Assembly (NCBI GenBank): GCA_963664115.2
Contig: CAXWPJ010000009.1
Span: 1,024,001-1,088,000, forward strand
Source of the DNA: Terriglobia bacterium
Lineage (GTDB): Bacteria > Acidobacteriota > Terriglobia > 20CM-2-55-15
Reading direction: 5' to 3'
DNA length: 64,000 bases
Shown: positions 1 to 64,000 of the stretch, in pieces
How the letters are laid out: every line of letters begins with the position of its first letter
Position numbering within the stretch: position 1 is the stretch's first letter
The notes under the pieces: model-generated
The model's database searches: none
Told to the model about the DNA's origin: nothing
What the model saw: only the letters and a program-made list of their open reading frames with translations
Position numbers and translations under genes: made by a program

Positions 1-1
1 G

Positions 2-2449
2 CAGGACCCGGCCGACGAGAGACAGTTTGTGCCGACAGCGGACATGCTGGCGGGCGATTTCACCACCTTCGCCTCCGCAGCCTGCAACAGCGGCCTGGGG
101 AACTTGAGTTATGCTCCGGATGGCGTCGAGCTTTTCAATAACAATATCATCGACATCGCCAATTTCAGCCCTGCGGCGGTGAATCTAGCGGCTCGGCTGC
201 CGCAGACAAACGATCCCTGCGGCGAGCTCACCTTCGGTGTAAAAGAGAACACGGACGAGCACCAGGTCGTGAGCCGGATCGACTACCAGTTGAGCGACGA
301 ACAATCGCTGTTCGGGCGTGTGTATTTCGTCGACCCTGACGAAGCGGTCCCGTTCTCGTTCGACACGAGTAACATCCTGCTTACGGATTTTAACGGCTAC
401 GACAATTGGGTCGCCGCGTATGCGGTGGGTCATACCTATCTGATCAGCCCAACCACGGTCAACTCAATCCGCCTGAGCGCGAACCGCTGGGAATCCGTCC
501 GCGCCAAGGGCAGCATTTTCTCGGCACCGGACCTGGGCGTCAACATCTTCTCTTACGAGTCGGACCGGACAAACGTCGGTGTGGACGACGGTTTCGCAAT
601 GGGAACGAACAACGGTCCCATGATCGGCAACAGCTTCGCCCTCACCGAGGAGTTGAGCCTGACGCGGGGCGATCACCAGTTCACGTTCGGGACGAACGCG
701 GGGTACTCGATGTCGTTTCTGAGATCGAACGTTCGGACGGCGGGTAACTTCGATTTCGATGGTGATGCAACCGGCCATGGGCTGTCGGACTTCCTCGTAG
801 GCGCGGTGACTGAGTACCAACAGACCCCGCAAACCAATGCCATCATCACCCAGTGGCACACCGGGTTGTACGGTGCCGACGTCTGGCGGTTGACGCCCCG
901 CGTGACCGTGAACTATGGCCTGCGCTGGGAGCCTTATTTTCCGCAGGTGCGCCGGAATGGTTCTCTCTCCAACTTCAGTGAAGCCCGTTATGCGGCGGGG
1001 CAGAAGACCAGCGTTTTCGACAACGCTCCGTTCGGGTTCATTTACCCCGGCGATCCGGAATTTGTGCGGAGCACCGCCAGGGGCGACGGCACCTTCCTGG
1101 CGTCGGGTCAAGAAATCCACTGGGGTGATTTCTCGCCGAGGCTGGGCTTGGCCTGGGATGTCTACGGGGACGGACGCATGTCCGTTCGGGCCGCTTTTGG
1201 AAGGTCGTACGAGCAGTTGACGGGCGGACTCTTCGCCGGCTTCATCTCCCCGCCGTGGGACAACCGGGTCATCCTCAGGAGCCCGCCCGGCGGTTTTGAC
1301 GATCCCTGGCGGGGCATTCTCGGGGGCAATCCGTTCCCGACGCCTGAGGGCGCTAGTGCCGATGCATTGTTCGTGGAGGGTGGAAGTTACTACTCGCTTC
1401 CGAGCGACCGCCCGACGACCTCGAGGAACCAGTGGAACCTGAGCGTCCAGAGGCAGTTCGGGCAGGACTTGACCGTGGAGACGACTTACATCGGTAGCCA
1501 GGCGACGAACGTCTGGTATAACAATGCGATCAATTACGGCATATTCGTTCCCGGGGACGGCGACGCCAACGGGAACTGTTTCTATAACGGAGCGGTCGCT
1601 CCGTTCACGGTCAGTGCAGGCAGGGCCTGTTCCACGAACAGCAACCTCAACGACCGCCGCTACCTGAACATGACGTATCCGAACATCGGGGGGACATCCC
1701 TCTCATATGTGGATGAGTACACGAACGGGGGCACGCAGAGCTACCACGGCCTGCTGCTTTCGGTCCAGCGTCGGGCTACCGACGGCGTGAACTTCGGTGG
1801 GAACTATACGTTCTCACACTGTTATGGCGATGACAACGTATCGCAAAGCGGGCATGGAGGGAATCCCGACAGGACCGTCCGTCCCGGCAACCGGGATGCC
1901 GACCGCGGCAATTGCCGCCACGACCGGCGGCACGTCTTCAATTTGACGTCGGTCTTGCAGACGCCGGAGTTTGCCAACCCGACGACGCGGCTCCTGGCCA
2001 GCAACTGGAGGCTGTCCACGATCTTCAGAAGGTCGTCGGGATCCTGGCTCACCGCGGACCTCGGCCGCCGTCGGGATCAGGCGCGGACCGGTATCGCCGA
2101 CCAGCGGGCGAACCAGGTGCTCGACGATGTGTTCCTGGACAAGTCGGGCGACCCGGGTTCGCTGTATCTGAATGCAGCTGCGTTTGCGACACCCGCCGTG
2201 GGTACGTATGGAAACATGGCCCCCCGGAATATTGAGGGGGTGGGAGTCTGGGATTTCGATGTGGCGCTCGCGAGGTCGTTCCAGTTGGGCGAAACCCAGG
2301 CGCTGGAGTTTCGAGTCGAGGCCTACAACCTGACGAACAGTTTCCGGCCCGTAAATCCGGAAGACAACATTCGGAGTCGCAATTTCGGTAGGATCCGTCG
2401 TTCTGAAGAACCGAGAATCCTGCAGTTCGCATTGAAGTTCGCGTTCTAG
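2..2449 (+). CDS. Oar-like TonB-dependent outer-membrane receptor, 5'-truncated by the window edge
   Basis: Frame is open from position 2. Motifs NYGLRWEP and FSPRLGLAWD, C-terminal PRILQFALKFAF ending in Phe. Paralog of 14049-17453 and 37753-41151. Confidence 0.9.
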   Translation, partial: QDPADERQFVPTADMLAGDFTTFASAACNSGLGNLSYAPDGVELFNNNIIDIANFSPAAVNLAARLPQTNDPCGELTFGVKENTDEHQVVSRIDYQLSDEQSLFGRVYFVDPDEAVPFSFDTSNILLTDFNGYDNWVAAYAVGHTYLISPTTVNSIRLSANRWESVRAKGSIFSAPDLGVNIFSYESDRTNVGVDDGFAMGTNNGPMIGNSFALTEELSLTRGDHQFTFGTNAGYSMSFLRSNVRTAGNFDFDGDATGHGLSDFLVGAVTEYQQTPQTNAIITQWHTGLYGADVWRLTPRVTVNYGLRWEPYFPQVRRNGSLSNFSEARYAAGQKTSVFDNAPFGFIYPGDPEFVRSTARGDGTFLASGQEIHWGDFSPRLGLAWDVYGDGRMSVRAAFGRSYEQLTGGLFAGFISPPWDNRVILRSPPGGFDDPWRGILGGNPFPTPEGASADALFVEGGSYYSLPSDRPTTSRNQWNLSVQRQFGQDLTVETTYIGSQATNVWYNNAINYGIFVPGDGDANGNCFYNGAVAPFTVSAGRACSTNSNLNDRRYLNMTYPNIGGTSLSYVDEYTNGGTQSYHGLLLSVQRRATDGVNFGGNYTFSHCYGDDNVSQSGHGGNPDRTVRPGNRDADRGNCRHDRRHVFNLTSVLQTPEFANPTTRLLASNWRLSTIFRRSSGSWLTADLGRRRDQARTGIADQRANQVLDDVFLDKSGDPGSLYLNAAAFATPAVGTYGNMAPRNIEGVGVWDFDVALARSFQLGETQALEFRVEAYNLTNSFRPVNPEDNIRSRNFGRIRRSEEPRILQFALKFAF

Positions 2450-2489
2450 TGTTGCGTATTAGAAGTCAGTTGATGTAGTTGGGACATGA

Positions 2490-2516
2490 CTGTGGGGATG
2501 CCAAGCGTCCCCACGG
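2490..2516 (+). terminator. Stem-loop downstream of the receptor gene
   Basis: CTGTGGGGATGC-CAA-GCGTCCCCACGG inverted repeat about 40 nt after the stop codon; no strong U-tract. Confidence 0.5.
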
Positions 2517-2815
2517 TCCAACTCCAGTCTTTCCGTATTCCGTTCCTCATGAAGGCCTGCCATTAGTCCCTTTCATACCCGTGCATGATTGTCCAACGAA
2601 CCGAGTTCTGTGAATACATCGATGATGTCCATCGGGCCGATTAATCCGTCGCGCCAAAGGGGCGCAGCGTGACCCTGACAGTGACTCCATCGCCCTCCGG
2701 TACGCCGATGGGCGGGATGGAAACGTTGATCAAACAGGACCCGATATTTCGGATGGGCTGCGGCAGGACATAGTTGCGGCCCCTAAGACGGAAACGATCC
2801 AGGGAGGAAAGAAGA

Positions 2816-4456
2816 ATGCGAATCGAAATAATGGCAACTCAGGCGATCGCGGCCAGGGCAATCACCGCAATGTTACTCGCTGTAGTGGCGGTGCTGGGAA
2901 CCTCATCCGTCGCGTCGGGTCAGGGTCCGTCCGCCCCCGGGGGCCGTCTGTCCTCCAGCATCATCGAGGCATCCGTTCTGACGCGGGCGGGACTCCCGTC
3001 CGAGGACATGGCCAAGACCGTCTTGAGCGATGCACTCCGGGGCAACATCCATCCTCAGTGGTTTCGTGTGGAGTCGGGCCGGGCAACGATACATACTTTC
3101 GTGGTCTTTCCGCAGCGTCCAACCCTCGCCCCTGTCGTCCTGATCACATCCGACAGCCAGGGCATGAGCGATTGGCTGCGTGCTATGGGCGATCAGGTGG
3201 CAGCTGAAGGCTTCATTGCTGTTGTCCCGGATCTGCTGTCGGGGATGGGGCCGGACGGCGGCGGCACCGAAGCGTTCGCCGGCCGGGATGCTATTTTTAA
3301 TGTCATTGAGCAGCAGAGACGGGAAATCGCACAGCGGACAGCGGACGTAATGGACTGGGCGATACGTATGCCGGGTTCGAACGGAAACGGGGCCAAGCTC
3401 GAGTTCAACGTCAGAGCCGGCAAGGCACGGATCGATGCGACACGCATAGCGTCGGGGGAGCGAAGCACGGCCACGTTCGAGTTGAAGGAAAACGCCTGGG
3501 AAAACGCTGTGGCATTCCTGGCGAAGACTGAGACCGCTGTTCAGCCCGCCTTTGCCGCGAAGCCAGCGGGCGCTGGCGTACAAACGGCTCTGGGAGCGGC
3601 CGAGTCCGCGGTCCTGGAAGAGTTTTTGAGCGGTGGGCGCACCGATAGGATACCTACGAGAAGCAAGCACCCGGATTTTCCCGCGAATTTTCTGATGGCC
3701 GCCAGAGTCGTCGACGATTCACCCCGGAGAGGTGAGTGGATCGACATTCCTATGGCCAGTGGGACGCAACTTCGCACCTGGATTTCCTATCCCGAAGGCA
3801 ACACCCCGGCGCCCGTGGTGCTTGTCTTTCAGCCGGGTCCCGGCATGGACATGGGCGAGCCGCCTCAGCCCGGTGGCGGCGCCAACTGGCTCCGGGGAAT
3901 CGCCGACCAATTGGCATACGAGGGTTTCATTGCCCTGGTTCCTGATCTGACATCGGGTCTGGGTCCGAACGGAGGGAACTTTGATTCCTTCCAGTATCCT
4001 GACGATGTCGGTATGGCGTTGGGTACGCTCAGCCGCGAGGAGGTTCTCAATCGTGTCCGAGCCACACACGACTACGGGCTCGGACTGGAAATGGCGAGCG
4101 GCACGAGTGCCGCGATCGGATTCTGTTTTGGGGGTGGCCTGGCCTGGGAATCCGCAGCGGCGGTCGAAGGCCTGGACGCTGGCGTCGTCTTTTACGGAGG
4201 CCCGCCCGAGGAGGAAGTGATGGCACGCATCCAGGCCCCGGTGGCAGCCTACTACGGCACGAACGATGTCGGCCTGGCTCCAAGAATCGGAACTGCGACT
4301 GCGGATATGGCGAGGCTTGGGAAAGAGTTCGAGGTGGAAGTCTACGACGAGGCCACGCACGTATTCCTCTATCGTCAGGACCTGAGCAAGAACTCGGCAG
4401 CCACGGTAGACTCGTGGCCCAAGGCGATTGCATTCATGAAGAAGAACACGATGTAA
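2816..4456 (+). CDS. Secreted dienelactone hydrolase family protein with tandem domains
   Basis: GGAGG RBS before ATG 2816 and a signal peptide. The motif DQ(V/L)AxEGFIAxVPDL occurs twice. Only the C-terminal domain has the GFCFGG nucleophile motif and the late His. Confidence 0.8.
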   Translation: MRIEIMATQAIAARAITAMLLAVVAVLGTSSVASGQGPSAPGGRLSSSIIEASVLTRAGLPSEDMAKTVLSDALRGNIHPQWFRVESGRATIHTFVVFPQRPTLAPVVLITSDSQGMSDWLRAMGDQVAAEGFIAVVPDLLSGMGPDGGGTEAFAGRDAIFNVIEQQRREIAQRTADVMDWAIRMPGSNGNGAKLEFNVRAGKARIDATRIASGERSTATFELKENAWENAVAFLAKTETAVQPAFAAKPAGAGVQTALGAAESAVLEEFLSGGRTDRIPTRSKHPDFPANFLMAARVVDDSPRRGEWIDIPMASGTQLRTWISYPEGNTPAPVVLVFQPGPGMDMGEPPQPGGGANWLRGIADQLAYEGFIALVPDLTSGLGPNGGNFDSFQYPDDVGMALGTLSREEVLNRVRATHDYGLGLEMASGTSAAIGFCFGGGLAWESAAAVEGLDAGVVFYGGPPEEEVMARIQAPVAAYYGTNDVGLAPRIGTATADMARLGKEFEVEVYDEATHVFLYRQDLSKNSAATVDSWPKAIAFMKKNTM

Positions 4457-4515
4457 GCGTAGAGGGTTTGCCGTTGAGAAATAACGAGCGTATCGAAATC
4501 AATTGGAGGTGTTTC

Positions 4516-5430
4516 ATGTTGAGGTGCTGTGAGTTTGTTGTAACGAGCGCGGTCATTGTCTTGCTTGCCGCGTGCTCGGGCCCGGAACCGACGGGAACGC
4601 CGGAACCGGATTCGACTGCGGCCGGGAATCAACAAGCGGAGCGTGTGAATTGGAATCTGAGGGCGCCGTGGGCCGAGACGCGGCAGGACGGCACGCGCGA
4701 GAACAAGACTCCCTTCAAGATTTTTGACAACGTGTACTACGTCGGACTTCAGACCGTATGCTCGTATCTGATCGACACGGACGAGGGATTGGTTCTGATC
4801 GATACAACCTATACCGACACCGCCGATGCTGTGCTCGACAACATTCGGACCTTGGGTTTCGATCCCGAAGATTTGGAATACATCTTCGTGACCCACTCTC
4901 ATACCGACCATGTCGGTGGCGCGGCAAGAATCCAGGAAGTGTCCGGTGCACGTGTGGGAATGGCGCTCGGAGACTGGGGCGTCGTTGAGGGGCAGGAGGA
5001 GCTCGGGCTCACTCAGGATCTCGTTCTTGAGGATGAAGCATCCATGACAGTCGGAAACATGACGTTTTCGTTCTACCTTACGCCGGGACACACACCCGGT
5101 TCGACCTCGATCGAGTATCAGGTGCAAGATGGTGAGAACTCCTATCGCGCACTCAGTGCCGGCGGGCTGGGCATGTCCATGGGCCCGGTGGAAACGCTGA
5201 CCTTTCTCAGTAGCGTCGAACGGCTTAAGGCCTTGGGTCCGTGGGACGTAATGCTGCCCAATCATCCGTGGTTGATGCCCGGCACGCTCGCCGATGTAGA
5301 GACAGGCTTGTCGACACGGGGAGATGGGGCGCATCCAGGCGTCCTCGGCTCCGAAACCATCGATGGGTGGATTGATTCGGTGCTGACCGTGATCCATCAA
5401 AAAATCGACGCAGACGCGCAGACGCAATAG
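4516..5430 (+). CDS. Metallo-beta-lactamase-fold lipoprotein, subclass B3-like
   Basis: GGAGG RBS, lipobox LAAC, PFKIFDNVYYVG, THSHTDH, TPGHTPG and a later NHP His. Confidence 0.8.
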   Translation: MLRCCEFVVTSAVIVLLAACSGPEPTGTPEPDSTAAGNQQAERVNWNLRAPWAETRQDGTRENKTPFKIFDNVYYVGLQTVCSYLIDTDEGLVLIDTTYTDTADAVLDNIRTLGFDPEDLEYIFVTHSHTDHVGGAARIQEVSGARVGMALGDWGVVEGQEELGLTQDLVLEDEASMTVGNMTFSFYLTPGHTPGSTSIEYQVQDGENSYRALSAGGLGMSMGPVETLTFLSSVERLKALGPWDVMLPNHPWLMPGTLADVETGLSTRGDGAHPGVLGSETIDGWIDSVLTVIHQKIDADAQTQ

Positions 5431-5600
5431 ACGCACAGACGCCTTAGTTGTCGAGGATCGTTGACCCCACGATCAGCAGACCCCGCGGCGGGTCGGGCGC
5501 TATGCCCCCGGGTGGCTCTTTTGCCGCTTCCGAGTGCGGGCATACCATGTGGCGCTATGGCGCCCCTGTTTTACCAGGACAACACCGGAGGACGTGAAGT

Positions 5601-6782
5601 ATGAAACGATTATTTGCCTTGATCTGTCTTCCTTTGCTTCTGAGTCTGGGCAGTGCCCGGGATCTTGCCGCACAGGACCTTCTGATACGGAACGCCAGGA
5701 TCGTTGACGACAACCGGGTGATTGAACGCGGCAACATTGTCGTCCGCGGCGGACGCATCGAATCTCTTGGTGTGGGAGCGACAGCCGAGGGGCTGACTGA
5801 AATCGATGCCGAAGGCATGACGGCCATGCCGGCCTTTATCGACGGCCACCGTCACATCATCCGTGGTCAGGCAGACGCATGGTTTGAAAATCAAGCGACA
5901 GTCAGAATGCAGGAGTTTCTCGACGCGGGGTTCACGACGCTGATGGAAGGCGGCGGACGTCTTCCGGGAATCACGGAGTTGCAGCGCCGCATTGAGGGTG
6001 GCCAACTGATGGGTCCGCGCATCATTACGTCTGCCCGTGCGAACACGAACCGTACGGCCGATGAAGCCCGGGAGCAGGTCCGTGCAGCCGCAGAGGCCGG
6101 GGTGGATATCATCAAGACCAGCATCGCCGTCACGCCGGCCGGCACCGAAAGGGAGGTCCTCAGGGCCCTCATCGAAGAGGCACACCGTGTGGACTTGCAG
6201 GTGATGGCCCATGCGGTTACCGTGCCGGCGATGAACGCGGCCGTGGCAGCAGGTGTCGACAAGCTGGTACACACCCCCCATGACAGTTTTATGACCCCGG
6301 AAGAGGCACAAGCGGTCGCCGACGCCGGCATCGAGAACGCCTCGACGATCGGGTTTGCGGTTCCGCTGTTCGATATCTTCAACAACGACAACGTGCCCAC
6401 GTTTCGCGATGGCAGTTCCTGGCCCGAAGACATCACAGGGACCGGGTCGAACGCGGCGGGCGAGAAAGCGGTCAACGCACGCACGCTGTGGGATGCGGGC
6501 GTCGTTTACGGCTATGGCACCGACACCGGGTATCTGCCTCGGGCGGCACTGCAACACGAACTGCGTTCGCTCAATCTGATGTTCTCTCCTCTGGACCTTG
6601 TCAAGCTGATGGGGCCGGGTTCGGCGGCGTTTGTCGACATGAGCGACGACCTGGGAACACTGGACACGGGCAAGCTGGCCGACATCGTACTTCTTGGCGG
6701 GGACCCGTTGGAAGGGTACTGGAATTACCTGGACGTCAAGATGACGATCAAGGAAGGCGTCGTCGTTTCCGATCAACGTTAG
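5601..6782 (+). CDS. Secreted amidohydrolase family protein (paralog 1)
   Basis: Signal peptide, LLIRNARIVD, PAFIDGHRH metal motif, YGTD, GKLADIVLL. Confidence 0.9.
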   Translation: MKRLFALICLPLLLSLGSARDLAAQDLLIRNARIVDDNRVIERGNIVVRGGRIESLGVGATAEGLTEIDAEGMTAMPAFIDGHRHIIRGQADAWFENQATVRMQEFLDAGFTTLMEGGGRLPGITELQRRIEGGQLMGPRIITSARANTNRTADEAREQVRAAAEAGVDIIKTSIAVTPAGTEREVLRALIEEAHRVDLQVMAHAVTVPAMNAAVAAGVDKLVHTPHDSFMTPEEAQAVADAGIENASTIGFAVPLFDIFNNDNVPTFRDGSSWPEDITGTGSNAAGEKAVNARTLWDAGVVYGYGTDTGYLPRAALQHELRSLNLMFSPLDLVKLMGPGSAAFVDMSDDLGTLDTGKLADIVLLGGDPLEGYWNYLDVKMTIKEGVVVSDQR

Positions 6783-6846
6783 TTATCGGATGGTGATACA
6801 AATGGGGACCGATCTTCCGGGTCGGTCTCCGTCCAACCTTTAAGTT

Positions 6847-7440
6847 TCACGCCGGCCTTTCCGTCGGCGGGGCATCCCCCGGACCGGGCAGCGAGGCTTT
6901 CGTCCCACCCTCCAGAATGTCTTGTATAGATGCATAGGCGTAAATCGTCGGCGCCTCGTTCTGCATCAGTCCTCCCGTATCCGCGGTCGGTCCGTAGGTG
7001 CTGTGCAGGTCGTGGTTGAGCATCCGTGCCAGCGATGCTTGCTGTCCTCTGTGGTGGGCGGAATGGGCGATGCGGCGGACCATGACCCATGCGCGAGAGC
7101 GGGTTGCGCCGAAGAATGAGACGGACTCTTCCCACCACGCATTGTCTTTGTCCTTCAGAACCTCGAGCCGCTTACCGGAATCCTCAGCGTATGTTGCGAG
7201 AAACGCCATACGCGTTTCCGGTGTGGGCAGCGGCGGTGCGCCCACGTCGATACCGAATATGTTAAGAAACCACAGGTTTTCGCTCACGCACTGGTGCACC
7301 ATCAGTTCCCGCACGCTGCGGCCGCGACGGTCCGTAGGGTGCGGACGAAATTCCATGTCGCCATCCCGGAACATGCTCCACATGCTGAGAGTTTTCAGTC
7401 GTTCGGTCTCGTAGGTGTCGATCAGAAAGGTGTATGTCAT
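6847..7440 (-). CDS. DinB family protein
   Basis: RSVRELMVH and RRIAHSAHHRGQ His motifs typical of the DinB/YfiT superfamily. Confidence 0.85.
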   Translation of the reverse strand: MTYTFLIDTYETERLKTLSMWSMFRDGDMEFRPHPTDRRGRSVRELMVHQCVSENLWFLNIFGIDVGAPPLPTPETRMAFLATYAEDSGKRLEVLKDKDNAWWEESVSFFGATRSRAWVMVRRIAHSAHHRGQQASLARMLNHDLHSTYGPTADTGGLMQNEAPTIYAYASIQDILEGGTKASLPGPGDAPPTERPA

Positions 7441-7715
7441 AGTCTCCGGTCCGCGTGTGGCCTATCGAAATCGAATTCTGAGAAGCCACTGTCCGGAACA
7501 TATCATCGCTCACACATCGCTCACACCAGCCGAGACTGATTCGGTCAACGCGATGCCTCCCGCAGCTTGCGAAGCTCTGCAGCAATCGGAAGAGAGCCCG
7601 AAGGTAGAGCCGGTTTCTGGACTGGCGTATCCCTCCACCGCGAGCGCAGGTTTCTGATGCATGCGGTATGATTTGCGGAACTGTTGGTTGGCCTATTGTG
7701 AGGAGGACGATCTGA

Positions 7716-8879
7716 ATGAAGCAATTGATAGCTTTTTTATGTCTGGCTTTTTTGTTGCACGCAGGCACCGCACCCGACGTCGCGGCTCAGGATCTTCTGA
7801 TCCGGAACGCCCGGATTGTGGATGCTAATGGCGTGATTGAGCGGGGTAACATCGTCATCCGGAACGGTCGGATCGCATCGATCGGTGCGGGCGCGACCGC
7901 TTCCGGGCTGGAGGAAATCGACGCTGAGGGCATGAGCGCCATGCCGGCCTTTATCGATGGCCACCGTCACATCATGGGACGGAACTTCGATCAGGAACGT
8001 GTCGTTCGGATGCAGCAGTTTCTGGATGCTGGCTACACCACGCTGATGGAAGGAGGCGGACGTCCCCCTGATATCGTCGATTTGAAACGCCAGATCGCGG
8101 ACGGCGAACTCGTCGGTCCGCGCATCATCACATCTGGCAGAGCGGATCCCGGCAACTTCCCGACTCCCGAAATGGCACGCGCCCAGGTGCGGGCGCTCGC
8201 GGAAGCCGGCGTGGACATCATCAAGGCACGTATCGAGGCTGAAGATAAGGCAGTACTCGAGGCCATCGTGGATGAGGGACATAGGGTCGGCTTGGAAGTC
8301 ATGGTGCATGCCGCGAACGTCCCTGCCATGGTCGCGGCTGTCGAAGCCGGTGCGGCTAAGCTGGTCCACACGCCCCATAACAGCTTCATGACTCCCGAGC
8401 ATGCCCAGATGGTGGCCGACGCCGGCATCGAAAACCTGTCGACCGTTGGCTTTGCCGTTCCGCTGTTCGACGTGTACAACAACGACAACGAACCGACATT
8501 TCGAAACGGCGCGCCATGGCCGGAGGAAATTCTCGGGACGGGATCGAACGCCGCCGGCGAAAAGGTAGTCAACGCTCGGACGCTCTGGGATGCCGGTGTG
8601 ACTTATGGTTACGGAACGGACTCGGGCTATCTTCCGAAGGACGGCCTCGCGCACGAGTTGAAATCACTCAATCTGGTTTTCTCGCCGAGGGACCTCGTTA
8701 AGCTGATGGGGCCAAACACTGCGGCATTCGTCGACATGGAAGACGATCTCGGAACGCTGGAGACGGGGAAACTGGCGGATATCGTTCTTCTGGGCGGCGA
8801 CCCTCTGGAAGGGTACTGGAATTTCCTGGACGTCAAAATGACGATCAAAGAGGGCGTCATCGTCTCCGATCAGCGTTGA
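7716..8879 (+). CDS. Secreted amidohydrolase family protein (paralog 2)
   Basis: Very similar to 5601-6782, with the same IDGHRH motif and nearly the same C-terminus (VSDQR). Confidence 0.9.
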   Translation: MKQLIAFLCLAFLLHAGTAPDVAAQDLLIRNARIVDANGVIERGNIVIRNGRIASIGAGATASGLEEIDAEGMSAMPAFIDGHRHIMGRNFDQERVVRMQQFLDAGYTTLMEGGGRPPDIVDLKRQIADGELVGPRIITSGRADPGNFPTPEMARAQVRALAEAGVDIIKARIEAEDKAVLEAIVDEGHRVGLEVMVHAANVPAMVAAVEAGAAKLVHTPHNSFMTPEHAQMVADAGIENLSTVGFAVPLFDVYNNDNEPTFRNGAPWPEEILGTGSNAAGEKVVNARTLWDAGVTYGYGTDSGYLPKDGLAHELKSLNLVFSPRDLVKLMGPNTAAFVDMEDDLGTLETGKLADIVLLGGDPLEGYWNFLDVKMTIKEGVIVSDQR

Positions 8880-9213
8880 GCACCGAGTGTTCAAGCGAGC
8901 CGATGACCATCGTCGAGTCATCTGGCGACACAATACAACGACACACTACTAAAGATGGAATCGGGCACAATTTTACGTGGTCGTCGTTTGAGAAACCGAC
9001 GATTGACAGGCCTTTTTCAGTTACCGACCCATCCGTTTTCAGGGCTTGAGTGTTTGCTTGCGTATGTGGCCCATCTGTAGTTTTATTGAACCAGATTTTC
9101 TCAGTTCGCATCGGTATGGATTCAGTCGGTGCCACACGTTCGAATTATTTAGACTGGCGCGCCAATCGTTTTGCCTTCAGGTTGGAAAGTGATTGAGTGA
9201 GGAGGCCTGTTCG

Positions 9214-9930
9214 ATGAGATCAAGTCTTGTACTAAGTATGGCTGCTGCAGTGTTACTGATGAGCATCACTCCAACGACTGGCATGGCTCAGGCAGGAACT
9301 GCCTCCGATATCAGTGGGCTCTGGGTGGGGGCGGGCAGCGCGGGTAACACCCCGAACCTCGAGCGACTACCGGGAGAGCTCCCTTTCACGGATTACGGAC
9401 TCGAACGCTATCTAAACTTCGATCACGCCCTGAACAATGGTGCACGCTGCCTGCCGCTGGGTCCGACGCGGACCTGGCAGGTCAACTACCCGTTCAGGAT
9501 TGTGCAAACCCCCGAGCTGGTGATGATCGTCTATGAACTCCGGCGAACGTTTCGAATCATTTATACCGACGGCCGCGAACACCCCGACATTATTTTCGAC
9601 TATCCGGAATGGATGGGGCACTCCGTGGGTGTTTATGAAGACGGTACGCTGGTCTTCGAAACCGTAGGGATCAACCCCAGAACCGATATCGACAACGCCG
9701 GTCACGAACACAGCGGCCAGCTGCGTCTGGTGGAGAGAATTCGAAAGACGGAGCAAGGTACGCTCGACTGGGCAGTCACCATAGAGGACCCGGAGTTTTA
9801 CACGGAACCCTTTACGCTAAGGAAGACATTCGACCCCGTGGAAAACGATCGCGTCATGGATTACACCTGCATGGAGAACGAAAAGGACGTAGGACATCTG
9901 GTGCCTGGAGTCGCTGTGGGGCCCCAGTGA
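9214..9930 (+). CDS. Secreted conserved hypothetical protein (CxPxG...GHSVGxYEDGTLV family), paired with DUF6152
   Basis: GGAGG RBS and signal peptide. Shares motifs with 25445-26497 and 63216-64000. Confidence 0.75.
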   Translation: MRSSLVLSMAAAVLLMSITPTTGMAQAGTASDISGLWVGAGSAGNTPNLERLPGELPFTDYGLERYLNFDHALNNGARCLPLGPTRTWQVNYPFRIVQTPELVMIVYELRRTFRIIYTDGREHPDIIFDYPEWMGHSVGVYEDGTLVFETVGINPRTDIDNAGHEHSGQLRLVERIRKTEQGTLDWAVTIEDPEFYTEPFTLRKTFDPVENDRVMDYTCMENEKDVGHLVPGVAVGPQ

Positions 9931-9956
9931 GAACTGGATTTGGAGGCTTGGATTCA

Positions 9957-10358
9957 ATGAAACGCGAATTCTTGAGTGTCTTTGCCGTTGTTTTGAGCCT
10001 GACTTTGATGTCTGCGACATTGAGCGCGCACCATTCCTTCGCAGCTCAATACGATGTCAACAAGCCTGTTAAAATCGAAGGCACGGTAACGAAAGTCGAG
10101 TGGATGAGCCCTCACGTGTATTTCTACCTCGATGTTGAATCCGAAGGCCGGGTCGTCAATTACGGGGTCGAAAACGGAGCGCCGACACGACTCTACAGGC
10201 AGGGATGGCAGCCGGACACCTTGAAGGCCGGCGACATTGTGACCGTGGCAGGTTCTCTGGCTCGCGATGGTTCTTCGCTCGTGAATGCGTCAACGGTTAC
10301 CATGAATGGCCGCCGCCTGTTCGCGGGATCTTCCAATCCCGAAGACCAGGGAAACTAG
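9957..10358 (+). CDS. DUF6152 family secreted protein
   Basis: Signal peptide followed by AHHSFAAQYD, GTVTKVEWMSPH and LKAGDIVTV. Confidence 0.8.
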   Translation: MKREFLSVFAVVLSLTLMSATLSAHHSFAAQYDVNKPVKIEGTVTKVEWMSPHVYFYLDVESEGRVVNYGVENGAPTRLYRQGWQPDTLKAGDIVTVAGSLARDGSSLVNASTVTMNGRRLFAGSSNPEDQGN

Positions 10359-10442
10359 CGTCCCCGCTTGCAGGTACGTAAAGTATTTCGCTGTGTCCGA
10401 CCCGCATTGGCACCGTGTCACTGTCCCCTGATTGCAACACAC

Positions 10443-11414
10443 TCACAAGTTCATGTTGTATCGGGCTGCGAGCTCCCGATACTCGTCCCTCAAGCGCAAC
10501 CTGTTGCGAACATCGGCGGGCAAAGTGTCCCCCAGGATTTCGCCGTGAGCTGACTCCGTCATCAATCCGGTATCCCTGAGTTCCATGAGAGCGTCGTACA
10601 CGGCGCCTTGAGCAATGTTTTGTACGAGCGCGGGGTACCACATCAATGCAATCCCGGCGGCCCTGGCGTCGGACACGGGTGTTCCCGATGTCATTCTCCC
10701 CATCAGCGGAAGGCCGGCCGCGTTGGCGATCCCGGGAAGGTCGTCGAACGGAACCCTCTGGTACCATAGGGCGTCCGCCCCCGCTTCCGCATAGGCGACG
10801 CCTCTTTCGGTGATGCTTTCGATGCCTTCGGTGATTGGAATCTGGCAGCGCACAGTAATGACCAACTCGGAACGCGCATCGACCGCCGCGTGAATGCGGT
10901 CGACCATTTCGCTCACAGAAAAGAATCCACCACCGAGAGAGCCTCTTCCGTCAACCATGTGCACGGCTCCGAGGCCTGCCTTGTCGAACTCCTGAATGTC
11001 ACGATAGAGGGCCAATGGTGTCGGCCCTTCGTCAGCAACGTCGATCATTATGGGAATATCGACGCTTCCCGCAAGACGTTTTCCGTACTCGATTTTGTAG
11101 CTCCCTCCCGTCAGACCGTAGCCGGGCAGGCCATAGAACTCGTCCACCGCCGAGCCGCCGATAGACAAGGACGGAAAACCCAGGATCTCCGTCATACGCG
11201 CCGTCATCACATCGTACACCGCGATGTTTTGGAACGGTTCGCCCCCTTGAAGCAAACTTCGGAATCGTGCTCCCATCGTTTGCGGCGCCGGCTCCGACTG
11301 CGGTTGGGATAGGGAAACACCACCGGCGAGTGGTTGGCTTGTCGCCACAATCCCCGCAGCCGCCAAACTGGCGCCTTGTATAAACTCGCGTCGACTGGTC
11401 ATTCGAGACATCAT
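10443..11414 (-). CDS. Isocitrate lyase/PEP mutase superfamily protein with a Tat signal
   Basis: SRREFIQ twin-arginine leader. YDVMTAR, DIPIMID and RGVAYAEAGADAL match the ICL/PEPM fold. Confidence 0.75.
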   Translation of the reverse strand: MMSRMTSRREFIQGASLAAAGIVATSQPLAGGVSLSQPQSEPAPQTMGARFRSLLQGGEPFQNIAVYDVMTARMTEILGFPSLSIGGSAVDEFYGLPGYGLTGGSYKIEYGKRLAGSVDIPIMIDVADEGPTPLALYRDIQEFDKAGLGAVHMVDGRGSLGGGFFSVSEMVDRIHAAVDARSELVITVRCQIPITEGIESITERGVAYAEAGADALWYQRVPFDDLPGIANAAGLPLMGRMTSGTPVSDARAAGIALMWYPALVQNIAQGAVYDALMELRDTGLMTESAHGEILGDTLPADVRNRLRLRDEYRELAARYNMNL

Positions 11415-11497
11415 GCATCCCCCTTGTCCGACATTTAGATCTCACCCATCCACCGGAGAGCCTGTGCTGGCCTCGGGTGGCGGGTCAGAGAAAACGG

Positions 11498-12811
11498 TCA
11501 ATAGCGGGCGTCGATCCACCCGGCGACATAGTCGAAAAAATTCGTCACGGAATTCGCGTATTGGCCGGGCGTGGTCTCGCAGCGGGTGCAAGGGCTCCCA
11601 CCGTGAGTGGCGCCTTCGACGACGATGAAGTCCTTGTCATCGCTGGCCGCCATCTCGTAGTGAATCTCGTTGTCGCGTATGAAATAGTGGGCACCCATGG
11701 CTGTAATCAGCAGGGGGATCGTAACGTTGGCAAGCGCGCAGGGCGTCGAGTTGTTGCTGGAGCACCAGTCGATCACGTCCATGGAATCGGTGGCTCGAAT
11801 CGCGCTGGCGCTGAGGAACGAACGAACGGTGAGCAGGAGCGTGCCGGGATCGAAACTCGCGTTGGACTCGGCCCGGTCGCGGAAGGTTGGGCGGACGCTT
11901 TCTACAATCCGGGTCGCGATGGTGCCGTCATTTTGCAACAGTTTCTGAGGATTGAGAGTGCTGTGATGGACGCGGGTATCGAGTCGCAACAGCCGGGCGC
12001 CTTCGCCGCGCACGACTAAGAAAATGTCATCGTCGGGATAGGGCGTCTGGGCGCTCTTCATGCGCTGCAGTTTTTCGAGCGCCACGTCGATCAAGCGGTT
12101 CATGCGATCGGCCTGGGCTTTGAAATATGTTTGCTTGAACTCGTCCGAGTAGTTCGAATTCCCGTTCCGATTGTAGCCGTTGCCTGGATTGAAGGGGTCG
12201 AGCGCGGGGTCGATGCGGCGGGGATCGTTCTCGTCCAGCACCGCCGGGTTGATGCTGCGCAGGGCGTTGACCGAGATGCCCGGATGAGCGTCCATCAGGA
12301 TCAGGCCGTCGGCGCTGGGCAGACCGCTGAGATCAGCAGGGCATTCGACGAGCTTGTTCGCTCCCTGGCAATAGGACGGCCCTTGCTCCGCAACCGCCTG
12401 ATAAAAACTTGTCGCCGGGCCGCCGCCGCTGTGTCCGAACAAAATGACCCTGGTGATTCCTGGCTGCCTGCGAAGGAATTCAATGCCGCTTCGGATGTCG
12501 AGAGCGTTGCGCTCGAAATCCACGGCGGTCTCGTTGTTGTCCGAGCGCGGATTCATACCGAGCACCATGAAGCCGCGGCTGGATAGCTCCCGCGTGGCGA
12601 GGTGCGACAGGAAGTTCGATGTGCGGTGCGTCAGCAACACGGCGACGTGGGGAGCCGGTCCGGAATCGGGCTGATAGAGCGCGCCCTTGACGGCGCCGGG
12701 GCTGAACTGGACATAGAGCGGATTGTTCTGCGGCAAGGCTAGATTGGCAGAGCCGAGAAGGAAGATGCAGACGATGCAAACGGACGTAAACAAACGGGTG
12801 AATAAATTCAC
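11498..12811 (-). CDS. Secreted alpha/beta hydrolase
   Basis: GGAGG RBS with GTG start, signal peptide, GHSGGG nucleophile elbow, C-terminal EGATH. Confidence 0.8.
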   Translation of the reverse strand: MNLFTRLFTSVCIVCIFLLGSANLALPQNNPLYVQFSPGAVKGALYQPDSGPAPHVAVLLTHRTSNFLSHLATRELSSRGFMVLGMNPRSDNNETAVDFERNALDIRSGIEFLRRQPGITRVILFGHSGGGPATSFYQAVAEQGPSYCQGANKLVECPADLSGLPSADGLILMDAHPGISVNALRSINPAVLDENDPRRIDPALDPFNPGNGYNRNGNSNYSDEFKQTYFKAQADRMNRLIDVALEKLQRMKSAQTPYPDDDIFLVVRGEGARLLRLDTRVHHSTLNPQKLLQNDGTIATRIVESVRPTFRDRAESNASFDPGTLLLTVRSFLSASAIRATDSMDVIDWCSSNNSTPCALANVTIPLLITAMGAHYFIRDNEIHYEMAASDDKDFIVVEGATHGGSPCTRCETTPGQYANSVTNFFDYVAGWIDARY

Positions 12812-12872
12812 AATGGACCTCCGGGAATCCAGGGGAATTTTTGTCCGAATTATTCTGGCGACGTAGGGCGGT

Positions 12873-13298
12873 CTACGGTCTGATGATGTAACCCGTCAGG
12901 GTTTGCTCGCGGTGAAACTCGTGGCAGCTACCGCAGTGGTCCCTGATAGATGAATATGACTCCTGCGCCGCTTCAACATCTCCGTCGCCCACCCTCGCGG
13001 CGACGGCTGCGACGGCCTCTCGGGCCCCTCTTGCGGCACCGATCGCGTCCTCGGTTTGGAAGCGGGCCCAAAACGCCTCAGTTTCTCTGAACAGTCCTTC
13101 TAATCTGGCAGCATCTTCAGCAACCGCCGGAGCCTCACTCGCCTCCAGATTTTCGCCGAGGCTTCGGTAGGTTGCCTGAACATCCTTCATTATTTCGTCA
13201 TGGGGCCGGCCCTGATAGGGACCGTCCTGGGCGAATACGGTGGCTCCCGCTAACACCCCGGAAGCAACGATAAAAACTAAAGCAAAGTACCGATTCAT
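12873..13298 (-). CDS. Cytochrome c'-like (class II) periplasmic cytochrome
   Basis: Signal peptide MNRYFALVFIVA, Ala-rich helical body, single C-terminal CGSCH heme motif. Confidence 0.75.
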   Translation of the reverse strand: MNRYFALVFIVASGVLAGATVFAQDGPYQGRPHDEIMKDVQATYRSLGENLEASEAPAVAEDAARLEGLFRETEAFWARFQTEDAIGAARGAREAVAAVAARVGDGDVEAAQESYSSIRDHCGSCHEFHREQTLTGYIIRP

Positions 13299-14048
13299 CT
13301 TTCGCCTGCCTATAGCCGTCTGACCCCTACGAGGTCTTCGGCCGGAAATATAAACGTGTGTAGTAGAACGGCCCGGGAAGCCTTCTGGCTTCCTTCCTGA
13401 GAGCTTGGCGAGACAAGCTTTGCTCACGTTTCACGTTTGTGTCAAGAGAAACTCGTTGGGCAGATTGCTTGGAATTGCTCAACGCTCGATGACTGCGATC
13501 GGGCCCGAATCCGCAAGTTCACCCCTCGCGTCGTCCGTTATGTCCGCATCACTGACGGTCTCTAAAGTCGTCATTAGACAACTGTTCCCGAAAACCTCAA
13601 TTGTTGTTTGCAGGAATCCGTTCATCCCAGACATAAGGTAGCTTCATCGACAGCGAACCATGTGAAGGCGGTCTGGGGGCACCCCAGTGGCCCGTTTGTC
13701 GATTAATCCCGACGGGTCCCACATGATGGGAGGCGTGCGATGGGACAGAGCTTAACAGGAAGTAAAATCAATGACTTACACAAACGATTTGCGGGTCGGC
13801 GGTCACCACAAATCGTTTATCAGCACCCTGCCCGATGCTCCAGGCCACGCTTGAGCCGTCATCGGCGACCCCAAAACAGACCATTCAGAGGTGGCTTGAC
13901 TGATGCCCGAATCGCCATCGAATGTTTCAGTCGAACAGCATCCTTGACAAGGCAGGCGACGCACGATATCGTTCCGAAAGTTGTGTCTTGACAGTTAAAC
14001 TGTCGACCTATTTTAGTGGGCGGTGAAATTCGATACCGTGGAGGAGAA

Positions 14049-17000
14049 ATGAAACTGAGTTTCAGGCTTTTGTCAACAACCTGTTTTGTCCTGTTATTTT
14101 CCTGCGTTTCAGTGTTTGCGCAGACGACGGCTCAATTGAACGGCAGGGTCGAGGACCCGACCGGAGCGAGGCTGCCGGGCGTCGAGGTCACGGCCACGCA
14201 AATCGATACGGGCGTTACCCGGCTCGTCGTAACCAATGAGACGGGCAGCTACACCCTGCCGAGCCTTCCGCTCGGACCGTATCAGTTAGAGGCAACCCTT
14301 CCGGGGTTCAGCACTTTCCTGCAGTCCGGAATCGTGCTGGCAGTCGGTAGCAGTCCAAACATCATTATTACCCTGGAAGTGGGCCAGGTGGCCCAGACGA
14401 TAGAAGTGACGGCCTCTGCCGCTCTGGTGGAAACCCGGACCCTGGGCATCGGGGAACTCGTCGCAAGCGAGCGCATCCTGGACCTGCCGCTCAACGGACG
14501 TAATGTGACCCAGCTCATCCTTCTGGCCGGCGGGGCCGTCCAGACGGAATTGGATAGCCCTCATAGGCAACCCAGAGGCGCGGTGGAAATGTCTGTCGGC
14601 GGCGGCGCCGAGGGCACGACAATGTACTCGCTGGACGGGGCCATTCACGTCGATCCCCACAACCTCAACAACCTGCCCATGCCTTTCCCCGACGCGCTCC
14701 AGGAGTTCAAAGTGGAGTCGAGCGCAACCTCCCCGGCCGCGGGGACGTTTTCGGGCGCGTGGGTGAATGCGGTGACCCGATCGGGCACGAACGCATTTCA
14801 CGGCAGCGCGTTTGAGTTTGTGCGCAACGATGCGTTAAACGCCCGGAGCTATTACGCAAGCGAGGGAGACACGCTCAAGCGCAACCAGTACGGCGGCACG
14901 ATCGGAGGGCCCATCGTGCCGAACAAGCTGTTCTTCTTTTTCGGTGCCCAGCTGACCACCCTTCGCACGGATCCGACCGACCAGATCAAGACCGTGCTCA
15001 ATACCGACATGGTCAACGGCGACTTCAGCACGTTCATGGGGCCCACGTGCAGGTCAAGGCCGGAACAACTCAACCAGAACGGAACCGAAGGCGGCCTCTT
15101 CTTCGATGACAACAACCGAGTCCTGCCCGGAGCCCCGTTCAGTGTCGTCGCGCGGACTCTCATGACGCGACCGGACTGGCCGGGAGACCAAGCCGACGAG
15201 TGCGGCATCCTCCGATACGGACAGAGGGAAATCCAGGACCAGAACAACGTGGTCACCCGTATCGACTATCAGATAACCGACAACCACTCGCTGTTCGGGC
15301 GTTATCTGGGCGACTTCTACAACGAGCCCAACGCCTACGCACTGGAAGGCGGGGTTAACATTCTGCACAACGAACGCAGTGGGGAAGGCTTCAACAATGG
15401 CGCCACCTCATATGCCATAGGTTTGACATCTCTGTTGGGTCCGAGCATGGTCAACTCTTTCAGCATGGGGGTGAACCGCCACTCAATCGTCCGTTTTGTG
15501 GCCGATACGGGCACACCGGACGATTATGGGGCCAATACATTCGCTTATCCCGTGATCTACCCGGGGGCGGATACCTTCAAGTGGGACAATGACGAGTTCG
15601 ACCTTGGATCCCGCACCGGACCCATTACCACCATGACCTATTCGATCGGCAATAATGTCAGCCTTGTACGGGGCGACCACCAGTTCACCATTGGCGGGAC
15701 CTATGCGCACTGGAGAAACTATTCCCGATCCCAGGCCCATTCCGCGGGCACGTTCACCACGGACGACTTCTTTACCGATGAGATCCTCGCGGACTTTTAC
15801 TTTGGAGCCATCGACTCCTTCCGCCAGGCGACACCGATCGAAGACGACTCGAGTCAGGACCATCTGGGATTGTTTTTCTCCGACACCTGGCAGGCGACGG
15901 ACAACCTGACTTTGAATCTCGGCGTGCGCTGGGAGCCCCGGATTCAACTGGTCATGCGGTCCGGCCACAACGTGAATTTCGACGTAGATCGATATAATGC
16001 CCGACAGTCGAGTTCCATATTCGTGAACTCGCCCTACGGCCTGGTCTTCCCCGGCGAATCCGGATATGCGGGCAACAACTCGTGCCGCGACAATGGAGTC
16101 TGCCTGGGGTCGGGCTTTAACAATCGCTATAACCAGTTCGCGCCGCGCGTGGGTTTTGCCTGGGATGTTGCCGGGGACGGCCGCACCGCGCTTCGCGGCG
16201 GCTTCGGCATCGCCTACGACATATTGAGAATGTCGTCCCACATCGGCGAGCAGATGACGCCATGGCAGCCGGATATCCGACTCTCGAGTGTCTTTATCGA
16301 TGACCCCTATGCCGACTTTGAAGGTGGCAATCCATTCCCGACACCGTTCGTGACCAACAACGACACCGATTTCGACGGTTTCCAGCCGGGGACCGTGATC
16401 ACGCATAACCCGGATGCGAAGTCGGAGACCAAGTATCTGTGGAACCTCAGCATCCAGCACCAGCTGGGCGATGACATGATGGTCGAGGCGACCTACATCG
16501 GTAACCGGTCGGTGCACATCTGGGACAACACGGAACTCAATCCTCAGATTTACATTCCCGGCGTCGGCGACGCCAACGGGAACTGTTTCTATGAAGGACA
16601 CGTGGCGTTCCAGGTTCGCGCGGGCCGCGACTGTTCCTCGAGCAGGAATCGCGACGACCGCCGCGTGTTTGGTCTCGCCCACCCGGATCTGGACACCACC
16701 CAGGGGCTGCTTCGCGCGCGGATGCCTCGACGCGGGGATCAGAACGCGGCGAGCTATAACGGGATGATTCTCAGATTCCAGCGCCGCGGTACGAGCGGTG
16801 TGGGTATCAATGCGAACTACACCTGGTCGCACGCCATCAGTACCGATTGGGACCGCTTTGCGCGGATCGGGGGCAACGTCAGGTCCGCGGGCGTTGATCC
16901 CTTCGTGCGGGAAATCGCCAGGTACAATAGCGATGCCGACCGCCGGCACATCTTTAATGCCTCCATCATCGCCGAGTCGCCGCAGTTTGCCAATAACACG

Positions 17001-17453
17001 CTGCGCATGATCGGATCCGACTGGAAGGCTTCGCTCATATACAGACTGCAGTCGGGCGAATGGCTCTCGATCGATGGCGGCTCCGACACCATGAGGGACG
17101 GCGGTCGCGAGCGGGCCGTCCAGCTCCAGGACGATGCGTACGGGAACCGCTCGACACGAGGGAATGGCTACTTCAATGAGGACGCCTTCGAGAGACCGGG
17201 TACGGGCACCTATGGCACCGTGGGCCGGGCCAGCGTCGAAGGTCCCGGAACCTGGGCGATGGACATGTCGCTCGCCCGGACATTCGCATTGGCCGAAACC
17301 CAGAACCTGGAGTTTCGAGTCGAAGCGTTCAACCTGACGAATAGTTTCCGGCCGTTGAACCCGGGGACGCGCATAGGCCGGAGTAATTTTGGCCGGATCG
17401 ACGAATCCCGTGATCCGAGAATCTTTCAGTTCGCTCTGAAGTACATCTTCTAG
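14049..17453 (+). CDS. Oar-like TonB-dependent receptor with N-terminal carboxypeptidase-regulatory-like domain
   Basis: Signal peptide, GRVEDPTGARLPGVEV, LPLNGRN, PFPDALQEFKV, LKRNQYGGT, C-terminal FALKYIF. Confidence 0.92.
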   Translation: MKLSFRLLSTTCFVLLFSCVSVFAQTTAQLNGRVEDPTGARLPGVEVTATQIDTGVTRLVVTNETGSYTLPSLPLGPYQLEATLPGFSTFLQSGIVLAVGSSPNIIITLEVGQVAQTIEVTASAALVETRTLGIGELVASERILDLPLNGRNVTQLILLAGGAVQTELDSPHRQPRGAVEMSVGGGAEGTTMYSLDGAIHVDPHNLNNLPMPFPDALQEFKVESSATSPAAGTFSGAWVNAVTRSGTNAFHGSAFEFVRNDALNARSYYASEGDTLKRNQYGGTIGGPIVPNKLFFFFGAQLTTLRTDPTDQIKTVLNTDMVNGDFSTFMGPTCRSRPEQLNQNGTEGGLFFDDNNRVLPGAPFSVVARTLMTRPDWPGDQADECGILRYGQREIQDQNNVVTRIDYQITDNHSLFGRYLGDFYNEPNAYALEGGVNILHNERSGEGFNNGATSYAIGLTSLLGPSMVNSFSMGVNRHSIVRFVADTGTPDDYGANTFAYPVIYPGADTFKWDNDEFDLGSRTGPITTMTYSIGNNVSLVRGDHQFTIGGTYAHWRNYSRSQAHSAGTFTTDDFFTDEILADFYFGAIDSFRQATPIEDDSSQDHLGLFFSDTWQATDNLTLNLGVRWEPRIQLVMRSGHNVNFDVDRYNARQSSSIFVNSPYGLVFPGESGYAGNNSCRDNGVCLGSGFNNRYNQFAPRVGFAWDVAGDGRTALRGGFGIAYDILRMSSHIGEQMTPWQPDIRLSSVFIDDPYADFEGGNPFPTPFVTNNDTDFDGFQPGTVITHNPDAKSETKYLWNLSIQHQLGDDMMVEATYIGNRSVHIWDNTELNPQIYIPGVGDANGNCFYEGHVAFQVRAGRDCSSSRNRDDRRVFGLAHPDLDTTQGLLRARMPRRGDQNAASYNGMILRFQRRGTSGVGINANYTWSHAISTDWDRFARIGGNVRSAGVDPFVREIARYNSDADRRHIFNASIIAESPQFANNTLRMIGSDWKASLIYRLQSGEWLSIDGGSDTMRDGGRERAVQLQDDAYGNRSTRGNGYFNEDAFERPGTGTYGTVGRASVEGPGTWAMDMSLARTFALAETQNLEFRVEAFNLTNSFRPLNPGTRIGRSNFGRIDESRDPRIFQFALKYIF

Positions 17454-17657
17454 TCGGCTGACGACTATCGACGGCGCGGGAGGCATCTCCCGCGCTGTTA
17501 TTTCGTAAGAATCAATCCGAGTCTGGGAAGCCTGCCGGTCCCGGCCCGAAGGGGTTCCACACATCTTGATTCGAGCCGGTCCAGAATCATCGTCACTCGA
17601 AATCTGGACATTCTGTCAACTACGACCACAAAATCATGCGTTTTTGCCTCAAAGTTG

Positions 17658-17690
17658 TTGACAGTAGATCAGATAAGATTTATTAATAGG
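17658..17690 (+). promoter_or_regulatory. Putative sigma70 promoter for the DUF1549-DUF1501-FGE operon
   Basis: TTGACA at 17658 and TATTAA(T) at 17681 with a 17-nt spacer, in an AT-rich region. Confidence 0.4.
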
Positions 17691-17758
17691 GAGTAGAATT
17701 CCAAAAATTTTCAGTGCTATTTCTGGTGTCGTCGAGTTAATCTTGCTGATGTCGAAAG

Positions 17759-17815
17759 TTGCCGAGAGTTGCCGAGAAAATTGTCGAGATAGTTATCGAG
17801 AAAGTTATCGAGAAA
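17759..17815. repeat. Five imperfect 10-12-bp tandem repeats, core TTRYCGAGA
   Basis: TTGCCGAGAG, TTGCCGAGAAAA, TTGTCGAGATAG, TTATCGAGAAAG, TTATCGAGAAA. Confidence 0.8.
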
Positions 17816-17846
17816 TTGACGCCCCGCATCCCGTAGGAGGATAAGT

Positions 17847-19697
17847 ATGAAACCCGCGAAGTTGATGGTAATGGTCACGATGGTGTTGGGTCTGTCGCTG
17901 CTTGTAGTCGCACAGAACCCGCCGCAAGTGAATAGCGAACGTGACGATCTTTTAGAGGCCGCGCACGCACCCGTGTTCTCGACCCAGGATGCGGCGGCAG
18001 AGGCTGGCAGGCTGACGGAAGCCGCCTCTCGGGCCATACCGGGCACCGGGGCTGCCTATGAGCCGATCGCACGAAAAAACTACATCGACGATTTCATCTT
18101 CGGAAGGATTGAAGACGACAACATTCCGCATGCGCCCCTCGCGACAGATGCGAAGTTTCTACGACGGGCGTACCTGGATGCGACGGGACTTCTGCCTTCG
18201 GTGGATGAGGCGCGGGCGTTCCTGAGCGACACCGATCCGAATAAACGCGATAAGTTGATCGACGCCTTAGTCGGCACCGAGGCGTATGCGGAACAGTGGG
18301 CGTATCACTATGGCGAGGTGTTCAGAACGGACGACACGAGTTTTCACCTCTGGACAAAGGAATGGATCTGGGCTGACCGGCCCTATGACGAAGTCTTTTA
18401 TGACATCGTGACGCCCACCACCAAGAGCGCGGCGACTCTGCCGCAGGCTCAATATTATGATCCTGCCGCCTACATTGCCAATCGGTGCATCATCTGGACC
18501 GACGCTGACCACTTGAAAGGATTTAACCGGCTGGATTGGATTGACGAGGTCACGTCCGACCTTGGGCGGGTGTTCCTTGGCATCACCATGGACTGCTTTT
18601 CCTGCCACAACGGTGCGGGGCACGCGGACACCTTCAATCTGTTCCTGGCCAGCCAGAGGAGAACCGACTTCTGGCAGCAGGCGGCATTCTTTGGGACACT
18701 GCGGCCCGTAGGCAACGCGGGTAGCTCGGCCGGGGCCCAGTTCCAGAATGGTCAGTCGAGCTTCGACGATTTTGCCGGCGGTTACAACACGGGCCTCGAC
18801 GGAAATTTTGTCACCGTTTCGGAGAATCGTTTCCCGCGCGATGGCCGCACCTACGAGCCGGCTTTCCTGCTGACCGGAGAGACGCCGAGAGAGGGCGAGA
18901 ATCCGCGTAAGGCTTTAGGCCGAATCATGCCGACCCATGTCCAGTTTGCGCGGGCAGCGGTCAACCTCATTTGGAAGAAGTTGATGGTGGTGGGTCTGGT
19001 TGAGCCCTACGACGGCTTTGATCTGCTCCGTTTGGATCCGGCCAATCCGCCGCCGGAGCCGTGGACGATTCAGCCGTCCAATCCGGCTTTGTTGGAAGCA
19101 CTGGCCGCGGATTTTCGCGACAACGGCCTCAAACTCCAACACATGATCAAGACGATTATGAAATCCAACGCTTACCAGCTTTCCACCCGCTTTGAGGGGG
19201 AATGGCAGGATGGCTATAGTGCTTACCATGCGCGCCGATTCGCCCGTATTTTGACGGGTCCGGAGGCTGCCGATATCATGTCGCAGGCCACCGGTTCTCC
19301 ATTCGAGAACGGTTATGTCAAGTCTCAAACTCTGCCCAACAGAGCGGGGCGTGATATTTCGAACTTCATGTCGGCGTACTACCAGGGTGGCCGCGAAGCG
19401 CCGCCGGTCGATAAGACCATGGCCACTCCGATGCAGGCCATGATGATGATGAGTTCGATTGTCGTTACCGATCGCGTCACATCCCAGGGTGATACGCGCG
19501 TTGCGAATTTGCTGGCGTCGGACCTGTCGGACGAGGACGCCATCGAGGAATTGTTCCTGGCCGGTCTTACACGTTATCCGGGGGCCGAGGAGGTGACGGT
19601 GGCGAATCGCGTCATTGCCGCAAGAGGCAGGGCGCAGGGCCTCGAGGAGATTCAGTGGTCGGTGTTGAACTCGCCGGAGTTCCTGCTGAATCATTGA
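17847..19697 (+). CDS. DUF1549/DUF1553 (PSD1-type) secreted protein
   Basis: NYIDDFI, FLRRAYLDATG, KRDKLIDAL, VFLGITMDCFSCH, PSNPALLEALAADF, C-terminal LNSPEFLLNH. Confidence 0.88.
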   Translation: MKPAKLMVMVTMVLGLSLLVVAQNPPQVNSERDDLLEAAHAPVFSTQDAAAEAGRLTEAASRAIPGTGAAYEPIARKNYIDDFIFGRIEDDNIPHAPLATDAKFLRRAYLDATGLLPSVDEARAFLSDTDPNKRDKLIDALVGTEAYAEQWAYHYGEVFRTDDTSFHLWTKEWIWADRPYDEVFYDIVTPTTKSAATLPQAQYYDPAAYIANRCIIWTDADHLKGFNRLDWIDEVTSDLGRVFLGITMDCFSCHNGAGHADTFNLFLASQRRTDFWQQAAFFGTLRPVGNAGSSAGAQFQNGQSSFDDFAGGYNTGLDGNFVTVSENRFPRDGRTYEPAFLLTGETPREGENPRKALGRIMPTHVQFARAAVNLIWKKLMVVGLVEPYDGFDLLRLDPANPPPEPWTIQPSNPALLEALAADFRDNGLKLQHMIKTIMKSNAYQLSTRFEGEWQDGYSAYHARRFARILTGPEAADIMSQATGSPFENGYVKSQTLPNRAGRDISNFMSAYYQGGREAPPVDKTMATPMQAMMMMSSIVVTDRVTSQGDTRVANLLASDLSDEDAIEELFLAGLTRYPGAEEVTVANRVIAARGRAQGLEEIQWSVLNSPEFLLNH

Positions 19698-19803
19698 TGG
19701 ACTTGATTGAAAGGTGGGTGGCTTCGTTCTCAAGCGGAGCCACTCTTAGGCTGTCGTAAACCGTCAGACAATGGGTAATCTTTTTGGAGCGAGGAGAGAA
19801 ATA

Positions 19804-21258
19804 ATGGGACGAATAGGGGACTTGAGCCGTCGAGACATGTTGAAATTATTTGGTGTGAGCGTGGCGGGGTCGCTCGCCGGAGTCACATACCCAACCCAGC
19901 TTCGCGCACAAAGTTCCCGGGTGACCCCTTTAGGGACGGCGCGCAACTGTATCGTGATTCAGAACAACGGCGCACCGAGTCCGCCGGAGTTCTTAGACTT
20001 TAAGGAAACCAAATATACGGCGAACGATCTGGATCCCCAGGTCGTCGCTGGAAATTCGGATTTCATTCTGTCGAAGACACTCCTTCCGAGAATGGACGTG
20101 TGGGCGCCGCATGCTGCCGTGGTTCGAGGAATGAAGGGCGTCGCGCTGGTACACTTTCCGGCGCAATACCACGTACAGGCAGGCCGCGCGTTCAATCCCG
20201 CTCTTGTCAGGGAGATTCCGGCATTGGGCAGCGTCATCGCCAGGGACCTCGAGCCCCAGCGCCGGGAGTCGGATACATTCCCCACCTATATCAGCTTCGA
20301 TCTGGACATCGCTCGCTGCCCGCCCATCGGAACCGGGATGTTGCCGCCAAAATATGCCGGCCTCGATCTGACCACGGGCACGATCCTGGAAACCTTCGGC
20401 GGCGGGGGTGAGAACACCGACAAATCGGAGGTGTTGTCCCAACGCTACGAGACTCTGGGCCGGATGTTAGAAGTGTCATCGATGGGAAATGACGCTTTAG
20501 GCTCCAAGGCCGGAGAGTACGTGGCGTCCTACGATTCGGCAATCCAGCTCCTGATGGATCCGCGGTTTCAGCAAGTATTGGATGTGACCGATGAGGAAAA
20601 GCAGCGTTATGGCGTGGATGCGAATCGCGCCCGGTCGAACTTTGGTTTGGGCATGCTGCTGGCCCGGAATGTGCTGAAAGCCGACGCCGGCTCTCGATTC
20701 TTATGGGTCTGCAACTCCACCAACGGCGGAAACGGTCAATTCGACAACCATGACGTTCTCTACGACCGGGAAGCATCTTTGACCGGTGGCCGTGTATCCG
20801 TATACCAAAGCCTCCCCAGGTTTGATATGGCGCTGGCGAGCCTGGTTGAAGATTTGATCGCCATGCCTGGGCACGAGGCCGGAAAGACGGCGTTTGATGA
20901 AACCCTGATCGTCGTGGTCACCGAGTTCGGGCGCACGCCGGACATGAATCCCCATGGCGGCCGCGATCACTATATTGAGACCTACCCGATGATGTTATTG
21001 GGCGGAGGCGTCAAGGGCGGACGGGTTCTGGGCAAGACGGACGAAACGGGCGGCAAGGTGATCGACACGGGCTGGAATTTCAGAGAACAGACCATGATGG
21101 ATCACATGACGTCAACCATCCATTCGGCCCTGGGCACCGATTACAGCAGCGTCATCGAAGACACGCCTTCCGGACGCGCCTATGAGTATCAACAGACCGC
21201 TCCACTCGGTGGACCTTCGTTTATCCCGCTGAGCGGATTCGAGGATCTATTCATCTAA
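19804..21258 (+). CDS. DUF1501 domain protein with a Tat signal
   Basis: SRRDMLK leader, FDNH, ETLIVVVTEFGRTP, GRDH, GGGVKGGRVLGKTD. Confidence 0.88.
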   Translation: MGRIGDLSRRDMLKLFGVSVAGSLAGVTYPTQLRAQSSRVTPLGTARNCIVIQNNGAPSPPEFLDFKETKYTANDLDPQVVAGNSDFILSKTLLPRMDVWAPHAAVVRGMKGVALVHFPAQYHVQAGRAFNPALVREIPALGSVIARDLEPQRRESDTFPTYISFDLDIARCPPIGTGMLPPKYAGLDLTTGTILETFGGGGENTDKSEVLSQRYETLGRMLEVSSMGNDALGSKAGEYVASYDSAIQLLMDPRFQQVLDVTDEEKQRYGVDANRARSNFGLGMLLARNVLKADAGSRFLWVCNSTNGGNGQFDNHDVLYDREASLTGGRVSVYQSLPRFDMALASLVEDLIAMPGHEAGKTAFDETLIVVVTEFGRTPDMNPHGGRDHYIETYPMMLLGGGVKGGRVLGKTDETGGKVIDTGWNFREQTMMDHMTSTIHSALGTDYSSVIEDTPSGRAYEYQQTAPLGGPSFIPLSGFEDLFI

Positions 21259-21262
21259 GACT

Positions 21263-22051
21263 ATGAAACGAATCATTGCATTGACGATTCTTTGTTACGT
21301 TTACGCCGCGTTGCCAGGCGCGGCGCAAACCGCACCGGACGGTATGGAGCTGATTCCGGACGGCGAATTCTGGATGGGCAGGAGCCATACTCTCTGGCGT
21401 GATGGACAGGATTCGGTTCCGCGGGCCAAGATGGATGACAGGCCCGCGAATCTGGTCCATCTAGACGCGTTCTACATGGATAAGACCGAGGTAACGAACT
21501 CGGACTACGCCGCATTTCTCGAAGCGACGGGCACCGAGCCACCCTGGCACTGGCATTTCGGCGAAATCCGCGAAGGCCTGGAGACGCAAGCCGTATTCAA
21601 CGTCAACTGGTATGAGGCGGACGCCTTCTGCTCCGCGGCCGGCAAGCGTCTTCCCACGGAAGCCGAGTGGGAGAAAGCCGCGCGAGGCGGGCTGGATCGG
21701 CAGCCATTTCCTTGGGGGTGGAAGGACGACTATGAAAGCGGAGCCTTTGGGGGTACGGGGGCTCACGCGGTCGGGGAACATCCTCCCAACGGCTACGGTC
21801 TCCACGACATGTCGGCAAACGTTCTGGAGTGGACCAATGACTGGTATGACCCCACGTACTATCCCTTCATGCCGAAGGTGAACCCACAGGGACCAGAGGA
21901 CGGTTTATACAAAAGCACTCGCGGCGGTGCTTGGACGGTTGGCGGTCGGGGCGGTGCTGGCGAACGGGCGTCGAATTTTTACCGCAACTTCAGTGATCCT
22001 GAACTCCGTGGCCTCACGATAGGTTTCCGTTGCGCAATGTCCGTGGATTGA
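21263..22051 (+). CDS. Formylglycine-generating enzyme (SUMF1/FGE-sulfatase domain) family protein
   Basis: FYMDKTEVTN, RLPTEAEWEKAARGG, NGYGLHDM, GFRCA. Confidence 0.9.
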   Translation: MKRIIALTILCYVYAALPGAAQTAPDGMELIPDGEFWMGRSHTLWRDGQDSVPRAKMDDRPANLVHLDAFYMDKTEVTNSDYAAFLEATGTEPPWHWHFGEIREGLETQAVFNVNWYEADAFCSAAGKRLPTEAEWEKAARGGLDRQPFPWGWKDDYESGAFGGTGAHAVGEHPPNGYGLHDMSANVLEWTNDWYDPTYYPFMPKVNPQGPEDGLYKSTRGGAWTVGGRGGAGERASNFYRNFSDPELRGLTIGFRCAMSVD

Positions 22052-22137
22052 CAATAGTCTCCCCTGCGCAACATTTTTCAGCCTCACAACAGTGTTTCGC
22101 TGCCCCAAATCAGAAATATCAATAGCTAGGAATAGCT

Positions 22138-22761
22138 ATGAATAGCAAAGGAAGTGGCCGTATGGGTCGATTGACTGTTCTGACCGTGTTTACGCTTTTG
22201 GCTGCTGTTGCCGTTCAGGCGCAGGATGCGTCCGAGGAGCCCCCGGCCGAGTCCGGGCCCGACATCCTTCAAATGGCCGTGGAATGGGTGGATCGACTGA
22301 ACGATCTCGATGAGTGGACCATATCCCTGGATGGCAGGGAAACGGGGGTGGAAGAACGTGTCGACAGCTTGATGGAACTGTTTACTCCCGATGTGCTTGC
22401 GCAAGTACCGCCACACGATGAAAAACAGATTGGCCCGGTGCTGCTTCGTGGCAGCGAGCAACTCCGGTTGTGGGTCGACAAGGTCGCGAGATCACAAGTT
22501 CAAATCGACTATAAACTCCAACTTCAGACTCAGAGTGAATTCGAAGGAGAACCGATGATCTACTCCAAGCAATTGCCTTGGGGCGGACTGGGTCTTTCGT
22601 TTCGAGTCAATGCGAACTATATTTCGCGTCAAGACCGCACAAGCTATCTGGAGTACGGAGCGGTGTTCCTGCAGTATAACGAAGAGGGGAAGATCCAGCG
22701 CTTACGTCTCCTTCTGTCTGAGAAATCCGAGGTTGTAGACTCCGCGGGCGACCAGATATAG
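22138..22761 (+). CDS. Secreted hypothetical protein
   Basis: 207-aa ORF with a signal-like segment ending AVAVQA-Q; no family recognised with confidence. Confidence 0.65.
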   Translation: MNSKGSGRMGRLTVLTVFTLLAAVAVQAQDASEEPPAESGPDILQMAVEWVDRLNDLDEWTISLDGRETGVEERVDSLMELFTPDVLAQVPPHDEKQIGPVLLRGSEQLRLWVDKVARSQVQIDYKLQLQTQSEFEGEPMIYSKQLPWGGLGLSFRVNANYISRQDRTSYLEYGAVFLQYNEEGKIQRLRLLLSEKSEVVDSAGDQI

Positions 22762-23253
22762 GGCGTACACTGCATTGCTTCACACCTGATCTGAGACGCC
22801 AGTATGCCCGCCGATATGCCCGCCGACACGCCTGTTATGCGTACGCCTGCAATACGATGATTAGTCGCAGTCCTCGTTGACCGATACGGGAAATGGACGA
22901 CGGCAACCGCTCTCAAACACAAAAATTGAGCCACGCGAAGCCTTGGCCTTCGGGACCTGGTCCAACGGTTATGCGACCTCCTGGTCTTCTGAATGAAGGC
23001 CAGAGTGTGCCGAATACGCTGGCGGGCGCGGCGGATTGTCGGAATGGACGCGAAAGCCGCGACGCGCTCACCGGAAAAATTAACTGGATCGTGACCTTGA
23101 CCGGCACCAAGAAGGACACATTCAAATACTTTTTGTGGTAATCCTTGATACAGGATTTGGTCCTCAGATTTCCGGAGAGTAGCTTGGAGCGATCTTGTCC
23201 TGGAGCCGAAAGGCATATTCAGGGCAATTTCTCCCGGCCGAAGCGAGTCCACC

Positions 23254-24207
23254 ATGCCAGAGATCAGTGAGCTTCATCGAGTTGATTTGCAAAGCGGGCG
23301 CATAACGAAACTGCGCTGGTCACACGACGGACGTTTTCTCGCCATTCCAACGCAATCCGGGTCGACCGCAATCTTCGATATCGACGCCGGCCAGGTTACA
23401 CAGACTTTGGAAGGCCGTTCGGAAGTGACTGCAGTTGGCTGGGACCCCAGGTCCAACCTGATCATGGCCTGCTCCCTTGATCGATCCATAGCCCTGTGGG
23501 AAATGGAGAGCGGAAGGAGCACACCGTTTACCATCAGCGGTCACATAAAACCAGTACACTCCGTCCAATGGACCGACGAAGGTGCGTTCGCCCTCACGTG
23601 CTCCCCTGACCGGATCCGCGCTCTGGATGGATGTTGCCTATTAGCTGGATGGACGGAAGAGATGGAAGACGGCGTCAACAAGACCACCGGCTTTACAGCG
23701 GCCGGCTGTTCGGGCCAGTCCTCGTTCCTTCTTGCGATGGCAGCCCAGAACGGAGCCGTCCTGGTTCTTGCGAACCTCATGTCGGCGGATGTGCTCGATA
23801 GCATCGAAATGGAGCAGCCGGTACGGACGCTCGCATGGTCACCGGCGGAGGAATTGCTTGCTGTAGGGTCGGGCGACGGAATTGTGACGTTTCGTGCCAC
23901 TCATGAAGGTTTCCTAGACCCTGCGCCCGAATTGACACCGCATGCTCCCGGGGTTCACGCTCTTGCATTTTCAGGTGACGGCAGAGTGTTGGCATCCCGC
24001 GACGCTCAGGGATTAAAAATCTGGGATGTCGCAGGGGCAACGTTGATTGTTGCGCTCGACGAAAAGATCGAGATGCTTAACAGTGGCCTTCCGCCTCCGG
24101 AAATCGCGTTTCATCCGGCGAGGCCCTTGCTCGCAACTGTCAACACGAATGGAACCGCATTTCGAATTGTGGACTTGAGTGAGCTGGCTCGGACTTCGGC
24201 CGGATAG
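23254..24207 (+). CDS. WD40-repeat protein
   Basis: Repeats WSHDGRFLA, SLDRSIALWE, LAWSPAEELLA, LAFSGDGRVLAS...KIWD. Confidence 0.8.
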   Translation: MPEISELHRVDLQSGRITKLRWSHDGRFLAIPTQSGSTAIFDIDAGQVTQTLEGRSEVTAVGWDPRSNLIMACSLDRSIALWEMESGRSTPFTISGHIKPVHSVQWTDEGAFALTCSPDRIRALDGCCLLAGWTEEMEDGVNKTTGFTAAGCSGQSSFLLAMAAQNGAVLVLANLMSADVLDSIEMEQPVRTLAWSPAEELLAVGSGDGIVTFRATHEGFLDPAPELTPHAPGVHALAFSGDGRVLASRDAQGLKIWDVAGATLIVALDEKIEMLNSGLPPPEIAFHPARPLLATVNTNGTAFRIVDLSELARTSAG

Positions 24208-24376
24208 AAAGCCTGGATCAAACCCCACCCTCGAGCAGTAGTGATCATCCAGGCCCCGGGTCAATGATGCCGCAAGCGAACTCGCCTGGAGCGCCATCGA
24301 TCGCCGTCCGCGTCCAGACTTGAGCCTTGACACTCGGTCGCGGTTTATATATTTATTTACTAGGAGATAGATCATC

Positions 24377-24697
24377 ATGGCATTGGACCCTAAGCGGGTT
24401 GGCTTGGTTTCCATCGTCGCGGCTCTGCTCACCCCGAGCTGATGAGTGTTGGCGCCGGTCCTGGCAGGACTGGGTTTGTTTTCGTCGTTCAGCATCATGT
24501 GTCTGGTCTGGCTCGAACGACTGCAGCCGCTGTTCTTCGTGCTGGCCGTCGCAGCGCTGGCTTACCAGATCTGGCTCGTGCGCGGCAGTCCACTATTCTT
24601 ACGCACCTGGGCAGTCAAGACGGTGCTGGGCGTCACTCTGGCAGTAAATGGATTGATGATTACGGGCTGGGTCGTGATAACGATTCGGTATTGGTAA
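24377..24697 (+). CDS. MerT/MerF-like heavy-metal transport membrane protein with two consecutive in-frame UGA codons (putative Sec-Sec)
   Basis: AGGAG RBS at 24362-24366 and ATG at 24377. Reads MALDPKRVGLVSIVAALLTPS-TGA-TGA-VLAPVLAGLG...LERLQPLFFVLAVAALAY, in frame with ORF 24446-24697. About three hydrophobic helices. Confidence 0.75.
24455..24473 (+). promoter_or_regulatory. Candidate bacterial SECIS hairpin (MerT-like gene)
   Basis: CCGGTCCT-GGC-AGGACTGG, an 8-bp stem with a GGC loop, 17 nt after the second UGA and 20 nt after the first. Confidence 0.65.
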
Positions 24698-24701
24698 ACG
24701 A

Positions 24702-25217
24702 ATGTTGTTAGACATCATGAGAAAAAACATGAAGATGTATCAACTGATCTTGCTACCGTCCGCGCTTATGATTGCGTTGGCGATGCCAGCATTGGCTCAG
24801 GTCGAAATGGTTGCGATGCGCACCATAGGTATCGAGTGCGGTGTTTGCGCCGCCGTTTCCGAGATCAATCTCCGACGCATCGAGGGTGTGGATAAGGTAA
24901 CAATCAGCAAGTCCAACGAATCGGTAATGATTGCCTATGGCCCGGGCGCTCTTTTCCAACCCGAAGAGATTCGCGAGGTACTGGCGCCGCTTTTTGTCCA
25001 GATTAAGGTGTTCCAGGTCCGGGCGCGGGGAATTGTCCAGGAGCAGGACGGAAAACGGTTTTTCGTGGCGGGCAAAGACCGGTTTGTTCTTGCCCCGGCC
25101 TCCCCAGGTACCCCTGAAGTTCCCTCTGGGACTCCCGTGGTGATCGAAGCGGTCCTCGACGACACGCCGAATCCTATGGAACTGACCGTCCTGACCTTCA
25201 AATCGGTCGCGGAGTAA
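24702..25217 (+). CDS. Secreted heavy-metal-associated (HMA/MerP-like) protein with an extra C-terminal domain
   Basis: Signal peptide ending PALA-Q, then GIECGVCA and LRRIEGVDKVTIS. Starts 4 nt after the MerT-like stop; true start may be 24729. Confidence 0.75.
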   Translation: MLLDIMRKNMKMYQLILLPSALMIALAMPALAQVEMVAMRTIGIECGVCAAVSEINLRRIEGVDKVTISKSNESVMIAYGPGALFQPEEIREVLAPLFVQIKVFQVRARGIVQEQDGKRFFVAGKDRFVLAPASPGTPEVPSGTPVVIEAVLDDTPNPMELTVLTFKSVAE

Positions 25218-25444
25218 GCAAGAAAGGGACGTACGCTTAAGAATTAGTTTGAACTCCATCAAGGCACAAACAACAGCTGAAAAAGCGACGCACACTCGGG
25301 ATTCAGAAAGCAGACGACAAAGACCAGCATTCGCCCAGATTTGCATTTCCTTTTCGATTCGGGCACGTGTTCAACGGCCTGAAAAAGATAAAGATCTACG
25401 TAGCTGACCGTACACGGCGAATCGCGAAACTTGGAGATTGGTTC

Positions 25445-26497
25445 ATGAGTACAACCCTCACGACAACGTTCAGGATCGCGCTCATATTCCTGAGTATGAC
25501 GATGGCGACGTTCCTAACCGCACAGACTCTGTTTACGACAAGCGACTATCGCCAGGATCGTGAGCAATGGACAGATCCCGCCTACTTCAACTTCAACACA
25601 TTGCGGCAGATCGTGAACTTGCACAGAAGCGAGAGCGACGCGGGCTCGGGGGCGGACACGTTCGACATAACGACTCCGTACGCTTACCAGACGTCTATGG
25701 AACAATACCAGGCGTGGCTCGAGGAGGCGAACGGAGGCACATCCCACACCCTGGAGACCCTGCCGGATTGGGACGGCAACTGGGGCGGCAATGGGAGCTG
25801 GTTTGCCGGAAACCAGGTTCAGGTCAGCACGGTCGTCGCTGCCCTCACGCCGCAGTACCAGGAATATTATGTGCAGCAGACGAAAGCCGAGGCTGAAGGT
25901 CGTGCCTGGTGGCCGTCTGCGTTCTGCCTTCCGGATGGCTTCGTCCGAGGGATTCAGACCCCCAACCAATTCATCGTCCGCCCGCAACAAGTCGTAATCA
26001 TTAACGGTGACGCGCTGCAGACCGAAAGCCAGATTCGTTGGATTCACAACGACGGCAGCGGGCATCTGCCCGAGGATCTGCATTATCCCAAGTGGCAGGG
26101 CGAATCGATCGGCTTCTGGGATGGCGATGCCCTCGTCGTACACACCAACCAGATCAAGCAGTGGAACGCCTCCCGGTCGATGTTGTTCGAGTGGAGCGAA
26201 CAAATGACGGCCGTGGAGCGCTACGAGCGCGTCGGTGATGAGATCATGGGCGAGGTCACACTCTACGATCCGGTAGCGTTCGTCGAGCCACTGCATGCAG
26301 ATTTCACGTTCGGACTCATAGACGACCCCGAGGTCAGGCCCGTGTACAACACATGTACCGACAGCGACGGACCTTCGACCAATGTGTATGTCACCGAAGA
26401 CGGCTTTATCGCGCAGCGGGTGCCCGGCGATCCTGGATACTGGGACGCCGGCGATCCCCGGCCCTGGGCGGCACATTTCGCCATTGGTGAAAATTGA
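25445..26497 (+). CDS. Secreted conserved hypothetical protein paired with DUF6152
   Basis: Signal peptide, CLPDGF, WQGESIGFWDGDALVVHT; homologous to 9214-9930. Confidence 0.75.
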   Translation: MSTTLTTTFRIALIFLSMTMATFLTAQTLFTTSDYRQDREQWTDPAYFNFNTLRQIVNLHRSESDAGSGADTFDITTPYAYQTSMEQYQAWLEEANGGTSHTLETLPDWDGNWGGNGSWFAGNQVQVSTVVAALTPQYQEYYVQQTKAEAEGRAWWPSAFCLPDGFVRGIQTPNQFIVRPQQVVIINGDALQTESQIRWIHNDGSGHLPEDLHYPKWQGESIGFWDGDALVVHTNQIKQWNASRSMLFEWSEQMTAVERYERVGDEIMGEVTLYDPVAFVEPLHADFTFGLIDDPEVRPVYNTCTDSDGPSTNVYVTEDGFIAQRVPGDPGYWDAGDPRPWAAHFAIGEN

Positions 26498-26561
26498 TGC
26501 CGGTTGCCAGGTGCTGTCTCGGTTCGAAAGAGATATAGATAATCAGGACTAGGAGAATGTA

Positions 26562-26933
26562 ATGAGGAAATTGGGAGCCATAGTTTTGCTAGCGACCGGA
26601 TTCGCATTCGGTATTGTTCCCTCGGCCGAAGCCCACCACTCACTGTCGGCGTTCGATTACACGACCGAAATCACCCTTGAGGGGACGGTCACGAAGTTCT
26701 TGTTCGGGAACCCACACACCTTTCTCCACATCGCTGTCACAGGTGAGGACGGCGAGGTTGTGGTGTGGGCCGCTGAGATGTCTTCGGTCCAGAACATGGC
26801 CCGTCGAGGCGTACGAGGGTCGACGTTCAAGGTCGGCGACGTGGTCACGCTCTCCGTGAATCCGATGAAGAGCGGCAGCCCGGGCGGCAAATACACCTCG
26901 GTCACTGCGGCCGACGGGAAGACTTACCAATAA
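26562..26933 (+). CDS. DUF6152 family secreted protein
   Basis: Signal peptide followed by AHHSLSAFD, GTVTKFLFGNPH and FKVGDVVT. Confidence 0.8.
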   Translation: MRKLGAIVLLATGFAFGIVPSAEAHHSLSAFDYTTEITLEGTVTKFLFGNPHTFLHIAVTGEDGEVVVWAAEMSSVQNMARRGVRGSTFKVGDVVTLSVNPMKSGSPGGKYTSVTAADGKTYQ

Positions 26934-27083
26934 GCCTGAACAGGGCAGTTCCCCAGTCAGCACCTGCCGGCACAGTGGAAAGAGTCAGAGAGGCGTCGCG
27001 AGGCGCTCTCTGACCCTACGTCTCCAGAATGATTCTGACACAAGCGTTGTTTTGCTGAGAGACGGTTTTCAAGTTATACCGCC

Positions 27084-27797
27084 TTAAGTTCCGAACCGGT
27101 ATCCGAGTCCGCGCACTGTAAAGATCAACCTCGGTTCGTTTGGTTCCGATTCGAGTTTCTGGCGCAGGCGCGCGACATGGACGTCGATGGTGCGCGTGCT
27201 CGTCATCGTGTCGTAATCCCACACCGCCTCGAGCAACTCGTCACGGGTCAAGGCTACGCCCTCGTTCTCGATAAAGAACCGAAGCAGTTGCATCTCCTTT
27301 GACGACAGCCGCACGAGTTCATTGTTATGGAATACCTGAGCGCTGCGAAAGTCGACTCGCAAGCTCCCGAATTCGACGACGTCAGGAAGGGCTTTCTTCT
27401 TTTGGGCCGGAGCCGCTCGACGCAACAGGGCCCGAATCCTGGCCAGCAACTCAATAAACTCGAACGGTTTCGTCAGGTAGTCGTCCGCGCCGTACTCGAG
27501 ACCGACGACCCGGTCGGTCACTTCTCCGCGCGCGGTCAGCATAAGGATCGGCGTTTCGATGCCGAGACCGCGAAGATCTCGAGCGATCTCGAACCCGTTC
27601 TTTCCGGGCAGCATGACATCCAGGATCGCCAGGTCGTGCTCGGCCGCTGCGGCCAATCTCGCGCCCTGATCTCCGTCCGTCGCCACCTGGATCTCGTAAC
27701 CTTCCCGGCGCAGCCGATCTGACAGCGCCAGCCGGAGCGACGCGTCATCTTCCACAACAAGAATCCGGCGTTTCCCGCCCCGACCACCGTCACCCAT
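27084..27797 (-). CDS. OmpR/PhoB-family response regulator
   Basis: ILVVEDD, LDVMLP, GADDYLTKPF, RTIDVHVARLRQK, TVRGLGYRF. Confidence 0.95.
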   Translation of the reverse strand: MGDGGRGGKRRILVVEDDASLRLALSDRLRREGYEIQVATDGDQGARLAAAAEHDLAILDVMLPGKNGFEIARDLRGLGIETPILMLTARGEVTDRVVGLEYGADDYLTKPFEFIELLARIRALLRRAAPAQKKKALPDVVEFGSLRVDFRSAQVFHNNELVRLSSKEMQLLRFFIENEGVALTRDELLEAVWDYDTMTSTRTIDVHVARLRQKLESEPNEPRLIFTVRGLGYRFGT

Positions 27798-29472
27798 GTC
27801 GAGTGTCGTTTCCCGGGCTGGCCACGGGCAGGTACACAGAAAACGCCGTCCCCGATCCGGACGTAGATGTCACTCCGATGCGTCCGCCATGCGCCTCAAC
27901 AATTTCCTTCACGAGACTCAAGCCGAGACCGGAGCCGCTCACTTGCGCGTCGCGAGCAAGCTGTCCGCGGTAGAACGGTTCGAAGATGTGACCCAGATCC
28001 GCTTTGTCTATACCGGGGCCTTCGTCCTCGACCCGAAATTCGATCTGTTCCCGGCCACGTCCATTGATTCGGCTGGCGGACACGCGGATTTTTCCGCCGG
28101 CACGCGTAAACTTCATCGCGTTCGCGACAAGGTTCCGTACCATGGACTTCAAGGCCTGCTCGTCACCCAGGACAGGGGGAAGATCGGCGTCGATGTTGCG
28201 TATAAGATGCGGGCCTTCGGAAGAGGATTCCCGCCATGCTTCCAGTTCATTATCGATTTCATTGTCGATGACGGCGTGAAGATCGATCGGGACGGACTGG
28301 TGCCGGAAGCGATCCGAGCGCATCGCAGAAAAACGCAACACGCTTTCGACAATGTTGCTGAGCCTGCGGCCCTCTCTGCTGATCGAGTCTCCGTAGCGTC
28401 GGGCCTGTGCGGCATCATCCACGACGCCGTCCGCCAGATTCTGGCTCAAGGAGCATATGCCGGCAATGGGCGTTCGCAGTTCGTGGGACACACCCGCAAC
28501 CAGCTCCATCTGCCGCTCCGCCATCGAGTGTGCCCGTTTAGTGGCGATGAGCAAGGGCACAACACTGGCGCCCAAAACGATCAAGGCTCCCAGGCTCAGC
28601 GCCAGATTGCGACGTCGGTACTGATCGACGAAAGCCTCCAGAGATCCCGCACGATGTTTGGCGGCGACGGCCCAGTTCGGACTGTCGCCATCGTCGAGCT
28701 CTCGCAAAATATCAGGTGCAGTCCTCTCGGTGGGCGAGGCGTCGGGTTTCGAGGTGTAGATGAGACTTCCATCCGCCGTATCGCCGACGTTCATGACCCA
28801 GACGTCGTAGTCGCGTTGGTCCTCGGGGCCGAAATGCTCCTGAACGACAAGCGGAATGAACCGTTCGACGAGGACCTTGCGATTCAGGAGAACGACGACC
28901 CACCCGTCGAACCGGCGATCGTTCTGGGCCTCGACGAGGACAACGGGCCCGTCAATCAACGACTGTCCTGTCAGTCTCCGCGCGGCACGGTTCTGGCTGC
29001 GCCCAGACCCATCCGACAGGCCCGCGAGCTGATCTCCCAGGGCCGTCAAACTGGAATCCCAGTCCGCAGCTTCCAGCCTTTCCCGCTCGAGGTTGAGGCG
29101 CCTCAGGCGAAATCGATCGCGTGTCTGGCCTGCCGCGTTTAGTTCCTCAACCCAGAAAACGTCCGTAATCAGCTCCGGGAAGGCGAACGACGCTGCCCAA
29201 TCACGGTACCCTTCGAGGATGTCCTCTTGTCCTTGGCGAAACGCACGCGGAACGCGAAACGCGGATTGGATACTGTCGAATTCCCGATCAAGATCGCGCA
29301 CGAACCCTTCGGCCGACGCTTCCAGGGTTCGTTCCCTCCCTTCACGTTCGAAGGCGCTGAGCTCATCAACCCACCGGTACTGCAAGACCGCCAGTACGAG
29401 AAGTACCAAGGCCGTAAGCCCGACGAGGAACGTCGTTCGTTGTGTGTTGCCAATGATTACGGATGGCTTCAT
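27790..29472 (-). CDS. Sensor histidine kinase
   Basis: Two TM segments, H-box VSHELRTP, NLVANAMKF, DEGPGI, GSGLGL. Overlaps the response regulator start. Confidence 0.95.
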   Translation of the reverse strand: MKPSVIIGNTQRTTFLVGLTALVLLVLAVLQYRWVDELSAFEREGRERTLEASAEGFVRDLDREFDSIQSAFRVPRAFRQGQEDILEGYRDWAASFAFPELITDVFWVEELNAAGQTRDRFRLRRLNLERERLEAADWDSSLTALGDQLAGLSDGSGRSQNRAARRLTGQSLIDGPVVLVEAQNDRRFDGWVVVLLNRKVLVERFIPLVVQEHFGPEDQRDYDVWVMNVGDTADGSLIYTSKPDASPTERTAPDILRELDDGDSPNWAVAAKHRAGSLEAFVDQYRRRNLALSLGALIVLGASVVPLLIATKRAHSMAERQMELVAGVSHELRTPIAGICSLSQNLADGVVDDAAQARRYGDSISREGRRLSNIVESVLRFSAMRSDRFRHQSVPIDLHAVIDNEIDNELEAWRESSSEGPHLIRNIDADLPPVLGDEQALKSMVRNLVANAMKFTRAGGKIRVSASRINGRGREQIEFRVEDEGPGIDKADLGHIFEPFYRGQLARDAQVSGSGLGLSLVKEIVEAHGGRIGVTSTSGSGTAFSVYLPVASPGNDTRHG

Positions 29473-29704
29473 CCCAAAAAGGCTCCAGAGACAGCTTAAC
29501 AGTTACGTGATCTGGAAATGTAACAGGAAGATCACAAGAGGGTAAAAGCTCGTAAATCCTTCGCTTTACAGTGCACTAAGTCTCATCCCTCGTGTAATCT
29601 CGTGGTATATAAATATGAAGCTCCCGAACTCGACCATTGCTGCCCGGAAGTCCGGCACCAGCCGTGGTAATCGCGAGGGAGTTGCCGGTGATTCCGGAGG
29701 ACAC

Positions 29705-32356
29705 ATGGATCAGCCCAGGCCCGAGAATCGATTCAGAGTTTTAGGCGCTGGTTGGATTGATGCTCTGCAGTTCTTGGGAGGCCGGTGTCGCTTGCCCTAC
29801 TTCCTGTTGCTACTCATGTTGGGCGTACCGCCGCAGACCGACGCGGCGTTTCAGGATACCTCTGGATCCGACCGTATTCGTGCGGGCCAGATGTTGCTCG
29901 AGGACGGGGTGGACGGGCTGTCCACTGTTCTTGCAGACGTCACCGCACCACCGCTGACCTTCGATCAGGAAGCGCAGATCCGGCTGCTTCACGAGACCTA
30001 TGACAGGCAACGGGTCGACCTGCTCGAAGACACGGGTGATGGCGACCCGGAAGTCATCGAACGCGCACTCGCCGAGCAATTGCTCCTGGCGGCGGCGAAG
30101 TTCCTCAACCCGGCGCAGCGTTTCGCGCTGGGCGGATTTCTGGAGGCGGAAGTCAACGCAGATCTGCCGGAGGACGAAAGCGAACTGAGGGAATACCTGC
30201 GCGACCTGACCAATGCGGTGTCGGGCCGGGACGGGGATTTCGAAGTCGATGGTTTTTCGGGGCGTCAGGGCCGGATGCCCAACCGGAACGAGATCCTCGA
30301 GATTCGGATCAACGACAATGCGTTCACGACGGAACAGAGCCGCCAGGGGCGGGGCCGGACCCAGATCATCACGCGCGGTGGGACCGGCAGTTTCAACGGA
30401 GATGGCACCTTCCAATTTGCCGACGAATCGCTCGACGCCCGCGATCCGTTTGCCAAGTTTCGTCCCCCGTATCAGACCCGCGACTTTGCAGTCAATCTGA
30501 GCGCGCCGGTCCTACAGAATCGGCTGACGCTGACCGGGAGCCTGCGGAACGAATTTAGCGAGGACGGTGATACGATCCGCGCTTTGACGCCTTCAGGACC
30601 GGTGAATGATGGCATCACGCGTCCCCAGCTCCAAAGGAACTATACGCTGCGGGCAACGACGCAGATCAACGACAACCACGCCCTGACTTTCAGCTTCACC
30701 TATGGCAGCGGGTACGATAATAATCGGGGTGTTGGCGGCTTTGGCCTGCCCGAGCAGGGTTCCGACAGGGAGGAGACCGACTACAATTTCCAAGTCCAGG
30801 AAACCGCCGTGTTGTCGCCGACGCTGAACAACGAGCTGCGATTTCGCTGGAATCGGGAGAAAGAAACAGCGGTCCCGTTTCAGAACGCGCCGCGTATCGT
30901 TGTCCGGGATGCTTTCAGTACCGGTGGATCGACGGACCGGGGGACGGAATCGGACGACTCGTTCGAATTCGGCCAGCTTCTGATGTACACGGGCCAGAAC
31001 CTGTCGATCAAGACCGGCTTTGACGGTCAGTACAGCCGCGAGCGCTCCGAATCGTTCGACAACTTCAACGGGACGTTCACGTTTTCAGATTTGGAATCCT
31101 TTGTAGCGGGAGAGCCGATCACCTACAGCGTCAATCAAGGCGACCCGTTGCTGGAAGTCAATCAGTTCGAGGCCGCCGGGTTCATCCAGGGCGATTTTCG
31201 CGTCACGCCGCGCTTGACAGTCGGTATGGGCCTTCGATATGAAGCGCAGTCCAATCTCGATGACTCGAACAACCTGGATCCGCGGGTCGGATTCGCCTAC
31301 CACCTGGGAGGTACAACCGTCCTGCGGGGTGGATCCGGCACCTTCCACGAACGTCTTCCGACCTATATTCTGGGGAACTTTCTCCGCTTCGACGGCGAGC
31401 GGCAGCGCACGCTGATTGTCCGGAATCCGTCCTACCCCGATCCGTTCCAGCAAGGCGATACGAGGGTGAGGGTTCCTTCTTCCATCCGAGTCCGGTCGTC
31501 GGATATCGCGGCGCCCTACAACTGGCATTCCGAAATAAGTGTGGAGACGACCCTGCCGTCCGGACTCCGGTTGACGGGAGCGTACCGCTTCGTCCGTGGT
31601 ATCCACCAGTTCCGTACTCGCAACCTGAATGCTCCTATGGATATCACCTCTCCGACACCCCGCTCCTGCACAGCGGAACAGGACGCGACCACCTGCGTGC
31701 GCCCCCTGCCCGGCAGTGGGGATATCGTCCAGCTCGAATCGACCGGCAAGGCTAGCGATCATCAATTTCGTCTTGCCTTCCAGCAACGGCTGAGCTTCCT
31801 CAACATTCGCGGCAACTACACGGCGCGGTCGTCCTACAGCGACACGAGCGGGCCGTTCGGGGAGCCCGCCGACAACTACGATTTTAGCCTGGAGTGGGGA
31901 CCGGAAGACGAGGCCCATAGCATAGACACGAGCGTCAACCTGCGGCTGCCGTGGAACATCGACGCCAATACGCAGTTCAACTGGTCGAGCGGAGAGCCTT
32001 ACAGCCACGAAACCGGCGAGGACGACAACCAGGATTCGAACGCCAATGATCGGCCTCTGGGCGTATCGCGAAACAGTTTGATCGGGCCGTCATTCTTCGA
32101 AATGGGCCTGGAACTGTCAAAGTCCATCATCCTCATACCCGAGGCCGAGAGTCGTGTGTTGGATCCCGCAGCCGGTGGCGGATATTTCGGCCGACGCTCG
32201 GGTGTCCGGATGACAATCGTGGCCCAAGCCGAGAATGTCCTGAACCGCTTCAATGCCAGCCGCATCAGCGGCGTGGAATCCTCCCCGTTTTTCGGCCTGC
32301 CGACCCGGGCCCGCGACGGCCGCAAGGTTTCTATGTCGGTGCGCTTCGACTTTTAA
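29705..32356 (+). CDS. TonB-receptor-like outer-membrane barrel with an atypical helical N-terminal domain
   Basis: GGAGG before ATG 29705 (ORF open from 29615). LDARDPF, GLRYEAQ, PRVGFAY, C-terminal VRFDF. Lacks the carboxypeptidase-like domain. Confidence 0.8.
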   Translation: MDQPRPENRFRVLGAGWIDALQFLGGRCRLPYFLLLLMLGVPPQTDAAFQDTSGSDRIRAGQMLLEDGVDGLSTVLADVTAPPLTFDQEAQIRLLHETYDRQRVDLLEDTGDGDPEVIERALAEQLLLAAAKFLNPAQRFALGGFLEAEVNADLPEDESELREYLRDLTNAVSGRDGDFEVDGFSGRQGRMPNRNEILEIRINDNAFTTEQSRQGRGRTQIITRGGTGSFNGDGTFQFADESLDARDPFAKFRPPYQTRDFAVNLSAPVLQNRLTLTGSLRNEFSEDGDTIRALTPSGPVNDGITRPQLQRNYTLRATTQINDNHALTFSFTYGSGYDNNRGVGGFGLPEQGSDREETDYNFQVQETAVLSPTLNNELRFRWNREKETAVPFQNAPRIVVRDAFSTGGSTDRGTESDDSFEFGQLLMYTGQNLSIKTGFDGQYSRERSESFDNFNGTFTFSDLESFVAGEPITYSVNQGDPLLEVNQFEAAGFIQGDFRVTPRLTVGMGLRYEAQSNLDDSNNLDPRVGFAYHLGGTTVLRGGSGTFHERLPTYILGNFLRFDGERQRTLIVRNPSYPDPFQQGDTRVRVPSSIRVRSSDIAAPYNWHSEISVETTLPSGLRLTGAYRFVRGIHQFRTRNLNAPMDITSPTPRSCTAEQDATTCVRPLPGSGDIVQLESTGKASDHQFRLAFQQRLSFLNIRGNYTARSSYSDTSGPFGEPADNYDFSLEWGPEDEAHSIDTSVNLRLPWNIDANTQFNWSSGEPYSHETGEDDNQDSNANDRPLGVSRNSLIGPSFFEMGLELSKSIILIPEAESRVLDPAAGGGYFGRRSGVRMTIVAQAENVLNRFNASRISGVESSPFFGLPTRARDGRKVSMSVRFDF

Positions 32357-32707
32357 CCCGCACGACCGCGTCCGCATTCCTGGGGTTTGAACCCTCGAGA
32401 ATTAACCATGACGTTCAGGTCTGAAGGAATGGACGACGGAAGTGGGTCCCAACAGAGCGGCTATATGATTTTCGGTTGAACACGCTTGCGGGTGGACAAG
32501 CGATGGGCCTTCACCGAGAAAGAGTCATCGCCTGGAAGTTGGGTTAATGCCTCTGGGTTGATGACGCCGTTCTCACTATTTCCTTCCGATTTACCACAAA
32601 TCTCACAATCAGACGACCATGGAAACTGTTTGACCAACTTATTTGCGTGATAATATCTTACGCCATACAGGCACTGGTGACTCGACATTGAAAGGGAGAA
32701 TAGAATC

Positions 32708-34783
32708 ATGTTGAAAAACTCGTTCCGTTTCTTGGTCCCTGGCGCTTTTGGGACTTTGGCGGCACTCCTTCTGCTGACCGGTACACAAGTCGGCATGATC
32801 CTGGGAGAAGCCTCCCCCCCCCAACAGGGTGGGCTATCCCCAGAGACGAGGACTACGATCGAGTTGGAGCGCGCGCCTACACGGGAAATCAAAGATCCTT
32901 ATCCTGGGTTCAGCGCGGTGGCAGTGGATGTGGCCAATGATGAAATCATTCTCCACGACGAAAACAATGCCCAGATCATGGTGTATAGCCGGCTGGACGA
33001 TACACCGGACCGGGCGACCCTGACCGAGCCTAAGCGGATCATCGGAGGGCCGGCGACGAATATCCAGATGAACTGTGGCATTTATGTGGACCCGTTTTCA
33101 GGGGACATCTATTCAGTGAACGGCGACACCGCGGATTGGATGGGCGTGTGGACTCGTGAGCAAAGGGGAAACGTCGCTCCCACCCGGGAGTTGGAGGCTC
33201 CGCATCGCGCTTTCGGCGTCGTGGTGGATGAAGAAGCCCAGGAGCTTTTCATGACCATCCAGCATCCGCCCGCAGTAGTGGTCTGGCCCAAGCTGGCCAA
33301 GGATCAGGATGCCCCCCTCCGCATTCTGGAAGGGGACAAGACCCAATTGGCCTCGGCACAGGGAATTACCATAGACACTGAAAATCAGTGGCTATATGTG
33401 AGCAATGTGGGCGCCACGAGCCGCAACAGCTTCAATCAGGGATGGTCCCGTGCCCTGATTCCCGGCTCTGCGACCTGGGAAATTCCGAACAGAATCTTGG
33501 ACTATATTCCCGGCTCCGGTGAATTCCGCCCCCCTTCGATCACGGTGCATGACCTGAAGGCAAACGGTGACACCGCACCTTTACGCGTGATCCAGGGGCC
33601 GTTGACCCAACTCAACTGGCCGGCACACATCTCGGTGGATGTAGAGAGCGACGAGCTTTTTGTGACCAACCCGGTCACGCATGAAATTCTCGTCTTCCGC
33701 GCCAGCGCCAGCGGCAACGTGGCTCCTATTCGCGTTCTGGGGGGGCCCCGGACGGGACTCAGTCATCCGCACGGCGTGTTTGTGGACCCGAATAACGACG
33801 AGCTCGTTGTGGCTAACTTCGGGAACCATTCGTCTACCGTTTACGCGCAGAACGCATCGGGCGACACCCCACCGCTCCGAACGATCCGGGCGGCTCCTGC
33901 CGACGCACCCGCCCCTATGTTTGGCAACATCGGGTCGGCGACCTACGACAGCATTCGGGATGAGCTTCTGGTGCCCAACTGAGTGGCCTTCCCGTCTATA
34001 GCGGCGTTCGCCAGGTTGGCGGACGGTAGTGTGGAAGCGACTCGAAGGATTGCAGGACAGGCATCGAAGGTTAGTCGTGCGGCGCACGACATTACTTTCG
34101 ATCCGGTCAATGATGAAATTATTGTGGCCAATCCCAGTGCCCAGGCCATCACAACGTTTAGGGGAGGGGCCGATGGAGACGAGGCGCCCCTACGGATCAT
34201 TCAGGGTCCGAACACGAACATCCAGTCACCGGGCTACGGTGTGACCGTAGATCCGGTCAACGACGAACTGTACGTGGTTGAAGGGAGATCGAGAAATACC
34301 TTCGGTGAAAGGCGTGAGGAGTACATTCTCGTGTTCCCCCGGGAAACCAATGGCGACGCTTCACCGATTCGTGTCATCCGGGGCCCGGACACTATGCTGG
34401 AGAACACACAGGCCATAGCGGTCGACCCGGTGCGTAACCTAATCGTCGTGAGCAGCAACAATGGGGCCCTGATCTTCAACCGGACCGACAACGGAAACGT
34501 GAAGCCCCGGGCAATCATCAGGAATCTGGATGGGGGGCGCACGATCAGCTCAAACTTCCGTCTGGTTCCCGAGACAGGCTACATCGTGTCGACAAGCCGC
34601 CGAGGCGGCATCGAGGTGTGGCACATTACTGATAACGGCGACGTCCCTCCGGCATATATCCTGAACAATCCCGACGGTGACATCGGGGGGGGGCGTGTCG
34701 CGCTGAACCCGAATGCGAAAGAGGTCATCGTTGCAGGACGGACAGCCGTGTCTGTCTATTCGTTCCCGGAAATTTTCGAGTAG
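32708..34783 (+). CDS. Secreted NHL-like multi-bladed beta-propeller protein, putative selenoprotein (UGA at 33980-33982, residue 425 of 691)
   Basis: ORFs 32708-33982 and 33983-34783 abut in one frame across TGA (ELLVPN*VAFPSIAAFARLA). The blade repeat G(N/D)xxPxRxIxGxxT continues across the junction. Confidence 0.85.
34005..34025 (+). promoter_or_regulatory. Candidate SECIS hairpin, propeller copy 1
   Basis: CGTTCGCCA-GGT-TGGCGGACG, a 9-bp stem whose loop starts after a 31-nt spacer from the UGA. Confidence 0.75.
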
Positions 34784-34794
34784 GCTGTGCAGGT

Positions 34795-34823
34795 TCGGAG
34801 GCATTCCGACGGAATGCCTCCGA
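34795..34823. terminator. Perfect 13-bp hairpin between convergent genes
   Basis: TCGGAGGCATTCC-GAC-GGAATGCCTCCGA. Confidence 0.6.
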
Positions 34824-34977
34824 CGGCAAACGGAGGCAAGGCCAAAGCGTGATGTGAAGCCGCCGCCGAACTCGATAAAGATTCGCAAGACAAGAAGGTC
34901 GTAGCCTGCGCGACTTGACTCATCAAAGAAGTTCGAAACCCCGGTACCGAGCACTCGAACCCTAAAACCGAGCATTC

Positions 34978-37209
34978 CTAGAAGCTGAAAAGATTCGTCA
35001 GCTTGACGGTAAACGTGCGCTCGACGAGCTGACCGTTTCGCGTGTCCCGGAGGTCGTTATAAACAAGGTAAAGATCGCTCCGGGGATGGTGAATGAAGTT
35101 GAAGCGAATGTTGGAACTCACCTGGTGCGTGTCGGCGTTGTATTGAACGAAGCTATTGAGAAAGACCCGCGGTGAAAATCCGTAAAGCAGGCGCGCGCCG
35201 ACGAGAGTGGTCTGGAACGAGCCGTTCGGCAAACTCACCCGGTTGTGGCTGTAATTCACATTGATGTTCATATGGTAATTTGGCCTGAAACCCACAGCGC
35301 CACCGACGGACTTGCGATGGCCATGCCAGAACTCACCCAAATTGATGTTGACGTTTCCGGTAATCTTCCCTGTCTGGCTGCTGTTGAATCTCAATGAATA
35401 TTGGCGGTATCTGTAATCGCCCGCGTCGATCGCGAGATCCGATGCGTGTCCCCGTCTCAGGGATCGGATCAGAAAAGGGTTCACGAGCCGGTCGAAGGTT
35501 TCGGCGACAGTGAGATTGGCGCTTGCGCCGCTCTGCAACTCGATGCCAACGTTGACCTCCTGGTTACGAGTTGCCACTTTTCCGTTTCCACCTCCGTAGT
35601 AGTCCAGATAGGTCGAAAAGATCAGGTTTCGAACTATCCTGCTTTCTCTCAGGAGAGGCCGCCAGGCAAAATTTCCCGAGTACTGCGTCATGTCTCTGCG
35701 ACGGATGAAGCCCATCTCTGGATTGAAATTAGTTTGGACGGCGTGGTATTCCGCCCCAACGACCCATTCATCGTCGCGCCAGGCGGTCGCAAACTTCCTC
35801 GCCTGATCCTTGCCGGATTTGCCCGGCGTGTCGCTGCGGAGGAGGTAGGAGTCGAACTCCAGCCTTTCATAGAATTGGAAGTGCGCATCGGCGCCGTACA
35901 CGCGGTTGTAGTCGCCGGCTTCGGTGGATTGACGATTGGTGATCAACGAACCGATCCAGGAACTCGTGGAAAAATTCCGTTTGATGCGGCCAACGAGATA
36001 GTTGTTGGATGGTATCCGGAGGTCGTCATCTTTATTAAAGCTTTCGGTTTTCATGGTCAGAAAACCAAGGTCGTATCGTCCGACTTGTCCTGTAACGCGC
36101 GCGCCTCCAACAATGGGGACCGGCGTCCCACCGCTGAGACCGATGGATCGGCTGAAGAACGGAACCAGATTTACCCCACGTCCACTACCACCAAAATTAA
36201 AGGTGCCGGCGTTTTCGAGAAAGAAGTCGCGTTTTTCAGGGAAGAAAAGATTGAAGCGCGTGAGGTTTACCTGCTGCTGATCGACTTCGACCTGCGCGAA
36301 GTCGGTACGGTAGGTGGCGTCGAGAGTCAGCGAAGGTGTGAGGCTGTACTTTAGATCGACGCCGCCATCGTAGTCTGTCGTTGTCTGGATCGGGCCGTCT
36401 GTTTCACGAATCTGCGTGACCCCGGTTATCCCGAACGGCTTCACTTTCAAGTTACGGCCCTGGCGTATCCCTTCCAGGCCCTTGAGTGTGCCGGCCTGGG
36501 AGATTCGGCTCATGCCGTATCGGACGGGGATCGGCGACCAGAAGCTCTGTTCGTTTGTGCGGACAACGAAACGGTTCAGGTTGATGCCCCACTCCTGAGT
36601 GGGGGATTGTGAGAAACGGAGAGTTTTAAAGGGGATTGCGAATTCTGCAATCCAACTTTCGTCGTTCGTGCTGACCTTGACGTCCCACACGCTGTCCCAA
36701 TCATTATTGTATTGACCGTTGTTGGTGATGTGCGATTCGCGCTTCGCGCCCGCGGGATTCGTGCCGAACTGGTACGCGGACCGCCGGTCATGAAGGCTGT
36801 CGATAACCATAGAGACGCCGTCGGATTCCCGGGAAGTGAAGTCTTCTCTGAGAACAACGACATTGTCGGAGGGATCGGAATCGAAGCTGATGAAGCCGAC
36901 GTAGAGATTTTCGTCGTCATAAACGATGCGAACTTCGGTCCGTGCCTCCGACAGCTCTCCGGGCCGCGGGCGTAAGGTGAAGAATTCCGTTACGGGGCTG
37001 GCGAGATCCCATGCCGGCTCGTCCAGACGTCCATCAAGAACGATCTCGTCCGTGGCTCGAACCGCCGTCATGACCTTTTCCAGAGGGATGGTCTCGTAAT
37101 CAATCGCTGTTAGGGGCGAGCCGCTGCCACTTCCGTTTGCCTGCGCCCCGCCATAAGCTGCGACGGCGGACAGGAGGCAGAGTGCCAGTATCCGAGCCGA
37201 TGCATTCAT
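34978..37209 (-). CDS. CBM9-like/DUF5916 domain protein
   Basis: LDGRLDEPAW, YDDENLYV, WIAEFAIPFKTLRF, TDFAQVEVD, NLTRFNLFFPEKRDFFLEN, C-terminal Phe. Confidence 0.88.
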   Translation of the reverse strand: MNASARILALCLLSAVAAYGGAQANGSGSGSPLTAIDYETIPLEKVMTAVRATDEIVLDGRLDEPAWDLASPVTEFFTLRPRPGELSEARTEVRIVYDDENLYVGFISFDSDPSDNVVVLREDFTSRESDGVSMVIDSLHDRRSAYQFGTNPAGAKRESHITNNGQYNNDWDSVWDVKVSTNDESWIAEFAIPFKTLRFSQSPTQEWGINLNRFVVRTNEQSFWSPIPVRYGMSRISQAGTLKGLEGIRQGRNLKVKPFGITGVTQIRETDGPIQTTTDYDGGVDLKYSLTPSLTLDATYRTDFAQVEVDQQQVNLTRFNLFFPEKRDFFLENAGTFNFGGSGRGVNLVPFFSRSIGLSGGTPVPIVGGARVTGQVGRYDLGFLTMKTESFNKDDDLRIPSNNYLVGRIKRNFSTSSWIGSLITNRQSTEAGDYNRVYGADAHFQFYERLEFDSYLLRSDTPGKSGKDQARKFATAWRDDEWVVGAEYHAVQTNFNPEMGFIRRRDMTQYSGNFAWRPLLRESRIVRNLIFSTYLDYYGGGNGKVATRNQEVNVGIELQSGASANLTVAETFDRLVNPFLIRSLRRGHASDLAIDAGDYRYRQYSLRFNSSQTGKITGNVNINLGEFWHGHRKSVGGAVGFRPNYHMNINVNYSHNRVSLPNGSFQTTLVGARLLYGFSPRVFLNSFVQYNADTHQVSSNIRFNFIHHPRSDLYLVYNDLRDTRNGQLVERTFTVKLTNLFSF

Positions 37210-37550
37210 AGACCGCGCATTTTATCAGAGTGGGTGGGTGGAGACGTACTTGTGTCTGAGTTCCTGGTTTGTTTATCGATGAGCCCTCTGCAGGCGGGAG
37301 TTTTTCAAGGATTCGCCCGAGCGGCTTCAGCGATCGTCGAGGGGACACTCCTGATCTTGCGATTGTTAAGTGGAAGCAGTCACAACTACGGCTTTGAGTG
37401 GGTCCTGTTCGCTCGATTGGCAGCGTCCTTGGCTTGGCATCGCTCTACTGGGTCGTTTCAATTTGACTGATCCGTTTCCACGATCTCCTGCCTCCTATAT
37501 TTGAAACACATCAGCAGGAATTTGCCAATCTGACGAACTTGGAAATAAGT

Positions 37551-37645
37551 TTGACCGGGCTAATATGAATGAGATATGGTACGCGCATTATGAATGAGAT
37601 TATGAATGAGATATAGTACGCATTATGAATGAGATATAGTACGCG
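37551..37645 (+). repeat. Promoter region with four copies of TATGAATGAGAT
   Basis: Copies at 37564, 37589, 37601 and 37624; three continue as AT(G/A)GTACGC. TTGACC at 37551. Confidence 0.85.
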
Positions 37646-37752
37646 TTGTATCTGATTGCAGTAGTGTAAATCGGTTGCTCAATGATTCGTTTTGAGGCTC
37701 TTTTATTGGGTAGATCAAGGCCCCGTTAAGTGGGCCTGTGGAGGAAACGATT

Positions 37753-40700
37753 ATGAAGGTTGCGATGAGTGGAATGAAATGTCTGTTTGGGATAATTCTG
37801 ATCCTGGGGCTTGGCGGCGCTACAGCCTGGGCTCAGACGACCGGAGAGATCAGTGGTACGGTGACGGACACAAGCGGAGCTCTGCTACCGGGTGTCGAGG
37901 TGAGCGTGACCCAAACCGATACGGGTGCTACGCGAAACGCCGTGTCGAACGAGGTCGGAGGGTATGTGTTTACGAACCTGCCGTTGGGCCCGTATGAGCT
38001 GGAAGGGGCCTTGCCTGGATTCCAGACCTATGTGCAGACCGGCATTCTGTTACAGGTTGGCAGCGCGCCACGGATCAATGTCGTAATGGAGGTGGGTCAG
38101 GTCACCCAAACCATAGAGGTCCAGGCCAATAGGGTGATGGTAGAAACCCGGACATTGGGTGTGGCTTCCATCATGGAAAATGAACGCATTCTGGAACTGC
38201 CGCTGAACGGACGCCAGGTCGAGTCCCTGATCACGCTGGCCGGCGGCGCGGTTTCCGACGGCGGCCGCAGCAACCGGGCCCTGGGCGGAGAAGAGATTTC
38301 CGTGGCCGGCAGCTCGGTATACGCGGTGGACTATACCCTCGACGGCGCGAATCACATGAACTACACCAGTTCGGCGGGTCATGCCATGCCGTTTCCCGAC
38401 GCGCTGGAAGAGTTCAATGTGAGGACAAGCGGCCTGAGTGCTGAGAACGCACGGGCAGTCACGGTCGGAGCGGTGACCAAATCGGGTACCAACCAGTTCC
38501 ATGGCAGCGCGTTCGAATTCGTGCGCAACGACGCATTGAACGCGAGGGAATATTTCTCGCCGACGAACAGTACGCTCAAGCGCAACCAGTTCGGCGGCAC
38601 GTTCGGCGGGCCGATCATAGGGGACAAGCTGTTCTTCTTTGCCGCCGTCCAGTTCACCACCCTGCGTTCGGACCCGGCAAACGAGGTGGACATTCTGCCC
38701 ACTGAGGAAATGAAGCTGGGCGACTTCAGGAACTTCGGTTCAGAAGACTGCGAGGATCGAAATCTGAGAGACATAACGAATTGGGGCGGGCCGGACATAG
38801 ATTTCGACTTCAATGGCAACAACACGGTGGACCCGGCTCTGTTCAGCCCGGCTGCGATGAGTATCATCAACACGCTGCCCAGGCCGCAAGATCAGAAATG
38901 CGGCGAGTTCACCTACGGCATTTTGGAAGTCGATAACGCCTCCCAGTACGTGGGCCGGGTCGACTATACGGTCAGCGACCGTCACTCGGTGTTCGGACGC
39001 TACAACACATTCGGCAACCGCGCGCCGAGCCCGTTTTTAGCGGACCAGTCAAACATCCTGCTCGCGGACGTCCGCACGCTCGACAATCTGGGCCAGTACC
39101 TGGCGTTGGGCGATACCTATCTGTTTGGCGACAGCACGGTCAATTCATTCCGTTTCACCTACAACCGGGTGAAGGTCGGCCGTGACGGCACGACGTTCTA
39201 TTCCCCGTGTGACCATGGCGTCAATATGTACTGCGGGTACGTGCCGAAAACTTCGAACATTTCGGTCCGGGGCGGATTCGAGTTGAGCCAGACGTCGGCG
39301 CCGCTCGATTTTCTGTTCTCGCACGCCTTCGACGTCAACAACGATCTGAGCTTCATCATGGGAGACCACCAGATCACGGTCGGTGGAGGCATTAACCGCA
39401 CCTTACACCAGGCCAAGACCAGTTCGCGAGCCGTCGGCGACTTCGACTTTCGTACCGGAGGTTCCCGCGAAGCCGTGGCCAACTTCATGGTCGGATTCGT
39501 GGACCGGTTTATCCAGGGCGCGTTGAGCACCCACAACCCGATGCGATGGTTCCCCAGGGTGTATGCGACCGACACCTGGAGAGTGACGCCGACGCTCACC
39601 TTGAACTACGGGCTACGGTGGGATCCCCAGATGCCCGAGCACCGGTTGAACGACTCCGGTTTCAGTTGGACTCGGGAGAGATTCGACGCAGGCTTCCAAA
39701 GCAGTGTGTTCAACAACTCCGCTCCGGGTTTCTTCTACTTTGGCGATTCCGGGTTCCCCGACAACTCAGGGGGCATCGAGCCGATATGGAATCAGTTCGC
39801 ACCCCGAATCGGTTTGGCGTGGGATATGTTCGGCGACGGCAGCACTTCGCTTCGGACGTCCTACAGCTACAACTATGAAGTCGTACCCATGGAATGGGCC
39901 AACGAGATGGGCAACGCGCCGCCGTTCGGCAACCGTGTCGAGGTCAACCAGGTGCTTTTCGACGATCCCTGGAGGGGCACCTTCAATCCCCATCCCTTCG
40001 ATCTGGATGCAAACGTACCTTTCGGGAGCGGCGGAAATTACCCCATCCTGCCGACGGACTTTTCCCAACCCGATACCTCGTCGTGGAACCTGAGCATCCA
40101 GCGACAGCTTCCGGGCAACACGCTCGTGTCGGCGACCTATGTGGGTAACATCACAAACCACTTCATGGGCGTGCGGCAGATCAACCCGGCAGTCTTTTTC
40201 CCGGGTGAGACCGATGCGAACGGCAACTGCTCTGCCCAAGGCTTTACGATCAAAGCCGATTCCCGGGGCCGTTCAGGCCGCACCTGCTCGGTGTTCGGGA
40301 ACACGCAACAGCGGCGCGTTTTGAACCTGTTGCGTCCTGGAACCGATACCGGACTCCAGGGTTCCCTGCTGCAACTGGGAGCGATGACGGATCGGAGCCC
40401 GGAGGGCACCCAGCGCTACGCCGGCCTGATCACGAGTGTCCAAACCCGCCCCTCGGAACGTCTCAACTTCAATGCGAACTACACCTGGGGCCACTGCATC
40501 GGCGACTACACGTCGGGCAGTCCGACGGCCGGCCCGAACACAGACCAGACCCAATTGAAACCTCTGGATCGGCGGTTTGATTGGGGCGACTGCAATCTGG
40601 ACCGGCGGCACATATTCAATTTGACATCGGTGTTGGGTACGCCCGATTTCGCGAATAACACGACTCGCATGCTGCTGGGCAACTGGAGGTTAGCAGTCAT

Positions 40701-41151
40701 CTACAGAGCGTCTTCGGGCGAGAAGTCGTCGATCTTTACCTCCGACGACGACCTATCATTGACCGGGACCGCGACAGGCCACCAGCGCGGCAATCAGATA
40801 CTCCCCAGCGTTTATCTGAACAAGAGCGCCGGTCCCAACGAACGGTACCTCGATCCGGACGCTGTCGCGGACCCGGCTGAAGGCGCGTTTGGGAATTTAG
40901 GACGCAACAGCGTGGTGGGGCCCCGGCAATGGGACTTCGATGTCGCCCTGTCGCGAGTCTTCAACGTCGGCGAAACCTCGAGGATTGAGTTTCGAGCCGA
41001 GGCGTATAACCTCACGAACAGCTTCCGGGCGACACCGGGCGACGTAGATTTCTTTACGATCGACGATAGGAACTTCGGCCGATTCAACGCTGCAAACGGG
41101 AGTGCCCGGTCTCCACGAATCCTGCAGGGTGCCTTGAAGTTCGTCTTCTAG
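37753..41151 (+). CDS. Oar-like TonB-dependent receptor
   Basis: Signal peptide, GTVTDTSGALLPGVEV, LPLNGRQ, PFPDALEEF, C-terminal GALKFVF. Confidence 0.92.
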   Translation: MKVAMSGMKCLFGIILILGLGGATAWAQTTGEISGTVTDTSGALLPGVEVSVTQTDTGATRNAVSNEVGGYVFTNLPLGPYELEGALPGFQTYVQTGILLQVGSAPRINVVMEVGQVTQTIEVQANRVMVETRTLGVASIMENERILELPLNGRQVESLITLAGGAVSDGGRSNRALGGEEISVAGSSVYAVDYTLDGANHMNYTSSAGHAMPFPDALEEFNVRTSGLSAENARAVTVGAVTKSGTNQFHGSAFEFVRNDALNAREYFSPTNSTLKRNQFGGTFGGPIIGDKLFFFAAVQFTTLRSDPANEVDILPTEEMKLGDFRNFGSEDCEDRNLRDITNWGGPDIDFDFNGNNTVDPALFSPAAMSIINTLPRPQDQKCGEFTYGILEVDNASQYVGRVDYTVSDRHSVFGRYNTFGNRAPSPFLADQSNILLADVRTLDNLGQYLALGDTYLFGDSTVNSFRFTYNRVKVGRDGTTFYSPCDHGVNMYCGYVPKTSNISVRGGFELSQTSAPLDFLFSHAFDVNNDLSFIMGDHQITVGGGINRTLHQAKTSSRAVGDFDFRTGGSREAVANFMVGFVDRFIQGALSTHNPMRWFPRVYATDTWRVTPTLTLNYGLRWDPQMPEHRLNDSGFSWTRERFDAGFQSSVFNNSAPGFFYFGDSGFPDNSGGIEPIWNQFAPRIGLAWDMFGDGSTSLRTSYSYNYEVVPMEWANEMGNAPPFGNRVEVNQVLFDDPWRGTFNPHPFDLDANVPFGSGGNYPILPTDFSQPDTSSWNLSIQRQLPGNTLVSATYVGNITNHFMGVRQINPAVFFPGETDANGNCSAQGFTIKADSRGRSGRTCSVFGNTQQRRVLNLLRPGTDTGLQGSLLQLGAMTDRSPEGTQRYAGLITSVQTRPSERLNFNANYTWGHCIGDYTSGSPTAGPNTDQTQLKPLDRRFDWGDCNLDRRHIFNLTSVLGTPDFANNTTRMLLGNWRLAVIYRASSGEKSSIFTSDDDLSLTGTATGHQRGNQILPSVYLNKSAGPNERYLDPDAVADPAEGAFGNLGRNSVVGPRQWDFDVALSRVFNVGETSRIEFRAEAYNLTNSFRATPGDVDFFTIDDRNFGRFNAANGSARSPRILQGALKFVF

Positions 41152-41178
41152 TCGGCGGTAGCTGCAATCGATCCCGAT

Positions 41179-41234
41179 AAAGGGACGGATTCCTCTCCTC
41201 ATCGTGCTGTTCGAGGAGGGGGCCGTCCCTTTTT
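41179..41234 (+). terminator. Intrinsic terminator, possibly bidirectional
   Basis: AAAGGGACGGATTCCTCTCCTC...GAGGAGGGGGCCGTCCCTTTTT, a long stem followed by a U-tract. Confidence 0.7.
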
Positions 41235-41390
41235 GTGCCTGTGGGAGGCTGGGTCGCGTACGAGGGGATGGCCTGGGACTGTTCCCGGTGTTTAGAACTG
41301 GGACCGCATCCCGATTTCAAATAGGCAAGAGGCCTGCCCCACGATAACACCGCGCCCACCGGCTATTCCGGGAGCCGGGCGATCAGGTCG

Positions 41391-41522
41391 TTACGGCTTT
41401 ACGCAGCACACACACGAGCAGTGGCACCGGCTTGGATCGGCCTCGCACTTGCAGGAACAACCTTCCGGGCCACAGTCGCAATTTTCGCAGCACTTACATT
41501 GGCACTGATATTCGGTGGGCAT
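41391..41522 (-). CDS. Metallothionein-like small Cys-rich protein (43 aa, 14 Cys)
   Basis: AGGAG RBS 7 nt before ATG. Sequence MPTEYQCQCKCCENCDCGPEGCSCKCEADPSRCHCSCVCCVKP. Confidence 0.7.
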   Translation of the reverse strand: MPTEYQCQCKCCENCDCGPEGCSCKCEADPSRCHCSCVCCVKP

Positions 41523-42057
41523 GTCAATTCTCCTTCTTCGCCGGTAATTATAATCTACTGACAGCAGCGCACGATCCTCAAGCAGCGCAACCGGTGGACA
41601 GTGGGTCTTTTCAAAATAGATCGCGATCATCTTCTGCAGCGCGGCGGGTCCGGGTGACAATCCGGCGACTGTAGCGTCGCTTAGTATGGGGCGGGCCGTC
41701 CTCGCGGGCCGAAGCTCGACCATTTCAAATCACCACCTTCTTTGAACCATCGATATGGCGATCTGAATTGCACTGTCGCTGGGGGATCCTCAACCTACCG
41801 ATACCCCTAGCTGCTCGCCGGATCCAGGATCCAGCCTAGTCGCCAAGCTCCACCCGTGTAATTCCATTGACCGTCCGGCCCGTATTTAACGAACCAAAGA
41901 ACGAAACCCGCCTGGAAAGAAGTTGTGGTGTTTAATTGGCTATTATAGTATGTGCGATAAGGCTCTCTGCCTGCCCTGTCTGCCCGATATGAATGTTGTC
42001 GCAGCTGATGCCTGAGGTGATTTCTGATCTGAGACCTGACTGTTTAAAGGAGACGGA

Positions 42058-44274
42058 ATGAGATTAATAAGGAAAAGAAAAGGCGCCCTGAGCATTGTGT
42101 CGCTCGCGGTGATCGCGATCGTGGGTGTCTGGGCTGGTGCCGTTGGTGAGGCGGCCCGAGAGCTGGCCCCGGAGACATCTCGATTGGTTGCCATCCATGA
42201 GATCTCTGATTTAGAGGCCTGCGCGTGGGACCAGCCTGGGGCTGGCTATTCCGATCTGGGGCCGTCCTTGCAGCCCGTAAATCTCTTGGCCGCGCTGGGG
42301 CCGCGATCTGCCTTACCTCTGATGGGATCGGTCGCACAAACGCCGGCGGAAATGCAGCGGGGACGCAACAGAGAGCCGTTCGAGGCACAGAGGAACGGGA
42401 CTGCAACGCGTGTGCGCAGGATCGCGGATACCTATCCGACGTACACCGCCGTGGGTATTAATCTCCAGACCAATGAAGTCATCCTTCAGGATAACAATTT
42501 GTGGTCGACCCGAATCTTCAACCGCTTGGACAACACCCCGCCGGACGCCGATTTAACCGAAGCAAAGAAGGTTATTCAAGGCGAACAGACCCATATCCAG
42601 TTCAACAACGGCATCTACATCGATCCGGGGAATGGGGACATCTATTCGGTCGAATCGGACACGGGCGACAGGATGGTTGTGTTTGCTCACGACGCGAGAG
42701 GCAATGCCGCACCCAAGCGCATTCTGAACACGCCGCATCGTGTGTATAGCATTGCCGTCGACGAAGAGCGGGAAGAGCTGTACGTGACGGTGGAGTACCC
42801 GCCCGAGGTGGTTGTGTATCGCAAGGACGCCTCCGGTGACGAGCAGCCGCTTCGCCGAATCGTGGGTCAACGCACAAAGCTTGAGGGTCCCCACGGTATC
42901 GCCGTCGATGTCGAGAACCAACTCTTGTACGTCAATACCTGGGGCCAGGCGACCAATTTCAGGAATCCCGGTACGGGCCGGTTCAATCCACCGGCCATCA
43001 ACATCTATCCGCTTGACGCCAGCGGGGACACACCGCCGGTGCGAAGGATTCAAGGAGACCGGACCCAAATGAACTGGCCCGGGAATATGGCGTTGAACCC
43101 CGATAATGGGGATCTGTATGTGGCCAATGACGTGGAACACTCGATTCTCGTCTTCACGGGACTGGCTTACGTCCGGGGCAACGTACCGCCGACACGAGTC
43201 ATCAAGGGAGACCAGACGGCTCTGGTTTACCCGACGGGTGTGGCTATCGATAGGACGAATCAGGAGTTGTGGGTTTCCAATCTGGGCAACGCCTCGGCCA
43301 CGGCGTATCCGTTGATGGCTGAGGGAAACGTCGAGCCCCTGCGCACGATCCGCAGTGCGCCTCGGGAACATCAATCGTTGACTTTCGGCCGCACCGCGGC
43401 GGTGGCCTATGACCCCAACCGGCAAGAAATCCTGATACCGAACTGAGTGAACCACCCGCAGATTGCGGCTTTCGCCAGGCTGGCGGAAGAGAACGCGACG
43501 CCCACACGCAAATTGGAAGGTCAACTGACGCGGCTCGGTCGGACCATGCACGATCTGTCCTACGACGCGATTCACGACGAAATTGTTGTGAGCAGTCCTT
43601 TCGCCCAGGCGATCCTGACATTCCGGGGCGGGGCTGACGGAGAGGAAGCGCCCCTTCGCATCATCCAGGGACCGCGTACCCAGATCGTCAGTGAGCGCGG
43701 CCTCGATAAGGTCACCATTGATCCGATCAATGAGGAAATCTTCATCGCCACTAGCCTCGATCAGATTCTGGTATTTGAACGGGAAGCGAACGGGGACGTG
43801 GCTCCCATCCGGGTTCTGGGTGGGCCTGACACCCGATTCACCGGGCGCCCCACCGTCCGTGTCGATCCGGCCAATGATCTCTTGTTGGTTTCGGCTCCGG
43901 GGCGCGACGAGGGGCTGTTGATTTTTGATCGGACCGCGAGCGGCAATACCCCACCACGGGCCGTGATCCCGGGGCCTTCCGGCAATCAATTTGAGATCTA
44001 CAACGACTTGATCATTACCCACAGGGTGGACACTATTTACGCCTGGAGCATCCATGATACCGGCGAGGATGTTCTTCCGATCTGGAAAATCCCAGCGCCT
44101 CTGGGCGACCGAGCCGAGACAACCAACCAACGGGGCATAGCCCTGGATCCTCTGCACAAAGAGGTCATCATTGGAACGGCGGCCGGAAATCAGGTTATGG
44201 TATTTTCCGTTCCGGAATTGTTCGATGGACCTGGCCCTTCCTCGTTGAATACGGACACGGCCGAACTTCGCTGA
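42058..44274 (+). CDS. Secreted beta-propeller protein, putative selenoprotein (UGA at 43444-43446, residue 463 of 738)
   Basis: ORFs 42058-43446 and 43447-44274 abut in frame (EILIPN*VNHPQIAAFARLA); same repeat family as copy 1. Confidence 0.85.
43469..43489 (+). promoter_or_regulatory. Candidate SECIS hairpin, propeller copy 2
   Basis: CTTTCGCCA-GGC-TGGCGGAAG, a 9-bp stem with the same 31-nt spacer. Confidence 0.75.
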
Positions 44275-44284
44275 CCCTCCGGAT

Positions 44285-44311
44285 TGGCGGCGCTTCCCGA
44301 AGGCGCCGCCA
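44285..44311 (+). terminator. GC-rich hairpin after propeller copy 2
   Basis: TGGCGGCGCTT-CCCG-AAGGCGCCGCCA. Confidence 0.45.
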
Positions 44312-44565
44312 GACCTAGATTCCCGCCCTGTCCACCCACACCTATTTCGGCAGCTCCACGCTTCGGTTTCCGAGCCGATCTGCGGTCTGCCTCCGACGGA
44401 ATGACTATCATCGCGCCCCCCTGTCCACGCGGCAATCCATTGCAAATCGCGGAACCCGGAGGCACCCGTCGATCGGGGATTGTTTTCGATGGGGAACCCC
44501 GTTTCCCGGGTTTATAATCATCTCACTAGCCGTCCAGCGATTCAGGCACCACAGGAGCGCATAGC

Positions 44566-47007
44566 ATGGGCCTATTCCGACCGGTTTTAATTTGTCTTCT
44601 GCTTCCCGGGGGCGCGCTTGGACAATTGTTGACCGAGAATCCGCTCGACGCCGTAAAGAATCAGGTTGATGAGGTGCTCCGAGACGCAGGGGATCCATTT
44701 ACGGCAGAACAGGAGAGACGGATAACGCTTCTACTCGAAGATCAGCGTCGGGCGTCGGAAGAGTTGTTTGGCGAGATCATGGATTTCAGCAGCGGCGTGC
44801 CGGAGGGAGCCGACCAAGACCGAGCGATCGCCGCTATTCAATGGATTCATGATGCATTCAGGAGGCGGCTTTCCGAGTACTTGACCCCCTCTCAGAGAGC
44901 CGCCTGGGAAGCGTTCGAATCAAGCGGAGTCGCCATCGGTGCTGAGATCGAAGGGGCCGTCCCAGGCGCCGATACTGCTCGGATTCAGGAGATTCGGGTC
45001 ACGAATAATCCCTTCAGCGCGGAAAGCGACGTCACATTTGCGAGCAGATGGCCGGTCGAGACACTGCGAACCGAGATTATCGAACGCGGAGGGGCTGGCG
45101 CATTCCACGGCAACCTATCCATGGCATTTCAGGATGACGTTTTGAACGCCCGGAATCCGGCCGCCACCAACAAACCCTCCTATCGCGAAAGGACGATCAG
45201 CGGGAACATCAGCGGCCCGGTAATCCGAAACAGGCTCACGGCCACCCTGAGCCTGAGGGACAATCGGCGGGAGAACGTCGGTACGGTCAACGCGCTGACT
45301 CTGGACGGACCGTTTACTTTGGGTATCACCCGTCCGAACGTCAACAGATCTTACGCCGGGAGGGGGATTTTGCAGATCGGCGAATCGCAGTCGCTCCACT
45401 TCGGCGTCGAGTTCGGCCAGGGCAGCCGCGAGAATCTGGATATGGGGGACTTTACACTGCCCGAGCGGGGTTCCAATGCGGATAGCCATAGCACCGACTT
45501 GGACTTGCGGCATCTTTGGATCTTGTCGGAACGATCCGTTTACGAAACCCGTTTTTCGTGGCGGAAGGACCGCAGTGAAACCCGTCCAATTACGACGGGC
45601 GTGGCCATAAACGTCTTGGATGCGTTCAACGGCGGAGGCGGTCAGCTTCGTGAGGAGACCGATGGCGCGACATATGAGTTCGGAAACCTGCTCTACCGCA
45701 CCGGCGATCGACTGACGTTGAGGGTGGGAATGAACGGTATATACCGCACCGAGGTTTTGCTGCATGAGGCGAACTTTCTGGGCCTCTTTACTTTCTCGGA
45801 CCTGGAAAGTTTCCGGAACGGGCGGCCGCGACAATACGATGTCAACCGGGGTAACCCACTGCTTGAAATGGATCAGCTCGACCTGGGTTTCTTCGTCCAG
45901 AATGACTTTCAGCTTACGAGCCGATTCACGTTGATGTTCGGCACACGTTATCAGTGGCAGACGAACCTCAGCAACAAACATGATGTTGATCCGCGCCTGA
46001 ATTTCGCGTATGCGATCGGGAGTTCCACGGTCCTTCGAGGCGGGGCCGGGATATTTCACACCCGCTTCCCACTGGCCGGCTTTGAAGAGCTGGCTCGATT
46101 CGACGGCACGAGACAGTTTGGACTCCGAGTCTCCGAACCCGGATGGCCCGACCCTTTTCAGTCGGGCGATGCCGAGATCGTTCCGCCGCCCTCCCGTTAT
46201 GTCGCGACCGCGGACCTTACGACAGGGTATTTCATCACTCAGAACATCGCGATCGAGCAGAACCTACCGGGTAATCTTTTCTTGACCCTCAGCTACGACC
46301 GCTCGCGATCTATGGGCAACCGGCGGATTCGAAACATCAATACACCGCTTCCCGGCACCATTACCGAGGAAAGTCCGGACGGTATCAAGCCGTTCCCGAA
46401 CGAGGGCGACATCATCGAGCGGAGGTCGACCGGTGTGACCGTCTTCCAGAACGTCAGAATCCATGCCCGGCAGCGGTTCAGCGTCTTTAACGTTGTTGCC
46501 AACTACAGATTCAATTGGGGATATAGCGATGGGAGGGGCTCCTTTCCGGCCTCAGATGCCTATGATTTAGGGGCGGACTGGGGACGGTCGGAACAGTTTC
46601 CGGAACATGACTTTACGGCAGGTTTTAACTCCCGGCTACCGTTGGACGTGTACCTGACGACAACCGTCTCCGCCCGGTCAGGCGATATCTACACCATCAC
46701 GACCGGAACGGATGACAATCGAGACGGATTTTTCACGGACCGGCCTGTCGGCGAACCCTTCAACGGAGCAACCGGACCCAATTACTTCGCCCTCGGTTTC
46801 AACCTCTCGAAGGCGTTTCAGCTCGGCCAGGCCACGGGCATTGGAGCCACAGGCCCGCGACTGAGTATTTTCGCGAACGTGAACAATGCCTTTAACAGGA
46901 CGAATCTCCGCGCGCCCAGCGGCGTTATGACCTCCCGCAACTTTGGACGTTCGACGAGCGCGTACGCTCCCCGGGGAATCGAGGTAGGAATGCGATTCCA
47001 GTTCTAA
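44566..47007 (+). CDS. TonB-receptor-like outer-membrane barrel with a helical N-terminal domain (paralog of 29705-32356)
   Basis: Signal peptide, FTAEQERRI, LNARNP, FTLPERGS, DPRLNFAY, C-terminal MRFQF. Confidence 0.8.
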   Translation: MGLFRPVLICLLLPGGALGQLLTENPLDAVKNQVDEVLRDAGDPFTAEQERRITLLLEDQRRASEELFGEIMDFSSGVPEGADQDRAIAAIQWIHDAFRRRLSEYLTPSQRAAWEAFESSGVAIGAEIEGAVPGADTARIQEIRVTNNPFSAESDVTFASRWPVETLRTEIIERGGAGAFHGNLSMAFQDDVLNARNPAATNKPSYRERTISGNISGPVIRNRLTATLSLRDNRRENVGTVNALTLDGPFTLGITRPNVNRSYAGRGILQIGESQSLHFGVEFGQGSRENLDMGDFTLPERGSNADSHSTDLDLRHLWILSERSVYETRFSWRKDRSETRPITTGVAINVLDAFNGGGGQLREETDGATYEFGNLLYRTGDRLTLRVGMNGIYRTEVLLHEANFLGLFTFSDLESFRNGRPRQYDVNRGNPLLEMDQLDLGFFVQNDFQLTSRFTLMFGTRYQWQTNLSNKHDVDPRLNFAYAIGSSTVLRGGAGIFHTRFPLAGFEELARFDGTRQFGLRVSEPGWPDPFQSGDAEIVPPPSRYVATADLTTGYFITQNIAIEQNLPGNLFLTLSYDRSRSMGNRRIRNINTPLPGTITEESPDGIKPFPNEGDIIERRSTGVTVFQNVRIHARQRFSVFNVVANYRFNWGYSDGRGSFPASDAYDLGADWGRSEQFPEHDFTAGFNSRLPLDVYLTTTVSARSGDIYTITTGTDDNRDGFFTDRPVGEPFNGATGPNYFALGFNLSKAFQLGQATGIGATGPRLSIFANVNNAFNRTNLRAPSGVMTSRNFGRSTSAYAPRGIEVGMRFQF

Positions 47008-47230
47008 CGCCCTCCAGCTCGTCAGCCGCCACGATTGGCTTCGGGATCCGGACAATTTTCCGATTAAGAACACAGGTTTTCAGCGTAAAACCGGCTGCTG
47101 GGTCCCCGACAAAAAGTTGTGCGGTCCCCACCCCTGTTATAAGATCTCCACCAACTTCCCGAGTCCTAAAGCCTATAATCTGCCGGGCTAAGACACTGCG
47201 TGCTTGCACAAAGGAGTCTTGATGGGCCGC

Positions 47231-48799
47231 CTACCCGCTGTCCGCCGCCGCGCGTGTGAGATACCGCAGCAAGCCCTTGACGCCGACGAAAAATCCAATA
47301 CCGCTGAAGACAATACAACCCAGGCTGAGCAGGATGACACCGATATCCCAAAGCGGACGATTGTAGTACCAGAACGAAAAATCGAGACTGTGGAAACCCT
47401 TGTAGAGCCAGCGTACCGTTCGATCGAAGCGAGTGAACCTGCCTGTGACCTGACTCAGGCGGGGATCAATGTAGAACCACGTTCCGTCGGGATCGCCGAA
47501 CTTGACCCGAAGGACTGGCAAGGGCCGGGCGCCGTCTTGCGAGTAGTAGTAGGCGTCGTATTCAGTGAGCAACTCGGAATCGATAATCGGCACATCCGGA
47601 TTACCTTCGCTGACACGGCTCATCAGGGATTCGATAGCAAACGTCTCCTGCCGTATCGCGAGCGGGCTCTCAGCGATGTCGAAAAGATTTTCGAAGAGAT
47701 TCTCAGAAACGATGCCTGGATTTGCAGCGATCAGCAACGGGCGCTCTTCGATTCCGCGTATGAGGTAATACGGATCTCCCTGGATGTTTACGAACTCCAC
47801 CTCCTTCGCCAGGCGTCCCCCTAAAGCGTCGTTCCATTCATCGGGATCCACCCCCTGAAAGAAGGATCCAAGATCAGCGGTGCCCCCGCTCAACGATTGA
47901 GGGATTCCCTCGCCCGTACCTGGGCCCGGGGCCCTTCCCCATGGCTCCAGCGAAAGGATTCCGCTCAAAACCCAGGTCAACATGAAGATGCCGAAGAAGG
48001 AGCCCGCCATATGGTGCCAGCGCATCCTGCCCGAACGGGGAAGGTCTGTGCCGGCACGTATCCACCGAAACGGACTCCACCCCACGAAATGGATGATTCC
48101 CATCACGACGCCGATGAGGGCCAATATCGCGCAGAGGCCGGCTGTCGAGAGCACCACGGTTTTCCACGTTGGGCCATTGGGGCGTAGCGGCGCAAAGTAA
48201 AACCAATGGGGAATGGCCGAGATCCAGGCCAAAGCCCGCGTGCGGCGCGTGGTCGACACCACGACCTCAGCGATCTCGGCCGATACGTACAGCTCGGTGC
48301 CCGCATCGTCATCGACTCTGATTTTGTGCAAGGGCATCCGCCCGCGCCAGTCTATCGTCCACTGGTCGGGTGCATCAAGAACTCCGGCGTAACGCATCCG
48401 TTCTCGGGGCAGGTCCATAAAGCTGCCTGCGATCCGGATGGCACCTGCTCCCCCGACCTGGATCAGCCTCTCGCCGGTATCGGCGAACACCGTAACGGTC
48501 TCACGTCCAGTGAATCGATACGCGGGACGATCCATCACCGTCAGTAACGTTACCGAGGGGTTGATCAGTCCCAGGCCCGTTCCGTCAACGGCTTGTGACG
48601 GCGTAATCCGGACCCGGTTCATATCGAGCGCGGGCAAACGCTCGAGACGGGCTTCGGGACTCAAGCCCGGCATGTCGTGGGCGTACATCATCGCGATTCC
48701 CGAGACACCCCAGACCATGAACACCAGACTCAGCCCGATGCCGAGGCAGCGATAGATGGGAATCACCCACTTGCGAAACCACACCATAAAGTCACTCAC
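47231..48799 (-). CDS. PepSY-associated TM helix domain protein
   Basis: Several TM segments, RWHHMAG, RWLYKGFHSLDF. Lies downstream of a TonB receptor, as is usual for this family. Confidence 0.85.
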   Translation of the reverse strand: MSDFMVWFRKWVIPIYRCLGIGLSLVFMVWGVSGIAMMYAHDMPGLSPEARLERLPALDMNRVRITPSQAVDGTGLGLINPSVTLLTVMDRPAYRFTGRETVTVFADTGERLIQVGGAGAIRIAGSFMDLPRERMRYAGVLDAPDQWTIDWRGRMPLHKIRVDDDAGTELYVSAEIAEVVVSTTRRTRALAWISAIPHWFYFAPLRPNGPTWKTVVLSTAGLCAILALIGVVMGIIHFVGWSPFRWIRAGTDLPRSGRMRWHHMAGSFFGIFMLTWVLSGILSLEPWGRAPGPGTGEGIPQSLSGGTADLGSFFQGVDPDEWNDALGGRLAKEVEFVNIQGDPYYLIRGIEERPLLIAANPGIVSENLFENLFDIAESPLAIRQETFAIESLMSRVSEGNPDVPIIDSELLTEYDAYYYSQDGARPLPVLRVKFGDPDGTWFYIDPRLSQVTGRFTRFDRTVRWLYKGFHSLDFSFWYYNRPLWDIGVILLSLGCIVFSGIGFFVGVKGLLRYLTRAAADSG

Positions 48800-49074
48800 G
48801 AGGAAGATCGTATCTTAAAACATTTTGAATTCCTCATGAGATATTACGTGGAGAAGAGGCGGCCATGGCCGACCATGAACGAAACGGAAACCTACCCTGG
48901 GTTCCGCATTCCTGACACCTGGGTGAACCACGAATGGGGCGACGGCTCCACCTTGAGTCGGTAGATGATTGCACCCAGATCCACGTACAGACGCGCAACA
49001 GCGTGCACCCGATCACCGCAATCGATGGGTTTCAACGGATGGTTGTTGGATGGCGGGGACGAGCGTTCCCCCTC

Positions 49075-49112
49075 AAAAAAAAGCGGCCTTCCCCTTTCTC
49101 GAGGAAGGCCGC
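49075..49112 (-). terminator. Intrinsic terminator of the minus-strand receptor gene
   Basis: GCGGCCTTCC...GGAAGGCCGC stem next to an 8-A run (U-tract on the minus strand). Confidence 0.75.
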
Positions 49113-49148
49113 AACTGTTACTTCAACTCCTTGATCGACAGATCGCGA

Positions 49149-52100
49149 TCAGAATTTGTACTTCAACGCGAACTGCAAGATCCGAGGATCCGCGGCCGAG
49201 GTGATCTGGCCAAAATCATTATCGTCGATAATATTCTCCGGGTTGCCCAGATTGACGTTGTTCGGCAAGTTAAAAGCCTCGGCTCGGATCTCGAGCGTCT
49301 GGTTCTCCCCGATGGCGAACGATCGAGTCAGTCCGACGTCGAGCGTAAAGATTCCCGGACCCCGGATGCTGTTGCGGCCAAGGTTCCCGTAGGTGCCACG
49401 CGCAGGTGTGGCGAAGGCGGCCGGGTTCAGCCACTGGTCGGCACTCTTGTTGGCCATGAAAACGTTGTCCATCAGTTGGTGCGCCCTCTGGTCGTCCTCA
49501 TCCGTATTCGCTCGGTCGCAATCGCAACCGACATCGAAAAAGTCGCCGGACAGGACCTTGAGAATGCCCGAGGCCCGCCAGCCGCCGGCCAGCACCCTCA
49601 GTGTGGAATTGGCGAACTGCGGCGTCTCGTACACCGTCGACATGTTGAACGCGTGCCGCCGGTCCAGAATGTTGTTGCCGCGGTTAGCCGTGCGCCGGCT
49701 GAGGTGCGGGCGCCCCGAACTGGTGGAATTGAAGCTGGTCTGATCGCCGATGCTGTGGGACCAGGTGTAGTTCATCCGGAGATTCATGCCCGCACTCTGC
49801 CGCTCGAGCGAGAGCCACATCGCGTTGTAGCTGCCCGTGCCCCCGTCGTCGAACTTATTGAGGGCGGCGAGCCCGGACTCTGGATTGGCGCGGGTCAGCT
49901 CCCGCACGCCGTCGATCTCCGGATTGGCCTCCCGGATGCCCAACAGGTGGATCGAGGTATTGCCGATGTAGTTCGCCGTCGCCATCCACTCGCGACCGAT
50001 CTGGCGCTGAAGACTGAGGTTCCATTGGTGAACGTAGGGCGACTTATAGTTCTCATCGAGGGTCATGAACAGCGCGTTTCGAGGGAAAACTAAGTCCGGG
50101 GTCGCAATGACAGGTATAGGGTTGCCTCCCGGATTCCTGATCCACGGGTCATCCAGTCCGCCGATGTACCGGTTCCACGTAATACGCGGGGTGAACGGCG
50201 TGAGGTTCCGCAGCCCGTTGAACTGGTATGTGTGCGGGTAGTCGTAGAAGACCCCATAGGCGGCGCGGATGCTCGTGCGGCCGTCGCCTGACACGTCCCA
50301 CGCCATGCCCACGCGGGGCGCAAAATGGCCCCACAGGTTGTTGCTGATCTGGGCATTGTCCGGCATTCCCTCATCGCCCGGGCCCGGTGGGCGGTCGCCG
50401 CCAGAGTACAGGTACCCCACCGGAGCGTTCACAAACACGGTGCTCTGGCGACCCTGGTCAAACCAGTCCCTCCGGAACCGCCCGGTGCGCTTGTCATTCC
50501 GCACCTGCGGCGTGAAGGGTTCCCAGCGGAGGCCGAGATTGAGCGTGAACTGATTATTCACCCTCCAGATGTCCTGCGCGTACAGCGATTGAAAGTCCTG
50601 CCGGGTATACCAGGTCGCGAGATCTTCCTGCCGGAAGCGGTCCACGTAACCGATCATGAAATCGGCCATCGACAGCCCGGTGCCCCGGGTTCGGAAGCGC
50701 CAATTGCCGGGGGAGGAGCTGCTGGACGAAATATACATGAGCTGGCGCATGTAAGATCCTCCGAACGCGAACTGGTGGTCGCCCTTCACCCAACCAATGT
50801 CGTTGGAGACTTCATAGCCGGTCGAGTTCGTGTACGACGGAGTGGCCTGCTGTGAGAACGTGTCGAACGCGCCTCGGACACTCGCCTCGGACATCGATGA
50901 TCATCATCTTCGGGTAAGGAGCCGCCGGAGAGGTGAAATCCTGGACCCCCACCTCCCCGGGCGTGAAAACGTCGAAGAACGATTTGGTGTTGGCTGTTCG
51001 AATCAGGGTCACCCGAAAAGAATTGATCAGATTGTTGTTGATCGACCACGTATCGCCGAACACGCCCGACTGGTATTTCCGGGCCCAATTCGGTTCATCC
51101 ACAGCTACGGGAATCGTCCCGTTGTAGTCGCTCGGACTCGTCAGCCTGTGAATCGAATAACGGAAAAACATCGAGTGGCTGTACTCACCTGAAAAGTCCG
51201 CGCGCGTTACCCACTGGTGCTCGTCTTCGTTTTCTCTTTCACTGAATTCGATTCTGCCGCACGGATCGGTTGTCTGCGGGAGCCGGGCGGCGATGTTTTT
51301 CGCCACCGGAGAGAGCAGCGCCGGGTCGATCTGGTTGTCAACGAAAGGGAAATCAGCCCTGATGTCTCTCCTGCCTCTCAAGGTGACCCCACGTCCCGCT
51401 CCCCGGCATTCGTCACCTGCGATCCGCCTGAAGTCACCGTTGAGCACCTCCGCGGTCGGAACGAAAGCGAAAGTGGTCGACGGCGCGGAACGCTTCATGG
51501 TCCGCTGATAGCCGGTGAAAAAGAACAGCCGGTCCCCGACAATCGGCCCCCCGAAGGTGCCGCCAAACTGGTTGCGCTTCAGCGAGTCGCGTTCGTTTGC
51601 GAACGTATTGCGGGCGTTGAATGCTTCGTTGCGCACGAATTCAAACGCGCTACCGTGAAACTGGTTTGTTCCCGACTTCGTCACTACGCTCACCAAGCCC
51701 GCCGAATGCTGGCCGTGCCGCGCGGGAATGGCACTGGTTTCGACTTTGAACTCCTGGAGTGCATCCGGAAACGGCAACGGCATGTTGAGGTTGTTGAACG
51801 GATCGTTGTGCGTTCCACCGTCCATCCGGTACGACAGGCCGTTATCCTGCCCACCACCGACCGAAACGGCGATGGTCGGATAGTTCCGGCTCGTGCCGCG
51901 GGTGGGTGAGGTGATAGCGGCCCCCGAAAGCGCGATCAGTTCGGTCGCATTACGTCCGTTGAGGGGAAGTTCCAGGACGCGCGCGTTGTCTAAGATCTGG
52001 CCAATGCCGGTGTTCCGGGTCTCCACCATTAGAGCGTCGGCCTGGACCTCGATGGTCTGGGCGAACTGTCCGACCTCCAGGACGACATTCGATGACAGGA

Positions 52101-52438
52101 CTGGCGCCCACCTGCAGCACGATTCCGGTTTGGAGAAAGGTACTGAAACCTGGAAGTGAAGCTTCCAGCGTATAGGGTCCCAGCGCGAGGTTCGGCAGGA
52201 TAAAGGATCCTGTTTCGTTCGAGACCGCCGTCCGAACCGTGCCCCTGTCAATGTTGGTTGTGGTGACTTCCACTCCGGGCAGCAAGGCCCCGGTCGGATC
52301 CGTAATCGTTCCGTTGATCTGGGCGGTCTCCTGGGCCCATGCTCCTGTCGACGTCAGTAGGACGATGAGAAGCCCTGCCAGCAGTCGGCACGCAACGATC
52401 CTACCGCCCCGTTCTTCGACTTTCTTAGCATTTTTCAT
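49149..52438 (-). pseudogene. Oar-like TonB-dependent receptor interrupted by two frameshifts
   Basis: Three consecutive ORF pieces (52438-51950, 52251-50812, 50894-49149) align end to end with the intact paralogs. One extra base at about 52090 and a 13-nt duplication at 50870-50893. Confidence 0.85.
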
Positions 52439-52644
52439 AGCTGTCCTCCATTTCCATCATTAGCTACCGCCTGCTTTCTTCCTGGGCGGCTTCCGGATCT
52501 CGCGAAGCAGCCACGAGGGATCAAAGCGAAACCCTCAACCTTCAGGAAAGCACCAAACATCCCACCCGGTTCCGTGGTGGATCCATTCGTCCAGACAACA
52601 AATTTTCGGATTTCTGAGCGGACGATAACAATGCGGACCCGCTC

Positions 52645-52870
52645 TGTCAAGAGGGTACTGACTCATATGTCGAGACCACAAAATCTGTCAGGTTCTTGTA
52701 GCAAATGGCGTGTCTGGTCCTGAAAGAGCCGGGGTCTGGATAGAGGTTAGCGAATGCCGGTGTATCCAGCCCGGAAACTGGAGCGGGCGATGAAGGTCAG
52801 AGAGGTGATTATACGAGCGATGAGCGGACAGAACATCGACTATCGACCCGATGTCGGTTTTCTATTGACA
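52645..52870 (+). mobile_element. Internally deleted ISNCY/IS1202-like insertion sequence remnant
   Basis: Ends TGTCAAGAG...CTATTGACA form an imperfect inverted repeat. It encodes ERAMKVREVIIRAM, which resembles the N-terminus of ISNCY transposases (recognised from memory). Confidence 0.55.
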
Positions 52871-53020
52871 GCCGGGCAACCGAAGTATAAACGTAACCGT
52901 GAAGCGTTCCGTCAAGGGGCCCGCATGGTTGATTTTCCACGAAGCGATTCGCTGCGGTTGCGACAAGATTGGCGTTTTTGCCGATCTGACTGCACCGCAG
53001 TTTTCTAAAGAGGGGACTTC

Positions 53021-55342
53021 ATGCACTTAACGAAAAGCAAATCTGTAATCGCAATTTTGGCGGTCACGCTGATCGGGATTGCGGGTGTCTGGGCCGGGCT
53101 TGTTCCGGAGTCGGCACCGGGAGTTGTTCCGGAGGCGACCTCGGGAACCGCCGAGAGCGTCGCTCGATTGGTTTCCGTCCAGGAATTCCCCCAACTCGAC
53201 GCCTGCGCATGGGATACCCCTGCCAGCTTCAGTTCGGGTCCGGCGCCATCGTTGAGTTCGGAAAATCTGCTCGGCGCCTTGGAGCAACGGGGGGGCGCTT
53301 CGTTTCTGACGGCTTCCCTGAGGCAACAAGCTCCGGTAATGCAGCAAGGGGGACGCGGGGGACCTGCAGAATTCGATTCCGACAGGCAGGGGACCTCGAC
53401 CCATCTGCGCACGCTGGCGGATACCTATCCCACCTTTACCGCTGTCGGCGTCAATACCAACACCAATGAAGTGATCCTGCAGGACAACAATCTATGGTCC
53501 GCCTACATCTTCAACCGGCTGGATAACACACCGCCGCGCGCGCGATTCAGCGAGCCGAAGCGGATCATCCAGGGGCCTGAGACCGAGATGCAGTTCAACA
53601 ACGGCCTCTACATCGATCCGGTGAACGGGGACATGTATTCGGTCGAATCGGACACGGGCGACAAGATGGTGGTGTTTGCCCAGGACGCCGGGGGTAACGT
53701 CGCGCCCAAGCGCATCCTGAACACACCCCATCGAGTGTACAGCGTTGCCGTCGACGAAGTGAGGGAGGAGCTCTACATCACCGTGGAGTACCCGCCCGAG
53801 GTGGTCGTGTACAACAAGAATGCCGAGGGGGATGAACTGCCGCTGCGGCGCATCGTCGGGGACAACACCCAGCTGGAAACACCCCACGGGATCGCCGTCG
53901 ACTCGAATCTCGGGCTCTTGTACGTGAACAACTGGGGCCATACCACGGATTTTGGAGATTCACGAGGTGGGACGACGGGTTACGAAGATAATGGCAGGAA
54001 TATTTCTCCTGTTGGCGATCCCTCTACGGGCCGGTTCAATCCGACTTCGATCACGATCTATTCGATCGAGGCGAACGGGGACGTGGCACCGATACGTGTG
54101 ATTGAAGGGGACCGGACGCAGTTGAATTGGCCTGGAAACATGACCGTGAACCAGGAGACCGGGGACCTGTATGTTGCCAATGACATGGATCACTCGATCC
54201 TGGTTTTCACAGGGTTGGACACCGCCGACGGCAACGTGGCGCCGACGCGGGTCATCAAGGGTGATCAGACCAAGCTGGTCCACCCGACCGGAGTGGCTGT
54301 GGACACCGTGAACCAGGAGTTGTGGGTGTCCAACCTGGGTAACGCATCGGGGGTGGCGTTTCCGCTCGAGGCCGATGGGAACGTGGCGCCCTTGCGGGTC
54401 GTACGTGCGGCGCCGGAGGAACACCAGTCGTTGATTTTCGGTCGGACCGCGGCGGTGACGTATGACCCCAACCGGGAAGAAATCCTGGTACCGAACTGAG
54501 TGAACCATCCGCAGGTTGCGGCCTTCGCCAGGTTGGCGGAGGAGAACGCGGTTCCGACACGTGTGATTGAAGGTGTGGCTTCACGGCTCGGCCGGACAAT
54601 GCATGATGTGATGTTCGATGCGATTCACGATGAACTCGTCGTGACGAGTCCATTCGCCCAGGCGATTTTGACATTCCGGGGCGATGCGGACGGCGAAGAA
54701 GCCCCCCTGCGCATCATCCAGGGTCCAAATACTCAGATCGTGAGCGAACGGGGTTTGGATAAAGTCACCATCGACCCGGTCAACAACGAGATCCTGATCG
54801 CGACCAACCACGGAGACGATCGAGACCCACTCGGAGCCATTCTGGTATTTCCGCGGGAAGCGGACGGCGATGTCGCTCCGATCCGGGTTCTAAGCGGGCC
54901 CGCCACCCAGTTCGGGGGCGGCCGTCCCTCGATGCGGGTCGACAACAAGAACGACCTGTTGCTCGTCGCTGAGAGTGGCGGTATTTTGATCTTTGATAGA
55001 ACCGCGAGCGGGAATACGCCGCCGGTTGGATGGATTCCAGGACCCAGCGGCAACCAGTTCGACGTCTACAACAATCTGATCATCACGCTGAGGGGCGACT
55101 ACCTCTACGCCTGGGACATCCACACCAGGGGCGAGGGCATCCGTCCGGTCTGGAAGATTTCAACTCCGCTGGGAGCGCGAGCCGCCCAGACGGGACTTGT
55201 TCTGGATCCTGTTCACGAGGAGGTCATCGTCGCGACCGGAGCCGGAAACCAGATTCTGGTGTTTCACGTTCCCGAAATATTCGCGGAACGCAGTGAGGTG
55301 CCACGCGCCTCGACACCATTCCGCTTCTCAGCTGAGGAGTAG
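53021..55342 (+). CDS. Secreted beta-propeller protein, putative selenoprotein (UGA at 54497-54499, residue 493 of 773)
   Basis: ORFs 53021-54499 and 54500-55342 abut in frame (EILVPN*VNHPQVAAFARLA); close paralog of copy 2. Confidence 0.85.
54522..54542 (+). promoter_or_regulatory. Candidate SECIS hairpin, propeller copy 3
   Basis: CCTTCGCCA-GGT-TGGCGGAGG, a 9-bp stem with the same 31-nt spacer. Confidence 0.75.
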
Positions 55343-55448
55343 TTCGGGCGGTTTCGAATCTTTTCGAATATCTTGCCTGCAAAAACAAAAGCGAGGCAAC
55401 TGGCCCGTTTCGGGAGTTGCCTCGCTTCAGGTAAGACGTCGCGACCGT

Positions 55449-56441
55449 CTATGCCGTCGCTAACTTTTCCAGGCCGGATCTCAACAGGCCTTTCGCCATA
55501 TCGATCTTCATCGCGTTGTACTTGAGCGGGGCCGCCCCCGTCAGTGCCGTCGACTGTGCTTCCAGGGCCAACTCCGGGCTCAAGGCTTTCCCTCTCAGAA
55601 AGTCCTCCACCGCACGTTCTCTCCATGGCCTTCCGGCGATCCCGCCGAAGACCACACGCGAGTCCGTGATCGTCTGCCCGTTCATCTCCAGTCCCATCGC
55701 CAGCGACGCCATCGCGAAGTCCCACACCCCACGGGGCCGGATCTTCTCAAACGACGCCCGGAACCCCACCCGTGGCGCCGGCAGCGTCACTTCCGTCAAT
55801 ATCTCGTTGTACCGCACCACATGCGACTGGATCTTCCCATCCACCATCATGTCCCCCGGTACCAACTGTTCCACACTCAACTCCTTCGTCCCCAACGGTC
55901 CCACCAGCTTCACCGTCGCATCAAACGGGATCAGGGCCGGCGCCGCATCCCCCGGATACACCGCGTAGCACAACCGTCCCCCCATCGCCGAGTGGTAATA
56001 GCTGTTGTCTCCGATCGCTCCATGGCAGATGTAGCCCCCGTTGCGATAGCACGCATACCCCCCTCTCAGGTACTGGCACCACACCTCCTGCAACAGGTCC
56101 CCGCCCAACGTCGACGCGTTCCTCAACTCGGGCGAGGAAATCATATTCATCGCTTCTATCAGCATCGGGTACTTCCGCCCCACCAACGCCGAATCCGCAA
56201 TCTCCGACAGCTTCGTCAGCGCCCCGATATCCACGCCCCCCGTCGCATTCTCCCGGATGTAGCTCAGGTTTGGAATTCCCTTCACATCCACCAGATAACT
56301 CGGCGCCTGATCCAAGCGGTTCTTCAAGCGGATCAGCAGGTCCGTCCCCCCCGCATACACCCCCGCTTCCGTTCCATGCAGCGTCAATATCTGGATCGCT
56401 TCATCCATGCTCGTCGGCCGATATATCGATACTTTCTTCAT
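55449..56441 (-). CDS. Xanthine dehydrogenase family FAD-binding subunit with a 4-Cys insert (PaoB/HcrB-like)
   Basis: ATG at 56441 overlaps the Mo-subunit stop (ATGA). AGGTDL, RNASTLGG, and CQYLR..C..C..C as a likely [4Fe-4S] insert. Confidence 0.9.
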   Translation of the reverse strand: MKKVSIYRPTSMDEAIQILTLHGTEAGVYAGGTDLLIRLKNRLDQAPSYLVDVKGIPNLSYIRENATGGVDIGALTKLSEIADSALVGRKYPMLIEAMNMISSPELRNASTLGGDLLQEVWCQYLRGGYACYRNGGYICHGAIGDNSYYHSAMGGRLCYAVYPGDAAPALIPFDATVKLVGPLGTKELSVEQLVPGDMMVDGKIQSHVVRYNEILTEVTLPAPRVGFRASFEKIRPRGVWDFAMASLAMGLEMNGQTITDSRVVFGGIAGRPWRERAVEDFLRGKALSPELALEAQSTALTGAAPLKYNAMKIDMAKGLLRSGLEKLATA

Positions 56442-58954
56442 GCCCCCGCCTCCCTCTCTTTCAATCCCGCCATGATCTTGTCCCGCGTGATCGGATGCTC
56501 CCGGATTCGAACCCCGCACGCGTTGTAGATGGCATTCGCAATGGCACCGGGGACGGCCCCGATGGAGGTTTCGGCAAACCCTTTCGTCCCATAGAACCAA
56601 CGCGGCTCCAGACTGTTGACGAATACCTGCGTTGCGTCGGGAACATCCATTATCGTGGGCAATCGGTAGGACAGATAGCCGACGCTGTAGTGACGGATGC
56701 CGGGTAACTCGCGATCGGATGGAATCGCGTCCGTCGTCATCTGGAAGCTCTGGATCAGGGATCCAGTCATGTCGCCTTCCGCAACCAGGGGGTTGATGAC
56801 CTGCCCGGAATCATGGCAATAGGCCGATCTCACGAAATGCCAGTCGCCCGTCCAGGTGTCGACCTCGACCTCGGCAAAGCAAGCGCCGATGCCCCGGTTC
56901 ATGGCGCGTCCAATCGAACCGGGATGCACCGCCTGGCCCGGGAAGCTGATGACGCCGCTGTTCGCTCTGGCCAGCGCCGCGAATGTCGTCTGATTTTGAG
57001 GGTTGGCTTGCGAGGAGATTACGCCATCCCGGATCTCCAGCTCGGCGACATCCACCCCCAACGCCGCCCCCGCGCGCTGGAGAAGATCGTTCCGGAGCTT
57101 TTCGGCGGCAGCGTTCAAGGCCCCACCTTGCAACTGGGTCGTGAGACCGCTATTCCATCCTGGAGCAGAGGGCGCGAGGTCCGTGTCCCCCCAGATCGCC
57201 CGGATGTGATCCAGGCTCGTGAATCCCAGAATCTCCGCCACCAGGGCCGCCATCGAGGTGGCGTGGTTCGTCCCGCTATCGGGCTGGGCGAAGTGCAGGT
57301 AAATGTTGCCGTCGTCTCTCAGCTCCAGCTCCGCGTTGAAGGGAGCGCCGCCACCACCACCACCGCCGAAACCACCGTCGCTCAGGGCGATCTCCGCCAT
57401 GATTCTTTCGAAACCGACCTCCCCTTCGCGGTAACCCACACGTCCGGCATGGTGTTGCGAATTCGCCACGCCAAAGCCTCTCTTGAACCGGCCGGGGTTG
57501 CCTCCGGGTATGGGATTTCTCTGATCCCATCCGATAGTCTTCGCGCCTTCTTCCAGCACCTCCACCGACGCATACGAATCGTATGTGAGCGTATCGTTCT
57601 CGCTCTCGGGCATTTCGCTTACGGTCGGGCCGCCCGATTCATGCGTAACCTGAGTTCCGGGCTTTTGAATGTTGAGAAGCCGGAACTCGACGGGATCCAT
57701 CCCCACCGCTTCCGCCATTTCGTCCATCATGCTTTCCCAGGCGAACTTGAACTCCTGCTGCGCGTTGCTCCGGGACGGACCGATCAACTGCGAGTTCGTC
57801 GTGTAGTTGTACGCTATTTCTCTCCAGTTCGGGATAACGTGCAGGTAGAGTTCAGAACGCCCTCCACCGCGTCCTCCGCCGCCACCGCCACCGGCACCGA
57901 CCGCAACGTGGACTTCCCTCTGGCAGACCGTGATGCGCCCGTCGCTTGTGGCTCCAACCTTAAAATGGGTCAGGCTTTCCGGTTTCACCGACATCTGTCC
58001 CAATTCCTGGTCCTTGGGGAGCGAAATCTTCATCGGTCGACCTGTCATCTTGGCGATATGGGAGATGAAGACCTGGAACCTCACCGACCCGGTGTCGGGA
58101 CCAAAAGTGCCGCCGTTCCATTTGTTGATGAATCGAATATTGGATTCATCGATGCCCAATCCACGAGCTAGAGACTGTCGATGCGGGTAGATTCTCTGCC
58201 CCATCGCATAGAACGTCAGCTGATCACCGTCCCACTTGGCGACACAACTGGCAGGCTGCATCGGAATTGGCCGCGCGCCTCCGAAATAATAGGTGAACTC
58301 CCGAACGACATCCGCCGCTTCGAACGCGCCATCGACATCACCGAATTCGATGTTCGTCTGGTTGACGTTCTCCCGGTCCGGCCGGGTTTGAGGCGCATTC
58401 GGCATCATGACCTGATCGAGCGTCGCCGCGAAGGGAAGCCTTTCATACTCGACATCGATGGCCGCAACCCCATCCTCGGCCAGATCCTCGGTCTCAGCCG
58501 CGACGATGGCGACGATTTCTCCTGCATAGCGGAGTTCTTCCGACATCGGGAAGTTGGCCGGCGCGTTCTGGGCCGTGAGGATATAGGCCACGCCCGGCAT
58601 ACGCTCCGCCGCTGAAACATCCAGCCTCACGATTCGAGCTCTAGGGTGGGGGTTCACGAGGAGCTTCCCATAGAGCAGGTCGGGGAACCACACGCGTGTG
58701 GCGTACTGGGCGGTGCCCGTATGTCGCGGTATCGCGACCTCGGGCAACGGGGCATTCGATTTGCCGACGACGTTGAGATCGACAGGTGGGTAGCCCTGCC
58801 ATTTCTGCGTGACGATCTGATCGTCGCCTTCGACGAGTGTGTCTTCGGGACCGTGACCGCCTCCGGTGGAGTAATCGCGCACCATCGGTTGGTTGATCAC
58901 GATCGAATCGTGCGCTGTCGGCACGATCTTCGGTATACCGTTTTCCTGACTCAT
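56438..58954 (-). CDS. Xanthine dehydrogenase family molybdopterin-binding subunit
   Basis: PHPRARI, NGGTFG, MDEMAEAVGMDPVEFRLLN, AEVEVDTWTG, KGFAE, IANAIYNACGVRI. Confidence 0.92.
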   Translation of the reverse strand: MSQENGIPKIVPTAHDSIVINQPMVRDYSTGGGHGPEDTLVEGDDQIVTQKWQGYPPVDLNVVGKSNAPLPEVAIPRHTGTAQYATRVWFPDLLYGKLLVNPHPRARIVRLDVSAAERMPGVAYILTAQNAPANFPMSEELRYAGEIVAIVAAETEDLAEDGVAAIDVEYERLPFAATLDQVMMPNAPQTRPDRENVNQTNIEFGDVDGAFEAADVVREFTYYFGGARPIPMQPASCVAKWDGDQLTFYAMGQRIYPHRQSLARGLGIDESNIRFINKWNGGTFGPDTGSVRFQVFISHIAKMTGRPMKISLPKDQELGQMSVKPESLTHFKVGATSDGRITVCQREVHVAVGAGGGGGGGRGGGRSELYLHVIPNWREIAYNYTTNSQLIGPSRSNAQQEFKFAWESMMDEMAEAVGMDPVEFRLLNIQKPGTQVTHESGGPTVSEMPESENDTLTYDSYASVEVLEEGAKTIGWDQRNPIPGGNPGRFKRGFGVANSQHHAGRVGYREGEVGFERIMAEIALSDGGFGGGGGGGAPFNAELELRDDGNIYLHFAQPDSGTNHATSMAALVAEILGFTSLDHIRAIWGDTDLAPSAPGWNSGLTTQLQGGALNAAAEKLRNDLLQRAGAALGVDVAELEIRDGVISSQANPQNQTTFAALARANSGVISFPGQAVHPGSIGRAMNRGIGACFAEVEVDTWTGDWHFVRSAYCHDSGQVINPLVAEGDMTGSLIQSFQMTTDAIPSDRELPGIRHYSVGYLSYRLPTIMDVPDATQVFVNSLEPRWFYGTKGFAETSIGAVPGAIANAIYNACGVRIREHPITRDKIMAGLKEREAGA

Positions 58955-59568
58955 AGTTCCGCCTCCCCGCGCATGACTTTACCCGCATCCACCACCGTCC
59001 GTATGATCGCCGGGTAGGCCGCGCACCGGCAGATATGCCCCGACAGCGCCATCTTGACTTCGTCCACGGTCGGGTCCGGGTTCTCGTCGAGCAGTCCCTT
59101 CGCCGTCACTTCCCATCCCGGTGTACAGAATCCGCAGTCGGCCGCCACGTACCGGTGGCCCACCGCCTGGATGGGATGCAGATTGTCTGCGTCACCCAGG
59201 CCTTCCACCGTGAATATGTCTTTCTCCCTCGCCTCCGTCGCCAGGGTGTGACAGGAGTAGTAGGGCGTCCCCTCGATCAGCACGCTGCAGGCTCCACAGC
59301 TCGCCCGGTTGCAGCTCCGGTTCGTCCCCGTCAGCGCCAGCTTCATCGCGATCACTTCCCACAACGTCGTCCGGGCCTCGTATTCAGCCTGGTAGGTGGC
59401 TCCATTGATTATGAATGTACCGATCTCCACCGTCATCGGTGCGGGAATACCTGACGCCATCTGAGCCGAAGCCGCGGAACCGGCGACCGAGCGGTAACCG
59501 CCCACCGTCGTCAGTACGACCGCGCCTGAGCCGGCCGCCTTCAGAAAATGTCTCCGGGAATACTTCAT
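58951..59568 (-). CDS. (2Fe-2S) subunit with a Tat signal (PaoA-like)
   Basis: SRRHFLK leader, CNRASCGAC, CGFCTPG, HICRC. Confidence 0.92.
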   Translation of the reverse strand: MKYSRRHFLKAAGSGAVVLTTVGGYRSVAGSAASAQMASGIPAPMTVEIGTFIINGATYQAEYEARTTLWEVIAMKLALTGTNRSCNRASCGACSVLIEGTPYYSCHTLATEAREKDIFTVEGLGDADNLHPIQAVGHRYVAADCGFCTPGWEVTAKGLLDENPDPTVDEVKMALSGHICRCAAYPAIIRTVVDAGKVMRGEAEL

Positions 59569-59728
59569 ATCTCAAACCTCCATCAGTGCTAGGGAATCTG
59601 CAACATATTCCTTAGGGAACCCGGACCGGGAACCGGGATCGTTGACATAACGAATCGGCGTTAACGGTCCAAAAATCTGAAATAATTGTCTACAAATATC
59701 GCTTCAAAAAACTCCGTGCAAGCCACAA

Positions 59729-60385
59729 TCAACTCCGGTCGGACACCTTGGCGTTTTCAGCGACAAGCCGGATGAAATCGGGCAGTTCGTGTAGCGAGAC
59801 GATGCCCCCCGTGGGCCCGTGCATCGCCAATCTTCGGCCCTCGTCATAGTCATTGATCATCAGGATAGAGTTCGCACCGGCGTCGGTTGCGGTCTTCAGG
59901 CCCTCTTCAGTGTCCGCGAGAGATATCACGTTTCGAGGATCAAAGGATGCACCCTCCATCGCGCGAGCAAGCGGCACGGTCTTGACACCGCCGGCGTTGT
60001 CCCGGTTCCACACCGCCGAGAAGGAACCGGCAAGCGAGAACTTCTCCACGAAGTGCGCCACCGCCGGGCCAGACAGCGAAGAGGCAATCAAAGTCCTCAC
60101 ACCCATCTTGTTGCATTCGGAGAGCGAGGGAACGACGTCCTCGTACAGTTCCACGCGATCGATCGCTTGAATTTCCAGGCCTTCCACGAACTCCTTCTCC
60201 GGAGAACTCAACTCCATGTCCATCTTCTGCATCCAGTCGAGCACGTTCCAATACGCTTCGCTCCCGGATCTGTTCGCCGGCGTCGCCTGGCCGGACAACT
60301 TCAATGCGATTTCATTGAATTCTTCTCCCGGAAATTCAGCGAGGCAACCTACGGGCTCGAATAAAATACAGTTAACTATCTGCAT
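59729..60385 (-). CDS. HAD-superfamily protein with a degenerate motif I
   Basis: ILFEPVG in place of xxFDxDG, LYEDVVPSL, IASS, a GVKT Lys motif, LADTEEG and AGANSI. Confidence 0.65.
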   Translation of the reverse strand: MQIVNCILFEPVGCLAEFPGEEFNEIALKLSGQATPANRSGSEAYWNVLDWMQKMDMELSSPEKEFVEGLEIQAIDRVELYEDVVPSLSECNKMGVRTLIASSLSGPAVAHFVEKFSLAGSFSAVWNRDNAGGVKTVPLARAMEGASFDPRNVISLADTEEGLKTATDAGANSILMINDYDEGRRLAMHGPTGGIVSLHELPDFIRLVAENAKVSDRS

Positions 60386-60473
60386 CGATACTAGGGTTCC
60401 TCCCGGTGAAAATGTGGATATCGGTACGCCTATGCCGCAGCCGGTCCCTTCAACTTTCGGAACGAAACTCCCG

Positions 60474-63023
60474 TCACGCCCGCACTTCGTTTGCCTTCAA
60501 CCCAGCCATGATCTTTTCCCGCGTGATCGGATGCTCCCGGATTCGGACGCCGCACGCATTGTAAATCGCGTTGGCCAGCGCACCGGGCACGGACCCGATG
60601 GCGGTTTCGGCAAAACCCTTCGAACCATAGAACCAACGCGGCTCCAGGCTGTTCACGAACACCTGCGTCGCCTCGGGAACGTCCATAATCGTGGGCAGTC
60701 GGTATGATAGGAACCCGACACTGTAATGACGGACTCCCGGCAACTCCCGGTCCCTCGGAATGGAATCGGTCGACATCTGGAAACTCTGGATCAGGGACCC
60801 TTCCATATCGGCTTCGCCCAGCAGTGGGTTGATGATGAAGCCCGAATCGTGGCAATAGGCCGCGTTCAGGAAATGCCAGTCGCCCGTCCACGTGTCCACC
60901 TCGACTTCCGCGAAGCACGCCGCAATGCCCCGGTTCAGGGCGCGTCCGATCGATCCCGGATGGATGCACTGGCCCCGATGGGTGATGACACCGTCGGCGG
61001 TTCGAGCCAGTTCCGCAAAGGTCGTCTGGTTTCGTGAGTTGTCCCGTGCGGAGATGACGCCGTCCCGAATATCGAGTCCTGCCGCGTCGACGCTCAAACG
61101 GACCGCTGCGCGTTCCAGAAGGTCCTGCCGGAGCTTAATAATCGCGCTGCAAATGGCACCGCCCTGCAATTGGGTCGTCATGCCGCTGTTCCAACGCGGA
61201 CCCATCGGCGCTGTCTCGGAATCGCCCCATGTCGCCCGAATCTGCTCCAGGCTTGTGAACCCCAGGATTTCCGCAGCCAGGGCCGCCATTGCGGTGCCGT
61301 GGTTAGTGCCGCTGTCGGGATTGGTGAAGTAGAGAAGAATCGTGCCGTCCGGATTCAGGTCCACGCGCGCATCGAAGGGCACACCGCCACCGCCACCGCC
61401 ACTGAAGGGAGTCGTCCCTGCGCTTTGCGCCATGCGGATCTCGAAGCCGCGCTCGCCATCGCGATAACCCACGCGCCCGGCGTGGTGTTGCGACATCGCC
61501 AAGCCAATCCCGCGCTTAAACCGTCCGGGATTACCCCCGGGCACTGGATTGCGCTGATCCCACCCAATGACGCGGGCGCCTTCCTCAAGGACTTCGACCG
61601 ATGCATATGAATCGTAGGTGAGTGTCTCGTTTTCGCTCTCGGGCATCGGACTGATCGTGGGACCGCCCGAACGGTGTGTGATCGTCGTGCCGGGCTTTTG
61701 GACGTTCATCAGCCGGAACTCGACGGGATCCATCCCGACCGCTTCGGCCATTTCATCCATCATACTTTCCCAGGCGAACTTGAATTCCTGCTGCTCGTTG
61801 CTCCGCGAGGCGCCAATCCGCTGGGTATTCGTCATGTAGTTGTAGCCAATTTCCCTCCAGTTGGGGACCACGTGCAGGTAGAGCTCGGACCGGCCGCCAC
61901 CCGCGCCACCACCGCCCCCACCGCTGCTGCCTCGGCTCATGTAAAATGTCCGTTCGCTGGCGATGATCTTGCCGTCTCGATTCGCGCCTACTTTGAATCT
62001 CGTCAATGTTTCGGGCTTGACCGAGATTTGGCCCAGCTCCTGGTCCTTTGGAAGCGAGATCTTGGTGGGACGTCCCGTCATCTTGGCGATGTACGCAATC
62101 CAAACCTGGAACCTGCCGGATCCGGTGTCGGGACCAAAGGTGCCGCCGTTCCATTTGTTAATGAATCGAATGTTCGACTCATCGATGCCCAGCCCACGGG
62201 ATAACTCCCGCCGGTACTGAAAGATTCCCTGGCCCATGCCCCAGAAAGTCAGCCGGTCGCCGTCCCAATTGGCCACACAGCTGGCGGGCTGCAACGGAAT
62301 GGGGCGCGCGCCGCCGAAGTAATATGTGAACTCCCGGACGATATCGGCCTCTTCGAACGCCTGGTCGACGTCGCCATATTCGAGCACCCGGGTCGCATCG
62401 GGATCGTATCCCTCCTGATCCGGACGCAAGTGCCTCAGGTTCCCCGCTGGATTGATGAGCGGCGCATCCGATGCCATGACCTGCTCGAGAGTGGATGCAG
62501 ACGGAAGCACCTCGTAGTCCACCTCGATCGCCGCCGCCGCGTCCTCGGCCAGATCTTCGGTGTCCGCAGCCACAAAGGCGACGGTTTCGCCCACGTGATT
62601 CAGTTCTACAGGGAAGGGATGGGTGCTTGGGGCGTTCCCGGCGGTGAGGATGTACCGCACTCCCGGCATCCGTTCCGCCCGTGAAACGTCTATGCGGCCG
62701 ACGCGCGCTCGCGGATGCGGGCTTTGGACCATCTTCACGTAGAGCATATCGGGCAGCATGACCCGAGTGGCATAGAGCGCTGTTCCCGTATACCGGGGGA
62801 TCGCGATTTCCGGCAGCGGCGCAAACGGTTTGCCAACGACGTTGAGATTCACCGGCGGATAGCCCTGCCACTTCGGGGTGACGATCTGCTCGTCGCCTTC
62901 GATGAGCGTGTCTTCTGGACCGTGCCCCCCGCCGGTGGCATAATCCCGCTCCATCGGTTGGTTGATTATGATCGAATGGCTAGGTGTTGCCTCGATCTTG
63001 GGCTTGCCGTTTTCCTGACTCAT
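60474..63023 (-). CDS. Second xanthine dehydrogenase family molybdopterin-binding subunit (orphan paralog)
   Basis: Starts MSQENG at 63023 and is highly similar to 56438-58954 along its length. Confidence 0.92.
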   Translation of the reverse strand: MSQENGKPKIEATPSHSIIINQPMERDYATGGGHGPEDTLIEGDEQIVTPKWQGYPPVNLNVVGKPFAPLPEIAIPRYTGTALYATRVMLPDMLYVKMVQSPHPRARVGRIDVSRAERMPGVRYILTAGNAPSTHPFPVELNHVGETVAFVAADTEDLAEDAAAAIEVDYEVLPSASTLEQVMASDAPLINPAGNLRHLRPDQEGYDPDATRVLEYGDVDQAFEEADIVREFTYYFGGARPIPLQPASCVANWDGDRLTFWGMGQGIFQYRRELSRGLGIDESNIRFINKWNGGTFGPDTGSGRFQVWIAYIAKMTGRPTKISLPKDQELGQISVKPETLTRFKVGANRDGKIIASERTFYMSRGSSGGGGGGAGGGRSELYLHVVPNWREIGYNYMTNTQRIGASRSNEQQEFKFAWESMMDEMAEAVGMDPVEFRLMNVQKPGTTITHRSGGPTISPMPESENETLTYDSYASVEVLEEGARVIGWDQRNPVPGGNPGRFKRGIGLAMSQHHAGRVGYRDGERGFEIRMAQSAGTTPFSGGGGGGVPFDARVDLNPDGTILLYFTNPDSGTNHGTAMAALAAEILGFTSLEQIRATWGDSETAPMGPRWNSGMTTQLQGGAICSAIIKLRQDLLERAAVRLSVDAAGLDIRDGVISARDNSRNQTTFAELARTADGVITHRGQCIHPGSIGRALNRGIAACFAEVEVDTWTGDWHFLNAAYCHDSGFIINPLLGEADMEGSLIQSFQMSTDSIPRDRELPGVRHYSVGFLSYRLPTIMDVPEATQVFVNSLEPRWFYGSKGFAETAIGSVPGALANAIYNACGVRIREHPITREKIMAGLKANEVRA

Positions 63024-63118
63024 AATAATTTCGCCTCCCCGCATGAGCTTCGCTCGAACCACCGCCGCGGACTATTGCCGGGTAAGCGACGGACCGGCAT
63101 GGCGGGATTCTCATGGAG
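63024..63118 (-). pseudogene. Decayed 3' remnant of a (2Fe-2S) subunit gene
   Basis: Reads LHENPA / CRSVAYPAIVR / AVVRAKLMRG, against LLDENPD...CRCAAYPAIIRTVVDAGKVMRG in the intact gene; frameshifted and deleted. Confidence 0.65.
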
Positions 63119-63215
63119 CGACCTGACCGGCTCCGCTCACTGCACCGGATGATGACATCAGGGAGATCGGCTGATCTCCCTGCCCTTGGATCGGGTTCTA
63201 AGGCGCCCTCGGAGT

Positions 63216-64000
63216 TTACTGCTGCGACGACACGGGTATGTGGATCAGTTCGTCGAACAGCTTCTCATCCGACGGCACGCAGAAATACTCCCAGAGTTCG
63301 GCACTCGGAACCATTTTGATCGTACCTGAGGTTACGAACGGTTCCGTATACATCTTCGGATCATTGATCGTTAACTCGGCCTCAAGCGTGCCGTAATCCA
63401 CCCTCCGGTAGCGCTCCTCGAGGCGCATCTCGCCGCTGGCCCACGCCCTTTCGTCAAAACCGTTGGATTCGATGACGAACGTGTCGTCTTCCCAGTGGCC
63501 CACGTTCCAGCCCAGCCAGTGCAACATGGGGGGCTCTTCAGGAAGTTCCCGCCCGTCCGTCCAGATCGTGCGCCAGGTGTGGCCCCACTCAAAGAACTGC
63601 AGCACCCTGTCAGGTAGCATGACGAACTCGAAACCATAGTTGTATGAGAACAGGCGTGGATACGCCAGGGGGTCGCACGTCCGCAATTCCGGAGTGTTCC
63701 TCGATTCCGGCCGCAGTCCGCCCCGGGCGTCCAGCCACTCTTGTCCCCACTCCGTCAGCGGGGGTGAGTTCCTGAAAGCCCGGCCCACGCCGTCAAAGCC
63801 CCAGACACCGGAAAGATCCTGTGGGTCGAAGTCACGGCCTTCAATCCCATACTCTTCCCAACCGTCCAGCCTGTCCTGGTTGTTCTGGCATCGGGGACAT
63901 TGCTTCCAGCCATCCGGTGGAGGAATCGACGGCTGCACGGCCGTATGATCGACTCGGCTCTCCAGCTGTTCTGCCGTTTCCTGGCTCTCGGCTGGTGCTG
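63216..64000 (-). CDS. Conserved hypothetical protein of the 9214-9930 family, 5'-truncated by the window edge
   Basis: Frame is open to the window end. DLSGVW, CDPLAYPR, WRTIWTDGRELP, GHWEDDTFVIE, DPKMYTEPF. Confidence 0.8.
   Translation of the reverse strand, partial: APAESQETAEQLESRVDHTAVQPSIPPPDGWKQCPRCQNNQDRLDGWEEYGIEGRDFDPQDLSGVWGFDGVGRAFRNSPPLTEWGQEWLDARGGLRPESRNTPELRTCDPLAYPRLFSYNYGFEFVMLPDRVLQFFEWGHTWRTIWTDGRELPEEPPMLHWLGWNVGHWEDDTFVIESNGFDERAWASGEMRLEERYRRVDYGTLEAELTINDPKMYTEPFVTSGTIKMVPSAELWEYFCVPSDEKLFDELIHIPVSSQQ

Follow-up and report, generated by a model that had tools for sequence, protein, structure and literature searches.

In the window, by which we mean the whole 64,000-nucleotide stretch of acidobacterial DNA that was analysed, a 106-codon gene (24377..24697, + strand; ATG 24377, TAA 24695-24697) is predicted to run through two adjacent UGA codons and to encode a three-helix MerT-like membrane protein. 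The TGA TGA pair (24440..24445, +), which would encode Sec22-Sec23, falls at the position of the Cys-Cys pair in the first helix of MerT. The gene very probably specifies a real and conserved selenoprotein with a vicinal Sec-Sec pair, and we consider the explanation as a whole probable: a 106-residue Sec-Sec membrane protein, decoded with one hairpin, that would receive a soft metal ion from a partner with an HMA domain.

The gene around the double UGA

The ORF track gives only an 83-aa stub begun at GTG 24446. The preliminary description had placed a ribosome-binding site and an in-frame ATG (24377) upstream of that GTG, separated from it by the TGA TGA (24440-24445), and each of these coordinates was verified in the window sequence. 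The Shine-Dalgarno-like AGGAG (24362..24366, +), recognized from the sequence, lies 10 nt 5' of the ATG; purine-rich stretches were seen at the equivalent place in many relatives (by eye, uncounted). With TGA read as Sec, the product has 106 residues (MALDPKRVGLVSIVAALLTPS-UU-VLAPVLAGLG...). Among 28 database homologues, 27 are 69-83-aa stubs beginning 3' of the UGA pair and one reads the pair as Trp-Trp. The family is annotated today as 83-residue hypothetical stubs without the active site, and searches built for a single UGA would miss it.

The locus set comprised 122 loci (105 distinct): 11 came from related genomes, 31 from a species-level collection, and 80 were the best of 192 metagenome matches; counts out of 105 refer to its distinct loci, which, being relatives, are not independent samples. 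TGATGA stands at the aligned site in 122/122 loci, the best 80 of the 192 metagenome matches included. Carriers were found in 13 of 35 order-wide genomes and in 23 of 401 class-sample genomes, both of which overlap the locus set, with two TGA in every match and TGA-TGA in 23/23 carrier genomes. By record title the loci belong mostly to Acidobacteriota (Terriglobia, Bryobacteraceae, Vicinamibacterales), and three are labelled—by title alone—Armatimonadota, Verrucomicrobiia and Clostridia. Across the phylum, 0/400 other genomes held a close family member, the only matches being weak, MerT-like and without stops; the family is therefore patchy.

Reads with TGC or TGT at these codons had been named as a point to check, and contigs from other runs show TGA TGA: a DNA-run contig (24100-24898, possibly from the source sample) and an RNA-library contig (24377-24549) have no differing letter. 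RNA-library contigs span the site in three of four runs, although contigs do not prove transcription. Together with the 122/122 loci and 23/23 genomes, the other-run contigs rule out a sequencing error or a recent nonsense mutation. Chance is ruled out as well, since TGATGA is invariant at the site while the true stop of the gene varies (TAA 50, TAG 35, TGA 20 of the 105 loci); in the window genome (G000) a second TGA directly follows only 8 of 972 long ORFs that end in TGA. Reassignment of TGA to Trp was rejected because long ORFs end in TGA more often than in any other stop (972/2067) and an 83-aa stub falls in the same cluster as P0011 and P0098, the entries with Trp-Trp; these two entries are most likely the product of a gene caller set to TGA=Trp. 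Separately, a second in-frame TGA TGA in the same genome (G000:C9:881481, L158) seems to be a genuine stop separating two small, coupled genes, has no convincing SECIS and serves as a chance example.

The sequence on both sides of the pair behaves as coding. A start codon lies 21 codons 5' of the UGAs in 94 of the 101 loci with enough upstream DNA, the 20 codons preceding the UGAs contain a stop in 0/105 loci, and conservation ceases before the start codon going upstream. The 21 upstream codons, whose conservation was another point to check, are under protein-level selection (pN/pS 0.245 for codons 5-21 in 97 loci, the shifted frames giving 1.6 and 2.7); in the same 97 loci Gly9 and Pro20 are invariant, yet each uses all four of its codons. 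For the last 60 codons pN/pS is 0.40 (96 loci).

These observations bear on the possibility of a real double stop, with a 21-residue leader followed either by an 83-residue protein started at codon 24 or by a +2-frame ORF from an overlapping ATG. Codon 24 is GTG, CTG, ATC or ATG—all permitted starts in table 11—in 103/105 loci, Val24 is GTG in 79 of 81 cases compared with 344 of the 816 Val codons farther downstream, and the hairpin with its U tail (see below) scores terminator-like. A GTG likewise follows the UGA directly in 12 of 13 single-UGA propeller genes, however, codon 24 is GTC or GTA in 2/105 loci, and neither TAA nor TAG occurs at the pair in any of the 122 loci. A break here would also split helix 1 at the ligand pair, where unbroken orthologues have Cys-Cys. 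The +2-frame ORF was rejected, as it is not conserved (24 codons or shorter in 31/105). We regard a double stop as highly improbable, and readthrough at both codons is the reading carried forward.

Those orthologues emerged from a profile of 43 read-through proteins, which matched 67 cluster representatives at E<=0.001. P0031 (LLTPSCCIGLPQL...CLFWLERLRP...RYQ) and P0032 are full-length and have Cys-Cys at the site (TPSCC and IPSCC); they are the only two Cys-Cys clusters found, both have a one-residue insertion after the pair, and P0031 shows 40% identity over 98 aa. The weaker profile matches that were inspected are mostly MerT members, whose Cys-Cys aligns onto UU with no gap, so that Cys-Cys at the aligned position, which had been put up for checking, was found in P0031, P0032 and MerT proteins alike. 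Of the forms that homologues might take, CC and UU were found, whereas neither Cys-Sec nor Sec-Cys forms, nor the DNA of the Cys-Cys orthologues, turned up in the 35 order-level and 401 class-level genomes. Two further proteins, P0043 and P0053, are divergent and are known as stubs that begin immediately 3' of the site. P0043 is similar to the Cys-Cys subclade, and an intermediate of the Cys-Sec or Sec-Cys type might therefore be present in the codons upstream of it.

The match of the first transmembrane helix to MerT, MerF and MerC proposed in the preliminary description holds for MerT: Pfam MerT (PF02411) is matched by 43/43 members at E<=0.1 (best 1.1e-7), while MerC is matched by 3/43 and no MerF model was listed. 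The window protein itself lies under the MerT Pfam cut-off (16.8 bits vs 32.9) and below the cut-offs of all NCBIfam models, and a Pfam MerT search of 30 genomes returned nothing above cut-off. Hydropathy fits three helices with a short, basic loop between helices 2 and 3. An AlphaFold model of low confidence (pLDDT 61, pTM 0.31), too poor to locate Cys42, has three helices, and a PDB sequence search with the membrane-protein profile gave no match at E<=10. Cys42 (24500..24502, +), placed between the first two helices and a possible third ligand, is invariant (43/43 members); it is present in the Cys-Cys orthologues P0031 and P0032 and missing from the MerT rows and the divergent P0053. It is the single Cys after the UGAs in 99/105 loci, the cytoplasmic Cys76/Cys82 pair being absent.

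The hairpin and its proposed decoding geometry

Bacterial SECIS elements lie in frame, near the UGA, and are unwound by the ribosome, so it is not self-evident that a single hairpin can serve two UGAs in a row. The hairpin at issue, CCGGTCCT-GGC-AGGACTGG (24455..24473, +), has an 8-bp stem, a GGC loop at 24463-24465 and a near-invariant 5-bp core (24458-24470); its position, stem and loop are as first described. All eight pairs are kept in 101/105 loci and the 5-bp core in 104/105. The loop is always 3 nt long with G first (105/105), reading GGC in 94 loci, GGT in 9, and GTT and GTC in one each. Across a selection of 46 sequences, 99.5% of the cells of the stem are paired, with two-sided changes at three of the eight pairs (10 cells), some of which alter amino acids (VLAGL to VQFGL, ILAGF, LLAGV). 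Slid registers all scored much lower, and 0/500 shuffles reached the observed pairing or cell count, a result to be read with the set in mind: three of the 46 sequences were added by hand, one of them for its two-sided change, and relatedness inflates the shuffle test. Additionally, codons 28-31 show hardly any third-position variation, whereas Gly33 uses all its codons. The full stem folds at -10.9 kcal/mol and the core alone at -4.1 kcal/mol. Although a 51-nt fold taken alone has z = -3.1, significance is lost when the folded segment is lengthened or shifted (z -1.4 and -0.7); the hairpin is therefore argued from conservation and covariation. No second conserved hairpin exists from +29 to +70 (best 42/105, at +64), and a second SECIS for the other UGA was accordingly rejected.

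The published bacterial consensus comprises a 3-9-nt loop with G in the first two loop positions, a stem of 4-16 bp, a distance of 16-37 nt from the UGA and at most -7.5 kcal/mol (PMC13188914). The hairpin agrees in its 3-nt loop, its 8 bp and the energy of the full stem (-10.9 kcal/mol, compared with -4.1 when the core is taken alone). Its loop begins at +21 relative to UGA1 and at +18 relative to UGA2, which leaves 20 and 17 nt between; the proposal that both codons are within SECIS range is borne out. The spacer from UGA1 to the full stem is 12 nt, as is that from UGA2 to the 5-bp core. From UGA2 to the full stem it is 9 nt, shorter than in 11/11 single-UGA comparison genes (10-24 nt), whose hairpins were chosen by the analysis's own scoring.

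A scan of G000 for in-frame TGA with a hairpin gave 1402 raw candidates, 67 of which were listed. Single-UGA loops there start at +21 (selD), +22 (Prx-like), +22 and +25 (deiodinase-like), +27 (OsmC-like), +32 (propellers) and +18 (rhodanese). If the comparison hairpins are true SECIS elements, spacings of +21 and +18 would thus both be used singly in the lineage, and the same genome would hold built-in single-UGA controls at both. The rhodanese (G000:C10:288080, L150) has a signal-peptide-like start and a TGA at the catalytic Cys position, and its TGA and hairpin are kept in 6/6 genomes.

Other candidates of the scan are of interest in their own right. Thirteen beta-propeller paralogues have N-U-V/L and a GGC/GGT-loop hairpin at +32, three in the window (TGAs at 33980, joining ORFs 32708-33982 and 33983-34783, at 43444 and at 54497) and ten more elsewhere in G000. 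The loop type is, as had been remarked, common to these and the present hairpin, although theirs is farther from the UGA (+32). Matches to the propeller motif have TGA in 13/13 cases and Cys in 0/13, and no propeller row was seen in the table of a 2026 catalogue (PMC13188914). Eight further candidates (C2:701068, C9:74840, C2:786105, C2:360043, C12:268903, C5:131175, C2:768686 and C10:243789) include two Prx-like, one OsmC-like, three deiodinase-like and one ArsC/Spx-like protein and one UVVC protein without an NCBIfam match. G000:C12:530499 (L156), which has an in-frame TGA in FLGGG-U-GFTNLF and a hairpin of 8 bp at +20 and is matched by no NCBIfam model, is possibly an unlisted selenoprotein. 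None of the six molybdopterin-domain matches of G000 contains a stop. Judged from these predictions, the genome is rich in selenoproteins.

The machinery for Sec, which had also been marked for checking, is present: selA, selB and selD pass their cut-offs in G000, selD itself with an in-frame TGA, and selC is represented by one tRNA-Sec, the sole UCA-anticodon tRNA among 52. selB passes its cut-off in 23/23 carriers; selA was not found in carrier G015 (81% complete). As selA is matched in 36/41 relatives with or without the Sec-Sec gene, co-occurrence with sel genes is consistent with decoding and does not discriminate. In two other genomes sel genes lie on the same contig as the Sec-Sec gene, selA about 6 kb away in one (G030:C3:1330816-1338361) and selB about 12 kb away in the other (G005); neither arrangement was seen in G000.

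In Escherichia coli 11 nt separate the UGA from the upper stem (PMC8659212). About 11 nt are covered by the ribosome, the lower stem unwinds, and recoding of a single UGA amounts to 30-40% (PMC4513850); two UGAs in series could accordingly yield little. For the present gene, we suggest that a complex of SelB, GTP and Sec-tRNA would bind the GGC loop and UGA1 would be read with the full 8-bp stem in place after its 12-nt spacer. One translocation would then bring the lowest three pairs to the mRNA entrance, where they would melt, and the 5-bp core would remain, again after a 12-nt spacer, such that a second SelB complex could load on the same loop. That both UGAs are decoded as Sec with the help of one SECIS, in a three-helix protein, is highly probable; this vicinal pair from a single SECIS, as initially proposed, is supported by the invariant TGA-TGA, the Cys-Cys orthologues and the one covarying hairpin.

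The geometry at UGA2 is tight, with a 9-nt spacer and a weak core, which favours an outcome with one Sec only: either the ribosome would hop from UGA1 to UGA2 on tRNA-Sec, or one UGA would be read as Cys or Trp. Hopping between matched adjacent codons is possible in principle. For E. coli, the erroneous insertion of Cys at UGA has been mentioned (PMC3892789). Against a single Sec, the orthologues carry a pair of Cys in register, so two residues are expected; TGC or TGT, which would be expected if a position were normally Cys, occurs at either position in 0/122 loci; the one UCA-anticodon tRNA of G000 scores as tRNA-Sec; and TGA, the commonest stop (972 of 2067 long ORFs), is not reassigned. 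We judge a single Sec very unlikely, and two Sec residues remain the preferred reading.

The same hairpin might serve a second purpose that is compatible with Sec-Sec decoding. Downstream of it, a U-rich tail (24474..24483, +) makes it terminator-like, and the SECIS could double as an attenuator that senses selenium: with Sec-tRNA in short supply, the ribosome would fail at the double UGA, and hairpin and tail would halt transcription before the partner gene. Such attenuation has been proposed for fdhF of T. primitia (PMC3892789). The U-tail rule holds in 55/105 loci versus 23 +/- 4 after synonymous resampling (0/500 resamplings reached it, with kin not independent), in 23 of the 44 loci that are less closely related, and in 0/11 other SECIS-like hairpins of G000; the third position of codon 34 is A in 28 of the 44 loci as against 95 of 916 L/I/V codons elsewhere. 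The tail is missing in half of the loci, however, its U run is interrupted and begins 1-3 nt past the stem, A/U-rich codons could merely prevent mispairing of the hairpin, and RNA-library contigs cross the hairpin, although contigs cannot show ends. We therefore offer attenuation as a doubtful addition.

The partner gene and a proposed metal relay

Immediately after the membrane gene lies a tightly linked partner gene (24702..25217, +), which the preliminary description had overlooked. Its product has a signal-peptide-like N-terminus (by inspection), followed by an HMA domain of MerP/CopZ-like type and then by some 70 C-terminal aa for which no family match was found. Its metal-binding motif is CxxC (CGVC; 24837..24848, +), replaced in other lineages by UxxC with a hairpin of its own. 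The partner is directly downstream in 85/105 loci (CxxC 69, UxxC 16); of the 20 loci without the partner motif, seven are on contigs too short to hold it and 13 gave no match. UxxC partners mostly have a predicted hairpin after the UGA, while five CxxC forms folded for comparison do not. The partner occurs in 23/23 carrier genomes versus 0/22 non-carriers, with the caveat that kin are not independent. G, C and C of its GxxCxxC are invariant (46/46, TGA counted as Cys).

Among PDB entries the partner profile matches HMA domains of known structure, 2lqb at E 1.8e-10 being one; domains of Cu-ATPases and CopZ come first, with MerP behind them. Taken singly, the window partner protein is below the Pfam HMA cut-off; the best family for the partner is NF041115, for 46/46 members, with the window protein at 28.5 against a cut-off of 95. 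Stand-alone second copies of the partner, without a membrane gene, were also seen (G000:C9:981705-982124; L205-L214); several are UxxC, and the longer relative L214 has UxxU.

The order of the two genes is the merT-merP arrangement. In the mercury system, MerP hands Hg(II) to Cys24/Cys25 of MerT, whence it passes to Cys76/Cys82 and then to MerA (PMC5715351). MerA, however, exceeds the TIGR02053 cut-off in 0/23 carriers (best about 401 bits vs 454), and resistance to Hg is unlikely for this reason. Beyond the partner, no conserved neighbour appeared across the flanks of 46 loci clustered by BLASTP, and no neighbour or regulator points to a particular metal. Our best reading of these gene contents is a pair that works like MerT-MerP yet is not a mer resistance system. 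The Mer-like character put forward in the preliminary description holds as far as the MerT-type pair goes.

The putatively exported partner would capture an ion with its CxxC or UxxC and pass it to Sec22-Sec23, where Cys42 would add a third ligand from the outer side. Given that both codons are decoded, we somewhat favour transfer of a soft metal ion from the HMA partner to the Sec-Sec pair. The lack of MerA and of a cytoplasmic Cys pair makes high-affinity capture or uptake of a scarce ion likelier than Hg detoxification. The metal is predicted to be Cu(I) most likely, or else another soft metal.

That same lack of MerA in 23 carriers and of a cytoplasmic Cys pair (one Cys after the UGAs in 99/105 loci) can also be taken to favour redox or selenium chemistry, in which both UGAs are Sec and the pair would undergo selenol-diselenide exchange with the CxxC/UxxC of the partner and with Cys42, no metal being transferred. 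The want of a conserved metal-handling neighbour besides the partner points the same way, as do the many selenoproteins of thiol-redox type in G000. By sequence, however, the two proteins fall into families that bind metals (MerT-like and HMA), the merT-merP gene order (PMC5715351) is kept, and the partner has no thioredoxin-fold match. We hold redox chemistry to be unlikely and prefer metal transfer to the Sec-Sec pair.

Novelty and relation to known systems

The findings indicate, with somewhat better than even confidence on our part, an acidobacterial family that has not been catalogued, with an obligatory Sec-Sec pair, one SECIS read twice and a di-selenolate metal site in the membrane; as the partner has Sec in some lineages, the relay would hold up to three Sec, and the hairpin may also switch the operon off at low selenium. 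No bacterial Sec-Sec pair was found in the published papers searched. Term searches for adjacent Sec gave nothing in the papers on BSepDB (PMC13326102), deep-Sep (PMC12013277) and Olavius (PMC1976440). A 119-family prokaryotic catalogue of 2026 has in its Table 1 a ‘putative mercuric transport protein’ with one Sec; that table gives no UU motif, though some of its rows give no motif (PMC13188914).

The family constitutes a natural, highly conserved test case for double decoding, with a 19-nt element and Cys-Cys orthologues for comparison. If the proposal is true, it would offer a way to put vicinal Sec into recombinant proteins and make the question of selenolate versus thiolate testable at a membrane metal site.

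Four known systems are closest. MerT (PF02411; NCBIfam NF010314, NF033560) likewise has three hydrophobic segments and a vicinal ligand pair of helix 1 in the same register, and MerT and MerP (TIGR02052) of mer operons likewise have the gene of the HMA-domain partner directly downstream. They differ in that the pair is UGA-UGA here, a cytoplasmic pair of the Cys76/Cys82 type is absent, Cys42 is an extra invariant residue, the partner has an additional C-terminal domain, and MerA is over its cut-off in none of the 23 carriers.

Sec forms of Mer-like proteins were suspected to have been predicted already, and indeed Cys-Sec selenoproteins of the MerT family have been published (e.g. WP_250634603.1; bioRxiv 10.1101/2022.07.06.499078). 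These, including NF045683 (MerT_CopZ_Se), share with the present family Sec at the helix-1 ligand site of MerT and the link to an HMA domain, but have one Sec where two adjacent ones are predicted here. In NF045683, moreover, MerT and CopZ are fused, whereas here they are separate genes, which score 15.8 and 12.2 bits against its 375.

NF041115 (UxxU_metal_bind) is likewise an HMA-type Sec/Cys motif. The partner described here has roughly double the length, and its motif is CxxC or UxxC; the two Sec of NF041115 are not adjacent.

Consecutive Sec residues are known as a computational prediction from algal PDI_e, which has a GUGUU motif (PMC7539508). Both cases therefore involve two consecutive Sec codons predicted computationally, but PDI_e is eukaryotic and has a thioredoxin fold, whereas the present family has a predicted in-frame bacterial SECIS. 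The eukaryotic SECIS lies in the 3' UTR (PMC8659212), so spacing is no constraint for PDI_e; unlike it, the SECIS proposed here must serve two positions as the ribosome advances onto the hairpin.

Follow-up and report, generated by a model that had tools for sequence, protein, structure and literature searches.

In the 64,000-nucleotide window of a Terriglobia bacterium genome analyzed here, three related genes, paralogs A, B, and C, are each divided by an in-frame TGA at the same place in the predicted protein. Does this codon end translation, or does it specify an amino acid, and if so, what kind of protein results? The features on which the answer depends are as follows.

32708-34783, + strand: paralog A, 691 aa with the UGA read, Sec425, 12 propeller repeats
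Residues 9-23, approximately, of paralog A: N-terminal hydrophobic export segment
33980-33982, + strand: TGA of paralog A, putative Sec codon
33992-34004, + strand: proximal hairpin H1 of A, +10 to +22, 4 pairs in the A copy
34005-34025, + strand: H2 of A, the candidate main SECIS hairpin, +23 to +43, GGU loop, 31-nt spacer, -12.7 kcal/mol
34076-34087, + strand: codons for the invariant Arg457 and His460 (R-x-x-H) of A, the candidate partners of Sec425
42058-44274, + strand: paralog B, 738 aa, Sec463, true stop likewise TGA
43444-43489, + strand: putative recoding site of B, with Sec codon 43444-43446, H1 43456-43468, and H2 43469-43489 (-11.1 kcal/mol)
53021-55342, + strand: paralog C, 773 aa, Sec493
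54497-54542, + strand: putative recoding site of C, with Sec codon 54497-54499, H1 54509-54521, and H2 54522-54542 (-13.5 kcal/mol)
29615-32356, + strand: TonB-receptor-like outer-membrane barrel (PF25183), directly upstream of A; context only
34978-37209, - strand: CBM9-like/DUF5916 exported protein, convergent with A; context only
37738-41151, + strand: TonB-receptor-like barrel and carboxypeptidase-regulatory-like domain, upstream of B; context only
44566-47007, + strand: TonB-receptor-like barrel, downstream of B; context only

The initial annotation had reported an in-frame split at PN-TGA-GTG at 33980, 43444, and 54497, and we recovered the same three TGAs, each with Asn before it, GTG after it, and no gap. 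Recomputed read-through products have the lengths it gave, 691, 738, and 773 aa, and in them the UGA corresponds to residues 425, 463, and 493. Ten further paralogs, which it had not listed, occur in the genome, and TGA occupies one column in all 13, at pairwise identities of 38 to 97% (median 44%), a conservation far beyond chance. The TGA is not an assembly error, because contigs of other public runs that cover the codon agree with it at every letter: one, from an RNA library, spans 33949-34213, and 54497 is spanned by two more, which may originate from a 96%-identical paralog on contig C2 of the same genome, where a copy of paralog C lies (96.5% identity). RNA contigs cover genes A and C, and neither gene B nor, in both RNA runs, the interval 44255-51470 is covered; this pattern hints weakly at transcription without proving it.

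Homologs indicate which residue the codon may specify. The sequences of 81 of the 120 top protein homologs terminate exactly at the junction, and the ESM Atlas returned solely split halves, from Acidobacteriota. Where the homologs are uninterrupted, the residue at the UGA column is Cys in 37 of 39, the outcome that the initial annotation had said would favor selenocysteine (Sec). Cys also occurs in 18 of 24 more remote representatives that reach across the column, archaeal and Binataceae records among them. Seven Cys copies were verified in DNA, other Cys forms being known from protein records, and Cys copies occur within genomes that also hold UGA copies; of 15 matches in a Cys-pattern scan, five are family members. 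One pattern hit, in G015, looks off-target. The context set excludes 22 off-register matches to other repeats, and one of 69 references, a non-family match, does not form part of alignment A2. At least 18 Sec/Cys changes map onto the tree, a FastTree reconstruction with long-branch warnings, for which reason we claim no ancestral state. Some bacterial genomes carry 13 to 28 copies of the family.

Downstream of the UGA lies an element of two hairpins, also new relative to the initial annotation, H1 from +10 to +22 and H2 from +23 to +43. In the three genes H2 has a GGY loop, 8-9 bp, a 31-nt spacing, and a folding energy of -11.1 to -13.5 kcal/mol, which agrees with the criteria of the bacterial SECIS model. 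Across the family 93.7% of hairpin cells are paired, compared with 33-50% in slid controls, and two-sided, compensatory changes number 65, compared with 20 in shuffles (0 of 500 shuffles reached this value), although such counts overstate independent events because the sequences are related; the T-A change at pair 27:39, for example, belongs mostly to one clade. Codon choice is also skewed, with AGG present in 67 of 71 UGA contexts versus 53 of the 509 Arg codons found at other sites of the same genes. The element is decaying in the seven Cys copies with DNA: they retain 4-5 of 7 core pairs, whereas 69 of 71 UGA copies retain 6-7, their mean hairpin energy is -4.5 versus -11.4 kcal/mol, and H1 pair 11:21 persists in 1 of 7 versus 71 of 71.

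The source genome has the means to decode such a codon. A search for the Sec machinery, suggested in the initial annotation, found selA, selB, and selD above cut-off and a tRNA-Sec scoring 71.6 bits, and selD of this genome itself holds a TGA. Each of the 29 distinct genomes that carry UGA copies has Sec genes (selB in 24, selA and selD in the other five), a co-occurrence without discriminating power, because selB is present in 37 of 41 relatives with or without the family. An alternative is that UGA is read as another residue, Cys or Trp, through a suppressor tRNA or a reassigned code. A few bacteria do have Cys tRNAs that read UGA, and one uninterrupted homolog (P0064) has Trp in the column, from either a code-4 call or a real TGG. 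However, long ORFs of the genome end in TGA more often than in any other stop (470 of 969), the sole tRNA found with a TCA anticodon is of the Sec type and 98 nt long, and the hairpin matches the bacterial SECIS model, which together make reading as another residue very improbable. Least probable of all is a true stop with two coupled genes, or a pseudogene, at each locus and re-initiation at the next GTG: GTG does follow TGA in 60 of 71 contexts and databases annotate the halves as separate proteins, but the other 11 contexts have GTC, GTA, or CTG with the frame open, TAA or TAG is never seen at the junction, uninterrupted homologs have Cys, the break falls between two strands of one repeat, the downstream half has no export signal, and the hairpin is kept only with UGA.

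Collectively, these data suggest that the UGA is very probably read as Sec. Among the observations that the initial annotation had said would refute this reading, it named TAA/TAG or a variable gap at the junction in homologs, and none was found (52 contexts comprise 51 TGA and one TGC); every such test that was run favored Sec. In that case, SelB-GTP-Sec-tRNA would bind the GGY-loop hairpin H2 and decode the UGA, as in established bacterial Sec decoding, and H1 may set the spacing.

What, then, is the protein? The AlphaFold model (pLDDT 93, pTM 0.92) has 12 propeller repeats of about 49 aa, and bears out the view that the UGA lies inside a blade, strand E370-375 of repeat 7 preceding the residue and strand E381-386 coming next. 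A single-sequence AlphaFold model of the Cys homolog P0082 (pLDDT 32) was not used. The Pfam NHL model (PF01436) scores 27.3, 32.6, and 30.9 bits in the three proteins, above its gathering cut-off of 20, and in whole-chain Foldseek searches the best solved folds, poor matches to tandem propellers only, superpose poorly (TM 0.27-0.39). The 12 repeats would form either two six-bladed rings, as in NHL-repeat propellers, or a single ring of twelve. The earlier proposal of exported upstream and signal-less downstream halves is likewise supported: a 15-residue hydrophobic segment is present in 13 of 13 N termini (KD 2.1-2.9) and in 0 of 13 downstream halves (0.1-1.1).

Two residues, R457 and H460, are invariant (100%) across 109 sequences, a feature absent from the initial annotation; three of four distant homologs have R-x-x-H or R-x-H, and the fourth has the Arg alone. 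No UxxC, CxxU, or other conserved resolving Cys was found, position +3 from the Sec being His, Gln, or Val; the only other frequent Cys, C123, is present in 49-50% of sequences and absent from B and C. The Sec sits in a loop, likely beside the invariant His and Arg. By propeller topology, the b-c loop of repeat 7 would hold Sec425 and the d-a loop leading into repeat 8 would hold Arg457/His460, which would bring them together on one face. Each locus is with high probability one gene in which UGA is read as Sec, encoding a likely exported, predicted 12-repeat propeller with Sec as its likely catalytic nucleophile beside the invariant His and Arg.

Given Sec, we put at about an even chance a catalytic role in which the selenolate acts as a nucleophile on compounds imported by TonB-type receptors. 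A selenolate-imidazolium pair, thought likeliest because there is no second conserved Cys, would attack small organic compounds, with the Arg holding an anionic substrate; substrates would reach the periplasm through the neighboring receptors, and the many paralogs would cover different substrates. A TonB-type receptor gene lies within 8 kb of 9 of the 13 paralogs, compared with 12% of random positions, although the paralogs cluster and these are not 13 independent cases. No conserved operon emerged from the ORFs scanned, which were chosen by eye and comprised 43 of the 101 close to the genome's other paralogs and 72 of the 152 non-family ORFs at 29 further loci, so that any substrate named here is a guess. 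Near the paralogs, DUF6152 shows no enrichment (4 of 13 versus 26% of random positions), and xanthine-dehydrogenase-family genes are near 1 of 13 only.

Two other roles can be considered for the Sec. The first, which we regard as unlikely, is that it serves as a metal ligand, together with His460 and perhaps with the His three residues further on, so that the protein would be an oxidase or hydrolase that depends on a metal site comparable to the copper site of SELENBP1. In addition to the invariant His460, His428, His218, and His166 are frequent (63, 88, and 82% of 109 sequences), and propeller enzymes bind Cu via His residues, according to PMC10362175. Nevertheless, just one His is invariant, invariant Asp or Glu is missing from the same loops, the invariant Arg would disfavor a cation site, and the three proteins have no match to the Pfam model SBP56 (the SELENBP1 family) at E 0.001. 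The second, which we consider less probable still, is an exported binding or scavenging protein without turnover that works with TonB-type receptors, its Sec trapping soft metals, electrophiles, or peroxide. This would fit the linkage to receptor-like genes, the frequent use of NHL-type propellers as binding scaffolds (matches include Brat, TRIM2/3, and LRP6), and the lack of both a resolving Cys and a reductase partner conserved in the 29 loci with ORFs listed. However, a trap would need recycling, and a single Sec/Cys with an invariant His and Arg looks catalytic, given that it persists as far as archaeal homologs and has survived at least 18 switches between Sec and Cys.

If the UGA is read as Sec, this one family alone would contribute 13-28 selenoprotein genes per genome, and its repeated Sec/Cys switching would provide natural pairs for comparing selenium with sulfur at one site; the chemistry of the Cys-form homologs could be tested without Sec expression. 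Moreover, databases divide hundreds of entries in two and label them YncE or lactonase, and the phylum concerned, a major one in soil and the sea, therefore needs its annotation corrected.

Although the decoding mechanism is a known one, neither the family nor its fold, location, or copy number appears to have been described. Bacterial selenoprotein genes with a coding-region SECIS of the E. coli fdhF type, read by SelB, share with the present genes the in-frame UGA, Cys homologs, and selA/B/C/D in the genome, and the bSECIS model (PMC13188914) shares a hairpin with a small G-initiated loop 16-37 nt downstream. They differ in having one stem-loop, where these genes have two tandem covarying hairpins, and here there are 13-28 paralogs of one family per genome. 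None of the 119 prokaryotic selenoprotein families in Table 1 of PMC13188914 is listed with a beta-propeller, NHL, YncE, or lactonase domain, and the NCBIfam 20.0 selenoprotein models gave no match at E 0.1 to the seven proteins searched, in line with the initial annotation, which did not recognize such a fold in any characterized bacterial family. Like those families (PMC13188914 Table 1), the present one has a single Sec and Sec/Cys pairing, and a few of those families are likewise exported, namely the FCYXU-type TonB-dependent receptor and the ABC substrate-binding SaoB/SaoX. However, most of them carry UxxC/CxxU redox motifs where this family has N-U-V-x-H-P; most catalogued selenoproteins of bacteria are redox proteins, either thioredoxin-like or with a metal cofactor. 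In BSepDB the richest organism listed has 63 selenoprotein genes in total, and the deep-Sep test set contained a single Acidobacteriota genome, with three. NHL-repeat propellers (PF01436; Brat, TRIM2/3, NHLRC2) have the same repeat type, and the best solved sequence relatives are NHL domains, whereas for YncE and 6-phosphogluconolactonase, the labels given by annotation, the proteins score 18-28 bits, far under the NCBIfam cut-offs of 370-400. SELENBP1, a methanethiol oxidase, is likewise a selenium-linked beta-propeller enzyme with conserved His and Cys, but as described in PMC10362175 it has seven blades, depends on copper, and binds a dispensable selenium posttranslationally, whereas here there are 12 repeats and the selenium would be encoded. 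We propose tentatively, at somewhat short of even chances, that these proteins form the first family of beta-propeller selenoenzymes and perhaps the most expanded of all bacterial selenoprotein families (up to 28 copies per genome), exported, with Sec-His-Arg chemistry outside thiol redox and a two-hairpin SECIS, and that some Acidobacteriota are unrecognized selenoprotein-rich organisms.

Within the window, the ORF listing contains three pairs of neighbouring ORFs in the same frame, and reading one TGA codon through in each pair yields a single protein:

32708..34783 (+): propeller paralog A, 691 aa, TGA at 33980 (residue 425)
42058..44274 (+): propeller paralog B, 738 aa, TGA at 43444 (residue 463)
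53021..55342 (+): propeller paralog C, 773 aa, TGA at 54497 (residue 493)

The splitting of all three genes at the same place and the read-through lengths, both proposed in the initial annotation, were confirmed, and the pattern extends across the source genome (4.9 Mb, 97% complete). There tblastn recovers 13 full-length paralogs, with pairwise identities of 38-97% (median 44%), each carrying a single stop that is invariably TGA, lies in one common column and is preceded by Asn. The TGA of A and of C (or of C's 96.5% identical twin on contig C2) is unchanged in contigs from other public runs, two of which are RNA libraries.

The source genome reads UGA as stop, TGA being the terminator of 470 of its 969 long ORFs and the end codon of paralog B itself, and it possesses selenocysteine (Sec) machinery. 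The check for selA, selB, selC and selD found all four: selA, selB and selD score above curated profile cut-offs, and a 98-nt tRNA with a TCA anticodon reaches 71.6 bits against the Rfam tRNA-Sec model. Candidates elsewhere in this genome that combine an in-frame TGA with a hairpin lie at C2:768686, C5:131175, C5:202820, C2:786105, C9:74840 and C9:453331 (contig:position). The gene for selD, which contains an in-frame TGA of its own, belongs among such candidates, which, judging by motif, presumably also include two deiodinase-like proteins, one S-U-G-C-C protein, an OsmC-like protein and a peroxiredoxin-like protein. Just 3′ of the C2 paralog (L084:11044), a gene of DUF3179, a catalogued selenoprotein family, has a TGA in frame within an F-U-V-V-C motif, with a hairpin downstream, and thereby adjoins a member of the propeller family.

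The residue aligned to the UGA was informative. Among the best 120 of 2,636 protein matches, the junction column holds Cys in 37 and Trp in one. A further 81 (one being in essence the window's own product) stop exactly one residue before the junction; the last is a distant off-register match. Decoding of the UGA as a residue other than Sec fits poorly and is highly improbable; a true stop likewise fits poorly, and its probability is slimmer still. After clustering at 50%, 24 of the top 150 representatives extend across the column; 18 of these carry Cys and the other six are generic repeat proteins. Archaeal and Binataceae records are among the Cys homologs. At the DNA level, 51 of 52 distinct junction contexts have TGA and one has TGC, and loci added later yielded 71 TGA and seven Cys contexts. 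On a FastTree phylogeny of 116 rows, built after masking of the Sec column and of the residues coded by the hairpin, and with no root state claimed, many Cys tips are nested within Sec clades and 18 Sec/Cys changes are needed, 17 of them forced by strong branches.

Every UGA is followed by a hairpin, H2 (+23 to +43 from the UGA), whose GGY loop follows a 31-nt spacer; H2 satisfies all four constraints set for the bacterial SECIS in section 5 of PMC13188914. AGG encodes the loop Arg in 67 of the 71 contexts, compared with 53 of the 509 Arg codons outside this position in the same genes. Third-position pair 27:39 is paired in 71/71 (CG 57, TA 12, TG 2), indicating covariation; pair 24:42 occurs as four Watson-Crick types, and a proximal hairpin, H1 (+10 to +22), covaries as well. 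Across 68 aligned sequences, 93.7% of cells in the combined structure are paired, against 33-50% in slid controls, and two-sided changes number 65, against 20 in shuffles (0/500), although these covariation and pairing counts are inflated because the sequences are related. Individually, 41 of the 71 UGA contexts reach p <=0.05 against a synonymous-codon null. The element has degraded in the seven Cys copies, which retain 4-5 of the 7 core pairs; H1 pair 11:21 is kept in one of seven (71/71 with UGA), and mean folding energy is -4.5 kcal/mol (-11.4 with UGA). This contrast is what is predicted for an RNA signal tied to UGA. SelB-dependent insertion of Sec at the UGA very probably yields a single full-length exported protein.

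The family's distribution is patchy, since it is present in 11 of 41 genomes of the relatives search and in one of 400 further genomes drawn evenly across the phylum. Counted by junction pattern in 29 genomes (30 handles, two denoting one genome), copies number 28 in G001, 27 in G004, 20 in G002, 15 each in G038 and G452, 13 in the source genome and 1-14 in the others. As to the proposed check on whether UGA copies are confined to Sec-positive genomes, all 29 have Sec genes: selB is detected in 24 (one below cut-off), and the other five have selA and selD, with a clear tRNA-Sec in two. This co-occurrence is consistent but not discriminating, because 37 of the 41 relatives have selB regardless of the family. 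G003, a member of the source genus (95% complete, selB present), shows no family match, whereas three other congeners carry 20-28 copies; wholesale loss or gain is possible.

As initially described, the upstream halves have an export-type N-terminus, a hydrophobic segment in 13/13 paralogs, and the downstream halves have none. Twelve repeats of ~49 aa follow, called as NHL by Pfam. In the AlphaFold model (39-sequence alignment; pLDDT 93, pTM 0.92), four-stranded repeats run unbroken across the junction and the UGA falls inside a blade, as had been proposed, with Sec425 after strand b of repeat 7 and R457/H460 before strand a of repeat 8. Foldseek retrieves tandem propellers that superpose poorly (TM 0.27-0.39, rmsd 14-25), and therefore no close solved relative; a PDB sequence search found nothing stronger than E 1e-7, all matches being fragments of NHL, lactonase or LRP type. 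Repeat-structural residues aside, invariant positions in 109 sequences concentrate in repeats 7-8 (R394, R417, Sec/Cys425, P429, R457, H460; paralog A numbering). Propeller topology presumably places the Sec425 and R457/H460 loops side by side on one face. Neither a UxxC/CxxU motif nor a second conserved Cys is present in the propeller family. If Sec is inserted, there is perhaps an even chance that Sec425 acts as a selenolate nucleophile paired with His460, Arg457 holding an anionic substrate. Selenium might instead be a metal ligand, which we consider unlikely, or the propeller a binding or scavenging protein, which appears less likely again.

No fixed operon surrounds family members. In the source genome, a TonB-receptor-like gene lies within 8 kb of 9 of 13 paralogs (12% of random positions) and DUF5916 near 5 of 13 (8.5% random), though seven paralogs share one 100-kb region. 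Among scanned ORFs in other genomes, neighbours include TonB-type receptors, tricarboxylate and DASS transporters, Rieske/LigXa oxygenases, UbiD, HpaB, tannase, amidohydrolases, metallo-beta-lactamase folds and unrelated housekeeping genes, a merely suggestive leaning to uptake and breakdown of aromatic or other organic acids. A TonB-receptor-like gene at 49149-52438 (-) is spread over three frames; the contigs of two other runs lack 13 nt near 50867, and one frame break may therefore be strain- or assembly-specific. Convergent with C, 55449-63062 (-) encodes two large subunits of xanthine-dehydrogenase-family molybdoenzymes, together with an FAD subunit and a 2Fe-2S subunit, the last of which matches a Tat signal weakly. 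Two copies of a DUF1549/DUF1553, DUF1501 and formylglycine-enzyme-like cassette lie within ~70 kb of each other and near members of the propeller family (window 17847-22051 and extracted locus L078:972-5326). DUF6152 is hugely expanded in this genome (~100 loci by tblastn; for example, 26562-26933), as are DUF5916 (25) and TonB-receptor-like barrels (38).

No propeller, NHL, YncE or lactonase domain is among the 119 selenoprotein families in Table 1 of a 2026 review (PMC13188914), and these terms were not found in the BSepDB text and part of its supplement (PMC13326102) or the available part of deep-Sep (PMC12013277). No selenoprotein model in NCBIfam 20.0 matches, and searches of open full-text literature, covering titles and abstract openings, yielded no description of the family. 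Collectively, the propeller family is a real, well-supported candidate selenoprotein family. The nearest selenium-linked propeller, SELENBP1, differs in that its selenium is bound after translation (PMC10362175); the fold, location and copy number of the candidate family appear to be new, and it would use a known decoding mechanism with a two-hairpin twist.
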